Source: Botryllus schlosseri
Taxonomy: Eukaryota
Direction of reading: 5' to 3'
Assembly: GCA_051294905.1 (NCBI GenBank)
Contig: CM119372.1
Coordinates: 23,748,001-23,812,000, forward strand
Length of the DNA: 64,000 nucleotides
Shown here: positions 1 through 64,000 of the stretch, piece after piece
Layout: each line of letters begins with the position of its first letter
Numbering within the stretch: the first letter of the stretch is position 1
Program-made: the position numbers and the translations under genes
Notes under the pieces: model-generated
Databases searched by the model: none
What the model was told of the DNA's origin: nothing
Seen by the model: only the letters and a program-made list of their open reading frames with translations

Positions 1-532
1 GATGCTATGAACGTGACGTTCACGATCGCATTCTGTGTGTGAACCTATGGAATTTGGAGATTCGCGTTCGCAAACGAACCGTTACAGCTTTTGCACTTTG
101 AACCTGTTTCACGTAATACAATTTTGCACGTATGCACAATATAACGTCTTTGGTTGAAATTCTTTACACTTTAACTTTGGACCACTCTCCTCATAGCTCT
201 GGCAGCATATGGAAAGAAGTTCATCACTAAACCAGCATGCACCTTGCCAATTTCCAAAATTATTTAATCGGGAGTTTGCTTGAAATATTCAGCTTTCGGT
301 CTGTGAATCTTTAGTGACTCTCTGCTGTGAGCTTTGCCCGCAATCACACCATAGCAAGAACTAAACACACTACATACAGGAAGTCAGTGAATTCTGCTTA
401 GTCAACCAATCAGTTATTTACACCAACGAAATTAATGTAAACAGTGCATTGATGCATTGATGTCCAATCTGTAATGTAAAAACACCCGTCAGGCTTACGG
501 GATATATCTTGATTTGATAAGCCTATTGTATC

Positions 533-981
533 TAGGGTTGCATTTGAAACAAACGGTGTTTTAAAACAATTTGTTTAAAACATGTGTGTTTTAAATAAAG
601 GCCTTTTAAAAAAACAAAATTGTGTTTTTTTAAGTTGTAATGTCATGCCATAATTGTGTAAAGACTTTTCAAAAACCATGTCGTATGAGCCTACGGACAA
701 TCATCACCCGATTTAGCCGACGTATATCGACATGGGATGGTTGCAACCCTCAAAATAGTCGGTTCGACATCAATAGTACAAATATTTCGTCAAAGGAGCT
801 ATATTTACTCTATATTTTTAAATGTTAATGTCAATCCACCATGACGTCACAATTGAATATATGTTGCGTCATGGCTTTAAAAAACAAACAAAAAAAAAAA
901 CAATAAAAAACATGTTTTAAATTAGGGCCTTGTTTTAAACATGTTTGTTTTAAATTGATTTTTGTTTTAAATGTAACCATA
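533..981. mobile_element. hAT-type MITE (TAGGGTTGCATTT TIR family)
   Basis: 8-bp TSD ATTGTATC; other copies at 35595-36008 and 60807-61197, fragment near 21650-21870. Confidence 0.85.
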
Positions 982-2160
982 ATTGTATCATAGAAACCAA
1001 ATCCGTCCGATTGAGGTGTTGGCTACTGTATGCTCCGATAATATCTGACGGAAGTAGCCTATGGAAACCTGTGTTTCATTCTTAAGAATACGTCTGTCGG
1101 GTCTAACCGAGTCCTCGTCGAAACTGTTGGCAAAGTGATTTTGTGAAATTAATATAGCAATTGATTGTTTCCGTTGATAGCATTAGAGGACGTTTAGAAG
1201 TCCCCATGTACTTCAGCATTGTGGCATAATGTGGCCTGAGTCGTCGCTAGTTGTCATGTACATTAATTTATAACTTTACGGAAATGTAGGGTTAGAATTA
1301 GCAATATGACGTCACGCTCTATGAAACATGCGTAACGCATGTGATTTCAAATTTGGTTGCATTATTTTCCTCTGCGGATATCGTCTTCACTGCGGGGTGC
1401 AGATTGCAAGGATGGGATTATGTGGTGAACACCATTTCGACGACAGGCCATAGCAATATAGGAGGTTTGGGCCACCCAGCGACGGTCATTGTCGACCCAG
1501 GTTTTATCCCTACGGATCCTTTTGGCAAAACACATTGCTCGGCCTTATATTGGCCAGAACTTGATGTCTTCATGTGTCACGGTGCGGAAAGGGTTGGCAC
1601 CAAATGCCTGTGTCTAATAGTCTGTTCTGCGAATCTCACTTATTGGAAATAGCACCCAAGAGCGATTTTTCTCTGGAAAAAAATTCATGATATACTACAC
1701 AATTTGCTGAGAGGAGGGGTCACTATATAGGGCAATATTGCATTACGAGGTATGAACACCCTGAACAGTGAACAGGGAACAGTAAACAATTTAACAGGGT
1801 ATGAATGCATAGATTGGCATAGCCAGCATTGAACTATGTGAGTGTAAAACAATTAGGCTATGCAATGAAGTAACCCAATGTGTTCAATGCTATACTAACT
1901 GAACATAGTTGACAGAAAAATGTCCGAACTACAACTTTAGGAGTACAATAGCGCTTTTTATCTAACTGCATGGCTACGTCTATTTATAAGCCTACATAAA
2001 TCATATACGCACGGAAGCCTTTTTGGGTAATCTTTCCGATTGCAGTTTTCATCTTCTCCCTACTCGTGTACTCTCCCAGTTCGAGCTCAAGTACTACATT
2101 CCAGCTAAATTGTATCTAAATAAATGATGGAATTATATACTGATGATAAACTATAACCAA

Positions 2161-2268
2161 CGAAAGAAGAACTCAATCCTGATCGGCTTTGATACAGGTC
2201 ACTGTAAATTAAATACATACCTCCATCGAATTAGCCAACACGACAGTGGTCTTTGTGAACAGCGTGGG
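2161..2268 (+). pseudogene. I-group LINE C-terminal relic
   Basis: RKKNSILIGFDTGHCKLNTYLHRISQHDSGLCEQRG resembles the TGH..LN..LHRI..S..C..CG zinc-knuckle end. Confidence 0.5.
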
Positions 2269-3280
2269 ATATGCGGTGCGGCCGAGGATGAAATTTTTGC
2301 AGGATAAAAAGTTGGGATAGTTCTCAAAAATGTTTAAAGCCAATGCTATGGTCATAGTTTTAAAAAATGCACCGTCCTATTTCAAACTCCTATGTTAAAC
2401 TCCAACGCTGGGCCTGATGCTACACGATAAATTCAAAGTGGTCTTATCACCACACCCGAAGTTACAATGGTATAACTAAGATTTTATATGTTTATTTGGC
2501 ATATACCAATGACTTCTTAAAGACAGATACTTTTTGTTGCATGATGTACATTGTACATTGATATCCACTCAGGTATATTTGTGTGTGAAGCTTGCTACCG
2601 GTACCAATCCTTTTCTAGTCGCTGAGCTCAGATATCGCACGAATACATTCCGCAACTAGACCGCCGTGATATGGCAAGGCACAGCCCATTCCTTTTGTGG
2701 ATCGATAACTATCTTATTCACTGATCAGCAAGCCTTTTGCGCCATATTGTGTTTGGGTCATATTTAGCAAACTGGGGGTCCTGTATCCTAATCTGGTGTT
2801 ATTTCTGTTCTATCGCATCATGTTTTGGAGATAATATATATGTTGATTACCTCTACATTTCGCCATCTGACCCGCGCAAGCGATGTCTTACAAAGCCTAG
2901 AAGTGGGCCGTGCTACAAGTCGGCAGATACGCAATCAAAGTATAAAGACAATCGGCATGGTGTAAATGACCTTCGTAGTCGACAACACACGCATACAGAC
3001 GACGATCTGGTCTAAGCCCCAAAAGAGTACGATTTTACATTGTTTATTGGTCGAGCGTTTATCAGGCACAATTCAAACGCGAAATAATTTACGAAGTCAA
3101 GCTGGAAGCCAAAATCCCAACCCGGCTTCAACTACAACTTCTTCGTCTTCAGTACACCTCGGCCTTTTTAATATACAAGCGCCAGATCAGCAGAGTACAC
3201 GTTGGTCGTGACTGTGAGTGCGCGACCGCGTACTGAACTAGACCACACACGAATATTCAATACTAGAATAGATTTTTTAC

Positions 3281-4177
3281 CACTCCAATTTGTACGCCAA
3301 TAGGTCCTATGTTCTGGAACTCGTCCACCATATTCATCAGAGACTGCTTCATGAACGCAAAGTCTTGGCGTAAAATGCTAGACGAGCCGTCCAAAACGAA
3401 AATTAGGTCCGTACGGGCGAGTTGGCATGTCACTGAATCTGAAATTAATCGAATTTTAGATTATGTTGCAGATAAATCAATTGTGTGGGTATGTGCTTTC
3501 ACCAGTTATTATTTATACAAGGACACAGGTTGTACCTATAGATATGGAATGTTGACCAATCGACGAAGCATAGGCTTGGTAATCGTCATAACAATCTGTT
3601 TTGGCAGCTAATTTGCATTGACGTGCGAGCTCCGTGCGGTCATTTCATGGTCTGTGATCTTGATTGTTGTGTCATACTTTGCCTTTTTGGTTTTGCTTTT
3701 AAATCTGTTTAAATCCCTCTAGTGTGCCGTTAACTCTTGAAAAGAGGCCCCCGAAAAGTCTTCGAGTTTAATAAATATTGTACTACAATGGATGTTGTAT
3801 TGAAAGCTATATTCAAGTTCTTTACCACGAACCAGCTATTTAAGATAACTGTATAGCGCGAAACTGGCCAAGATTGCTGTACATACATTTGCTATTCTTA
3901 TACTCATAAGAATGAATTAATTCTATTCAATTCAATTTATGGCTAAAAATTTCATCATTTCACAAGACTGCGATACAATGAAAGATAGGAAGTTGTCGAA
4001 ACGACATGGAGTAGTCTTCGAAATCAAACACCCACCTGGCCTAGGCGATGTATAGATGTAAACAAAGGGCATGCACAGTTGCACACTAAATGAAATGTAA
4101 AATAAGATAATATAAATGGACACTTGGACAGGTGACAAAAAGGTAGCATGTGTCGGAAGGCGAGATTGATATGTCAT
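3281..4177 (-). CDS. 5' part of a second gene: signal-peptide-like exon plus VWA domain (probable tandem paralog); continues leftward, downstream exons not found
   Basis: Exons 4036-4177 (MTYQSRLP...VSIYIILFYISFSVQLCMPF..., ATG at 4177), 3887-3922, 3536-3595 and 3281-3438 (SVTCQLARTDLIFVLDGSSSILRQDFAFMKQSLMNMVDEFQNIGPIGVQIGV, MIDAS DxSxS). The VWA exon is strong; the upstream exons are less certain. Confidence 0.75.
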
Positions 4178-4698
4178 GTCGTGGTCCGGTAAATTATAAT
4201 GGCTAACGACTTGAATGTGGATATGTTCGATGACTGTCGGATAGCCATCGTTCCACAAATCAGGTCCGGCATATTTGATAGAGCGATTATCTTTTCTGTC
4301 TACCATATGGTATGATTCGATATTAACGGAACTTGATTAAGTGTCCAAGATTTTTCGTAATCAGTAAATCTAATTTGGAAAAAAACTTTACAGCTGTAAT
4401 TCTCATTTTGATATAACTTGGAAAATCTGAATACTTCCTAGTTTTCCAAATCTGTTGGGATGTATAGTACATGTTTGAATTGTCAATGTGACTTCGCGTT
4501 GAGTCGTAGGTTCACGATTTGGTTTACAGCGAAATTTCCTATCCAACGTGTTCGTGTTCGAACCTTCCCTGAGTTCCATCATCCCTAGCTGATATAGTGT
4601 GTGCCATAAACGCACGTGGTTGGATACGTCAGTGATGGAGAGTTGAATACAACATCACGAGAATGGAGGATATATGCATTGCAACCATGGGTTTAGTC

Positions 4699-6200
4699 CA
4701 GGGGCGGGCAACATACGGCCCGCGGACAGTTTCCGGTCTTACGTGATAATGTGGCCATAGCGGCCCCAGTCTGCCGAGATTCCCCACTACTTGCTAACTA
4801 CGACCAATTTCAGTGACTGTAAGTTATTATATACGTGTGTGTGCAGCGTACGAATGTGGAGATTACGCGCAAGTTCGTCGAAGCGAGATAGGCATTTACG
4901 ATGTAGGCTACTCAACTCTAATGTTGTTTGTGGTTATCATGGTGTTTAACGAATACAATGGTCATTTGCACCAGGGTGATATTTCTTATTTTTGATTCCG
5001 TAACCACCGACTTGTACCACGGCACACTTCTAGGCTTTTATAAGACACCTCTTACGCGAATAAGATGGCGAAGAGTAGCCTAGATAAACCTCCAACTCTT
5101 AGGTAGGAGTTCTGGAGTCGACCTCGGTCGGACTCGAACCCGTAACCCATTGGTGCTGTAGCTGCGGAATATACCACTACGCTATCTCGCCACCAACTCA
5201 ACCCTAATGAATTGATATCTTGGTAAATTTGGGGTACCGGGCTTATCGAACGCCTCGAAATCTTAATTAAGTATTGCGCCATAGCGTCATATATGGTGTG
5301 GAGACAAGCAAATATCACGGCTCGGTGAAATTGGTCTACATCACACTTTTCATTTGGTCAAAGGCAATTCGATGGTAATTTTTGACCGGCTTACCGAGCA
5401 TTAAATTTGATAAAATGTGTAGCAATCGAAAGGTACTGTGGTACTGATTGCGAATATATAAATTTTATTCTGCTCGTGGTCCTGGACCCCTCAAAATCAG
5501 CCTCGACTGTGGCATTGTAACGGAGTTTGGTATTGCGACGCAACCATACCATATGCCGTCTGAGCAGCTCAAGAGCACGTGCGCACGAGAGTGAGAATGT
5601 GAATGCTCAATCGGTTGCGCAACAATGGTCATTACGCTTGCGGTTTACGCTGCTTCGCAGCTGCTCCCGGACGGTATAGTTGCGTCACAATACCAATCTC
5701 CGTTACAATCCCACATTCAAGACTGGTTTGGGGGGTTCCAGAATCACGAGCAGAATGAAATTTATATTTTCGCAATCAGTACCACAGTAGAGCTTGCGAT
5801 TGATACCAATTTTATCAAATTCAAAGCTTGGCAGGCCGGTCAAAATTTACAGTCAAATTGCCTTTGACCAAATGGAAAGTGGACGTAGATCAATTTCACA
5901 GAGCCGTGGTATTTGCTTGTGTCCACACCATATAGGACACCATGATTGCACCATGTGTTGATTGATCAGAGAGAAGCAGACATGGCGGCGCCTGTACGAC
6001 AATGCTGTTCTCAAATCCACATTGGCGAGAAATGGCTTTGAAATGACATTGCTGTCCTTGAAATACATTCATTTTAAATACGATCTATTCATTGTACATG
6101 TGAATAAATGGGCGAATATGTATCGATTCAGCAATCCGGCCTGCCAAGTACTTAATTTTCCTATATCCGGCCCACCGACTGGAGAAGTTGCCCGCCCCTG
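4699..6200. mobile_element. Non-autonomous hAT (Charlie-like) element with nested inserts
   Basis: TIR CAGGGGCGGGCAAC, TSD GTTTAGTC; contains SINE 4921-5195 and an inverted-repeat element at about 5336-5888. Confidence 0.85.
4921..5195 (-). mobile_element. tRNA-derived SINE (second family)
   Basis: A box TAGCGTAGTGG, B box GGTTCGAGTCC; 3' part matches 63270-63421. Confidence 0.7.
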
Positions 6201-6668
6201 GTTTAGTCCATCAGCAGTCCTCTATATAGCAATTTCACGAATGGCCGCTTTTTTCGTTAGGGCTATTTTACAAACTCATTTTAACCGATTGTATGCATAT
6301 GCATACATTCTCTACTACTTACCCTCTGCTCCTGATGTGGTAACATTCAACCACATTACAAGGAACGAAACTTTCAAAATATTCTTCATCATGAAATCTC
6401 GAAGTATAATCGCCGGAAATATGCAAATATAACTTATTGGTGGGGCGATTAATTTTTGACCTGAAAATGTAAAGTTTTGGCATTTTGTGACCATTAAAAA
6501 CTTAATTTTGACATAATCTTGACCTATAAAAATACGAAGCAGTTTGGCAAGAACGGAGAAAATGCCATCAACAGCTGAGTTGTTGGAGCTGGTAACACTG
6601 AAGTTCTTGAGCTGGAGCAGTTTTTCATCATTCGCTTCTTTTATCTACATTGGTTCTGAAACCTTTTA

Positions 6669-6875
6669 GACCGCGATGCAAATCTTAGTCTTATTATTAT
6701 CTCGCGATCCATGCCTCACAGATTAGAAGAAACGCCAGACCACGATACAAATCCGAGTTTTATTGATATTTCGCGATCCATACCTCACAGATCAAACGAA
6801 ATGCCAGACCGCGATACAAATCTGAGTTTTTTTTAACACCTCGCGATGCATGCCTCACAGATAGAAAGAAATGCA
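6669..6875. repeat. Minisatellite, 3 x about 69 bp
   Basis: Unit AGACC(G/A)CGAT(G/A)CAAATC...TCGCGAT(C/G)CAT(G/A)CCTCACAGAT... Confidence 0.85.
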
Positions 6876-7660
6876 TTATTAATGTTTCTATGCTACGTTT
6901 TTACGTTTTTGTATGAACTGGAGATTTTATGAGAGAATCAATGTCAGACAAACCTTACTATGACATCAACAAAACGTTGTTTGCTTCAGACAACGAAAGG
7001 GTTGATTCTTATCCATTGTTGGACGCTTAATCCAAAAATGACAATTAAAGTTGCTGATTAGCTCTAGTTTAAAAATACATCCGTTTTCATGTTTGCATTT
7101 ATATAAACATATGACACATCTTGGTGCACTCTCTTGAATTCAAAAACTACAATATACACACACTGTATTAATTGCATGCGTTTATATTTCCGAAGAGCGC
7201 ATGCATGGATGCGGATATCACTTCGGATAACTTCTTAACTCGGTCGGATCGAGCTCGGACCAGCAGGGTATACCTACGATCCTATGTTAAACTCCTATGG
7301 AGCGACCTAGGGTATAGGCGCTACGCTTTATTATAGTACTATGCTTTTAAACCTTTTTAGGTATGGTGAGCCATAAAGCTGTTCTCACGAACGTATGCAC
7401 CCTGTTTACTTAAAAGATGAACTGAAGTAAAAGGGGATACGAAAAACCATTATGCTTATCATAATGTAAAATAAAGCTGACAAAGTTTTACACATTGTCG
7501 ATTCAAGAGTTCTATTATGACTCAAGATAGCTCGTGTGTCCGAACACGGCATTCAAATGAATTCCAGAAGATAGCAATGTGTACGTAATGGGAGTTTGTC
7601 GTGCATTGTTACCTAACAACTCTAACCGAGGTAAGGTATCCCCGCAATCAATGGATCGAT

Positions 7661-8049
7661 GTGTGTTTGTTTGTTTTATTGAACAGTTTTTGGCACTTAA
7701 AGCCTTTCCGGTCATTTGTGCCCAGAATATAAACGTTGTAACGTTCATTGGTCTTTTTCACTTTGGTACGCTTCGCTGACGACTTCCAGTCTCGCATGCA
7801 TTCACCATCTTTCACTCTCTCATCCGCGCATCCTCTTCAGTATCTATTGCTGTCGATTTTCATAGCTCGACTTCGCGTTATCCCTCTGGGCTTTTCGTAC
7901 GACACCGCGTATGCAGTGAGGTCAGGGATGAGCCCAGATGAGCCCAGATAAACATCCGGCACATAGAAGCTGGTCCGAGCCGGGATTCGAACCCACCTCC
8001 ATTGGTGTCGTGACTGCAGTGTTTCACCCACTGTGTCAGTCGCTTACCC
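7661..8049 (-). mobile_element. tRNA-derived SINE
   Basis: A box TGACACAGTGG, B box GGTTCGAATCC, AATAAA-(CAAA)n tail; homologous to 31999-32326. Confidence 0.8.
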
Positions 8050-11000
8050 AATCGATGTGTGTTATTGAATCTATGTTGCAAGATTTGACTTCACACGAAC
8101 AAGAAAAACCATCATTAGCATAAATACATAGTTGGCATTTGAATATGCACGTAAATGTTCCGCACATTTTAACGTGTGCAAGTGCACCCAAAAGTCAGTG
8201 CATGGTGTATCATTAAAAATACGTTCATACTACAATTCGATCAGAGATCAATCAAATCGTTAATTTCGGCGGTAGATCCGTCAAAAACGAGTAATAGGCC
8301 TTTTGCAGGACTTCGATCACGTGACTAGGTCGCATAGCAACCACAAATTGGTTAGCAAGCTACTTTCTCGCGCACCTGCTTCAGTGCTAAATATCGCATA
8401 TTGTACTGTTGATTTCTGGTTGTAAACGTTTCGGAAATTTGTTGTAGAAGTCATCAGAGATTCACCTATGCTAGATGTCAATCATGTACAATTGCATAGC
8501 CTCAGTTTACAGTTACCAGTCAAAATAGAGAACATCGAAACGAATTGATAAGATGCAATATTACCAATTTACAAATTGATATGGTACAATTCGAGCCTGA
8601 ACCAATAGTCGAGGACTATATAAACTATATTCGAATTCAATTTCAATAAAACGAGAGGTTTGGTAAAGGTAAGAACAAAGAACAGAAATAGACATTTTGC
8701 TATTATATTACTTTACTATACTAGTTTACGACAACGCAAGCTGTAAGCTCCGCTCACTTTGTTTTCGGTCAATTTATTTGTGACACAACAATGGAGGCTC
8801 AGTAAAACGCACGATAATTGAATGATTGATGAGCGTCTCTCACCGCTTACACCAGCGTTTCGCGAACACTCCGACCATATGCAAGATGCAGTGATTTTTA
8901 TCGACACCGATTACTTGATGACTTGAAATTGACTCGTGAATTTTTCTCCAAGTCACGAGTCAATCCACATTTCTGATACGCCGAGTCAATTCAAGTCAAG
9001 TCATTTTAGCAGAGTGACTCGAGTCAAGTCAAGTCATACGAAAAAGGGTACTCGAGTCATCCCAACACTGAATTAGAGCAGTGTAGCCCAAGCCCGGTTT
9101 TGGACATACTCCTGGTAAGTAGCCTATTGATCATGGCATTGTCAAAGTCAAATTTAATCAGCGTTAGATTTACCTTCAAATGTTGTAACAGAAATAACAA
9201 CATATATGTATATATAATTAATATGTAACAGTAACAGAAATGTCTAATCGCTGAACACTCCATCGGTGTTACAGCTGTGGAGCGTATCACTGCGTTACTC
9301 GCCTTCTTTAATTCGCGATATTATAACATAAATAGAGAGACCCAGGATGTAACTAACTATAAATCTAAGGAGGCAACAGAATGACAATGATTGCCATGCA
9401 CCGGTCTCCTTAGATAGCAAAATCCGCTACGCTACGCAACGCCCACTGCGACCTTTTGATATCTTACTATTTCTGATAACAGTTCGGTCCATGGCTTTAC
9501 CAACCCACCGCTTTCCAAGTCATCAGTCATTCTCTGATCTTAACGTTTGACCCGACTCCACTCGAGTCATTTTATCACCCAGTCAGTCCGTCCGAGTTCG
9601 AGTGATTCTACGAATGATTGCGCATAAGTCAAAATCACAATTTTCAGTCACGCACCACCAAAGGGTCATGTTTCATCATCATGAACTGGTAATGTGACAT
9701 ATCAGCAAATCTTCCACCGCATGGTAGCTTTTGAAAGTGTTGTGATATTGAAGTGATGAGTAGTATAAGGTTTTTGGAGCAGTTTATGGGTGAATTTCAA
9801 GTTCTCATATCAAAAAAAGATATGTGACAGTTTAATATTGTCGAATACTTGAAAATTCAAAATGTCAACGCGGTCCGCACAAAATGTTCTCGCGGGCCGC
9901 GTGTTTGAGACCCCTGCTCTACGATCTGTGCAAAGTTTCAAATACCAACCTTCAACACAACGACAGTGAAATTACGACATATTCTTTCATCACAGCAAAT
10001 TTCCACTCGAGACAAGTCAAGTCACTTCAATATTTCGCAAATCCAGTAACTACTCGAGTCAAGTCCCAACATGTCCCATTTCATGTCAATTTTAAATTAT
10101 CAACTATTTTCACGTCTGTGTCGTTTTACATATTGTGAGGATACAGATGTAGCCTATACAGTATACATGCATATTTACTAGACCTCATTAAACTAGTCAC
10201 ACTTGGTTCCATGCATTTTCTAAACAGTACCATTCGGAGTAAAATTCAATGTAATCACCGTCTACCGACCAAATGTGAGAAGGCAGTGCCGAAACCATAT
10301 GGGCAGAGGATAAATATTGTCTGAGCGTGTAAGAGTAATTTGTTACCTGTGAAGAGAAATTTGTTTCCCGTAGATTTCATCGAGATTTGATCAATCGGGG
10401 TTTCAACGTTTCTACGGTGAGAAAAAGTATCGAAGCAATAATTCTCGATTATGGTAAAATTCTTAATTACAAGGCGTATGTATAATTTCAGTGCACCTGA
10501 ATCGCCTATCATTGCTCGACACGAATCAATGCAATGATTACTCAATTCAGATTAAGTGTTCCCACCCGAGATTCGTGACGAAACACCAGATAGTCGTTAC
10601 GCTATAGATCAGAGGTCTCAAACTCAAATGTGCTCGCGGGCCAATTTCCTAGCTTTTGATGACGCCTCGGGCCGCGGCATCAATAATAGGGCTATTCAAT
10701 GTATAATTTCCAAGTAGGCCTCATTTGACGGGACCTTGCAGACAGGCACTCCACAAACATCGTGTAAATGTCATTTACTATTGTATTATTCACGCTTGAC
10801 TCGGAAAAAATCACATTTTCAAATATTTGAATAAACTTGTTTTTGTGACGGGGATAATTTTTTTAATTAATGAGTTACGCACATCGGGATGCATAATGAC
10901 ATCGTGAAACCGTCGGTTTATGATATTGCAGCTAGAGGACCTTTGACGTGCCACAATTTTATGTATAATATTTTAAAATCTACTGAAGACTGATCTGCTA

Positions 11001-12068
11001 TCAGAGCATCTGAGGGGTGAAGCCTAATCCTGGTTTGATATAGTCGTGAAGTATAGGCTATTGCTACTGTCATTGCTAAAGTCAAATTAAATCAGCGTTA
11101 GATTTTGCCTTCGATTGTTATTGGAACATATCAATAACAACTTAAGTATAATCATAACAACTCAAATTAAATCAATATTGAGCCATAGTAAATTAGTAAT
11201 AGCATTGCTTCTTAACCTTTTTAGCGATCGTGCCCCTTGTGCTTCCAATGAGATTTCTCGTAGCCCCTGTCCCTTATCAGCACAATTTCTGATGGTATCA
11301 ATATGAAAATCAGGAAGCCCATTCATTCACCTAAAATCGCACGTGAGCGTGAAGACTATTTTCCAATTGAACAAATTGGCCAAGAAAATATTCCACAGTA
11401 TATATAGGCCTAATTCCATAATGCATCTAGTACACCCGATGGGGTCTACGGACCCTGGTTAAGAACCCTGAAATAGAAATGTCTAATCGGCAAAGAATTC
11501 ATTGGTGTTACAGCTGTAGAGCGTACTACTACCTTACTCGCCACCGATAATAACATGTATAAAGAGTACAAAAAATACCCAGCTATAACCACCAACTATA
11601 CGTTACGGGGGTCACAGAATTCCAATGGTTGCCATACTTAACTGATCAGATAGCTACGTAATATATACAACATACCCTACGCAACGCAAGCTACGACCAT
11701 TTTATAATACTATTCCCATGACAGTTTCATAGATTGTTGCGTCCGTAGTTCCGAGTTGCAAGTCCTTCTGTGCTTTTAACGTTTGACCCGACTCAACTGG
11801 AGTCATTTTCATTTAATCACCCGGTCAATCCGAAATCGAGTAGTTTTACGAAAGGCAGTGGCTACTCGTCCGGAACCGGACGAATAGCCCGCAGCCGTAG
11901 TCAAGGCTATTCGTCCGGAACCGTGTGACGTAACTATCCGAAATAAATGTTTTGTGTGACGTAACTGTTAAAAACCAACATACTGCATACTGGCATTATT
12001 GAGTATTGACGGACTTCGGCTGTTTATGTGTTTAGGTTATCGGAACACAATAGCGCCATGCTCTTAAA

Positions 12069-13656
12069 CAGACCTGGGCAAAGTACGGCCCGCGGGCCAC
12101 ATGCGGCCCGCGAAGCTATTCTGTGCGGCCCGCGAAAGGTTCCTTGGAAATCAAAACATAAAACTTGCTTTTTGAATGATTAAAACTGGCTGTATCAAAT
12201 GAACAGGAAATTCGTTTAATTTGAAGTATGTTCATAATATGCCACGATAACGCTGCCTACGTACGCATGCGTAGTCCAGATTCAAAATAAAGGCAACGTG
12301 GCAAAGTATGAGTAGCAATTGAAGACAAAAGAAATCGCTCTTTTCATATAGTTTAGTTCAAACCTTCCCTGTTGCCATTGTCAAATTACGCATTATACGG
12401 TATGAGTTTCAATTTGTTACGTGATATGTTTCCCAATCCCTAATTCAATTAAATAGTATATTCATATTGAAATGAACCCGAATATTTTCGGCTGACATTC
12501 GTCAGGGGTAATCGTCAGCAACTAGTAGAGAATTGGAAAGAACATTGAATATCAACAATCGTATCACAAAATATGACGTCACCAGCATGAAATTTCGAAT
12601 GAGAGAGCGTTCAATGTACTATTTTTAGGTGGTACACGAACTCCTTTTGTTGACAGAGTTTTGATTGGTGTATCCCTAATTCGTAAAACAGGTCAATCAG
12701 TGCTTGTGATTGCTATATGACTCGTCATATTTATCAATACACATAAAGGATTAACAGTCATGCCCAAAAAAGAAAGCCGAAAACTGAAATTCAAAAAAGA
12801 TTTAGGTTTAGAATTTAGAGCACTATATAAATACACTATACTGGAGTCACGGGTAAACTGGTCCTTTCAGTTTTTGCCGAGCATGTCGCCGAGATTAAGA
12901 ATTTTACCAAAAGTCGGTCTTATGACAAAAACACGAAAAACACTAGGTCAAGAGAGGGCGAAGTTCAGAAAAACTGCAAGCTTCGCTCAACATAAAGGTT
13001 ATTTAAGCTGTACACTGCTCGGAAGGCAGCGACCAAGAAAATAAGCTTTGTACTATTGCATATACATTTTAGTGCAGTGGTTCTCAAACTGGGGGACGTG
13101 AAAGCATCAGAAGGGTGGCGCGAGGCTGAAGTTTACTGAAAAAATTTTTCGCGCTCCGTGCGATATACCCAAGCTTATAGTTGCTGCTTTGTGTATTGTC
13201 CGACTTTATATATGTCACAATTCTTTCATTAAAAGCCATAATCTTCCATGCTATCAAACTATCTATTGGAATTACTAGCATTCCGGCTGCACTTTTTAAT
13301 ATTTTGTGATATCATGATAAGGGGGCTCGAAATTGTTCACTATCACAAAAGAGGAGTGCCTGAAAAAGTTTGAGAACCACTGTTTTAAATTCCTAATAGA
13401 AGAACGTGGATAGGGGGTTTAAGAAAGCAAAAATGTATCATGTTACGGATCATGACAGCAAATAAATATTTTTTAATTAACCGTCGCTTTCTCATTACCT
13501 AATATCAACACATTCACTGAGCAGCATTTATTAGCAATGTAATTTAAAAATAAAATTAATATACGCTGGAGAATATAGCTAAAATTTTTCACTTGGCCCG
13601 CCAACGTATTTATGTTTCTCATTTGGCCCGTGGAGAAAAATAATTGCCCACCCCTG
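12069..13656. mobile_element. Non-autonomous hAT element
   Basis: TSD CTCTTAAA; GGCCCGCGGGCC subterminal motifs; relatives near 57993-58660 and 62396-63137; contains MITE 13075-13382. Confidence 0.8.
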
Positions 13657-14063
13657 CTCTTAAATATATCGAAAACATTGTTTATATGGCAGCACACGGT
13701 GAATCTCAAAGACACAGTACACGATGTGTGAGCATGAGCAGTGAGCACGCGGTACATTGTGCAGTGCAATGATTTCCAGTCCAACATTGTCCATGGCTAT
13801 GCGATGGTACCATCCGAAGAAAAATTTAAGCGAAGTACCGGATCTTTGCTATGCTACCTCTGCTTTGCAGACTTAACAATAAATAATCGCCGTATTCTCC
13901 CAAAAGCAATTTTTGTGGTGCATTGAACTGATAAAAAATGCTAACAAGCCCAACTGAACTGATATTAGACCTGGTATTTGGACACTGGTTCAACTCGCCC
14001 TGTTTTCATCTCTATCTTTCCATTCCAGCACGTCTGCTAGAAGATGAAGATATATATCGTAAC

Positions 14064-15619
14064 CAGAGTTGGATCAATTGTAATTTGTAATTGTAATTGA
14101 ATGTAATTAATTACATTTTTCAATGTAATTGTAATGTAATTGTAATTGAAGCATTTTTATTTTGTGTAATTGTAATTGTAATTGTAATTTGACAAAAATT
14201 TTGCTCAATTACAATTTTAATTACATTAAATTGCTATTGAGACCTGACAAGCACAACATAAAATAATTGACTTATAATGCATCCTCTTTAAATGTCGACA
14301 AGGAATTTGGTGGATCCATTCGCGGAATCCCTTGACTGCGCCCGAAGTTTTTTTTATTTTCACCGCTATGCTGGCCTCGGCTGCCATTGTACACAATTTT
14401 TAGATTACTATCCAACGGATGGATTCGCAACACGTGACTCACGATTGAATACGCCGAGAAACGAACTGCTGAGCCGGCTAAAAGCAGCAGAATTGATTAT
14501 CCCATAGCTGCCGATCCAAGCGTCGAAATTTGATATGTATGGTCCTAATCGAAAGCTAGTGTCGCACTGATTCCGCAATAAAAGTATATTTCCAGGCAAT
14601 GGTACCATCTCAAAATAGTCGTGAAAGTCTGGGAATCGGCATTGTCCTGAACGATCGCTGGGCGTAATTGGTAATTGTTGTGGTCATGCTGCTGCAGCGC
14701 TCTCACTTTTCAGAACATTCGGCCCTAAACGGCTATTTTGGAGCAGTTACATTGCCCTGACGAGATTTTATTTTGTATTTTCGGAATTAGTACATCAATA
14801 GCTTACGATAAAGACCAGATGCATCAAATTTGGACGCATGGATCGCCAGCTCTAGGACTACAAAGTTTGCTGCTTTTAGCCGGTTCTGCAGTACGTTTGT
14901 CGGTACATTCATCCATGACTCACATCTTGCGCATCTATCCGTGGGTTGGCAATCTACAATACGATTTCAGATCACGATGCTGCATCGTTATTTCGTCTGG
15001 CTAACTAACCAGACCACTGGATATTATATAACGTATTATCTGACAAAGCACGGTTTTGTTTTTACTCCTCATCCTAATTCCTACGTCCCTCGATAAAAAT
15101 AATATTATTTCTTTAATTATATACTATATACGCAAATCCAACACGTGCATATATTATAATACTTTTTCAACGACATACTGCACCCTAGCCTTAATCCTAA
15201 CCCATGGGAAATTAGGTAAATAACATTTTACATTTCCAATTACGTAAGCCATAATTACCGAGCATACAAAACACGCTTATATTACGTCACAATGACATCT
15301 TACATAGCATACTATGTACGCACATAAACGCATTTATTACTACACAATCTGAACTAGACTTGAATTGTTGTTAAATACGACGCTACGGCTGTCAAGGAGC
15401 ACGGTTGAATTTATGATTATTCAATTACATGCTCAACAGCAGCAATTGTAATTGTAATTGTAATGTAATTGAAGCATGTAAGGAGTAATTGTAATTGTAA
15501 TTGTAATTTGATATTTTTAGCATGGAGTAATTGTAATTGTAATGTAATTGAAACATTCATGAAAGTAATTGTAATTGTAATTGTAATTGAACTGAAATAT
15601 TGTAATTGATCCAACTCTG
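14064..15619. mobile_element. hAT-type element with (GTAATT)n subterminal arrays
   Basis: TIR CAGAGTTGGATCAATT, TSD ATCGTAAC. Confidence 0.85.
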
Positions 15620-16194
15620 ATCGTAACCCGGGATATATCGCGTTGTGGATGGCTGTATTCTGTACCTCATGTACAACGACCAATTCCTTTTCATTGACTG
15701 ATGAAGGCATCTCGATGGTATTACAGACACGTTGCAATACAATTACGCATTAGGATCAACAAAAAGTATACAAAAACTACAGCGAGCAAGTCGCGATGTA
15801 GCGAAAGGATCGGGAGATCATCATAGAAACGAATGCGAAATAATCAGTGTTCAGTTCATGCAGGAATAATTTGATGGTATTGTGATAGAGAGCAACTGCG
15901 ATAACTGCCAGAGTCTTCTTACTACTCGTAGTCTACCTACGTGGATCCTCCAATCGCCAATCCAATCTGTCTATCTTATGAAGTATAGAATGCACGTTAT
16001 ATTTGATCACGGCGCTTGTAATTCAATTTCGTAGTGATTATCGTCGGGTCATACATGTTCAAATACACACACGTAAAACGCGATATACAGGACATAATGT
16101 GATGAAATGAACAGAACAGACATTAGGATGCCGGAAGACCATAGTATCTCAATCCGGTTTCCACCTCAGCTTCGTGTAGGTTCGATCTTGATAT

Positions 16195-16445
16195 CTTGTC
16201 GCGTCTTCCATTTTCAGACAGCCCTTACTTTCTCGTTTTCATTCGATTCTTTGTTCAGGTATAGAGATTGTAGCATTGTACAATCTCTATAGTTCCGGTC
16301 CTTCAACTAGTCTTTCTCTGCGCTTATCGGCGACTTAGGACCGAGTAACACTGGGCTAAAGTAGCCCAGATAATCCTCTGGTAATTGAACCCAAGCCGCT
16401 AGCGTTGTAGGTGGCGGAAGTCACCATTACGCTAGAGTTCCCTTG
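16195..16445 (-). mobile_element. Diverged tRNA-derived SINE
   Basis: TAGCGTAATGG / GGTTCAATTAC boxes and GGATTATCTGGGCT core; ends approximate. Confidence 0.55.
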
Positions 16446-17134
16446 TTTGGATATTAGTAGAGATAGGTAACCAGCGACAGTATTATGTTCCGGTAATATA
16501 CAGCGATAAACTAAACACGCAAAAACGCAGCCGAGCCGATGTCCGTCAACTCAGCAGCGTCAGTATATGCTGGCGGCGCATAATTACGTCACACATCAGA
16601 TACTGGCGGTGCTCAGTTACGTCACACAGTTCCGGACGAATAGCCTGGACTATGGCTGCGGGCTATTCATCCGGTTCCGGACGAATAGCCACTGCCTTTA
16701 CGAAAAGGTCTCGCCGAACCAAATCATAATTCTCAGTCACGAATCATCAACGGGTCATATTTTATCATTATGAACTAGAAATGTGACGTAATAGTTGTTC
16801 TTCTACCGCATGGTAGCTTTTAAAAATGATGTGATATAGTGAAGTTTGTTGAGAGTTCAGTGATTTTTATAGTAGTTTTTGGGTGAACTTCAAGTTCCTA
16901 TATATCTAAAAAAGATATATGGCACTTAAATGTATTGTTGAATACTAGAAATTTCAAAATGCCGTCGCGGGCTGCACAAAACGTTCTCGCGGGCCGCATG
17001 CGGCCCGTGCGCCGCGTGCTTGAGACCTCTGCTATAGATCGACAAAATTGCACTATAGTTTTTAATTTTAGACCCAAACTACAGAGTAAATCGTAAACCA
17101 TGAGTGGAATGCATTGGTCAAAGTTTCCGTTATC

Positions 17135-17492
17135 TTATTATTAATGGCACATTTACAGTAGCGCTTATCGCCTTTTTCAGGCTTTGTGTGCCACGACACG
17201 AATATTTGTAATGGTAACAATTCTTTGCCTCTTGTATTGTTGAGGACGACATTCACTCTTTCTCTCACTCACTCAGTCGGTCTCTCTCGCTCCTATGCGT
17301 CCCCATCGTTGACTTTGCTGCCGACTGCTCACTTTCAATCCAGGCTTTTCAATGCACTGCAACTGCAGTGAGGTCGGCGATGAGGAGCCTAGAGAAACCT
17401 CCAACACATAGAAGTTAGTCCGAACCGGGATTCGAACCACTGCCATTTGTGCCGTGACGCTGGTGCTTAACCAACTGCGCCACTTGGTTCCC
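17135..17492 (-). mobile_element. tRNA-derived SINE
   Basis: A box TGGCGCAGTTGG, B box GGTTCGAATCC, GGAGGTTTCTCTAGGCT core. Confidence 0.75.
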
Positions 17493-20099
17493 CAGGTGTG
17501 ATAGGTATCGCAACACTGGTCGAATCGTTGTTCCCAGTACTAGTTGAAACGTAATTGAAAATCCACCTGGTAATAGAGCCTCAAATTTATTTAAATTATA
17601 CAATTTAGGGCGGAGATAATAAAGTTCGATGAGCGGCTAAGTCGATTAGCGCGTTCCTCAGGATTTAGCAACCCAGGATTAAGAACACCGGTTGATCGTA
17701 GCGCATAAACTTCGTCGTTAATCTCAGGATTTAGCAAACCGGAACAGAGTACAGATAACTAATTATCTGTAAGCAAACTGTTCAGCCTACGTACACTGCG
17801 TAGCATTCGTACTCGCAAATGTTTCCGATATAATAACCGGGACGATTGTCTCCAAGGTAATATGGCGTCACTCAACAATCAACCGATTATGTACGCACAA
17901 TTGCAGATCGGTGTTTCTATATTCTGTAATCCATTTCGTCGCTGTATACCAGGGGTGGGCAACATAAGGCCCGCGGGCCGGATCCGGCCCGCGAAGGGAT
18001 TTCGTCCGGCCCGCGGAGAGTTTTCCGTCTTACATGATAATGTGACCCGCAGCCCCAGTCTGCCGAGACTTCCCACTACTTCAGGGGTGGGCAACTTCAC
18101 CTGTCGGCGGGCCGGATATACGGAAGTTAAGTACTGGGCGGGCCGGATTGTTGAATCGATACATTATTCGCCCATTTATCCACATATACAAGGAATCAAT
18201 CGTATCTATTGAATGCATTTTAACGACAGCAATGTCTCTTCAAAACCATTTCTCGCCGATAATGACGAAGACGATGTAGATTTGTGAAGAGCATTGTCAT
18301 ACAGGCGCCGCCATGTCTACTTCTATCTGAAGTTTGTTGAGAGTTCAGTGATTTTTATAGTAGTTTTAGGGTGAACTTCAAGTTCCTATAGATCTAAAAA
18401 AGATATATGGCACTTAAATGTATTGTTGAATACAAGAAATTTCAAAATGCCGTCGCGGGCTGCACAAAACGTTCAACACGGTGCAATCCTTAATTAAGAT
18501 TTCAAGGCGTTCGATAACCCCGGTACCCCAAATTTACCAAGATATCAATTCATTAGGGTTGAGTAGGTGACGAGATAGCGTCGTTGTTCAACTGTGTGAC
18601 CTGATTAATCTCGATGTTGAATTCATGCGGTCCGCGTCCTCCACGCGATTTGAAAAGTGCATATGGCCGGCGACCCGTTTTGATTTGGCGACAAATGGTA
18701 TAAGCGGTGTCTTACTAGGGTTACCATACGTCCTCTTTTAAGAGGATTTGTCCACTTTTTTACTTTTTTAAAAGTGTCCTCGGAGGACGCCCAAATGTCT
18801 TCTTTTTTGAGAGTTTTGGTTTTCAATCATACCCACTCCCGACCAACGAGAAGTCAGATTCCACCGCTGTGAGATATTTTAGACTATTATGTCTAACCAC
18901 ATTTCGACCTAATGACTAGATGGGAAGTCTGTCTGACTTAACGAATCGGGCACTCGGAAACTTAACCGTGGCTCGGCAATACTTCTGCTCTTAACCTTGA
19001 TGTTTTTTTCGTAGAAAATATAGCAAAGCAAAAGAAGTATTCTTTCTGGCAATATCTGATGTCAAGTGCCAATAAACTTTTCACTTTCAACTTGTGTTGG
19101 AGTACTTCTTTTTAAATAGTATATTCATGCTTCTTTTTTTTTATGCCTTATATTATTGTATTACCTTTCTACTTTGTGACGGTAGTCACGTTACATCAGC
19201 CATGTGATTTAATGACTGGTCGGTATTCGCATGTATTATACCTCGTTGTTGAATGCATTATCCCGCCACTACAAGCAAGTGGATATCGGTTCTGTTCTAA
19301 TTTTCATGTCTTTCACATTAAATATCACATTCCAGCTGGTGTCACATTTCTAATGAAGTTGTAACTTAGCCATGGAAGAAACAGACGCATTTGCTTGTGA
19401 CAAGTTCACGTATTTTTGGCATTATGAAGTATTTTGCAGAGGTGATCAAAGTAGTCAAGAAAGCTACTCAAGTAGAAGTAGAAGTAGCGATGAAAAAATC
19501 TACTCAAGTACGAGTAGAAGTAATTCTTTCAAAAGCAACCAAAAACTACTTGAAGTAGAAGTAAAATTTACTGACTTCAAATCTACTCGAGTAAGTAAGT
19601 AGTTGTGAAAACGATCGTAATTCGTTCGCATGGATTGTCAAAAGGTGTAAATTGAGCTAGGCGAACGGTGCCGAGCTTGATTCATATTGATTGATGCATA
19701 CCAGGAGGTATCCAATTTTCGACAGCATAAGCATTCGTCCGCATCATGGAATGAATATGATAGTATTGAAATTGATATGCAATACTAATCCTCCGTTTAA
19801 TCGAACAGCTCGTTCTAGAAAATATCATGGTATGGCGCCCTCTCCCATATTATAAGGCCCAGTGGTTTAGTCGAAGAGCAATACGGAGAGAGTTTTGGAC
19901 ATCCTCTATACTGCCACCAAGAAAACGAGAATCCTACCTATCTATTTTATCAGCAGCCTGCCAATTCATCCAACAAACTGACAACTGACAGCCTGACAGG
20001 CAATTACGGGTTTTCGCATTATGATGCAACAGATATCATCGCATGCACCACTTGATTACAGCCTCGACCTTATCATCGCGCGTAACTTTCTGAGTGCGA

Positions 20100-20239
20100 A
20101 TTAGCAGTTTTTAATCACACGATTAGCATTCTTCCGGATCAGCTAACTTTATTATCTTCACCTAAAATGGGTCCCGATTAGCGGTTTTTAACCTCACGAT
20201 TAGCATTCTACGGGATCAGCTAACTTTATTATCTTCGCC
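20100..20239. repeat. Short tandem duplication (about 62 bp x 2)
   Basis: ATTAGC..TTTTTAA..CACGATTAGCATTCT..GGATCAGCTAACTTTATTATCTTC twice. Confidence 0.75.
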
Positions 20240-22491
20240 CTTATTGTGTTAAAAAAGCTATCAATATTGGGAAATCCCGAAACGAAAAATTTGTCTTTGA
20301 GGGTATAATTACTCAGAGACTAAGAAATAGCCTACTGAGATGCTTTCTGAAAACTCAACATCCTTCTAGGAAAAGAGGTGTACGCGATTTCGTTCAATAT
20401 ATCCTAGGTCCTAGGACATCAATTTTGTAATCCAACCATGACTTTGCTGCAACAAAGTGATCGTGTTTGCTGTAAGAAACTCGGGATTTCGTACTCGGCC
20501 TGTGGAAATATACCAGATATGGCTATACTGTACGGCATGTACGACAATATTTACATCTGTCTACTAAACGTTTTCATGTGCTCGTTCTTCCATCCCGATC
20601 AAACTTTCTCTGTCATCTCGATCACCGTAAAAGACGTCACCATACACGACAAATCGTCAATCCAATACAATGGGAGAGGGGAGCACATTCCAAATTTTAA
20701 TAAACAATGATTCTCTTTATCTTTATCGCATGAATAATGCAACTGATAGGCGGCATCTAAACGACCGACCGCTGATTCCATCCTCGACGTTGAAGTGCAT
20801 GAAAGCGTTAGAAATCACGGGATTACGATCTGAATTATTGACCTCGTCTATACCGACACTTTGCCTTCATTTACATCGCTTGACCTGTTAATGTTATATT
20901 TTGTCCTTTTGCTTTTCATTTATTGTACACGTGCATGCCACTTATTTACATGCTCTAAGCGCAGGTCTGCTTTGACACCATTCTATTTCTATAATATCGA
21001 ATTCCTGCGGTGTTTTGAGATGGTACAAATAATAATAAAGAGAACCAGAACCAAAATTCTATAAATACAGCAAGAATTGACATTAATTTTTCAACTTCTT
21101 TATGATTTTCATGATTGTGCCACCATCCGCGCCGTGTCTCGCTCGTATTTCGCTTTGTATACAGGGTCGTACTCGCACATATTTCAAATATTGTCAATGA
21201 TCGTCTGCAGACCGTTCAGACTTTCATTTGGGGGCCTTGGAGTCGACTTTTATCAAAATACGACAACCAAGCCTGTGCCTACAGAAGGAGTGTGTGTACC
21301 TTAGATGGTCTAAGAATAGTACATTGAGCTATCTCCGCCCCGATTATTTCATGCCGGTGACGTCATATTTTGTGATACGATTGTTGACATACAATGATCT
21401 TTCCAAGTCTCTGCTAGTTGCTGACGATTACCCCTGATGCGTGTCAGCCGAAAATATTCGGGCTCATTTCAATATGAACAGTGAACATACTATTCAAAAT
21501 ATGAGTTATATGCACCAACAATCAACGTTATTCAGTGTTGGGATGTTTCGAGTCAGCTTTTTCTTATGACTTAACTTGACTTTACTCGGTATTTCAGAAC
21601 TGTGGATTGACTCGTGCCGTTCAACCGACAACGATTTCTTGGGATCCAACGATTCCATATCGTGTATGTCGACTATATACCGGGTGCTGATCGTCCGTAG
21701 GCTCATACTGCATATTCTTTTCGAAAGTATTTACACAATTATGGCATAATTATGCAACGTGAAATGGCATAATTTTAGACACTGTTTCAAGCATGTTTTA
21801 AACAAAGTGTTTCAAAACACTATTTGCTCTAAATTTGTTTTCATACGATATTTGTTTTAAATGCAAAGCACACTCTTTTCACTCAGGGTGTAGTTGCATG
21901 TTGTTAAACACACCAGTTTGAAGCAGGTTTTAAACAGTTTTCTTTACAAAACCGTGTAGGTATGTTACAGCCTAATTATTTTCGAACTACCTTTTGGCGC
22001 GATCTATACCTATATAATCTTTTCGAATCTCTTCCTTGGTGTATTAAGTTGGTCATCATGCAGATGCAACTTATAATCCAATTCGATAATTTGTCCCGTA
22101 TAACTCAAACCAACCGAACGCACCTATTTGCGATATCGGAATTTGAAATTAGCACATTATGATGCGTCTGCGATCACTGAGAAATCATCCTTATCATGCA
22201 TTTTGTGTATAGATAATGTTTGATTTAGCAAATCTGGTCACAACCGAGGATTACTTGTGTTTTGGATAATAATTGAAAACAATGCGCAGAAAACCAAGCA
22301 ATTGCTACAAGTATACAAATTCATTGAATATGGATATAGTATGTCTTGCGCAACCTAACATCTCAACAACATACAAATAACACAAATATTGTAGCCAAAC
22401 GCAATGTTCGTATGGCGCATGAAATGAACTTCGCAATGAAATACAAAAAATGACCGCGCATCGCTATTTATAGAGCAGACAAAAAAATATA

Positions 22492-22706
22492 TCAATTATG
22501 GCTTCCAACACTTTGTTCACGTTCAGTCATTCCGATGCTAACCGATTTCGTAGAATATCCCAATGAAGGCAGCGATATTTCGACCTTCTTGAACTTTTTC
22601 CAAATAATATCCAGTAGGTCGGAGTATAACAACGGGTTCATGGCACTGTTGATCGGGACGATGAGTAATCCGGCTGGTAGGTAGGCGTCGTTTGGGACGT
22701 TGACTC
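22492..22706 (-). CDS. GPCR last exon: TM7 (NPxxY) and C-tail
   Basis: ttttag acceptor; (G)VNVPNDAYLPAGLLIVPINSAMNPLLYSDLLDIIWKK...VGSHN*. Confidence 0.92.
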
Positions 22707-25700
22707 CTAAAATCATATATAAACCTTTAGCGCACAAGACGAAAATTCCACAAATCCCAATGTTAGAAACGCTCGTGTGTTTATTAATATTTTGATCCGA
22801 TCAGAACGATAATACGATGTAGTTTATGCCAGGGATGTATAGCTCTATATATCCCTGGTATATCCGTACGCATTAGGCATTATTCGAATTCATTCAATGA
22901 AATACCCGCGTTGATCGACTGATGCAATGATCGCCAGTATTAAGATACCATGCACGAACACTGAACAGTAATTCTGATGATACGGCAGTGGTTCTAAAAC
23001 TCTTTCGACCGCGATTCAAACCTGATTTTCATTATTATCTCACCACCCAAGCTTCATGCTACCTAATAATGTATTTTCAGTGTGGGTATGTCACATTTTA
23101 CGGGCATGCATGATATATAGACTGCAAAGACAATAAGTTGTACGCAATGCAGTTTTATGGAAAATGTGTGACGCACGCCATTTTAAAATGGGATGCACAT
23201 TATTCCTTGCGGGCCGCATTTGTACGGTAAGGCCTAGATTACAAGGACGGGGATGCCAACCATTTCGACGATCGATGGTTTTGACCAACCAGTGACGATC
23301 GTTTTGGCTTAGGGCCTAAGGTTGTATCGTCGCCGATTTTACGGCAAAGCACTTTGCCCAGTCGCATGTTGGTCAAAATTCCATGTCCTCCAAGTGTAGC
23401 GGAAGGTGCGTCAAATAGTGGGCCAAAAATCACATTTTTAGTCATAACAATATTACGAATCCAGAAATACCAATGAACTTTAGCAAAACAATGGATGAAC
23501 ATGAAACACATATTTGCAAAGAAAAATGATTTGAAAATACGAAGAAATAACGAAAGCGCAGCCAATTAAAAAAACGTACCTTTTTATCCCATTGTGCCCC
23601 ATAGGCGGGGTACAATGGGACAAGCGTTGGGGGAAAACGGGACAGCATTAAAAAAATTACCGCCGCATCAGTTAGCAAGAAACTGAGAACTGTTGAAGAA
23701 ACTGATGGATCGGCAAGTGTCCTGGATCAGTTTTAGTTTACTTCCTGAAGTTTGGAATCTTATTGAAACTGGCATGAAGATCGCTGTCGGCTCGTCGATC
23801 CACATTTATTATAAGGGGTGGTATATAATTGTAATGTCCTCCGTTTATTGCCTGAGACTTCAAGAGATGTTTTGAGGGAGTGTTGGTCACGATCTAGCTT
23901 CTTCGCACTCTTCTGTTTATTTTTATAAATTTTGTAAAATTCGACTTTAAATATCAATGCACCATTGTGCCGAACAAAATTGTCCCAATGTGCGCCGCCC
24001 GCTTCTGCAGTGTAAAAACCCACCAAAATCTTTAAAGCCGCAATCATGCGCCTAAAATAGCATACAGGGAGACTAATAACTCCTCTGACTTAGCTGTGTA
24101 CTAATTTCAAGCAAAACAAATTACGGATTACGGGTGATATGACACTGCTAAATCATCGAAGCGATGTATATTCTTCCTGTCGGGTTTTAAAAATATTCAC
24201 GATGTAATATCATTGTGTCCCTGGATCCATCGTGACTCACCTTCCGTACTGGCACGGACATGGTCGGCCCCAAAATATCTATCTCTATATGGTCACGCAC
24301 ACCGCTAGACTAAAGCATCCCATCTGTCTCCGAATATACCATTCTCTCACAACTACGAATACATTTAGACTCATATCTCTAAGTTAAGCGTATTCAAAAA
24401 ACGTCTGAGTATTACCCACACTGGAGTAGCAGCTACTTGGCCGTTCTGGCTCACCGCCAGGTGCGGCAGGCTGCAAGGGGCGGCAAAAGGTGAGGTGATG
24501 ACTAGGGCAAGTTTTTGTTGCACTAAAATCGCGAGAAAGTTACATTTAATTTTAACAAAAGTTGCATTTATAATTTTTGTTGAATTATTAAGGTATACTC
24601 GAAAGGTTCCGTTGCATAACTTAGTTACTGCAGAGCTGTCTAATTTGTTACTTCGCTATTTAGCGGTCTGACAAAAATCGCCAAAAATTACATTTTTCCC
24701 GGCACACAGCAAGGAAATTACGCAATGCGCGAATGATTTTCCCCCAAAAGCCAAACAGCATAGCGATAACTCGCTCCCCCTAAAACAAGACGAATAACAC
24801 ACACCAAAGCCCCTAGGTCTGCAAACTTGACCCAAGGTATTACAGAAAAACTCACTCTTTGCGACTTTAACAAAATCAATAGCCCGAAAAAGGAGACCCA
24901 GTGAAAATGTAATTTTCAGCGGTCTCGCCTGAGCGTTCGTGAAATGGGAAACTATTTCAAATTTAAACGACAGAATTATTACAGTAATCTATTTACATAT
25001 TGTTCGGACACGGTCGTACTTGGCAGGGGTAGTTGAACTTCTTGCTTGCAAGCCATTGTGTCATAGATAACTGTGAGATGCAGGTAACCCATCATATAGC
25101 TCTTTGTTATGCAAATCAAAGAGAATAGAACCATACTAGAAATAGTTTATTGCATGTTTTTAAATCACTCCTTTACATTTTTACACAATATTTGATAAAA
25201 GTTGCAGTGAAAATTGGCAGGAAAAATAGAGAAAAGTTTCAAAAAGTTGCATTACAAACTCCCTTCAAACAACTTAAAACATCATAAGACATAGATTCGC
25301 AGTATCTAGGAAGCTGTCGGAAGCTGTAAAAAAAGTTGCCGAAGCTGCAAAAACTTGCCCTGATAACCTTATTTTAGTCAACACAACCCAAGATTTCCAG
25401 TAAATATAATTCAAAAGATTGAAACTATTTCAAAATTTGGGCGGGATTTTCAACGAAAGCCAGGGGCGGCATCATATGCTAACCAATCTTTTCAATTCTA
25501 ATTACTGTAAATCTTGTTGTGTTGACTAAAAAAAGTCATCACCTCGCATTTTGCCACCCCCTTGCAGCCTGCCGCACCTGGCGCAGAGCCATAACCGCCA
25601 ATTGGCTGCTACGCCACTGGTCGTAATCACTATTTTTGCGTGTCTCGAATACTGGCTATAGATAGTACTCAACACGGTTACTTTGGATATTTAGAAATTC

Positions 25701-28700
25701 TCCACAGGAAATTGCGCAAAGCGCTCGTCAACCAAATTTATACCCTTCGCGACCCAAACTTTCAGAATCCCTGCGATACGGTATGTATATATATATATAT
25801 ACTCGAGGCAACGACTATTTCTGCAGCAACCAACAGCACGGTAGTTGATTACTAGGGCGACTTTTTTACCTAAAAAAGAGAAGATTTTGACCTAAAAAAA
25901 CATTTTTTTACAATAAATAACTTAATTTTGAATTTTTAAATTTGGACATCATGTATGTAAATTAGGTATTTTCCCACATAAATTTTAGAATTGTACTACT
26001 TATGTTCATTTCTGGTTGGAACTGTCTGTCCTCACGAAGTGGTTTGGCCTGAGAAATCTTATTTGACTTGAAAACTGACAAATCTTTACATGAAAAATCT
26101 CGATTTTAACGTAATCTGGACCTATGAGTATCCCAGTGGTGTCATCACGCATTATGGTAGAAGTAATTAAAATTTGTTGTCGTACAACGAAGGATACTTT
26201 CCCACATTCTCGGTTAGAAAGTGTCTGTCAGTACTAAGTAGCTTGCCAAGAATGGGTAAAGAACGTTCAACTTCAGCAGTACAGATTTGGACGTCGTGAA
26301 TGAACCTGTAGTGATGCCACTCCGGTCGTGTACAAGTGAGTCAGAGTCCGCGTTGAATGCGTTCATTTCAGGTGTTACTGTATCGTCAGTTTTATAGTGA
26401 AAAGTATCAGTCTGGATAATTTGGATCGTGAGGGCGTTTGACATCGACGGTGAAATTTTGCCACCGGGCATATGTGCCGGATTATTAGCTTGATTCCGAA
26501 TTAATTTCCCGTTATCCACACCGTTTGAGAATGACAATCACCGTGGACAAAGACATATTCGTATTGTGCGAAAGCCTTAACATATAGCCCAGTCGGTCCC
26601 TTGACCATCTCCGAAATTCTGATATGAAACCTTTTCCATCACACGAATGAATATAAATCCTTGCTCGCGTTCACTAAAATCTTGCGCATAGCCCACGAGT
26701 CACATACGTGTCATGGTGGAAATCAGTTTTATATCCGTGTGCAGCAGTAAGATACTTTCCTCAATATGCTGACCCGAAGTGCAGGGCGCCTAGCGGGGAA
26801 GTCGCGGTTTTACATCAAAGTCTTCGGTCTGAGCCGACCTACCTGCTCGCGACTAGTCGCTAGGGCTGGGCAAAATCGAGTACCTGAGTGATTCGATTCT
26901 GAATCACGTAATATGCTTCGAGTCGAGTCGAGTAACCGAATATCACTCATTATGACGTCATAACATAATTTATGACGTCAAAGTTCAAATATGTACCGTA
27001 TAAGCCACCACAAAGAATAAAATGTCTGTCATCCATCGCATAAAAGATATTGGGGCATTTTTCGACCGTACCGATTGCATTCCACTTGGTGACAATGTTG
27101 TGGGATAATCATGACTTCAGAAATGTGCTACGTCCAGTAACCTTGGTAGCTTTGTACTATATGTTTCGTATGCTACGATACCGCCAATAAAAGTTTCAAG
27201 GCTTTAACAGTGAAAATTAATATGGAAACTATAATTCTCGTTGATAATTTACCTTTCAGTGGTGTGGAGCGTATAATTTCAGTACTCGAAAAAAATCGTA
27301 TTTTACTACTCGACTCAAATCATTAATATTAATACTCGATTCAGATTCGAGTACTAGAATCATTGTGCCCAGCCCTACTCGCGACCTACCGAACGCCTCA
27401 TCATTACGTTAACCCATCGGTTCGTTCATCGTGCGTTCGTGACGATGTGCGAATAGAATATAAATAAGTTCAACGAGACACAAAATTATTCGCGATTTTG
27501 TGTGAGAAACAATGTTTACCGCAAAGCTTCAATAATCCCATTATGCATATCGGCATCCAACATAAGAAGTCCGACGCGAGTATCCAGGTCAGTTTCCGTT
27601 GCATCATCGCGTTTTGTTTGCTGATTTTATCTTCTCCGGAAAATGATCTATTCAGTCTAGTTTTTTTCTCTGTCGCGAGTCTAAAAGGATCGCTCTCGTA
27701 AGGATAAAACACCGGGGTTTTCAATTGGGAAGTCGTTTGGGAAATTGTTTCAGTTCACGAATTAAAGTAGGCTATAATAGACAAACATTGCCAGACATTA
27801 ATATACTATTTTCATACATGTCAGTTATATGAATCTGTTCAATTTCTCATAAGATTGATATTACAGTCAACACAATACTGTAGGCCTCTGATTCAAAAAA
27901 TAGAGACATCGTATAGCATTTGTATAGTTCGCGTTGCGAACAGGCATAGTTATGAATAGGTTAACACGATGATGATGATGAGACTGCAATTGCAGCCGAA
28001 ACAGTATGTAAGAAAATCTGGAAGTAATTCCAAGTCTCAGAGGCATAGGGCCAATTTACCTCGAAATGCCCTCAGTAATTGGTTAAATCGATTCCATCAT
28101 CGCTATTCAAACTATTACAGACTTGCCTATACTCAACTACTGAATGCCTTGCTATAGTTTAATGATATGTAACAAATGGGAGATATTAGTCAATTTGGTT
28201 ATACATATGATCCAAAGGCCGAATGGGGTACATGTATACACTCACCTATACAGCAGTACGTAGACCACGAGCATGAAGGCAAAGGCGATGAAGTTGATGA
28301 CCAAAATCACAGTAGAATATATCCAAGCTTTGTCCTTGTTACGATCGGGAAAAAAGGTCGGAAGGCAGACGGTGTGACTCGAATAGTATCCGAATTCATA
28401 AAGTACAGTGATGTTCGGATTGAGTTCCGCAATAAGACTTTTCAAATGTTCCCAGTCCGTGTTCCTGCATAGTACTTTAGGGATGTTTTTCCATTGTATT
28501 ATCGTAGCATATTTGATACATACCCGTAATATTTGCCACGAGTTGAATCATTGTGCATGAGATTGAGCCAATTTATTGTATATGAGATTTCATCATTATT
28601 TATCATCTTGAAGAAATCATTTTCACTGAAGCTGAATATAAGAACAACGCCATGTCATGCATCAAAATGCATGCAGGGAAATTCAATATGCGAGGATTTT

Positions 28701-31700
28701 GCAAAGGATAAGGATTTGCACATAAGTTTGGACTAAATGTCTTAGAGTAATTCGCTACCAACAAGATGGCATAATGTTGAAGCGTGCTGCTGACTAATCA
28801 GTAGGTATTGTGTTAGATTCCTGTTCGGGTCGGACCAAAAACCTAATAATTAAATTTGCTATCTGCGGCTACCCCACTTGGTGATTAGCATCTCCAGGAT
28901 ACCATGGAGGGGTGAGACTAAGAAAGCAAATTGTTTGTCCAGCGGCATATGTAGCCTACATCATGCGCTCATATATAGTATGCATAAGCACAGGACGTGT
29001 GTATGTATATCACGAGTCAGTGTGTATGTGCCGTAAATCAAGGGAAAAAAAATAAAACGCAAGTGTCCTGCAATATTTCGTATGCTGAGATTCATGCTCG
29101 GTATCGTATAGCTGGCCCTTACGCGACACTGCTCTTGAAAATATCTTCGTAGCGCGGTATCACAGGAAAGACTGCGATCAATATTGAAATCGCCCACGTC
29201 GCCAGAATTGCTATGATCGTGCGGCCAATTTTGGCAGTAGCGAAGGGCCTGTCAAAAACGGCAACAATAAGGGCTACGATTTATGTACAATAGTCGGATC
29301 CATTTGCATGAAGGCAGCGGATCACCGATTATAATATAACCTATAGTGAAAGGTCTTTCATGAAGTGCACTTTCTATATTAGAATTAAAATATTTCAACC
29401 TAGCACAATCGCAATATATAGTACGATGCTGGTATTACTTAATGCCCACCTTGCTATTGAGTGCAATCTATAAAATGCGATCAAAACCATAGTGAAAACA
29501 GATTGCTCCGATCCAATAAGCAATATAACTCCTAGCAAAGAGCACGCAGTGCTACTGCGCCATTGTCGATCGACCTTGCAGTACCGCCCATCCACCTCAG
29601 ACGTCTTTATACATATTGCTAACGCGTAAATCTAGAAGTCAAAGGTCAGCCAGTCGTTGAAAATTTATGATTTCGCCAACTTCACTTACGCCAACAAGGA
29701 AATCGGACACTGCTAGGCTCATTATCAAGATATTGAAGAGTTTGGTATGGCCAGACGCTCTTTTCCTCGTCCCCAATCCTTCACGTTTTCTTACGGAATG
29801 ACAAGTGAGTATTACCACAGTGGTACACCCAATGATTGCAGCGATACCTACAGAATCGAAATTGGATAAGGAAAATATAAAAACCCGTCCGCAGATATTT
29901 CAAAAATACAGGAAATCTCGGATAGGTTCCCTATACGCATAAATACGAAATTCTCAAAACTCACTGATTATCCAAACTACAACGAGAATGGTCCTGCTTG
30001 TAATCAATTTTTCTTCGTTGGAGAAAGCGCTGTCAATGCAGCCGAACTGACATTCGTCAGAACCAGATTGGCAATCCTGGATGCCATCGCACACCTATTT
30101 ACCAAAAAAAAAAACATTGTTTTATTTTTATCTTCAAGCCAAGTCGAATGGTGCGGTTATTGATTTGTGCGGAATACCGTTAGTTGAAGTGGTGCATATT
30201 TTGCCTAATTGTCTCGTGAAGTTGCTAAATCAGTAATCTATACAGCCCAGTAATCTACGCCTGGGGTTGACAACTCGCGGCTCTTTTGTGCATCTGTTGC
30301 GGCTCTTCGTAAAAAGCAAAATAAATGTATATTGCATGACTCATTAGGCTCAAACTTTGTACGACATTGCATTTTCATATACATTGTGATTGTGATATAT
30401 GATGAGTAGGGTGATATTTTTTGACATGTCAAAAAAAGTCTAAATTAGGTCAAAATTGTAGCGTTAGGTCAAAAAATGTCAAAATTCTTTACAAAGTCGA
30501 AACTTTATGCAACCCGCATTTCGTTTGTATGGTAGATTTTGCACTGTCGGTGAACTTATCATTTGTCACTTTACAGCTTGTAGCCTACTTTATAGGCCTA
30601 CCGTTGTAGATGGCCCATTGGGTGCTCATTGTGAATGATAAACATTCAACTGAAACCAATAGGTTGGCATGGCGTTATGCTCAACGTACCGCAATTTCCG
30701 AACTGAAGCAAGACTGCGTGGGCATTGAATGGTTCTTATATCAAGAAGGGCATCACGGAAAATTGTGATGTAGACACCATCGCCAGAATGAAGCAACACG
30801 GTTTGTCACCAGCAGTGTACGCACAACTTCAGTGTTGTCAGCTAACAACTGCTGCTGTTGAACGTTCTTTCTCCATTTTTGCCAAGCTACTTAGTAAGGA
30901 CCGACACTTTCTACCCGAGAATGTAGGAAAGTATCTTTCGTTGTACTACAACAAATTTCAATTATTTCTATCATAATGAGTAATGTAACTACTGTAATTC
31001 TTCACAGGGCCAGATTTCGTTAAAATAAAGTTTTTTCATGTAAAAACATTGTCAGTTTTTGAGGCAAATAAGTTTTTTTTCGGGGCAAACTACTTCGTAA
31101 GGACAGAGAGTTCCAACCAGAAATGAAGATAAGTAGTACAATTCTAACATTAGGTGGGAAACACCTAATTTGCATACGTTAGATCAACATTTGGTGAAAA
31201 TTAAGATTTTTAAGGTAAAAAATGTCAAAATTAACATATTTTAGGTCAAAATCTTCCGTTTTTTAATAAAAAATTCGCCCTAATGATGAGAGATTAGTAA
31301 CTTTTTGACTGATTTGCCGTCGAGCCGCATATAATCACTAATCACACGCTGTGTTCTCAAGCCCTATAGTCCTCAACAAAATCGCTAACACAAGCATGTA
31401 GTCTATACTCGTAATCTCATATTGTGTGAATGCGGTTTCGCTGCTACCACGCTGCACAGATCACATAAATTTGTTAGCGAGAGTCTGTAATGACAATGCA
31501 CGGCAGACTAGCCGGTCTCTCTCAATAACTACTGCTCGAATTTCGTTGTGAATGTCAAAATCGCGCCTGTGACTCTCTGATGGTACGCAAATATGAGCCA
31601 AAAACTGCTTCATGAGCGCTTTCATATCTTTATATTTGGTAATCCTTTTGCATTCGAATGACGAATCGGTTGCATGGTGTAGTTGTGACCAGAATATTTT

Positions 31701-34700
31701 TCATTCAAGAAGAAAAATATGGCAAGTTATGTTCACCATCGAACCCTTACGTGATTTCTAAAATTGCTTTTTTTTAGGCCGTTACTGCCACAGTATGCCT
31801 CATCCCCCTTCGCACATTATGTTGACGTTCTTGTAGCATAAAAATAATTTTCGAGATAAGTTTATTGAATTTGAAAATTCTACCTAGCGCAGTGAAGCAT
31901 AATTTTTGGCATCACCTGAAAAGGAATCGCGTTAGCACTCGCTTGCAACCGCCGAAGAGATTTCAACAAATGTGCGAATCAGCAGCACGCAATCGTGTGA
32001 TTGTTTGTTTTTATTGAACAATTTTGGCGCTTATCGCCGATAAGGTCATTTGCGCCCGATCATGAATATTGTTTTTTGCTTGATCTTTTTTGTTCGTGGT
32101 ACGATTTTACGATTTTCGCGGACGACTTCGAGTCACACTCGCATCCACGTCTTTCGCTCTTTCTCTCGCACGCGTCATCGTCAGAGTCTGTTGCAGCTGA
32201 TTTCCGTAAGCTCGACTATACTTATTCAACTGGGCTTTTCGTACGACATATGCAGTGAGGTCAGCGATTAGCAGCCCAGATAAATCTCCGACACATAGAA
32301 GTAGGTCCGAACCGGGATTCGAACTACTAACGCAGTCGTGTGATAATATTAGGTTTAGAGTTGCATATACTGTATGCGTCCTGTTGAGTTAGCGTCGACA
32401 ATATCAGCCACACTGTAAGCCAGTGGTTCCCAACGTGGGCGATTTGGCGGTCTAGGGTGGCGAAAATAACGAAGGGGGCGATAGGGGGGCGAAAACGGAC
32501 GAAGGGGCCCATTAGGGGCGAAAACAACGAAGGGGTAATAAGGGGGCGATGGCGCGTTGAAACGGCTATATTGGAGTCGGGACCGTAACTAGCGCACCCC
32601 AAACCCCCCAATTGGGGGTGGGGGCCCGAAATCGAAGGAAGCCCAAAATTATTTCGTGAATTAACATGAATGATTGAGTAATTTTTTAGAAATTCATGCG
32701 ACTTTTTCAAACATTTTTCGCGCTGGGCGCGATTTAATATTTTCATGTATCTTGATGTTGGGGTCCCCGTCACCCAACAAAAATACGCATAATTTATGGA
32801 AATGATAGACTTCGACGTCGGCCATTACTGCGCCACGACGCACCAAGACATATGAAGTTAGAGGCCATGTAATATGCGACTACAAGAAGTGTGCCAGAAC
32901 GATCAGCAGCGAGAAGACCTTGGCCGAAAAGGAATGCCCTTGTGCTGACCGGAAACTTCGATATATATACATATATGTTTAATTGTCCATAGGCGCCTCA
33001 ATGGCTGGCGTCGAATGTTCCTGTCCTGGCGTCCTTAACCCCACAGGACAAATTCCACCCCGCAAGGAAAAAATTATTTGCCAGTGAAGAAATGCCAATA
33101 TGAAATCATGTGCGTCTTTTAGTTTGGTACGCTTTGACGATTTCCATATCTTCTGACATGTAGCAGATATAGGAGGTCACGAAATAGCATCATGTAAAAA
33201 AGTCAATATAACAACGATTCCACCCGAAGATGTTTAATTATTATTTAGGGGTTCTACCTTTTCCAACATATCACATCGACCATATTGACCGATTCAAACA
33301 TGAATTACATAAATTTGTCGCGCTTCGCGTGTTTAGGCGAAATACGGTGACTCACCATACAGTACATGAAATAGGGTATAGCTAACATATAGCGACAAAA
33401 AGCCCACTGGCTGATGGGGATCTGGAGTTTAGTTTATCAACCTATGGGGCCAAAGACCAACGTTTTTTCGGGGGGGTGGCTGACGAAGTGCTGTTTCTCG
33501 GTTCCCAATATTTGGGGGCGATGATCGGTGTGGAGCTTCAAAAGGGGGCGATGAGTCGAAAAAGGTTGGGAATCACTGCTGTAAGCTGTGATCTATGATT
33601 GTGGAAGTTTGTAGGTTGTGTCGTCATAATACCAGATTTGCCACTCACTCGAAAAGCCAGATGTTGGATCGCTACGAGATGTTGAGAATGAAATCAATGT
33701 TTGACTATAGTCTGTGGAAACTGTGGTGATTGTCAGTTGCGGATGAAACAGAGCTCTCGGTTGTTTTATGTGGTCTGAAATAGGTTTAAATTGTTTTTTG
33801 AATGCTGAAGGTTGCCGACCCTTGAGTCTTTCAATTAACGCGTGCAATAATGAAGAAGCGAGCGCAGTATGTCGAAAAGGGCGGGGAATAATTTTAATGC
33901 AACTGTATCGGAACATACATTTAAAATAAAATATTCTATACACAGATGATAATCTGGTGATTAAATTGTCAATTCTCAGTCAAATCAATGAAAGACGTGT
34001 GCTTTATTTTCTTCAACGAGGAGGTTTCATCGGGGGTTTCTGGTATGGAAGGTATGAACATTGGACACGTACAAGTTTCTAGCTAGTGTGAACATGAGGT
34101 TTTATAGAAGGTACGCTGTGAACACGTAAGCGGTGACGGATTCCAGTATTTCAAGCAAAGTTCTCGACAGCGGCACTGCGCTCTATATATGATGTTGTAT
34201 CAAATTTAAATTGAAAGCGTGAAGAACATTTGACTGATGTCCTTTTCTCCAGAAAGCCTCCGTATTTGAACTGTGGCTAAAATATTTTCACGAAAGGTAC
34301 AATTGCAGTCTAGATATTACTGTGGTATCGATGTTACGCGCCATCGACTCTTAACCTTTGCGATGTTACTAACTGCATGCATGCTACATAGTTATTGCAG
34401 GCCTGCGGTACCGTCGCTCAACAGACGAAGTGTTATGAAGCGATGATGCACGACCATAATGTTCAAGCCCCAAATATCCATCTTACCGCATTTTCGTGAA
34501 TGTATTCCAAGATGCCGTCATCGCCACAGTTGAATAGAGAGCAATTGCGTTCATCGGCTCCATCTGGGCAATTCTAAATTTCACATCGATAAATTCGGCA
34601 AATGTTATTCCAGATCTTCCCGCGTAATACGTACCCCACGTCGATCGCAACGATTTTCCATTGGAACATTCGGCAATGGATGATTTGTGCAATAGAAACT

Positions 34701-37700
34701 AAACAAGCATACAAGTCACTGGCAATCTAGACGGTATAGTTCAGAGTATGTGATCGTGGCTTTTGGGGTGGGCCAGGGGGGGCGATGACCTAGTCCCCCT
34801 GGTCGAAGCACCCCTCTTTGGTTTAAGCATTTTTTAAAGGATTATAGCGAATAAATGTGGAAATCCGTGCACCAATCAAGAAGATGATTCCGCAATTCAA
34901 ATCATCAAATCTCCGCATTTGTTAGAAAAGTCCCATATCTAAATAATCATCACGTCTCTGCATGCGGTAGAGTCACTTAGTCTTTATGTAGCCTAGTCTA
35001 TCCTTGCACACATGCAATAATAGATATGGTCTAATAGTCCTGTAGAATTTGGTCTAAAAATGGCTCAACCTAGAAAAAATTCTTATAAAGACATATTATA
35101 AATACTGTTAGAAAGATAATTTTACCAGCTTTTCAATGATAGGTTTTGTCACTTTTTTTACTTTGGGGAAAACAATTTCTGACCAAAAACGTGCCAAGGG
35201 GTAAAAATTGAAATTAGGGAAAAAATAACATAAAAATATGAACAAAAGGCTAGTAACTAATTGACCATCAACATAAAAGCAGGAAATAGAGGCAAAAGGT
35301 ATAAATGAAAATACAATACAATTATATATCGGTTTCGGGGAGTAAGAGTGAGCAAGATGGGGGATAGGGGGGAGGGGGCGCCAGTAGAGCTGTCGGGGTT
35401 CCTTGTAACTTCATTATGTTATTGTTTACTTAACATGGTCAGTTTCATTTACCTTGCCTGTTTTTTAGATAATGTTTAGTCAAAAAGAAACAGCAATTGT
35501 TGTTAAGTGCATAAAAGGCGATCGGACTGGTGATTCACCGTGTCATGTTGGAGCTTATTTCTGTGAGAGTGATAGTACCACTCACCCTTTGGACTAGGGT
35601 TGCATTTAAAACAAAAATCAATTAAAAACAAACATGTTTGAAACAAGTCCCTAATTTAAAACGTGTTTTTGCAAGTCATGACGTCACGAATATTCAATTA
35701 TGACGTCATAAGGGATTGACAATTGAAAATATAGGCTAAATATAGCTCCCATGACGAAATATCTGTACTATAACTGTTGAACCGACTATTTTGAGGGTTC
35801 CAAACATCCCATATCGATATACGTCGGCTAAATAGGGTGGTAATTGTCCGTTGGCTCATACAACATGCTTTTGGAAAGTATTTACACAATTATGGCATAA
35901 TTTTACAACTTAAAAAAATCAAAATTTTGTTTTTTCAATAGGACTTTTCTTTCAAACATGTTTTAAACGAAGTGTTTTAAAATACCATTTGTTTTAAATA
36001 CAACCCTACTTTGGACACTATAATTGATCAATGGTCATGCTTTGAAACTGGACTTTGGAAAACTGATCGCAACTTTGCAGAAATATAAAGAAAATGGCAA
36101 TATTACTTACATCCACACATCATGCCGTAATTTATTGAGAAACCATGCCAGATCCATAAAACGTTTTCGATGGTTTTATCGAAACAACAGGAGTTGAATG
36201 GTTTCGAAGTTAATTTTTTCCCTAGTAATGCAGACACAACAATCGTTCAGGTTGCTTTTGATTCGATAGGTGGGCCACCTGTAACTGTGTGCTCCGACGA
36301 TACTGGTGTCCTTTGCTTGCTGGTGCCTCATGGTATGCACCGCGACCATCCTGATATTTTCTTGACTAACATTGCAAGAGGGAAAACTGCCGGCAAGGAC
36401 ATTGCTAGATATTATTGCGAACATGCGAAGGTAGATGTTATTGTTTTGGAGTATAAGGAAAAGAATGCACCACTCTCATCAGTGGTTCTTAACCGTTTTC
36501 CCGCCAGTGCCCCTTTCAAATATGTTCGTGCTCTAGCACCCCCACCCCCTATGTTAAGGACTCTAATAAAAAGAAGCATAAGGATAAGGATAAGAAGGAG
36601 GGTCGTAACAGCACTTCGTCAGCACCCTCCAAAAATAAACGCTGTTCCTGCCCCCCCCATAGGGTGATACACCAAACTTCTGCGGTATTTGCCCATAATA
36701 CTCCCCGTCGCGAGATTGCGATGGCCAGCAAATTTTATATGGCCTGGGAGCACAAGGCGCGATAATGCATGAATGAATCGGTCAATAACATTGGTAATTT
36801 AATATATATATGTATATCGCCATAGATTTTTTATCCTCTCCGCCCACGTAATCAGATTTGCCGGTAATAGTGCTGAATGCGATGTTGTCTTGAAAAATGT
36901 AGGGAACGTAATTAATATTAATTAAACATTTTCGGGCTGGCCCGTTGGTACAATTACTTCGCTACATGTGGTTATTTTGTGACCTCCTGTCCGCTACATA
37001 GTCAAAAGATATTGAAATCGCATAAACTAAAAGAAACACATGATTCAAAATTGATATTTCTTCACTGGCAAATAACTTTTCTCTGAAAAATGTTATTTGA
37101 CCCGTGGGGTTCGGATTGCCACGATAGAATAATTAGACACGAGCCATTTAAGCAGCTATGGACAATTGGATTAAAAGTTTACTGTCAACATAAGGGCAAT
37201 CCTTTTCGGCTAAGGTTTTCTCGCAGGCAATCTTTTGGCACAACTTTTGGAGTCCCATATTGGCCAATACTTCGTATGCTTTCGTGCATCATGACGTGGT
37301 AATGATCGACGTCCAAATGCCTTTTTCGATTTTCTATAAATCATGCCTATTTTGTCGTGGGGGAAGGGTGCTCAATATTCAAAAATTTGGCATCGGGAAA
37401 TGATGTATAAATAATTTATGTTCATTTACCGAAATAATTCCGGGCCAACGTCGAGGTCGGGACCCCTAATTGGACGGTTTGGGGTACGGCAGTTACGGTC
37501 CTGGTGAGAGGTCAAAGTCCGGTCGCTGTTTCCTGGTTGAGACTTTACTATTGGAAATATTTTGAGCTTCAATAGCATATATATATTAATTGCATGTGGT
37601 ATATTTGGGGTCAAATCAAGGTTGTTATAACAGCAATCGGGGAAGGGTTCATACCATGTGCTTCGAACCAAATGTACGCAATCCGAATTCCCATCTGTGA

Positions 37701-40700
37701 TAGGGAATACGGGGAAATTAATTGTATTGGGTTTTGTTCTAGTGCTTTGTGTGACTAGCAAATCAACTGGAAATGTCATGGAGATATCTGCTGACATTGA
37801 ATTTGGTACTGCACCCAGTTATTAATTTTAACACGAATGTATTGCAAACAAATCTCCGCTCCGCGACGATGTTGGCTACATATGATTTCATTAATGTAGT
37901 AGCCTAAACATCGTCGCGGAGCGCGACCAAAAATTTGGAGATTTGTCGATATGCACTGAAAACTCATTAATGAATAATTGATGTCCTACTACTGCACCAT
38001 CTACTGCGAAGCCATTTTTCTTCAGCACCCCGATATCGCTCCCTGAGCGTTTCCACCCCCTTATGAATACCAATCCTCCCTTGGGGCGCTGGAGACAAAG
38101 TTAAGAACCACTGAGTTACATTCGATAGTTACATGATCATTAATGAGATCTGCGTGACACAGCTCCTAAAGCACGGTAACTGAATACATTTTCGAATATT
38201 ATACCAATGGGTATTGTGTCAATATAAATATTTTGCGTTAGCCGAGAAGATACATCTTGCGATTTCATACGTAGCCACCTCCGACTAACTGTCGAAAGTA
38301 TGCGACCGCCCTTTTACCTCGACCAAATACACTTAGATATTTCAGCCACTTGAAGTAGTTTTCACGTGTCTTAGAAATTACTACTTATACGGTTAATTGA
38401 GTAGAAACTATATGGAGTAACTTGTGCTACTTGAGCATCAACGCCGATCAATTTTACAAATTCCTGTTCATTGTAAAATATTACGGCAAATCAGGAACCG
38501 CCAAAAATGTAAATCTATTTGTGTTTGGAACTGCCGTTTAATGTTGCAAAACTCAAACAAAAAGCCTCGATACCATTTAAAAACATCACTGGTGTGGTTT
38601 TTTGAAATTGTTGACCAGTGTAATTTTATGGGTCAAAAAGAGCTTCTGATTGAACGAAGATAGAAAATCACTGTATTCAAGTTCACCAAAAACTCACTCA
38701 TTCTATATTACAACAACCCAGGTTTCATGATAGATAATTTCAATAACAATATTTGACCTGTTAGTGTTGTATGCTAACCATGATATCAATAACGAAAGCT
38801 GAAATTTGATTAATTTATGAAATTGAGAAAAATTAATACGGAAAAAATCTGATATGATGGAGAAATCATTAGCACAGAATCAGATTCAGCAACTATAAAT
38901 TGGCCTAAATCAATCATTAAAATTTTTGACGCAAAATTTCCTTTGGAAATTAGTAGACCAATGTTAGCCCGGTCTCGGTCAACTTTTGCCCCCTTAAACG
39001 TATAAATACTCCTTAATAAAGTTATGTTTCACTTTTATGCTGTCCGATTGTTAGTTTGCTTTGCTAATAGTAATATTCCAATTCATGGTGTTGTATTCTG
39101 TTACGAAGGTATCGTATTTTAGCTTGTAATTGTATTATAATGTTGGGCAAAATAGTGTTTTACCCCTGGCACGTTTTTTGTCATAATATTTTTTCCCTAA
39201 GGTAAAAAAAAATGACAAAACTTTTCATCGAAAAGCTGATAAAATTATCTTTCCAACGGTATATAATACGTCTTTATAAAAAAATTTTCTAGGTTGACCA
39301 AAAATTCTACAGGACTGTAAGCAGGCGCCTGGTTCATACCTTGAAGTGGTGTGCTGGCTTATTACTAATGTCAGCCGATAGCTTTCCCGATTAGTGTGGT
39401 CTATTTAACCTGTAGCAGTTGTAGCGGTCTTCTAATATTTCACACTACATGCCACACATCTTCAACATGAAGACATGAGCTTTAGTTAACACGGTCACTT
39501 CTTTTATAATTTGACAATGTACGATAAAAGAAGGCTCTGGAGCTAGAGCAATTCCACATTAAAGTCTGCTTCAAAGCCGTTTTATAGTGTCGTACACAGA
39601 TCACGACATTCAGTTTAATATGGTGCACTGATATTAAGTTGGTAACGTTAGATGCGAAATGGGTGTATGGGGCGGAGCCCCCCAAAAGCTGCGATTGCAT
39701 TTAAAAATATGACTCTAGTTAAGTCTTGACCCTAGACATTACAACACTAGCGGTTGATTATGAAACATGTTTATACCAACCATCAACATTTTCGCTGCAA
39801 TATGAATATATATAAAGTCACTTCTTAGTACTTACTTGTTTTTGCATCCTCGTTCGTCTCCCAAGTTTTCACAAAATTGTGCACCGTCACACATTGAATT
39901 TAACCAAACGAGGCTGATGGCTGTTCCGTTGACGGGAACGCATCTATGAATTATGAACTATTGGTTTACTAATTTGTTCTTCGCACTAAACGTGAAGTAA
40001 AATGGATTTTAATTCATGCTTGAAAAACGAAATTGGTTCGATTCGTATTTGGATTAATAATATTTGTGACCTCTGGTTCGGACATGCGATTTAGACGTGA
40101 TACTATGAATGATGTTGCATTTGCGATTGGATTCAAATTTCAACTGGATATGGAATGGACTTTAATTTGGCTATTCTACCGTTTTGTTGGCGGGGGAGAT
40201 AGCGTAGTGGTAACGATAAGTGCCTACCAGGGTTGTGACCAAGTCACAAAGATCCGAGTCACAAGTCAATCTCTTGTTTATAGTTTTGACTCGAGTCAAG
40301 TCGAGTCATTTTCAATTCACCACCGAGTCAAGTCCGAGTCCAAGTCATCGAGCAGAGGGTCGAGTCCGAGTCATGGTATTATGACTCGAGTCCGAGTCCA
40401 AGTCATTGTGTTGTCTGCTCAGTTTTCAGTTAAAGTCTTGTTAGGCCCACTTTTCATAACTCTGTTTGGTGATATCGAATGGTTCGAATTTATAATATAC
40501 TAATTTTCCTCACTTTTGGCAGTTTCTGGTCGCATTTTCAAGTACCAGTACCGATAGACGAAATCTCACTAGGGTGCTTACTTTACTATTTTTCGAAATT
40601 ACTATGAAATGTCGGTCTTGGCCGCCTGAGTCTCGAGTCATATGACTTGGTTCGAGTCATGCGCAATGACTCGAGTCCAAGTCGATTCAATACACAGATT

Positions 40701-43700
40701 GACTCGAGTCGAGTCGAGTCATTTCCGTATTTTGAGAAAATGACTCGAGTCAAGTCGAGTCATCAGAAAATCGTGACTCGAGTCTGACTCGATTCGAGTC
40801 ATGACTCGAGTCATTACAACACTGGTGCCTACTAAGGGATGGACCGGGTTCGATTCCCATCGGAGGTTCATCTGGGCTCCTCTGGGCCCAGAAAAAAAGA
40901 CCCGAAGAAAGAAAGCACTCACAAGGAATGGAAAGAACTAGTTGAAAGGACCGCGGCTTCAAAAAAAAGATCAACATCGAAAAGAACTGTGACATCGGGC
41001 ACTCTAGGCCGAGGTGGATGTTAGAGTAAAGGATCACTACTGATACGTGTCGTTCGGCATCCTCCTATCTGTTCATTACATCGCATTGTGTCTTATCGCA
41101 TCGTACATTGTGTGTAACTTGTACAGATGAAAATTATAACCTAATGATTGTTGTTGTTGTTGTTGTTGTATGGAATGTTCTCACCAGGGATATGATATTG
41201 ACTAGTAAATAACCAATCGGATCTAAATTCTAAACTAGAGAGCGTTGGTGGTCGGTTTTGCCAACATGCACTTCTACTCAAGTGTGTATGTTCTTGACTA
41301 CTACAACAAGTTTGTTGGCAAAACTATATAGTTACAATTTTTCAATTCCGATTCCTACGCTTGTAATTGTATATTTGCGGTTGAGATCACCACAGGATGA
41401 TTTGACAACATTCGAGCTGACATACAATACCGTGTAGCTAAGGTTATTTCCAACTTTTGCATTTCTCAATTATTCCGGGATTGCTTGGAAGGATGTGAAT
41501 CTCACGTTTGCGCGTTGCAGAGTCCGAAATCGCATACGTTCTTGACATATCGACACACAATCATCATAATTACCCCGCAAATCCTTCCTGGTCCCGATAT
41601 GTTGTGAAGTAATCACAAAATTCAGCTTTCTGTTCGCATTCACACTCTTCACTCAAAAAGTTTAAACATTCGGCTATCCCGTCACAAGCTGTTGCTTCTG
41701 TAAAATAGAATTTACAGATGTGATTTATCTACAGGTTCCTCCTGTTGGCAGTCAAAGTGTTAAGGCGATGTACTGTACACCTACTGGTGCCATTGAAGCA
41801 AGTGAAGTTTTCTACCTTGGCCACTTCCGCAGAACTTGAATCTGGAAATCAATGCAAGGTATATCATTTCAAGTGAAAAAGTGACCTATAGGGTTTTTCG
41901 TTAATGGAAATGTTTCTTGGTTCGATGCGAGCCTCTTTATGTTGGGAGCTAAAATTGGTAGCTGTGATTTTTGAAGCAGCGCACCCACTGCTGCAGCTCG
42001 TTTTCTGATTCGACTATAACTTGGGTGACCAACTCGTGGCCTGCAAAAATGTTTTGAGTGGCCCGCGATATAATTTTCAAAATGTCTTGTCATCGAATAT
42101 TAACATAGAGTTAGATATATGGGCGAATTTATTCAACTTGAAATTTCTCTTCTCGCTTCTCGCGATTTAGTGTCTCTAGATCTCTTGCTATTAATATGGG
42201 TAGCCTACCCCGCGCTCCCGCAAATAAAATGAAAATCAAAACGCAGATGAAAATATCGCACTCGTGACGACATGGGATTTGGAATCCTGCGAGTCTCACC
42301 AAATGACTTTTTTGTTTTGTTTTTATTTTAATGTAGTCATGTATACGTCTAAACGATTCTAGTGCATCTTGAGTAACGATTAACAATCTGTACCGGATGT
42401 CAGGAATTGACAAAGGACTGCATAAAACAGCTTGTCATCAGATTTATTAGAACAATTGGACCCCGCTCGAAAAATTCCGCTGAAGCTTGATCCAGAAGAG
42501 TCAAAGGCGATGAACTTTTCCACATGCGTATGTTGAGAGAATTACTGCGTTACGAATCAATTCTAATGGCTCGCGCGTTACCGTTTTATAAATAAGACCT
42601 ACCATCGCTTTTGCAGTCTGTCTCATCTTCACTATTTTGGCAGTTCGTTCTGTTAAAAAGAATTGTGCGCACGTGCATAAGTTAGACGATTAGTCAATGT
42701 GCAAAATACGTTTATTACCCCATCATAAAAATAATTATTATTATATTAATGTTCTTTGTTCTATAGTATTTCTACATTTGAAGGTATTGCGTACGAAAAA
42801 TAGAGTCATGTTAAGACATAAATGCCCAGACATGATTATTTTTGACATTTTTCAAATTATATTTTTGGAAGTTTTGACATCGCCGTGAATTCAAAAAAGT
42901 ATACCTGATTTAACCTAGGCTTACCATACGTCCTCTTTTAAGAGGATATGTCCTCTTTTTTGACTTTTTTGAAAGTGTCCTCGGAGGACGCCCTCTTGTC
43001 CTCTTTTTTGAGATTTTGTCCTCTTTTTTGAAAATTTAGGTCAGTTTTAGATCAAATTGCGAGTGATATGCCGCAAATTAGCACAGAAGTGACGCTCCGG
43101 CGTGTATTTCGGAGTGAAAAACGGTGAATTGAGCTCTGAGCGAAAAATGACCTTTTTTTAGTCATCCACCTGGCAATGTGTAGAGAAAAACAATAGTTTG
43201 AGCTCTGAGCGGAAAGATGACCTTTTTTTTCAGTCAACCGATCACAAAGTGAAAAAAATTCACCGGCTTCTGAGAATTTCTACTCCGGTTTTGCAAGTCT
43301 GAAATTCTGAAAGAGTGTCTTCTTTTTAGATTTCCAAAATATGGTAAGCCTAATTTAACCACGTAAAACGCATTAGTTTCATGTCAAACCAAAGTCACAA
43401 ATCGGGCAGTATCCACTTTGTTCATCGAACAACAAGTATAAAATCCGAATTAACAACGGTATCGGAGGGCTATTTCACCCGGACAATGGACTGCCTCTGC
43501 AATAGGCTATCTAATCCCAATAGTAGATTTGATATGCAAATGACCTGCATTCACACAGATCAGTGCTTTTCCAACCTGTGTGACGGTTCGCACTTGTGCG
43601 AATGAAAAAAATTGCAGTGCGAATGACGCAGGTGGTGCGAATAGTGCGAATCAAAATCGTGAATAATTGTTAATTTTTCTGACGTTGAATAATTCAAATG

Positions 43701-46700
43701 AACTTAACATGAAATTTAAGGTCAGTGTAACTTTTGTAGTGGCGACGTAATTGTAAAAACTTGTTTAAATTACGACGCACCACTATACTCGTAGCTCTCA
43801 AAAGCCGTAGTGAATTATTATTTTCGCACTATAATTACTACGTAACCAAAAGCCTGGTTGGGAAGCTGGTGTGGTGGCAGACATATCAGCCCGTCTGAGC
43901 CTGCGACAGGCTGAAAAAATGACGTCAAATTGACTTTCTGCCTTCTTTCACTAACCAATCATCATATTTTCATAATAACTGTTCGATAAGCGCGAGGCAC
44001 GAGGATAGTAGTAAATACCATCATTACAGACTCACATTTGCAAGTTACTGTAACAAAATTTTTTACCCCTTTAAGGGTTATTTAAGTATGAACCGCAAAT
44101 TGTATAATTTTGGGTCGACACGGTGCCAGAGCTATCTGTTAATCAGTGTTGGGATGACTCGAGTCAACTTTTCATATGACTTGACTTGACTCACGTCACT
44201 TTAGAAAAATGACTTGACTTGACTTGACTCGGAGCTTCAAAAATGTGCATTGACTCGTGACTAGGACAAAAATTTTCGAGTCAATTTCAAGTCATCTAGT
44301 AAACGGTGTCGCATATATCACTGTATTTTGTGTATGTTCGGACTGTTCGAGGTATGCCGGTGTTACTTGCGAGAGCAACCAGTCATTCATGATTCTACGT
44401 TACAGTGATCATCCATTGTTGGATCTAAATAAATTGACCGCAAACTAAAAAAGCACAGCCTACGTTGTCGAAGTAGTAGTAGTAGTAGTAGAAGATTGAT
44501 CTAATCAATGTGTTTCTGTTTCTTAGATGGCTCAATGCTTAGCGATGCGCGGTGCTCACATTTACCAACCCTCTTGTAGGATTTAAATCGAACAAATATA
44601 CTTCGGCGTTTATATTCTGGTGGATGTGTAAATGGATGTTGTAGGTTATTGTAACATATCAATTTGTTTCAACTTCTCGAAGCTTCGTAATAGGTCCTAC
44701 AGTTTGGACGATAATAACCAACTGTAGCATGTAGCCTAGCTGTACAGATACTCACGTACTTTATTAGCAGTTTTACGTGTGCGTGAGGGATACAACGTCT
44801 TTTTGCATGTATATTTAACTAGATATTTGTTATTTGATTCAAGATAAATGATGAATTAATCTGTCTTTCACACATCTACCAAAATGTAATGACTTTGAAT
44901 CATCATTCATACATCGAAAATTCAAATTGACTTGAATCGTGACTTGACTCGTGACTTGACTTGACTCGACTCGACTTGACTCGAGTCACCTCCAAAAAAC
45001 GAGTGACTTGACTTGACTCGAGTTACATTTGAAAATCGATTGACTTGACTTGACTCGAATCAAAATCTGCAATGACTAGAGATGACTCGTGACTCGAAGG
45101 TAGTGACTTGATCCCAACACTGCTATTAATATGTATGTAAAAAAAATCATGCGATCGTTTTCACATATCCAAGTGCACTGTGTTGGGTACTGTAGCCAAT
45201 AAGCGAGACACGCAGAAAATATTGCTTGGAGAATTCATGATAAGATTTGTCCGACTGGTTTTTCTGGAAAACATGGTCGAAGACCGTTGGGACAAACTAG
45301 TGTAGTAGGGGTGTGCAACGAGCGAGTTCAGGCATATGATACCCATTCATTTCAAGGCCAATCCCTTCTGCGTCGGGACACACGAAAACGTAAAGTTTTG
45401 GCCAAGAGAACGCTGATAAAATGCGCGGCCCAAAACATAAGCGGCGACAAAACCTTGGTATGATATTGACCGATGCTCGATGGCCAAACCTTTCGACATG
45501 CATATGGTCCATTGTCGGCACGGAATTGTCTCGTTCTTGCAATCTGAGTAGACAGTAGTACAACGGCGACACGCGGAGGAATTTAATTTGCCCTAATTTG
45601 AAATCGCGTCCGTCAGGCATGTTTTGTAGAGATGTGTTGGTTAGAATTGTGGTGTGCGCGTTCTGTATGTCATACATGTCCGTAAAATCGTAGCATACAG
45701 CTGTGATATTAAAAATGAACTCCTTTTCATGAGTGAGACTCGGGTCACGAGACGCCACAAAAACTCAGATTTTGGCGGTAGTCTAAAAGCTGCTTTACAG
45801 TTATTAAACTGTTATCAATTCTCATGTTAGATTGAGCTAATGAGCACAACACACAATGTCGTGAGGTTATTTGATCTTCTCATATTCTCTCGAGACGGAG
45901 AAGCGAGTGGCGCAGTGTGCTAAGCGACACCGCCACGACACCAATGAATCCTGGTTCGAGTCTCGGCCCTTCCATGCTTCTATGTGTCGGAGGTTGATCT
46001 GGGCTCCCCATCGCCGATCCCGCTGCTAACGCAGTGCATTGAAAAAAAGCCCAGAGACAGAGTGAGCCGAGCTCCGAAAACGGCAGCAGAGACCCGAAGT
46101 GAAAACAAGAATGAATGTATGAAAGTGTGGGAGTGCGCGAAGATGAAATAGAGCATAAAGACCGAAAGCAAAGCTACTGAACTGTACTAAATGCATTGTC
46201 GTGGCGCACAAGGCCTACACAGGCGATAAGCGCCACTGTTGTTGTGTGCACTTGCAGCTACCGAATACACATGGAGACACAAAAGGATTGGTCACTACAT
46301 TCATCTTGAATTATGCAAACATTTTAACATCACCACTTCGACAAAAAATTGGTACGATTACAGCCCAGCACCAGTGATAGAAAACTAACAAGTAAAAATT
46401 CTGTGGGATGTACCAGTAATAACTGACCGCGAAATCAGAAGCAACCGCCCGGATATAATCGTCAAACTAAAAAAGAAAAGAGAATGCTTATTCATTGAAC
46501 TGACTGTCGCAGCTGATCGCAACCTACTGCAAAAAGAATCAGAAAAACACTCCAAATACGCAGATCTCAAAATGGAATGTGAGAAAATGTGGCGATGCAA
46601 AATAAACATTGTACCGATAGTCATTGGCGCTACAAGGGTCGTGAGCAAAAAACTCATGAGACATATCCAACAAATTCCGGGTAACGTTCGATTCGACAGG

Positions 46701-49700
46701 ATCCAAAAGATCACATTATTGGGCACTGTGCACATTCTTCGGAAGGCCTTGAATGCACCACTGGACTGAAATTACACTTGTGAATCACAGCATAATTTCT
46801 GTAATTTCGATTCTTCATCTTCAATCATCTCTACCTCTGCTCTGCAACCCTTGCCAATTCTTCATCTGCTGCAATTCATTAATCTGACTTCTCCGTGTAT
46901 TGCATAGGAATAACAATTTGAATGTATTACTGAAATTTTAAAAATTTACTCCAATCTCGCCATTTTCCTTTGGGGGCAGGTTTCTCCCCGGATTATGTGT
47001 GTATCTACCAGATTTACTGTGAATAAAGAAGAAGAAGAAGAATACTCGCGAGACAGAAGCTGAAGCAACGTATCATAAGGTAGCGAGCTCTAATGAGCCT
47101 ATACTCTCCTTGATCGTTCTGCACGTTATGTTACAAGAAATAATGCAAAATCCTCAACACAAACATGTGGGTTTTTCGTCCTCTGGAAAAACTGTAGCCT
47201 CCGGGACCTTTGTGTCAGCTCTCAAAAACGATTTCTGCCAGCAAGCATCTATCACTCGCGAAAACTACGTTGTATTTTGGAGAGAAGTGCAAAACAGATT
47301 TTAAGATCTGGCCGTCCAAGCACCAGTAGACGTAGCCTACTTGTACAAAACCCTACTTGTTTCGCCAAGAAGGGCTTTAGTGAAATAGTTGAAATCAACA
47401 CGAGCAAAAAATGTTGCCTTTTTAATGAGACTCGTGATAGCTTAAGCTACATAGTAGCCAATTTGTTCCACATCTGAACAAAATGTTCTTAAATATCTTG
47501 ATCTTCATTTTGTATAACAATTTTCGGTTAGTTTGTGCGAATGAAGTTTATTTTACAAAAAAAAAGTACGAATAGAGCCCAAAAAGGTTGAAAAGCACTG
47601 ATACAGAGCATATAATACCACTTATGATAACAATTCGAAATGGATGCTGACACGTTTGGGTCACAACATTCACAACCTATACGCAATGGTTAGAAATCAT
47701 GAGCGACTTCCATATGTCATATAATATGATTGTATCCACACAGCAAGAAAAATCGAGGAAATGACTGAATGTATGTGTGTATGGTACACATTGCTGGGTG
47801 TTGCTTCCTGACGGCGGAGGCCTTTTGCACTGTGTTCATTGATAAAACTATATCCCTATTGTCCATCGCGACACAGTCTATCAGTGATTGAACCATGCAG
47901 ACATTTTTCAATAGCATGTTAAACTTAAAACTGAATGGAATTATACATACGGATTGATCTAAATGTAGCATGGCTCGCGCGTGGTGGCAACATGGCGTAT
48001 CAAAATGCACAGCGGTGAAAACAGTAAAATGCCTATAACACTGGTCGACATTTCTCAACTTATTTTTTTTTTAGATCGTTTAATTGAGTTCACCTAATTT
48101 ACAAAACACATCCTACAAGTTTCAACTTACTTTATTGTATTTGAGGTGTTATTATTTCAAACTAAACCCCCCAAAATAATCAGGATCCTTAGTATTTCCA
48201 AGAAATTTAGATGCAACTTTAATGAAAGAGAGTCATGTATTTTTTCCAAATCCGCCTTCCCAATAAGAAATAGTTTTTTTGTGATTTTTCTGATTTGAGA
48301 TCCTACAAATGCACCCTCTTTCGTGAATGTATTTAGAACATGCACTCACTCTCTTTGATCAGAGACAATAAAAACTTTTCTATGAGATCCAGTTTGATAA
48401 ATGGTGGAAATACAACATTAGATCTGTTGATAGGAGCAGGCACTGAAACATTTTAAAGCCTGCATGGTGTAAGATACTCCCTCATCGGCCACTTACGTTT
48501 ATTTCAATGATTTCTACTAGTTCCATTCAGAGATAAAACAAGGATACCTTGTAGTTCTAGAGTCTAGACAGTTGAACCAGTAGCATATTTAAGAGTAACG
48601 CGAAACAATAACTTCATATTGTTAATTTATTCGCTAAAAGCTTTTCGACTAACTCTCATCAGTAGCGAACGTTAGTGATGGGGTGAATCAAATTCGAAAT
48701 GTAAGAACTATTTTGTCTGTATGACGTAATAATAACAAAAACAAACAACTAGTAGACGGGCTAGATACGGTAGTAACGGTACAAAACAAACGTTAACGAG
48801 TACATATTCGGTTATAAATAACCGAAAACACAACACATAACATTAATGAAATATTCCAAGAGTGTAGAGGCGTTCCTTCTGGCGACAGAGAATCGGCTTT
48901 CGTAGCTTTATGATCGTAGATTCCAGGACCTTTAAATGAAACAGAGAACGGCCACGAGCAAGTATAGAAAATTGACTGTCATTGTAATGATCAGCACATT
49001 CTGGATGGGATAAGAGATGCTGTCCAATAGCCGAATTACAAGCAGTAACTTGATCATAATCACGCAGTGTGTCAACAGACTGCGATGAAGGAGTTGGAGA
49101 AACAATATTTATTCTAATTTGCCGTGGGACATGCTGGCGAATTCTTTGCTGCAAGCGCTGAGACGTGCGACCTACATACCGACTGTCACATCGGCACGTG
49201 TATTCATATATTATGTTGCTTTGATTTGTCGCAGGTAGCACATCCTTTTGCGTTGCAGGCATCAGAGATTTCGTCATGAAGATTATCTGAGGTTCTACTT
49301 GTGAAAAACAATGGCTCACTGACGATTTAATTTGTTTTTCAAACCTGTTGGACACTTTCCCAATCCAAGGAAGATGCAAATAAACAGGACATTTTCTAGG
49401 TCCAAACGGTTTAACTTTTCTGAAATCTTTGAGTTTACGATCTATGGTCATTTTAATGATATGATCAGGATAACCATTTGACTGAAAGATTGACCGAATG
49501 TTCTCCAATTCAGAATCAAGTTTGACTTTACTACAAATCATCAGAGCCCTGTGTACCAGAGTTCTTATCAAATTTACTTTACGTTTTACTGGACAGAAAG
49601 AATCCCACGAAATGTATTGCCCACTGAATGTAGGCTTACGGTAAACTGATGTAACAAAATTAGCACCCGTCTTTTCCACTACAACATCAAGGAATGCTAA

Positions 49701-52700
49701 TGAATTATTGACCTCTTTTTCCATGGTGAATTTCAGTGATGGGTGAAGACCATTCAATTTGCTCAGAAACAAATCACACTGGGATTCATTTTCAAATATG
49801 GCGAAGGTGTCATCAACATATCTTTGATACATTAATGGTCGATCAATATCTTCGAATAACCGTTTTTCGTAATACCCCACAAAAATGTTAGCCAGAATGG
49901 GACCAAGCGGCGATATGTTGATGACACCTTCGCCATATTTGAAAATGAATCCCAGTGTGATTTGTTTCTGAGCAAATTGAATGGTCTTCACCCATCACTG
50001 AAATTCACCATGGAAAAAGAGGTCAATAATTCATTAGCATTCCTTGATGTTGTAGTGGAAAAGACGGGTGCTAATTTTGTTACATCAGTTTACCGTAAGC
50101 CTACATTCAGTGGGCAATACATTTCGTGGGATTCTTTCTGTCCAGTAAAACGTAAAGTAAATTTGATAAGAACTCTGGTACACAGGGCTCTGATGATTTG
50201 TAGTAAAGTCAAACTTGATTCTGAATTGGAGAACATTCGGTCAATCTTTCAGTCAAATGGTTATCCTGATCATATCATTAAAATGACCATAGATCGTAAA
50301 CTCAAAGATTTCAGAAAAGTTAAACCGTTTGGACCTAGAAAATGTCCTGTTTATTTGCATCTTCCTTGGATTGGGAAAGTGTCCAACAGGTTTGAAAAAC
50401 AAATTAAATCGTCAGTGAGCCATTGTTTTTCACAAGTAGAACCTCAGATAATCTTCATGACGAAATCTCTGATGCCTGCAACGCAAAAGGATGTGCTACC
50501 TGCGACAAATCAAAGCAACATAATATATGAATACACGTGCCGATGTGACAGTCGGTATGTAGGTCGCACGTCTCAGCGCTTGCAGCAAAGAATTCGCCAG
50601 CATGTCCCACGGCAAATTAGAATAAATATTGTTTCTCCAACTCCTTCATCGCAGTCTGTTGACACACTGCGTGATTATGATCAAGTTACTGCTTGTAATT
50701 CGGCTATTGGACAGCATCTCTTATCCCATCCAGAATGTGCTGATCATTACAATGACAGTCAATTTTCTATACTTGCTCGTGGCCGTTCTCTGTTTCATTT
50801 AAAGGTCCTGGAATCTACGATCATAAAGCTACGAAAGCCGATTCTCTGTCGCCAGAAGGAACGCCTCTACACTCTTGGAATATTTCATTAATGTTATGTG
50901 TTGTGTTTTCGGTTATTTATAACCGAATATGTACTCGTTAACGTTTGTTTTGTACCGTTACTACCGTATCTAGCCCGTCTACTAGTTGTTTGTTTTTGTT
51001 ATTATTACGTCATACAGACAAAATAGTTCTTACATTTCGAATTTGATTCACCCCATCACTAACGTTCGCTACTGATGAGAGTTAGTCGAAAAGCTTTTAG
51101 CGAATAAATTAACAATATGAAGTTATTGTTTCGCGTTATTCTGAAGTTCTGTACCACAAATCACTTGTATATTTAAGAGTTCAAAATCAACGGAAACTTC
51201 ACACGCTTGAGTATTTTGAGTACTATATTCCAAATTTGAAATCAAAAGTTTTATATTCTCGTAAGACCCTTGATGCCAGTTGTACCAGCTACAGCGATAG
51301 AAGCACATCGATTCGTATTGTGCGACGAAACAGCTTTTAGGCTTGATCAATAAATAAAGAGCGCAATTCACTGTAGACTAATACAATAGAGGCAAAGAAT
51401 CGTGTGTATTTACTATCAGGTGCCAGGGCCAAGTATAAGTTTGACTTTTAATCTGGAACCTACAATAAGAGAAGATTAATTTGGCAAATTCACGTTTTTG
51501 ACAAAGTTATTTAGTTCAGCTTGATTCAACTTTATATAGCTGCTGCTGATTATCATCATCACCACACTCATGCTGGGAACATTCTTCAGACAAAGACTCT
51601 TCACCGAGAGAATCTTCTTCAACTGTTGGTAAAACGTTTGAAGGCAATGGAATTGTGACATCTGTCCCATGAGGAATCGGTCGTATTGCGCAAGTCAAAT
51701 TGGATATTGAATTTTATGCTGATTTTTGACATTGAATAAAAAAACAATAGCAAAAGAAACAATTTTTCCGTGTCCATGTGGCTCTCTCCAAACCATTGAC
51801 ACACCAAATGCTAAATATTTTTGTTTTCGAATGCTTCACAGCCTGATTTCAAATATTACTCCAAGTCGTTTCAACGCCTTCTAATTTTTTTCATTGTATC
51901 GCAGCCTTGTGATGTTTTGAAAGGAAGAAAATATTAATAAATTGATACTAATATCAAAAACTAGGCCTAGAATACTTACTTTTTTACATACTTATAAAAA
52001 GTTACTTTTACTTCTACTTGAGTATAAATTGACGCCGTTACTTCTACTTCTACTTGAGTACCTATGGTAAGCACTTTGACCACCTCTGATGACGTCACAA
52101 TGGTTATAGCTATAACCCAACAGCAAGGAATACGTCACGGAACAGGCTGTTTTGAGCACTAAAATGCAAAATTTTAAATCACAGATTATAAAAATATTGA
52201 CGTGGTAGAAAAAAACGACTTCATACTCGTAATCATCCTTTTGGTCAAAAAAATAAAAAATGATGTCGATCAGTGTAATCATTGAGCTAAATTCATATAT
52301 TTCGGCTCTCATTCGGGGATTCCAAAATATTCTGATTACCAATTAAAACCCTGTTGTTGCGGGAAAGGAGCACATATATCGCTGTATATCATCTACTACC
52401 TAATCGCTGGATTTATCTATCCACAGATTCACCGTAAATTCATCTTTCATTTCTCGACTTTTTAGCCTCGACCCTAGGATTTTCATTTGCCCTTCATAGA
52501 CCCCTCGGAAGGTAGTCCGTTGCCACGGTTCACGGACCTCAATTTAGGGATTTCGGTTTATACACTCAATTTTTCGTTTCATACAAACTCCTTTCTATTC
52601 TTGTTGACATTTTTATCAAAAACTTCCCTACCTGTATTTTCAAAAATCATGTTCCCGAAATGCCAAAAATATTCATGCCTGCATATGCCCATGACTTTTG

Positions 52701-53126
52701 AAGAAATGTACCCACATGTTGTCACATATCATCGCTGCATCGAATGTTATATACTCCTCGTCATCGGACAAGCAATGCGGTCCATCTTTGGTACCATTCC
52801 ATTTTTGATCTAAAGATGGCGGCAGCATTGAAAACAACCCTCATGGGACATTGATTTTGTTCTTACTCAGAGTTAATTTTTGACAAATATCATGTCGATT
52901 TTTCAAGGAACAGAGACATTCATCGGTGAGATCAGGGCAGTTGAACGATCCATCACACAGGTTTGACACAGTGATGACTGTCTCCGGATTTGACAAACAT
53001 TGAAAGCAGTTTTCGTCCATAAAACCTGGATATGACGGCGATTACAATTTACAAATTGCATATAGATCTGTAACGTCTGACCAAAATGTTCTGCTAATCG
53101 CATCAATGCTTCGAAGGGCGCCAGAC
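22492..53126 (-). CDS. Spliced LDLa-repeat class A GPCR (GRL101/RXFP/LGR-like, no LRR ectodomain); gene-level span of confidently linked exons
   Basis: GT-AG exons with compatible phases: 53082-53126, 52867-53025, 41785-41841, 41574-41697, 39836-39943, 34635-34698, 34487-34573, 29965-30094, 29690-29847, 29450-29631, 29123-29248, 28524-28631, 28246-28464, 27520-27680, 22492-22706 (TGA). LDLa cores CDG..C.D.xDE and 7TM motifs LAVSDFLVG, FYRL, GYYSSHTVCLP, DFLCWMP, PINSAMNPLLY. Confidence 0.9.
24420..25619. mobile_element. Inverted-repeat DNA element
   Basis: CGCCAGGTGCGGCAGGCTGCAAGGGG near 24454 and its reverse complement near 25558; ends approximate. Confidence 0.6.
26861..27377. mobile_element. 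hAT-type MITE (TAGGGCTGGGCA TIR)
   Basis: TIRs and TCGAG subterminal motifs; another end of this family at 60310-60387. Confidence 0.75.
27520..27680 (-). CDS. GPCR exon: ICL3 and TM6
   Basis: ttttag / GTAAAC; LATEKKTRLNRSFSGEDKISKQNAMMQRKLTWILASDFLCWMPICIMGLLKLC. Confidence 0.9.
28246..28464 (-). CDS. GPCR exon: ECL2 end and TM5
   Basis: tgcag / GTGAGT; NTDWEHLKSLIAELNPNITVLYEFGYYSSHTVCLPTFF...YSTVILVINFIAFAFMLVVYVLLYR. Confidence 0.92.
28524..28631 (-). CDS. GPCR exon: long ECL2
   Basis: ttcag / GTATGT; phase 2-2, open frame FSENDFFKMINNDEISYTINWLNLMHNDSTRGKYYG; 59-nt intron to next exon. Confidence 0.8.
29123..29248 (-). CDS. GPCR exon: ICL2 and TM4
   Basis: gacag / GTAAGG; PFATAKIGRTIIAILATWAISILIAVFPVIPRYEDIFKSSV. 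Confidence 0.9.
29450..29631 (-). CDS. GPCR exon: TM2 end, ECL1, TM3
   Basis: tctag / GTGGGC; IYALAICIKTSEVDGRYCKVDRQWRSSTACSLLGVILLIGSEQSVFTMVLIAFYRLHSIAR (LGR-type W-x-S-x-x-C). Confidence 0.92.
29690..29847 (-). CDS. GPCR exon: TM1, ICL1, TM2
   Basis: tgtag / GTAAGT; IAAIIGCTTVVILTCH...FNILIMSLAVSDFLVG. Confidence 0.92.
29965..30094 (-). CDS. Exon joining last LDLa module directly to TM1
   Basis: aatag / GTGAGT; VCDGIQDCQSGSDECQFGCIDSAFSNEEKLITSRTILVVVWII. Confidence 0.92.
30407..31282 (+). mobile_element. Internally deleted hAT element retaining the transposase C-terminus
   Basis: TIR TAGGG(T/C)GA, TSD ATGATGAG; ORF 30725-30976 TTAAVERSFS..KLLSKDR (hAT dimerisation-like). Confidence 0.8.
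31999..32326 (-). mobile_element. tRNA-derived SINE, 5'-truncated at the B box
   Basis: Colinear with 7661-8000; GTTCGAATCC; (CAAA)n tail. Confidence 0.75.
32421..33578. mobile_element. Non-autonomous hAT element
   Basis: TIR CAGTG(G/A)TTCCCAAC, TSD CTGTAAGC, GGGGGCGA subterminal repeats. Confidence 0.85.
34487..34698 (-). CDS. Two LDLa exons (34635-34698, 34487-34573) split by a 61-nt intron
   Basis: FYCTNHPLPNVPMENRCDRRG + NCPDGADERNCSLFNCGDDGILEYIHENA; GTACGT...tttag intron. Confidence 0.88.
35035..39317. mobile_element. Long-TIR DNA transposon with 3-bp TSD (possibly Academ-like), with nested MITEs
   Basis: About 170-bp imperfect TIRs starting (T/C)AGTCCTGTAGAATTT, TSD TAA; relic ADTTIV...SDDTGVLCLL at about 36230-36330. 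Confidence 0.6.
35595..36008. mobile_element. hAT-type MITE, same family as 533-981 (opposite orientation)
   Basis: TIRs and 8-bp TSD CTTTGGAC. Confidence 0.85.
39836..39943 (-). CDS. LDLa exon
   Basis: catag / GTAAGT; CVPVNGTAISLVWLNSMCDGAQFCENLGDERGCK. Confidence 0.88.
40190..41169 (+). mobile_element. tRNA-derived SINE split by a MITE
   Basis: A box at 40200-40210, B box GGTTCGATTCC at 40847-40857, (TTG)n tail at 41148-41168. Confidence 0.7.
40228..40824. mobile_element. hAT-type MITE with GACTCGAGTC arrays
   Basis: TIR CAG(G/T)GTTGT, TSD GTGCCTAC. Confidence 0.85.
41574..41841 (-). CDS. Two exons (41785-41841, 41574-41697) forming a divergent LDLa module
   Basis: SSSAEVAKVENFTCFNGT-K-ATACDGIAECLNFLSEECECEQKAEFCDYFTTYRDQEGFAG; canonical splice sites, phases match. 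Confidence 0.82.
42916..43352. mobile_element. hAT-type MITE (TAGG(C/G)TTACCATA TIR)
   Basis: TSD ATTTAACC; relatives at 18716 and about 54700-55255. Confidence 0.85.
43390..43469 (-). CDS. Candidate ectodomain exon
   Basis: aatag / GTTTGA; PPIPLLIRILYLLFDEQSGYCPICDF; ends phase 1 matching the 41841 exon, but its upstream phase-2 partner is unresolved. Confidence 0.3.
44144..45122. mobile_element. hAT-type element with (GACTT/GACTC)n arrays
   Basis: TIR CAGTGTTGGGAT, TSD CTGTTAAT/CTATTAAT; related ends near 9070 and 21533. Confidence 0.85.
45490..45543 (-). CDS. Candidate Cys-rich symmetric (phase 1-1) exon
   Basis: ctcag / GTTTGG; CKNETIPCRQWTICMSK; neighbouring candidate exons in 45200-45700 not resolved. 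Confidence 0.4.
45897..46239 (+). mobile_element. tRNA-derived SINE
   Basis: A box TGGCGCAGTG, B box GGTTCGAGTC, body homologous to the copy at 17135-17492. Confidence 0.8.
46240..47042 (+). mobile_element. 3' fragment of R4/Dong-type non-LTR retrotransposon (restriction-like endonuclease)
   Basis: EYTWRH...WYDYSP...LWDVPVITDREIRSNRPDIIV...FIELTV...KHSKYADL...VPIVIGA...HILRKAL* with one internal stop; AATAAA and (GAA)n tail at 47023-47042. Confidence 0.85.
48630..48669 (-). ncRNA. Minimal type I hammerhead ribozyme, mirror copy
   Basis: Exact reverse complement of 51065-51104. Confidence 0.8.
48843..49913 (-). CDS. PLE reverse transcriptase C-terminal part + GIY-YIG endonuclease (5'-truncated)
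   Basis: SPLGPILANIFV, YQRYVDD, FLDV, YRKPT; GIY-YIG-type NIIYEYTCRCDSRYVGRTSQRLQQRIRQH with CCHH residues (SAIGQHLLSH). Confidence 0.93.
   Translation of the reverse strand, partial: SPLGPILANIFVGYYEKRLFEDIDRPLMYQRYVDDTFAIFENESQCDLFLSKLNGLHPSLKFTMEKEVNNSLAFLDVVVEKTGANFVTSVYRKPTFSGQYISWDSFCPVKRKVNLIRTLVHRALMICSKVKLDSELENIRSIFQSNGYPDHIIKMTIDRKLKDFRKVKPFGPRKCPVYLHLPWIGKVSNRFEKQIKSSVSHCFSQVEPQIIFMTKSLMPATQKDVLPATNQSNIIYEYTCRCDSRYVGRTSQRLQQRIRQHVPRQIRINIVSPTPSSQSVDTLRDYDQVTACNSAIGQHLLSHPECADHYNDSQFSILARGRSLFHLKVLESTIIKLRKPILCRQKERLYTLGIFH
49912..50891 (+). CDS. PLE RT C-terminus + GIY-YIG endonuclease, second (shorter) truncated copy
   Basis: Begins at YVDD; the ORF-track translation is identical to the minus copy over 309 aa. 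Confidence 0.92.
51065..51104 (+). ncRNA. Minimal type I hammerhead ribozyme in PLE 3' UTR/pLTR
   Basis: TTCGCTA-CTGATGA-GAgttagTC-GAAA-AGCT-TT-TAGCGAA: 7-bp stem I, conserved CUGAUGA/GAAA core, palindromic stem/loop III, overlapping AATAAA. Confidence 0.8.
52867..53126 (-). CDS. Microexon 53082-53126 plus LDLa exon 52867-53025
   Basis: LAPFEALMRLAEHF-G-FMDENCFQCLSNPETVITVSNLCDGSFNCPDLTDECLCSLKNRHDICQKLTL; 56-nt intron; GTAAGA donor. Confidence 0.85.
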
Positions 53127-53219
53127 CTATATAGTTATTGCAAACATCCTTGCCGAAGAATAGTGACAAAATATTAATCTAATATTCGAAATCTTTGATC
53201 AAATGCTGATGAACTGTAG

Positions 53220-54138
53220 CAGTGGTCGGGAACCTTTTTTGTCCGAAGAGCCATATTGGCCCTATTTTTTCCATCTCAACTCCCAAAGAGCCATACATGC
53301 CAGTCAACTGTTACGTCACAATTGAAAATTCATGACGTCATGGTAGCACTAATTCGAGCTCACTGCATGGGATTCCTCGTGTGCACCATATTTTCTCAGT
53401 AAAATCTGGTATTTTTTGTTCGGAAATAAAGGTCGAAACGAGAGGTATAGAACAGACGGGCCAAGCTTCCCTCTTGATAACGCAATTCATATGTATAGCT
53501 TAGAATTTTTTCACAACTGATATTAATGGAATGTGACTGTCACACTGATTACGAAAATCTAAATACTTATCGACTTCTCAAAGTATTCGGCGGCAACATA
53601 ACGTTGCGCTACACGTATACATTTTATCGCCGGTACTACACAGAGCTATACTTACCGATCAAGAACGTGGATAGCCATGGCGTTGTTTGTGATTGGAGTT
53701 TGTAATTGTCACATTAACAACACTTCATTTCGCGACGCAGATCAGGAAGACAATGCGTATTTGAATACTGCGTTTTGAAATGTGCGGCGCCGTATCTGCT
53801 ATGCTCTTTGATTAATCAACGTATCACGCAATTCAAGATTTCGAGTCGGGTACATAAAATTCGCGAGTTATATTGGCCGCCGGCGTCACAGTAACTTAAA
53901 TTTGATGATCTTGAAAAGAGGGGGTCCGAGCCCAAAACCTGAAGACGACATTGTCTTTACCTCTCAAATACATGTTTGTACTGCCACGAGATTAATTATT
54001 TTGGCCGCGATTAAAATTTACCAACGACTCGTTGCCATATTGATCAATTCAATAAAAAAATAAATAATTGGCAAAGAGCCATAACTTATACCCAAAATAG
54101 CCATATATGGCTCGCGAGCCATAGGTTCACGACCACTG
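53220..54138. mobile_element. Non-autonomous hAT element
   Basis: TIR CAGTGGTCG(G/T)GAACC, TSD AACTGTAG/AACTATAG. Confidence 0.8.
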
Positions 54139-55056
54139 AACTATAGCCTAGCCATGGCTCTAATCCAGTAGTTCCTAACCTTCACTAACCTTCTAAACAC
54201 TTACGCTAATCTCGAAGCCTTCGCGGAACCATGAATCGTCGCTGAGTCATATAAACAAAATTACCCCCCAATACACATTTACCTACACATTACTGTAGAT
54301 TACTGGTCGGCAAAATGAACAGTGCATGAACAAAGTGTTAAAAGAACAAAACCATTAAAATACAATCTTCACATAAAGCGAAAACCTTATAATGAATATT
54401 GATTGCAAATCAGTGTAACTTCCGCTTTTCCCTTTCAGATAGCAATTCATAAATGTGAGGTTTTGCCTTGGGAAATGTCATCGCATTATACGGTTGAAAC
54501 GCAACAACGTGATACCAATTGCTTTATTACAGACGAGCGAAATATTGGAGATTGGCATTTTGGAGGGTCGGGGGTTAGATTTCGAAAAGTAACCCCCGCG
54601 TGCGGCGCTGGACACGACGTACGTCCTCAACAGTCACAATTCGATTACTGATCTGGCCTAATTGCATGTAGCCATTATGGTACGGTTGCCATATTTTGAG
54701 ATCCGAAAAAGAGGACACTCCCCCAAAATTCTGAAAGCTGTGGCTCCGTCTAAGAAAACTGTTGAATTTGAAAAATTTCCTACCTTTTCTACTGTGTTGA
54801 CTAATAAAAAATAAAAGGTCATCACTTTGATTCGTCTCCCGAATTACCCCATTTTGTTTGTCTCCCTCATTTCCCACTTTTCTACAATTTTGCTTACCAA
54901 TACTGCATTTAAGTATGCTTTATGATATACCTTTACTACTTTTTCTGAAAAAAAGAGGACAAATTACCAAAAAGAGGACATATGGCGTCCTCCGAGGACA
55001 CTTTCAATTTTGTAAAAAAAGGGGACAAATCCTCTCAAAAAAGGCCGTATGGTAAC

Positions 55057-55243
55057 CAATGTTCCACACCAACGTTCCACACTCACCAACTCACTGCGCA
55101 GAACCTTGGACAACAGTGAGTAACGACTAAAATAAAAGGTCTTCACTTCTGATTTTTTTTTGTGCGCAACTTAAATTTTCTGTGCGCAGAGACCGTGTCA
55201 GCACTGCGCATTTGCTCACGTGCGCAGCTTAAAGGGAACATTG
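55057..55243. mobile_element. Small MITE inserted into another element's TIR
   Basis: TIR CAATGTTCC, TSD ATGGTAAC. Confidence 0.8.
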
Positions 55244-55599
55244 ATGGTAACCCTAAATTATGGATAAGACGTATGCATCATTACAAATCATATGTATGAG
55301 TTGAGTGTATGTTTTTACTTCCACGGAACCCCCGATACAGGCTCATGGCACCCCTAGTGTTCCGTGGAAGACCGGTTAAGAATCAGTGACCAGTGACCAC
55401 CAGCGAAGACCTAGGCGATATATCGAATGGTTCGTTATGCTTTCTCAATAACAATTGACATCCATGTACGTCTACAATGTACGATGTACGTGTGACAATA
55501 GAAAATTACAGGCTCGGGTGCGCAGCTACAATACAAAAATGAAACACCGCCAAAGAAATTAAAAATTGACTGTCAAGTTGTAGTACGTTGTACGCTTAC

Positions 55600-56162
55600 C
55601 AAAAGCAGAAAAGTGTGGACGGCAAAACCGCTGTACCGTGATCCTCTGTTTTGACTAGATCGTTTAGTAGGCCTCGTAAGACCAGGGGTAGGCTAAGCAA
55701 CACTAGGTATGTAGCTGTAGCGTAGCATTTTTTTCAGAATAACTATAGTACCAAGCAAGCTTAAGCTGCAACGGTATCATTTATGTCACAATACTTTATA
55801 GCCCTTATCTTTCGTATTACCTTTTGTAAAACTACAGAAAATGGATGAACTCAATAGAAGTTGAACACATTGTTTTAGATTAGAAGTAACCATGGACCGC
55901 ATTCGTGTTTTGTGTGGCATACGGCATGCAAAACACAGCTGACGGGCTCGCGTCGCTGGCGAGTAAGCTGGAAATATTCGGGTTTATCTCAATATGAATA
56001 TATAATTCAATTGTAGGGGGCAAGATGTGTTACAATACCATACTAGTTCGGCACGAACTACGATGCATATTTTCGTACCGTGTACGAATTCAGCGATTTG
56101 GCAATAATGATAGGCCTAATTGTTACCTGATCTGTCTCCATCGCAAGGTCCTTCTTCGGCCA
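55600..56162 (-). CDS. Three small linker exons (56127-56162, 55891-55967, 55600-55645) between VWA and LDLa
   Basis: AEEGPCDGDRS / YSPATRARQLCFACRMPHKTRMRSM / RITVQRFCRPHFSAF; AG-GT bounded, phases 1-1, 1-0, 0-1 chain into the 53126 exon. Confidence 0.55.
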
Positions 56163-59100
56163 CTGAAATAGAATATTTTTAATATCGACTTTCTTAGATC
56201 ATTCCGCCAGCCAGACATAGTTTTTACACGTCATAATGCAGGTCAAGTACCGAAACCACGAACACCTCACACAATTTCAGATTTCGCAAAGTTTTGAGCT
56301 GTAGGCCTATCAAGGAAATACCATGAGAAGTGAAGAAATGTAATATAAGAAATACTGAATAGTGTGAGTCTATTAAGCCTGCAACAGTTGTATCGCTATT
56401 CTATTTTTTCACGCTACACACCATACATCTTCAACATGAAGGCATGAGCTATATATAGGTAACTGGATCACTTCTTTTATAAGTTGACAATGTCTGAATA
56501 AATTATGACTAAACATGTGTGCTCAGAACCATTGTGAGAAGACGATTGTTGAAGATGAAACTTATTTCGTATTCAAGAAAGCTTGCCAAATACAAACTCC
56601 AGCATTCGCGCTCGACGGAGTATATAGGCTGATTTCACCTTCATTTGAGAAAATTTTTGATATTCTTTGAAGATTTAGAGCAATTCCCACGTGTAAGTCA
56701 TTCATTACTTCATAGCTTTGGCAGTAGCCTAAAGCTCGGTGAGCTGAGTAGCTGTTGTTAATAGCTGGCGAACTGCACTGCCTAAGATAGACTTAGATGC
56801 AATAGAGGTTGTCCGGTTTTGCCCTCAATTAGGCTACCCTAAATCAAAACAATTTAACTCAATTCCAAAGCCGATCAAATTTAGCATGGCGGTACAGAAC
56901 GCCGCCGTGATCTCTGTAGTCACTGCCAACATTAGGATCAGTCTCAGATGCAACCTACCTTGAAATAAATTGATGTCCTGTTCAATGTTTCTGTTATTTT
57001 CAAACAAGTTTGGGGAAAATTTGTCACAAATGTAAAAGACTCAACAATGGAATGCGGATTCAAACTTGTAAGATATACCATGGACTATCAGATGATATGC
57101 TCTTTTTGACATGACGATAAGTGCAGGGGTCCGGGGGGGGGGGCGCAATATTTTTACCATAGCCAAGGGGGGCACATGTCCAAAAAGTTGAGAACCGCTG
57201 CTTCAGAACAAAAACACTGGACAACAATTTTGAACAAAAAATTTTTTGACTTTGATTTTGCACTGTATTTAGGCTAATTTTCGCGTGCTGATTCCAAATA
57301 TGCCGCTGGCTTTCTTCTGTCCGTAAGGTTTTTGCTTTACGACATACGCCCAAAATATGCAAATTTTCACGAAATTAGCCATAATACTTTTCCGTACCAT
57401 ATTAAAATCCACATTTTACCATATAATAAGTTGAATAGCCAAGGGCTCAAATGAATTATCAAGAAAAAGGGTACTCGTATCGACCTAGGGCTAGGCCGAT
57501 ACTTTCCCCCATATTTGGTTAGAGCTGGGGCGGGCAACATACGGGCCGCGGGTTGGTTCCGGCCTGCGACGGGATTTTGTGCGGCCCGCCGACAGTTTGC
57601 GGTCTTACGTGATGATGTGGCCCTCGTCGCCGTCTACAGGCATTTGGGCGCAAACATTTTCGACCATCAACATTAGCAAGACAAAGCGACGTTCCAATGC
57701 AACTGATGTCCACCGCATTTGCGTAGCCAGGGGCGAATGGGGCCATGCCATACCCACTTTTTCGAGAATATTAGTAATATATATAAATAGTAGAATATTT
57801 CAGGGCAGATGGATTCAAACTGGAAAAATTCGCGCGCTTAGCGCGATTTAGTGTCTCTACATACGTGTCTTGATTGTGAAAATACTGTACCAGAATCGTC
57901 CGAGGCCGTGGGGTGGCAGGAGTCTTGAATGAAGTAATTAATAAGAATGAACCCGTCCCAAGTGAATAATCTGCGAGAATATTGTTATAGCACAGGCCTT
58001 GGCAAAGTGCCGCCCGCGGGCCAAATGCGGCCCGCGAAAGGTTGCTTGAAATTGAAAATATAAAACCTACTTTTTAATGTTGCTGCGTGGAATAAAACCA
58101 TAGGATGTATAAACTGAACCGGACTTCGTTTATTATCAAGCCTGTTTGTTAACATGCCGCGATTACGTCGCCTATACGTACCTCACATGCATAATCCAGA
58201 TTCAAAGCAAAGTCAATGTAGGAAATTATGCCGTTACAATTAAAGTCTCAAGAAGTCACCAAACCTTCTTTGATGCCAATGTCACAATATGCATTACAAG
58301 TTCTCCGTTTCAAATTTTTACGTGATGCGTTTCCATATCCCTCATTCGTAAAACAAGTCAATCAGTGCCCGTGATTTCTATGAGTATATTACCACCCATA
58401 AAGGATGTAAAAAAAAACTAAAGTTGAAATTCAAAGACGGTTCGGAGGGCTAAAAATTTGTTTACCGCCCGTCTTTTTGGTAGTTAGTGCCTAGCACGTC
58501 GCGGTGTTAAAGGACTATAATTTAGGTCGGATCTATGACAAAAACACGAAGACATAGACTCGATTAAGGGACGGCGAATTTCGGAATAACTGCAAGCTTG
58601 GCTCAACAACAAGGCCATTTCGGCAAGCTGCACACTTCTCGGAAACCAGCTACAAAGGCAATAATATTCAGAGTATCCGCAGGACCGTAACTGCCGCACC
58701 CAAAGCCCCCAATTGGGAGGCGAGCTCGAAGGACGCCGAAAATTATTTCGTGAATGAACATTCGGCGTCAGCAATTACCGCGCCACGACGCGCCAAGATA
58801 TATGAAGTTCAGGCCAACACGGGATTCCGAGAAGGCACTGCGATTGCAACTTCTGATCACATTAACCCTTTTAATGGGGGGGGGGGGGGTTCACTGGTGA
58901 CCCAAGTTCAAGTTCATCTCTCAAATTCTCTAAAGATATTTCGTAGCGGACTGCTTTTGGTTTCTATGGAAAACCAGCAATCTTCTTATTTATTTGATAC
59001 CTAATTTGACGGTATAGGGCATGACAATTTTCGAATACCGACGATCTGACATGAGGAGTTCGGCCGAAAATACGCATGCCTAGAATTTTCAGATATTTTC

Positions 59101-60498
59101 CGAGTAGTCGCGAACTGGTTTACTATGCATGCAAATGGTTGGATGACAATAGAAAGTATGCCACGCTGTTTCATGCCATTAACTGGGCGGTAGGGGTCCG
59201 ATTCGGTATTGATCTTGAACTTGACCGTTATGACCACTCACTGACCACGCCCATATGTAAATTTTTCATGTATTTTTGATTTTACGATATCTGGCGAACC
59301 GCGCGGTTTACGGTCATGGTTGACGGCTTGTTTGAAACCAGGCAACGGTGGCTACGTACTGATGCATGATTTTTGACTCTCTGACTCTATCCTGGGGGTC
59401 TGTCTAGAAAAATGAGAGAGAGAAAGAGATTTTTCAGAGAAAAAGTTGGTTTATTTAGTCTTATAAAAAAAACTCTAGACATGTCATGGGGTGTCGATCG
59501 AGGGTGGAAACGGTGGAGGGCTATATTCCGCCCACTTTTAAACTGGAACAGCTCAGATTAAACTCTTGGTGAGGTCACAGTAGGAATTTGAAAAGTAATA
59601 GTCAGTTCTGCAAAATCTCCCCCCCCTCAAAAGGGTTAACTAAGTAAAGGGGGAAAAGCTCGACAGCGAGAAAACCTTAGCCGAAAAGGACTGCTCTTAT
59701 GTTGACCGAAAATCACGATGTCCAATTGTCCTTAGGTAATATTTGCCAGTGAAAAAATATCAATTGGGAATCGTGTGCGTCTTTTAGTTTAGTACGCTTT
59801 GGCGATGTCACTATCTTTTCACGTAGAAGACGGGAGGTCACGAAATAACAACATGTAGTGAAGTAATTATACCGACCAAATATTCCCAAGACAACACCTC
59901 AGTCAGCTCTAGCAATAGAACTGAGAGCGATTTAGGCTCGCCCGTGAGTTGGTCGCCCAATACCAGATATAGCTCGCATCTGCTAGCATGTGTGTGTCTC
60001 TGAATTGTATGTACACGTATACATAGAGCCACACGCGTGAATTGGAGGTATAGCGCGCAAAGCGTGATTTTTTTTCAGATGACCGTTTCTTCGCGCCCCC
60101 CTTCCGAGCTTTCACGCCCCTCCCCCCCCCCACCCCCCGAAGCCATGATTATCCTACAATATGATCACAAAATGGAATGAAATCGGTATGGTAGAAAAAA
60201 TACCAAAGTATCTTTTAAGAGATGGATAACAGGCATAATATTCTTTGTGGTGGCATATAAACGGTACAGATTTGATCTTTGACGTACTACATTCTGTTAT
60301 GGCGTCATAATGAGTGATACTCGACTCGACTCGAAGCATATTTCGAAATCGAATTCGAAATCGAATACTCGATTTTGCCCAGCCCTAATGACCACAAAGA
60401 AGTCACATTTTCACGCCTTCAAGTCACAAAAAGATTTGTTGGTCGTAATGTCTGTGGAATGTGCCTTCACAAATATCCGTAAATTCGAAATGTCTTAC

Positions 60499-60658
60499 CA
60501 CATAAATTCTTTTCCAGTTTGAGGAGCGCATGCGCAATTTTTGTATAGTTCACTATTGATATCACATGCTCGCTCGTTGGCTCTGATGCCAGCCTGATCG
60601 AGAAATCTTCTGATATTAGGTTTCCCACAGCTATCACAAATATTTCAATACCAGACTC
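60499..60658 (-). CDS. VWA domain C-terminal exon
   Basis: ttcag / GTAAGA; ESGIEIFVIAVGNLISEDFSIRLASEPTSEHVISIVNYTKIAHALLKLEKNLC. Confidence 0.88.
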
Positions 60659-60806
60659 CTGAAATTGTATGATGAGTTGGAAACAACTGCGTGTCTCCGA
60701 TTTTATCCATTTTAATAATATAACACATGTCACGTCGACTACCAGACATTTGAGCATGTGACACTTGAGCATGTGATTTTATTATAACCCAAACTATAAC
60801 CTTACC

Positions 60807-61197
60807 TAGAGTTGCATTTAAAACAAAAATCAATCTAAAACAAACATGTTTAAAACAAGCTTGTTTAAGACACGTTTTATTGTGTGTTTTTTGAGTCATG
60901 ACGTCACAAATATTCAATTGTGACGCCATAGTGGATTGACATTGGCAATTGAAAATATAGGGTAAATATAGCTCTTTTGACGAAATATCCACGTACTTTA
61001 GCTGTTGAACCGACTAATTTGAGGGTTCCGACCATCCCATATCGCATACGTCGGCTATATCGGGAGCTAATCGTACGTGGGCACATACAACGTGTTTTTG
61101 GAAAGGATTTTTTTAAAGGGTCTTTGTTTCAAACACTGTTTAAAACATGTTTTAAACAAAGTGTTTTAAACAACCATTTGTTTTAAATCCAACCCTA
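60807..61197. mobile_element. hAT-type MITE, same family as 533-981
   Basis: TIRs; imperfect TSD ACCTTACC/ACCTACCC. Confidence 0.8.
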
Positions 61198-61985
61198 ACC
61201 TACCCCAGTAGCTCCCAGAATTTATCATCCCGTGGGCCCCTTCGGGCGATATTCGAACCGGAATTACCCTCGCTCAATATTAAAATCCTGTCTGATGGCT
61301 AATCGATGGCTGATCGCATCTTTACCTGTGGACTGAAAAAGGGCAGACATGTCCAAACGTTCTTGAAAGCGGCCAAATCGCACATTTGGCAGGGTACTGC
61401 TCAATTTTTGCATCTTGGTGTATAGTGACCATCACTATACTCTTGTCAGCGGTGAGGTACAGTAGTAAATCGACGAATTTTGCATGTATTCTAACGCTCG
61501 GGCTGATTCTGACTATAAGGAGCAATTCAGTCGTGAGGCGGCCTCGGGCCACACAGAACCGTCTTCCGCACTGCAATCTATAAGTTAATATATAGCGCAC
61601 GTGACTCCAAATAGCCGAATTCCTCCACAGATTCCCCACGACTGGGATCCCCATACAGTTTATCTGTCATCTATGATTGTTGTGTAGACTGTAGACCAAA
61701 TTATATATTATCGATAATCCTTGAAATCCAAGTGTCAATCTTAAAGCCAAAGTTACCCTTATAAATTACTAATGTGGGTGGGTGGGTGTATACCCCGGTT
61801 GGTGACCACTTCGGCGTAGCCCTAACGCCGAACCAACCCAAGACCAACCGTAACTAATATTCTCCAGTGTAGCATGCTACTGTGTCACATGGTCATATAT
61901 GTTCAATTGTCCACGAATCATCATGACATTACACGAAACTGTAGCCTGTTACATTTAAAATGTTGGCGCAATCCCGAAAACCAAC

Positions 61986-62140
61986 CTCGGCCCTTCTTCG
62001 TTCTATCGCGATGTCGTCCTGCGAGTCACCATCAGTAACGATAACTGCAACCTTTGTCACGTCTGCGTCCATTCGAGCGCCTTTTTTTGCGGTGATTGCC
62101 ACAGTATAAAGGAAGTTAAGCGCAGCGCCAGTACGCGTTC
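61986..62140 (-). CDS. VWA domain middle exon
   Basis: ttgcag / GTTGGT; GTRTGAALNFLY...GARMDADVTKVAVIVTDGDSQDD (VWA T and TDG MIDAS residues); phase 0 join to 60658. Confidence 0.9.
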
Positions 62141-63269
62141 CTGCAAAATCGAAATTTTTGTTCCGTGGCGAACTAAGTTTTGAAGGATTACCAATATGCT
62201 ACAACGTACCCACACCGGCTATTGGTTGGGTTGGGCGTATACGATCATCCTGGAGAAAGCTCGTCAGTCGGGTAATATTGAATCATGACATATGGGCAAT
62301 GAACGATGAATAAATTGAACATGGCGCCAATGCATTGGTTGACATAGTATACATGGAAATCCGTGAGTTGTAAACTATTACTGCACATTCTTAGCGAGAC
62401 TTGGGCATTGTGCGGCCCGCGAAGCGATTCTGAGCGGCCCGCGTAAAGTCCCTTGAAGTTTAGACTATAAAATCTAGTTACCGTTGTTACTGCGTGGAAA
62501 AAAACTACCGTATAAAGTGATCCGGAAATGCGTTTACTTTGAAGTATATAGTTTATTTATGTACAGTGATCACGTAACCTACGTACGTCGTGCGACTTCG
62601 AGTAATTCAGGTTCAAAATAAAACTAATATAGCAAATTTTGCTGTATCAATTAAATTCACTGTTTCCATCTTGAAGATCAAATGCTGTTTGTTTTGCCAT
62701 ATCTGTGCTTTAAACTGTTACGTCATAGGTTTCCAAATCCTAATTCGTAAAATAGTACAACCAGTGCACGTGATTGAAGGTCATTCAAACTCACAAACGA
62801 TGTTATGTCAAGCAATGAGAGATGCGGCTACATTTCAACAAGATTTAGTGCACTGAATATTTGTTTAATGAATTGAGCCGTGACCCAGTCTTTTAGATAT
62901 TGGCGAGAACGGAACAGGTCTCTGTGTGCAAGGAATATGATTTGAGTAATCATAATAAGAAAAATCTTGCAGTGAATACATATGCACTTCGCAAGCAAAG
63001 CAGAAATGCTATTTTACCAAGTCATACACATATGTGTACGCAGCCTAATACTAATGCATCCACTTAGCAACATTTGTTAACAACTTTTGTCTTTGCTTCA
63101 CATTTGGCCCGCCGGAGAAAATCATTTCCCACCCCTGCTCTTAGCGAAAATAGTGTGTATTCACATTTGAAGAGCCGTAAAGGCTGGTACACAAAAACAG
63201 AACATAACTCAGAATAGGGATGGTGTGAACGTAAGGTTCACGTTCGTGTTCTGCATGTGAGCCTCATAT

Positions 63270-63421
63270 GTTTGTTTGTTTTTTTTGGGTATTCATGGTG
63301 TTTTTCGACTACTATGGTCATTTACACCAGGCCGTTATTCTTCTCATTTTCCGTAACTGCCGACTTATAGCACGGCCCACCTCTAGGCTTTTTGTAAGAC
63401 ACCGCTGACGCGGATGAGGTG
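63270..63421 (-). mobile_element. 5'-truncated SINE with 13-bp TSD
   Basis: TSD GTGAGCCTCATAT at 63257-63269 and 63422-63434; (CAAA)n tail. Confidence 0.8.
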
Positions 63422-64000
63422 GTGAGCCTCATATATTTAGAGGTACACGTTCACAAACGAACCTTGGTAGGATTTGCACTGGGAACCTTTTTCATATATT
63501 ACAATATTCACGTCATTATAACATCTTTAGTTGAAATTCTTTGCATTTCAACTTAGGGTCACTCTATGCTAGGGTTGGGACTTCGGGATCAAATTTGAAA
63601 TCCCGGGATCGGGATTTCCCGGGATTTTCGCTCCTCAATCCCGGGATTCCCCGGGATTAGAAAAGTAGTAAAATACACATACAAGTTACACAAATAACAT
63701 TTATTCCTTGTGATATTGAATTGGCGCAAAACATAAGAGCATCAAGAGTATCATCGTTTAGATCAGGGGACCCAAACTCCAATTTGCTCGCGAGCCAATT
63801 TCGTAGTTTTTGATGACGCAGCGGGCAGCAGCATCAAATAGGGGTATAATATGTATTTCCCAGTACGCCTTTTTTGTCGGACCTTGCAGATTAGCATTCC
63901 ATACACATTATGAAAATGTAATACACTATTGTAATATTAACGGTTGTCACGAAAAGTCATATTTTTCAATATTTTTTAAAAATATTGTTGTGCTTGGCAT

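Follow-up and report, generated by a model that had tools for sequence, protein, structure and literature searches.

Architecture of the gene

The locus raises the question of whether a VWA domain, LDLa-like modules and a 7TM domain that lie on one strand belong to a single receptor. In the window, the 64,000-nucleotide stretch of Botryllus schlosseri DNA analysed here, we propose that the minus-strand gene most likely (probability about 0.7) encodes an orphan GPCR composed of a VWA domain, six LDLa-like modules and a relaxin-receptor-like class A 7TM domain. The gene model (copy W, Table 1) comprises 22 exons and 904 amino acids, with one open frame throughout and GT-AG borders at 21 of 21 introns. 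A signal peptide is followed by the VWA domain with an intact MIDAS, a 36-nt linker, the six LDLa-like modules and an LGR/RXFP-type 7TM domain without LRRs, and these parts fully account for the model. The window covers most of the gene (exons 4-22), with exons 1-3 lying outside it.

Both VWA exons named in the original prediction were found at their coordinates on the minus strand, with AG/GT borders and Pfam VWA matches. They had been said to end in phase 1 with no stop, which holds for 60499-60658 but not for 61986-62140, which ends in phase 0. The MIDAS residues of the predicted N-terminal VWA domain are intact, but the exon carrying DxSxS lies beyond the window. The proposed exon path was wrong in five places. 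One small exon, 56127-56162, was retained (AG/GT borders in both paralogues and a joint in run X2), but the other three were rejected: neither paralogue has an equivalent of 55891-55967 or 55600-55645, 53082-53126 has lost its acceptor in paralogue A, and all are skipped by the X2 contig. The rejected exons sum to 168 nt, so the frame was kept by chance. A link from 52867 to 41841 had also been expected; the X1/X2 joints show that exons 52716-52809 and 42603-42649 intervene, and adding these two missed exons raises the count of LDLa-like modules from five to six. The 7TM domain had been called complete, and in the 22-exon model it is indeed complete, with an open frame.

Table 1. Exons of the receptor gene (copy W) and of paralogue A; positions refer to the window unless preceded by C2.
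Feature	Position	Strand	Remarks
Exon 1, signal peptide	C2:23835684-23835753	-	beyond window
Exon 2, VWA exon with DxSxS	C2:23827404-23827555 (window-equivalent 79404-79555)	-	beyond window
Exon 3, VWA exon	C2:23813603-23813705	-	beyond window
Exon 4, third VWA exon	61986-62140	-	MIDAS Thr and Asp; phase 1 to 0
Exon 5, last VWA exon	60499-60658	-	phase 0 to 1, no stop
Exon 6, Cys-containing 36-nt linker	56127-56162	-	phase 1-1; kept in both paralogues
Exon 7, LDLa-like module 1	52867-53025	-	Pfam Ldl_recept_a E 0.026, below cut-off; spliced in X1 and X2
Exon 8, first part of module 2	52716-52809	-	conserved in A and B; spliced in X1/X2
Exon 9, end of module 2	42603-42649	-	conserved in A and B; start is X1/X2 loose end
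Exon 10, start of module 3	41785-41841	-	conserved; open frame
Exon 11, end of module 3	41574-41697	-	conserved; open frame
Exon 12, module 4	39836-39943	-	Pfam Ldl_recept_a E 0.024, below cut-off
Exon 13, start of module 5	34635-34698	-	conserved; open frame
Exon 14, end of module 5, start of module 6	34487-34573	-	conserved; open frame
Exon 15, end of module 6, hinge, start of TM1	29965-30094	-	Pfam Ldl_recept_a E 0.011, below cut-off; hydropathy
Exon 16, TM1-TM2	29690-29847	-	
Exon 17, end of TM2, ECL1, TM3	29450-29631	-	best PDB match LHCGR E 3.8e-4
Exon 18, TM4	29123-29248	-	
Exon 19, long ECL2 insert	28524-28631	-	
Exon 20, ECL2 with Cys-Leu-Pro motif, TM5	28246-28464	-	profile match LGR4 E 1.7e-4
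Exon 21, ICL3, TM6 (CWxP)	27520-27680	-	
Exon 22, TM7 (NPxxY), C-tail, stop	22492-22706	-	
Paralogue A, exon 1, signal peptide	6323-6392	-	gene A runs past left window end
Paralogue A, VWA exon with DxSxS	3281-3432	-	Pfam VWA E 1e-7
Paralogue A, second VWA exon	2013-2115	-	conserved

Class of the receptor

The 7TM domain retains LAxxD, R3.50, CWxP, NPxxY and both disulfide cysteines. Pfam searches were done on single unspliced exon stretches, and none of six single TM exons matched 7tm_1. Six CDxxxxC...DE-C signatures in the model define the six LDLa-like modules, three exons of which match Ldl_recept_a at E-values of 0.011-0.026, below the Pfam cut-off, since the modules are split over exons and divergent. 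Searching with the model revealed relatives made of LDLa and 7tm_1 at E-values from 1e-134 to 1e-73, which align from about residue 227 onward and carry extra LDLa modules in place of the VWA domain. These relatives match 7tm_1 only, not 7tm_2; 47 of 51 long ones consist of exactly Ldl_recept_a plus 7tm_1, and an LRR family match was found in none of the 51. An intronless paralogue, matched by the model at E 1e-97, has RXFP1 as its best PDB match (E 1.9e-25). ECL2 reads Cys-Leu-Pro-Thr (Ala in paralogue B), which agrees with the first three positions of the LGR motif Cys-hydrophobic-Pro-hydrophobic, while the second hydrophobic residue comes one position later; this loop is also longer than that of RXFP1 by an insert of about 70 residues. 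From the last LDLa cysteine to TM1 there are only about 15 residues, and a single exon, exon 15, ties LDLa to 7TM. The receptor belongs to the Ciona LDLRR-GPCR family, within which its ectodomain is a new variant, and is not an adhesion GPCR. The earlier assignment to the ascidian LDLa-GPCRs without LRRs thus agrees with the 7TM and LDLa relatives, and the term 'adhesion-type' suits the VWA domain but not the receptor, which is class A and has no GAIN/GPS.

VWA domain and paralogous copies

The exon stretch 61986-62138 matches Pfam VWA with an E-value of 2.7e-7, above the cut-off, and 60500-60658 with 0.0058, below it. Positions 1-42, 80-121 and 130-168 of the PF00092 profile are covered by the exons of W and 43-74 by those of A. 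Two paralogues neighbour the gene, A in tandem and B inverted at 45 kb from the first exon, and each contains all 22 exons in the same order and phases as W. The MIDAS metal ligands DxSxS, Thr and Asp are present in W, A and B, and all five MIDAS positions are kept despite identity as low as 51%. In addition, the VWA domain diverges more than any other region in each of the three copy pairs (71, 51 and 54% identity, against 59-83% elsewhere). Judged from the sequence, the domain probably binds proteins in a metal-dependent manner.

Between W and A, dS is 0.477 in the VWA exons, 0.557 in the LDLa exons and 0.470 in the 7TM exons, and dN/dS is 0.39, 0.17 and 0.18, respectively. The co-linearity of the 22 exons together with the same dS indicates that VWA and 7TM exons duplicate as one unit. 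Exon 20 of paralogue A carries an 11-nt frameshifting deletion. A tree built on 108 columns from 26 spliced members, out of the 84 matches, and five long-ORF members (31 rows in total) groups W with A (94/97) and leaves B apart from them; a single origin appears in 21% of bootstrap trees.

Proposed splicing between the VWA and LDLa exons

Splice evidence was sought in contigs of three runs guessed to be RNA (X1-X3), of which X1 and X2 come from one study. An X2 contig joins the phase-1 linker 56127-56162 directly to 53025 in LDLa-like module 1. The joint 52809-52867, with CT..AC ends, occurs in X1 and X2, and a loose end at 52716 in both coincides with the start of exon 42603-42649, joining exons 7, 8 and 9. 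The DNA-like run X4 carries the linker-LDLa stretch unspliced. No contig or read spanning 60499 to 56162 was seen in the X1 and X2 contigs, where the facing sides are spliced in separate contigs. X3 contigs cover no exon of the gene, and the raw RNA runs X7 (6% read) and X11 (13% read), in which mapping was swamped by repeats, gave zero depth at 52124-52787 and no gene joints among those listed. Of the junctions originally proposed for checking, 60499-56162 was not seen and 52867-41841 was replaced by the path through exons 8 and 9; splices are documented from the linker through module 2.

A 267-nt X1 contig matches 60499-60660 (0 differences), departs from the genome exactly at the VWA exon donor and continues for 105 letters past it. 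These letters are absent from 52600-53200, and therefore the last VWA exon in X1 precedes something other than the linker and module 1: a retained intron after the linker, the 77-nt candidate exon 55891-55967, or another terminal exon. X1 includes intronic contigs.

We nevertheless consider the splice from 60499 to 56162 very likely. In W, A and B alike, no stop closes the last VWA exon, which ends in phase 1, the phase in which the linker begins. A scan of W, A and B that recovers the true signal exons found, in the interval from VWA to linker, no substitute that the copies share, only unshared candidates (one in W, four in A, one in B), and the VWA-linker spacers measure 4.3, 9.9 and 8.9 kb. 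The architecture first proposed, VWA plus LDLa plus an LGR/RXFP-like class A 7TM domain, is thus backed by three 22-exon paralogues, equal dS and spliced flanks, but its junction was not observed.

Non-coding sequence at 58026-58664 is conserved with A. This block and two others conserved with A, 75743-76150 and 64484-64689, were tried as exons and rejected as not coding, owing to stops and indels.

Origin and distribution

The fourth-best genome match of three VWA exons, and the closest other VWA, is a matrilin-like VWA-EGF gene on C10, which has an EGF_CA exon after the VWA domain (E 1.4e-11) and lies 19.5 Mb from any 7TM match. It shares the same four VWA exon borders in phases 1-0-1-0-1, with 40-57% identity per exon. 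Identical intron positions in the gene with the closest other VWA suggest exon shuffling. From these per-exon matches, the VWA domain was quite probably gained by shuffling of a phase 1-1 cassette from a matrilin-like donor.

Exon 7 has 76 matches across the genome and the TM3 exon (exon 17) has 84 family matches, only 3 of which have a VWA match nearby. Exon 20 finds 188 database relatives, and a VWA domain was found in 0 of 150 database relatives. Word-index protein searches with the ECL2-TM5, VWA1 and VWA4 exons gave no match, which is weak evidence, and a protein atlas search returned generic VWA clusters only. A literature search that covered mainly the main texts of open papers gave no report of a VWA domain on a GPCR that is of class A or carries LDLa. 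In a sponge paper (PMC8242945), VWA appears only in a figure legend covering mixed receptor classes.

Proposed mechanism and alternatives

We propose that the VWA domain would use a divalent metal to bind an acidic residue on a protein of the matrix or the cell surface. This contact is predicted to switch on the 7TM domain through the LDLa stalk, the hinge and the second outer loop (ECL2), so that touching another protein or surface would let the receptor signal. In RXFP1, activation is reported to run through ECL2 and the hinge, and the LRRs are autoinhibitory (10.1101/2022.01.22.477343); the LRRs, which gate RXFP1, are absent here. Ciona LDLRR-GPCR ESTs come mainly from blood (PMC2396169). 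By analogy, RXFP1-like activation and a role in blood-cell recognition may tentatively be considered. More speculatively, recent exon shuffling might have created a rhodopsin-class 'adhesion receptor' with an integrin-like MIDAS, independent of the GAIN-type, whose three diverging VWA tips would be blood-cell specificity modules for matrix, opsonised microbes or non-self cells, signalling via G proteins.

The same protein could use its VWA domain structurally, to tether, oligomerise or cap as the LRRs of RXFP1 do, with the ligand binding the LDLa modules or the long ECL2. The autoinhibitory LRRs of RXFP1, the ECL2 insert, the absence of a nearby VWA match in most family members and the lipoprotein-type ligands proposed for LDLa repeats by Kamesh et al. 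(PMC2396169) fit such a role; however, we hold it doubtful, as the five MIDAS positions persist in three copies and the VWA domain diverges most in every pair, as expected of a ligand-facing surface. It is rather unlikely that alternative processing after the last VWA exon or the linker also yields a secreted VWA-only decoy or opsonin from the same gene. The 267-nt X1 contig that does not run on to module 1, a strong acceptor near 59400 after which phase 1 would stay open for only a few codons, and the conserved non-coding sequence at 58026-58664 point that way. However, the sequence around 59400 is repeated in many copies (depth 400-850), pairwise comparisons gave no terminal exon common to all three copies, and intron retention accounts for the X1 contig equally well.

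If the VWA exons instead formed a gene of their own for a secreted protein, located upstream of an ordinary LDLRR-GPCR gene and co-duplicated with it, this would explain why 60499-56162 is unobserved in contigs and why the fusion occurs in 0 of 150 relatives, and equal dS is compatible with any co-duplicated block. Such a two-gene arrangement is very improbable, given that each of the three copies leaves the VWA exon open in phase 1, that no conserved signal exon accompanies the phase-1 linker, and that order and orientation survive an inversion and the three unequal spacers.

Comparison with known systems

The single VWA-LDLa-7TM receptor proposed here shares with the Ciona intestinalis LDLRR-GPCRs (Kamesh et al. 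2008, PMC2396169) tandem LDL-A repeats, an INSL3/relaxin-receptor-like 7TM domain, the lack of LRRs and a lineage-specific expansion, whereas its N-terminal VWA domain takes the place of the first LDLa modules. The main text of that paper makes no mention of VWA or von Willebrand. With RXFP1/RXFP2 (type C1 LGR) and snail GRL101 (type C2) it has in common the 7TM homology, N-terminal LDLa, the hinge and the first three positions (Cys-hydrophobic-Pro) of the ECL2 motif. In contrast to these, it has no LRR solenoid, and therefore no relaxin-type binding site, and module 6, hinge and TM1 share one exon; it also differs from RXFP1/2 in its six LDLa-like modules, its VWA tip and its longer ECL2.

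Matrilin-like VWA-EGF matrix proteins and integrin I-domains have a VWA with the same DxSxS...T...D MIDAS, which here sits on a signalling 7TM receptor. The binding chemistry of VWA and its MIDAS is well understood, so the three VWA receptors offer the most tractable ligand route for the ascidian LDLRR-GPCRs, orphan since 2008. They give a clean example, open to dating, of an orphan GPCR with a phase 1-1 cassette whose likely donor family the genome still contains, and probe whether an LGR-type 7TM domain can be driven by any ectodomain. Adhesion GPCRs (class B2) likewise carry an adhesion-type module on a long 7TM ectodomain and may signal alike by contact, whereas the receptor described here has a class A 7TM domain and lacks a GAIN/GPS, for which the stretch from module 6 to TM1 is too short. 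It may represent an independent route to an adhesion-GPCR-like design, and if the VWA domain senses contact, class A receptors came to that design independently.

Structure of the gene

The window covers C2:23748001-23812000 of an animal genome, presumed to be an ascidian's only because an expansion of this receptor family has been reported from ascidians. The focal minus-strand gene W was predicted to join VWA exons to a 7TM domain on the same strand. Two VWA exons (61986-62140 and 60499-60658) were confirmed there with their AG/GT borders and match Pfam VWA with E-values of 2.7e-7 and 0.0058, respectively; they encode just the latter half of the domain. The revised model has 22 exons and 21 GT-AG introns, with a single open frame of 904 residues linking VWA and 7TM. 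It encodes, in order, a signal peptide, the VWA domain, a 12-codon linker, six LDLa-like modules instead of the five predicted, a short hinge and the 7TM domain. Hydropathy scanning placed the signal peptide and six of the seven helices above threshold, and TM7 was recognised from its NPxxY motif.

Features of W, its paralogues and the related C10 gene (window numbering, extended outward beyond 64000 and below 1, unless a chromosome is named)
Feature	Position	Strand	Remark
Signal-peptide exon, W	87684-87753	minus	outside window
DxSxS VWA exon, W	79404-79555	minus	Pfam E 6.1e-8; outside window
Further VWA exon, W	65603-65705	minus	outside window
Last VWA exon, W	60499-60658	minus	exon 5
Linker exon, W	56127-56162	minus	exon 6
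LDLa1 exon, W	52867-53025	minus	exon 7
Intervening exons, W	52716-52809; 42603-42649	minus	
Rejected small exons	55891-55967; 55600-55645; 53082-53126		168 nt in total
ECL2, W	28246-28631	minus	
Long ORFs, intron 8	48843-49994; 49860-50891	minus; plus	within 48600-51200
tRNA-like short repeat	45900-46030		
Non-coding blocks conserved with A	58026-58664; 63435-64000 and beyond		
Duplicated non-coding block, W	64484-64689; 75743-76150		
Paralogue A	6392 to -68758	minus	tandem
Paralogue B	132831-173809	plus	inverted
VWA-EGF gene	C10 7498638-7513963		

Among four small exons proposed to bridge the VWA and LDLa regions, only the linker proved real: the exon and its splice sites are kept in both paralogues, and in run X2 one contig of 383 nt splices it straight to 53025 (seen as a loose end). 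The other three lack a counterpart or have lost the acceptor in the paralogues; given their combined length, the predicted frame was preserved by chance. A direct link from 52867 to 41841 also fell, as two exons intervene. A 57-nt joint and a loose end into 42649 are present in both X1 and X2, whereas a single piece of X4 runs through this region without splicing. That X1 and X2, both from a single study, are RNA is only a guess, but their contigs track exon borders.

At 53127 an X1 contig terminates in an 11-letter fold-back, which completes a palindrome of 30 nt and likely reflects an artefact of assembly or template switching. In intron 8, the long ORFs show a YVDD motif resembling that of reverse transcriptases, together with inverted ends. 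In X7 and X11, loose-ended RNA reads pile up by the thousand on the tRNA-like repeat, which is probably a SINE transcribed from copies elsewhere.

Paralogues and divergence

Paralogues A and B each retain all 22 exons in the same order and phases. The frame of B is open (907 residues). Exon 20 of A carries an 11-nt deletion (208 versus 219 nt; C2 about 23684500-23684720) that shifts the frame before TM5, the rest being intact; a young pseudogene, a null allele or an assembly error could each account for it. Between W and A, dS is 0.477, 0.557 and 0.470 and dN/dS is 0.39, 0.17 and 0.18 for the VWA, LDLa and 7TM exons, respectively, by simple counting without a significance test; values against B approach saturation. 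In each of the three pairs the VWA diverges more than any other region, which is compatible with differing ligands but also with weaker constraint. Non-coding blocks are 70-75% conserved with A in matching introns, one being duplicated within W; they may be regulatory elements or old repeats.

Probable linkage of the VWA domain to the receptor

The splice from 60499 to 56162 was sought in the run contigs and reads, and no record spans it. One X1 contig matches the last VWA exon without differences up to the donor, where it departs from the genome and continues for 105 letters. Since it is absent from the three X1 records matched to 52600-53200, these letters are not the linker plus LDLa1. A retained intron after the linker may be their source, X1 having several intronic contigs, as may a candidate exon of 77 nt or some further terminal exon. 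This tail is the chief result against one simple transcript. Comparison of the three copies, however, strongly favours the VWA as a part of the receptor. In W, A and B alike, the final VWA exon lacks a stop and closes in phase 1, the phase in which the linker opens. A scan that recovers all three true signal exons found no substitute signal exon common to the three copies in the VWA-linker introns (4.3, 9.9 and 8.9 kb). We therefore put the probability that the VWA and receptor exons form one gene at about 90%, with the VWA-linker junction putative and the function of W predicted.

Receptor family and origin of the VWA domain

In the 495-Mb animal genome, the TM3 exon of W, which matches LHCGR, has at least 84 matches and the LDLa1 exon at least 76. 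The DxSxS exon has 13, of which three (W, A and B) have a TM3 match within 50 kb and ten have none closer than 1.7 Mb. In four other family members, the 20 kb preceding LDLa1 had no VWA match; three of them instead carry candidate Cys-rich exons in this interval. Searching 1.84 billion proteins with an ECL2-TM5 exon profile retrieved 188. Among the 150 listed, 51 have at least 656 residues: 47 combine Ldl_recept_a with 7tm_1, three have only 7tm_1 and one is unrelated. None of the 51 has a VWA or LRR. A local VWA profile found no match among the 150 (best E 3.1; control 4e-39). W aligns to these relatives from about residue 227, directly after the linker; upstream of this point they have further LDLa modules. 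An intronless paralogue (E 1e-97 to W) exceeds both Pfam cut-offs and has RXFP1 as its best PDB match. W thus belongs to the LDLRR-GPCRs, the family that Kamesh et al. described (PMC2396169).

Family members form large tandem clusters at C1 25.0-31.8 Mb, C16 20.2-21.1 Mb, C11 24.9-25.3 Mb and C14 12.7-13.3 Mb. Alongside many 20-exon members, five have uninterrupted frames of 508-833 residues spanning LDLa modules and 7TM; these may be retrocopies or represent an intron-poor branch.

Beyond W, A and B themselves, the best genome match of three VWA exons is a single C10 gene. There the VWA is split over four exons whose breaks coincide with those in the receptors, with phases 1-0-1-0-1, and an exon for a calcium-binding EGF domain (EGF_CA) comes next, which gives a matrilin-like layout. 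Because the cassette has phase 1 at both ends, it can enter after a signal exon and ahead of an LDLa exon of phase 1 without a change of frame. We infer from these exons that the VWA was gained by shuffling, from the C10 gene or one related to it, and that two duplications came afterwards; the C10 gene likely represents the donor lineage. W and A group together in a short tree, which leaves B unplaced, so that a single origin rests on VWA similarity and the common linker, not on the 7TM tree.

Proposed mechanism and comparison with known receptors

All MIDAS residues are present in W, A and B, and the 7TM has the class A motifs with both disulfide cysteines. A MIDAS site holds Mg or Mn, whose shell is completed by an acidic side chain from the protein ligand, and LDLa modules are stabilised by calcium. 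A ligand caught at the VWA tip would pull or reorient the LDLa stalk and release the hinge and ECL2. In RXFP1 the orthosteric pocket is occupied by ECL2, hinge leucines are needed and the LRRs restrain the receptor (10.1101/2022.01.22.477343). A role in blood-cell recognition is a guess by analogy, made because Ciona LDLRR-GPCR ESTs come mainly from blood (PMC2396169).

W is a real ectodomain variant of a known orphan family and not an adhesion GPCR. The variant is probably unpublished: searches of openly available literature on this architecture and family turned up no LDLa-bearing or class A GPCR with a VWA domain (texts covered include PMC2396169, PMC6267866, PMC8242945, 10.1101/2025.10.31.685756, 10.64898/2026.06.10.731386). 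Fourteen members are described in Ciona, compared with the at least 84 TM3-exon matches here. The long ECL2 is conserved across the family and is possibly a folded domain. As its motif is kept only in part and the loop, at about 100 residues, is about 70 longer than that of RXFP1, the relay may differ from that of RXFP1.

Follow-up and report, generated by a model that had tools for sequence, protein, structure and literature searches.

This analysis concerned a perfect inverted repeat built from two partial copies of a Penelope-like element (PLE) in the genome of Botryllus schlosseri, and asked whether the pair arose in one insertion and by which route. The locus was examined within a 64-kb window, the whole stretch of DNA analysed. 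The insertion is real, and very probably recent and the product of a single event. As to the route, we put at about 0.6 the probability that both target nicks primed a cDNA, one at each of two reverse transcriptase (RT) start sites, and that the two cDNAs were joined at a shared GAT. The structure alone matters little and the value of the unit is a modest, mechanistic one: the route by which PLEs acquire inverted copies and tails is still unsettled, and a fresh and complete unit such as this separates priming at both ends from plain fold-back.

The unit and its target site

The two arms (48596-49822 and 49912-51138) are 1227 bp long and differ at no position, just as the original prediction had claimed. 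The first mismatch going outward falls at 48595/51139, and because base 48596 doubles as the last base of the left target site duplication (TSD), 1226 bp of arm lie outside that TSD. The arms belong to two 5'-truncated PLE copies placed head to head with their 3' ends outward, which makes both outer ends of the unit element 3' ends and gives the whole the form of a palindrome of about 2.6 kb (Table 1). The predicted spacer of 89 nt (49823-49911) was likewise found, and is the in-frame 5' continuation of the left, minus-strand copy, the longer of the two at its 5' end; the right copy lacks it. A microhomology of GA had been proposed at 49912-49913; the shared bases were correct, but family contigs from sequencing runs X2 and X5 match the window through 49914 before running into upstream element sequence, so that the overlap of the 5' ends is GAT, 3 nt (49912-49914). 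An overlap of this length is expected in about 6% of random joins of the element (computed), and is weak evidence.

The unit is asymmetric, with 30 nt (51139-51168) between the right arm and its TSD that have no counterpart on the left. They represent the Penelope 'tail', and in the intact parent ORF of 850 aa (P0001 and P0121) they make up codons 8-18. This extension was omitted from the first account of the locus.

Table 1. Features of the inverted PLE unit and its host (window positions).
Feature	Position	Strand	Remarks
Host, decayed Chapaev-type transposase (continued)	48176..48596	-	P0138 residues 311-467
Left TSD copy, 12 bp	48585..48596	+	last base also matches element 3' end (1-nt overlap)
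Left 5'-truncated PLE copy, longer at 5' end	48597..49914	-	no tail at 3' end, which falls at terminus 1 (first base of ORF codon 8)
Minimal hammerhead-like motif, mirror copy	48630..48669	-	
Left ORF remnant	48843..49913	-	residues 495-850 and stop: late RT core with YVDD, thumb, C-terminal GIY-YIG endonuclease
Spacer, 89 nt	49823..49911	-	single-copy part of left copy, not foreign DNA; continuity from 49823 to 49912 is a deep joint in family data
GAT microhomology, 3 nt	49912..49914	.	common to both 5' ends; past 49914, loose ends in X2 and X5
Right 5'-truncated PLE copy, without spacer	49912..51168	+	3' end bears tail: terminus 2
Right ORF remnant, open	49914..50891	+	YVDD to stop
Non-coding pLTR segment, 225 nt	50892..51116	+	from stop codon to next ORF start
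Minimal type I hammerhead-like motif	51065..51104	+	putative; core 51072-51078 and 51088-51091; palindromic helix III 51091-51096
Element ORF start	51117..51138	+	codons 1-7 and first base of codon 8; in both arms
PLE tail, 30 nt	51139..51168	+	completes codon 8 and runs to first base of codon 18; absent at left end
Right TSD copy, 12 bp	51169..51180	+	
Host, decayed Chapaev-type (CMC) transposase	51169..51862	-	matches P0138 residues 62-320; stops and frameshifts

The 64-kb window contains ATATTTAAGAGT, a 12-mer, at just two places (48585 and 51169), which bears out the TSD claimed around the whole unit; by base composition such a match is expected by chance at 2.3e-7 per position pair, or about 1e-4 when each end is allowed to shift by +/-10 nt. 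The target site is AT-rich. When the insertion and one TSD copy were removed, the host reading VDFELLNMLL was restored, as foreseen, and aligned gap-free across the junction to the intact transposase P0138; with no TSD copy kept the alignment had a 4-residue gap, and with the tail kept it had 14 extra residues. Both flanks are collinear parts of one decayed Chapaev-type transposase, for which motif resemblance suggests a place in the Chapaev3 group. The motifs C(2)C, LH and H(4)H of Chapaev (CMC) transposases (PMC4079192) were recognized by eye in P0138, while the window copy is too decayed to show them all. No convincing pair of terminal inverted repeats (for Chapaev, CAC...GTG with a TWA TSD) was found between 47000-48584 and 51181-53500. 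In an atlas look-up P0138 fell solely among clusters labelled 'hypothetical protein', apart from a weak lead to the RAG1 RNase H, and a phmmer search with a 69-residue host fragment matched two unrelated repetitive proteins and was set aside.

One TSD and a host protein collinear on both sides support the original claim of a single event. It is very improbable that the copies came in by separate insertions, a later one hitting the 5' end of an earlier, with gene conversion then making them identical: a many-copy family and the capacity of long inverted repeats for gene conversion would allow it, but the only TSD surrounds the unit as a whole, host bases are absent from its centre, and the arms share letters that are in the minority in the family. 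An artefact of library or assembly (a read folded back on itself, or an assembler that homogenised the arms) is also highly unlikely. A perfect long palindrome could arouse such suspicion, no read or contig across the three junctions was among the matches listed, the window's letter at 50024 was absent from the X2 contigs, and structures of this kind are said to trouble assemblies in the relevant passage of PMC8557442. A fold-back chimera, however, would have mirrored the flank as well, and would not yield a TSD, a one-sided tail of true ORF sequence, natural termini and a collinear host on both sides. The arms may have been homogenised, which would touch only the arguments from age and donor. 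No empty allele was among the matches listed.

The parent family

Two full-length parent ORFs of 850 aa were recovered (P0001 and P0121), and the remnant in the window is identical to the full-length parent ORF at 355 of 356 residues. P0001 matched RVT_1 above the cut-off (E 1.6e-9), and GIY-YIG below it (E 0.007, residues 728-756). A PDKG motif at residues 278-281, upstream of the RT core, was invariant or nearly so in 20 relatives; a DKG motif in this position is a feature of endonuclease-bearing (EN+) PLEs (PMC8557442). In the endonuclease, C734, C736, H755 and H793 were invariant in the alignment of relatives, as were R751 and E825, the catalytic N not being identified among them. No CX2-5CxxC zinc finger was seen by eye in the RT-EN linker of P0001 or of 19 aligned relatives, and a C-terminal EN with CCHH and no linker zinc finger marks Penelope/Poseidon against Neptune, Nematis, Naiad and Hydra (PMC8557442). 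Positions 51117-51168 encode the first 17 residues of P0001, which with the termini at 51138 and 51168 indicates a pLTR organisation with tail. A hammerhead core and palindrome are present in the pLTR, also in a related family, with a weak Rfam match (E 4.3) and MFE folds that were not significant. Judged by its protein motifs and pLTR organisation, the element is an EN+ PLE of Penelope/Poseidon architecture, and its predicted identity as a PLE was upheld by the RT and GIY-YIG matches, the parent ORFs and the two natural termini. Named reference PLE sequences were absent from the search matches, and the family is without a name in the sources found.

The full-length ORFs, the 355/356 identity and a family depth ratio of order 100 (rough) show that the family is young, intact and many-copy. 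Current activity of the family, argued earlier from intact ORFs in the unit, cannot be concluded from them: the left remnant is open but spans only residues 495-850 of the parent, and both arm ORFs are 5'-truncated, so that neither could encode a working protein. In an RNA run (X23, of which about 6 in 100 was covered), 768 reads matched on both strands, 95% of them diverging from the stretch; there was no pile-up of read starts or ends, and the run is uninformative on the locus or on hammerhead cleavage.

In the source-like sample, family contigs with varied flanks end exactly at 51138 (18 contigs in X1, 15 in X2) and 51168 (34 in X1); both ends of the unit thus coincide with the two natural termini of the family. 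The arms share three family-minority letters, at 50024, 50629 and 50792, which therefore point to one donor. Their shares of depth were 29, 5 and 21% in X1, 0, 0.5 and 8.6% in X2, and at most 0.2, 0.4 and 0.5% in X5. The value of 0 at 50024 in X2 (of a depth of 1220) is ambiguous, as contigs drop rare variants. In X5, three further opposite-strand joints were found within the arm, each at roughly single-copy depth and with ends 35-172 nt apart.

Routes to an inverted copy with one tail

From the anatomy, the two natural termini at the ends, the common donor and the collinear host, all seen in the data, we infer the steps of nicking, priming and joining as follows. The GIY-YIG endonuclease would nick both strands of the AT-rich site 12 nt apart, a spacing suggested by the TSD. 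On the top strand, the 3' end would prime a tail-less cDNA of 1318 nt from the upstream site at codon 8; on the bottom strand, the 3' end would prime a second, tailed cDNA of at least 1257 nt from the downstream site at codon 18, on RNA of the same donor. The template may be one RNA or two. The cDNA 3' ends would then meet at GAT/ATC, and copying through each of them would leave a head-to-head unit with a single tail and a single TSD. The tail needs the second cDNA, because the top strand alone carries the spacer in cDNA polarity, and the cDNA of that strand begins at the tail-less site. In the in vitro assays of PMC11167929, both target strands were cut and extended by the anole Poseidon protein, and reverse transcription began at two sites that delimit the tail.

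The original prediction had offered priming at both ends or a fold-back of the cDNA, and the former fits the sequence directly, while plain fold-back has no route to the right-arm tail. In a fold-back, the 3' GAT of the long cDNA would pair with an ATC 89 nt back and the cDNA would copy itself. This would account for identical arms, minority letters common to both and a short spacer, and self-priming on an antisense template has been proposed for head-to-head PLE junctions (PMC3846280, in the part concerned). Nevertheless, only the left, tail-less cDNA has the spacer, and self-copying cannot give 30 nt of tail on the right arm. The tail would have to come from a jump onto a short cDNA from the other nick, or from a tailed hairpin trimmed by 30 nt at one end by endonuclease before joining, endonuclease resolution being suggested as a tail source in the relevant part of PMC8557442; a fold-back completed by a short second cDNA would give the identical sequence. 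DNA folding of the cDNA end showed no hairpin that would pre-set the junction, the left cDNA has 26 ATC sites, and initiation at both tail boundaries on both strands, as demonstrated in vitro in the passages cited above, also speaks against self-priming, which we regard as unlikely.

The related family bears on this point. Among its 23 assessable 5' ends 12 were inverted, with the junctions at 12 different places, and where the outer end of the inverted arm was visible it was tail-less in five of nine units and tailed in four. The two 5' ends in relatives often lie hundreds to about 1600 nt apart, which speaks against fold-back; a rule that the two ends are always close, drawn from the window unit and the X5 joints, was dropped for the same reason. 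In the only related unit with both ends visible (L010/L028) there is one tail and a 12-bp TSD candidate, so that the one-tail pattern rests on two of two complete units examined. Its tail is on the long arm, a layout that fits plain fold-back; both layouts having been found, a fixed rule for the tail-bearing arm was rejected.

Another route, transcription through a donor locus that was already palindromic and its retrotransposition as a unit, would also explain identical arms with shared minority letters, and active forms flanked by inverted repeats are known in Drosophila virilis (PMC2377424). It is improbable, as the 5' join would need the exact terminus 1 with no donor flank, the inverted junctions of the related family vary in place, and the joints seen in X5 are each near single-copy depth.

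Returning to priming at both ends, a wider reading takes the inverted copy and the one-sided tail as marks of a single reaction, in which the PLE protein (a predicted dimer) primes both ends, one per RT start site, and double-ended target-primed reverse transcription as the normal PLE route, not an accident. This is put forward tentatively, at a little under even odds. The model was not found stated for PLEs in the literature searched, a scope outside which older key papers fall. If it holds, units with a tail only on the spacer-lacking arm would lend themselves to testing it, since they are beyond the reach of plain self-priming. An inverted repeat of 1.2 kb without a mismatch might, in addition, be prone to instability or serve as a source of dsRNA against the family.

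Comparison with known systems

The layout published as typical of PLEs includes an inverted copy truncated at its 5' end, a tail on one side only and a TSD (PMC3846280, PMC8557442), and the unusualness implied in the original prediction is unsupported; the unit is one more example, from an unnamed young family and in a dead transposon, though an unusually clean one. Like Pen2a_Av of Adineta vaga (PMC3846280), the units in Fig. 2 of PMC8557442 and Penelope of Drosophila virilis (PMC2377424), it is head to head with 3' ends outward. Canonical EN+ units have a one-sided tail of early ORF sequence of 30-40 bp (31 bp in Pen2a_Av), against about 30 nt here, and a short TSD of 9-10 bp around the unit, against 12 bp, the target being AT-rich in both. 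The window unit differs in having no direct partial tandem, and in that the truncation of both copies falls near RT motifs 4-5 and leaves them nearly equal in length, which gives it the look of a 2.6-kb palindrome.

The host resembles the Chapaev (CMC) transposons of the Chapaev3 group (PMC4079192) through the motifs of P0138 and the collinear alignment on both flanks, but it has decayed, and no termini could be located.

Poseidon of Anolis carolinensis (PAc), in the relevant passages of PMC11167929, shares with the element an RT with C-terminal GIY-YIG, a pLTR hammerhead (in the window a putative one) and two 3' termini in the ORF start that bound the tail. The termini in the window lie at ORF nt 22 and 52, compared with a main PAc site at 111-118, and the hammerhead-like motif lies wholly upstream of the ATG, unlike that of PAc. 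Inverted insertions were not found discussed in those passages, where 'inverted' refers to a blocking dT.

In LINE-1 twin priming, reportedly the work of Ostertag and Kazazian in 2001, the second primer starts internally and the two pieces are in general adjacent, non-overlapping parts of the RNA. As cited in the relevant part of 10.1101/2024.12.14.628481, it resembles the present proposal in that both target 3' ends prime and the cDNAs are joined head to head within one TSD, and the example cited there shows adjacent segments. In the window unit, by contrast, both starts lie within 30 nt at the 3' end, and the outcome is an inverted duplication.

Anatomy of the inverted insertion

The unit is a real and recent head-to-head insertion of a Penelope-like element (PLE), made most probably in a single event, as the original prediction had held. 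The predicted inverted repeat of 1227 bp was recovered with 0 mismatches and 89 nt between its arms, and the absence of differences places between-arm divergence below 0.24% at 95% confidence. The left copy has 356 open codons, with weak reverse transcriptase (RT) and GIY-YIG matches. The predicted 12-bp target site duplication (TSD) was likewise recovered; its 12-mer is absent from the rest of the window, and the repeat has a chance expectation of about 1e-4, even when either end may shift by up to 10 nt.

The unit is asymmetric, which the original prediction had missed, in that 30 nt separate the right arm from the TSD. In the ORF encoding P0001, a full-length PLE protein, the left arm reaches the first base of codon 8 and the right arm runs on to that of codon 18, so that the extra bases are PLE tail. 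In the upstream direction, the left, minus-strand copy continues into the 89-nt spacer. Microhomology had been predicted at the copy junction and is present, but it is GAT rather than GA, since contigs follow the window to 49914 before entering upstream element sequence. The core and palindrome of a minimal hammerhead-like motif in the right arm also occur in a related PLE family, and a hammerhead motif with such a core and palindrome has been described for PLEs (PMC4209133).

Features of the insertion and other elements observed in the window
Feature	Position	Strand	Remarks
Diverged palindrome	5280-5944		older; 80% self-identity; possibly MITE-like
PLE relic	21213-21480		older, different PLE; 29 codons, 65% identity to endonuclease end; hammerhead-like core at 21421
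Diverged palindrome	40652-40809		older; 70% self-identity; possibly MITE-like
GACTT/GACTC-type repeats	44155-45097		clusters of short repeats spaced ~37 nt apart; relatives at 8714-9071 and 40225-40813; likely a DNA transposon's subterminal repeats
126-codon frame	46389-46769	+	Pfam: weak L_protein_N match only; we take it to resemble the restriction-like endonuclease domain of R2/R4-type non-LTR retrotransposons
TSD, left	48585-48596		12 bp
Left arm	48596-49822	-	1227 bp
Right arm	49912-51138	+	1227 bp
Hammerhead-like motif	51065-51104		weak Rfam score, E 4.3
P0001 residues 1-17	51117-51167	+
Tail	51139-51168	+	30 nt
TSD, right	51169-51180		12 bp
Short, very high-copy repeat	~51820-51950		upstream end of host transposase match; depth very high in each of the four runs compared, with loose ends falling at 51888 and 51920-51941

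The element family and its host transposase

A search for longer proteins with the PLE remnant gave 807 relatives among 1975 candidates. Among them are two full-length proteins of 850 aa, P0001 and P0121, whose stretch from residue 495 to the C-terminus equals the window remnant at 355 of 356 positions. In P0001 an RT domain scores over the Pfam cut-off, and the protein has a sub-threshold C-terminal GIY-YIG match, the DKG motif and the CCHH residues, while a CX2-5CxxC finger is absent from its linker; on the motif criteria of PMC8557442, the inserted PLE is assigned to the Penelope/Poseidon architecture. The family is young, as shown by its full-length intact ORFs, the many copies that are nearly identical, and the identity of the two arms. 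The further claim that intact ORFs imply current activity was not upheld, as the ORFs in the window are truncated and so have no power to show it.

The insertion lies in a decayed transposase, of a group that we take to be Chapaev3. When one decayed frame of the right flank was used as query, 2 of 194 candidate proteins were returned, and P0138 (571 aa), an intact relative, is collinear over both flanks (residues 62-320 on the right, 311-467 on the left). Removing the insertion restores the host reading, as predicted, the join to P0138 being ungapped only if one TSD copy is retained. P0138 contains the three Chapaev motifs of the set listed in PMC4079192. Because the host was already disrupted by numerous stops and frameshifts, and exists in multiple copies, the insertion cost no gene function.

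Sequencing runs and related insertions

Four of the 24 listed runs were compared with the spacer, right arm and right flank. Runs X1 and X2 represent one sample and are not independent; because they match the right flank without substitutions, this sample may be the source of the window. X5, from a different sample, shows 18 differences in 648 flank bases. Among the loose ends listed, family contigs depart from the stretch into flanks of mixed sequence at two positions, 51138 (X1, 18 contigs; X2, 15) and 51168 (X1, 34), which correspond to the two ends of the window insertion; in X5 a pile is listed at 51161, with variant, element-like letters onward. Normal element continuity has a depth of ~95x (X2) and 176x (X5) relative to a flank contig, an order of magnitude only, depth not being copy number. 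Against the present reading, no junction-spanning record or empty allele was present among the records listed (1684 loose ends, 71 joints and 24,620 pieces beyond them).

At 50024, 50629 and 50792 both arms share letters that are absent from most of the family, where the window letters account for at most 0.2, 0.4 and 0.5% of depth in X5, 0, 0.5 and 8.6% in X2, and 29, 5 and 21% in X1. These shared minority letters point to one donor for both arms, though the same pattern would result from assembly homogenisation or gene conversion. In X5, three further joints between opposite strands of the element were seen at 50436/50608, 50973/51018 and 51100/51135 (the last also in X2), at about single-copy depth; they probably represent additional inverted insertions of the family, either head-to-head or tail-to-tail.

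A metagenome scan gave 215 matches, of which the best 80 yielded 79 retained loci, 44 of them in one related family; subtracting 11 without upstream sequence and 1 reference left 32, in which 23 distinct 5' ends were told apart by eye. Since an inverted copy adjoins 12 of these 23, inversion is by this comparison common in the lineage, in a sample that is biased because long copies came from short contigs. The inverted arm's outer end is visible in 9 of the 12 (tail-less in 5, tailed in 4) and lies near codons 6-9 or 18-19. At one locus, seen in two versions (L010 and L028), both ends are visible, the inverted arm being short and tail-less and the long arm tailed; L028 has a 12-bp TSD candidate. 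Extra internal fragments or short duplications lie between inverted and direct copy in L072 (2036-2281), L076 (1650-2001) and L026 (2109-2231), which suggests several template jumps.

Formation of the unit and comparison with known systems

On each side the unit finishes with an RNA 3' end that falls on one of the two known termini, and a single TSD encloses the whole. Read along the top strand, an arm and the spacer in cDNA sense are followed by an arm and the tail in RNA sense. A Poseidon protein, predicted to be a dimer, has been shown to cut and extend both target strands, with RT starting at two tail-bounding sites (PMC11167929). The simplest account, to which we give a probability of roughly 0.6, is that both target ends would prime cDNA, each at one of the two start sites, and that the two cDNAs would then be joined at GAT.

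Priming at both ends was one of two mechanisms originally proposed, and it fits the tail; the other, plain fold-back, does not. The left cDNA is the sole possible starting point for fold-back, as the spacer is present there alone, and this cDNA has no tail to copy, so the tail requires either that the other nick primed a second cDNA or that an intermediate with a tail was trimmed later. Fold-back with such an added step, in line with the self-priming proposal of PMC3846280, is a tentative second choice. The GAT overlap is weak evidence for either route, because 6% of random joins reach 3 nt. Poorer fits than both are a palindromic donor copied whole, which is improbable, and an assembly or library artefact or two separate insertions, each of which we consider more improbable still.

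In the literature searched, with older papers and supplements outside its scope, no statement was found that double-ended priming causes PLE inversions, an explanation that may already be in print. The unit itself is of a published insertion type, in an unnamed PLE family, and its one useful feature is the tail on the arm that lacks the spacer, through which the unit offers a clean test of the way in which PLE inversions arise. PLE units in PMC3846280 have the same inverted layout, with a tail of 31 bp and TSDs of 9-10 bp, compared with 30 nt and 12 bp here, and the most frequent forms of Penelope in D. virilis are reported as inverted-repeat-flanked (PMC2377424). The proposed model is also like L1 twin priming, as cited in 10.1101/2024.12.14.628481, but differs from it in that both PLE primers would start at the 3' end.
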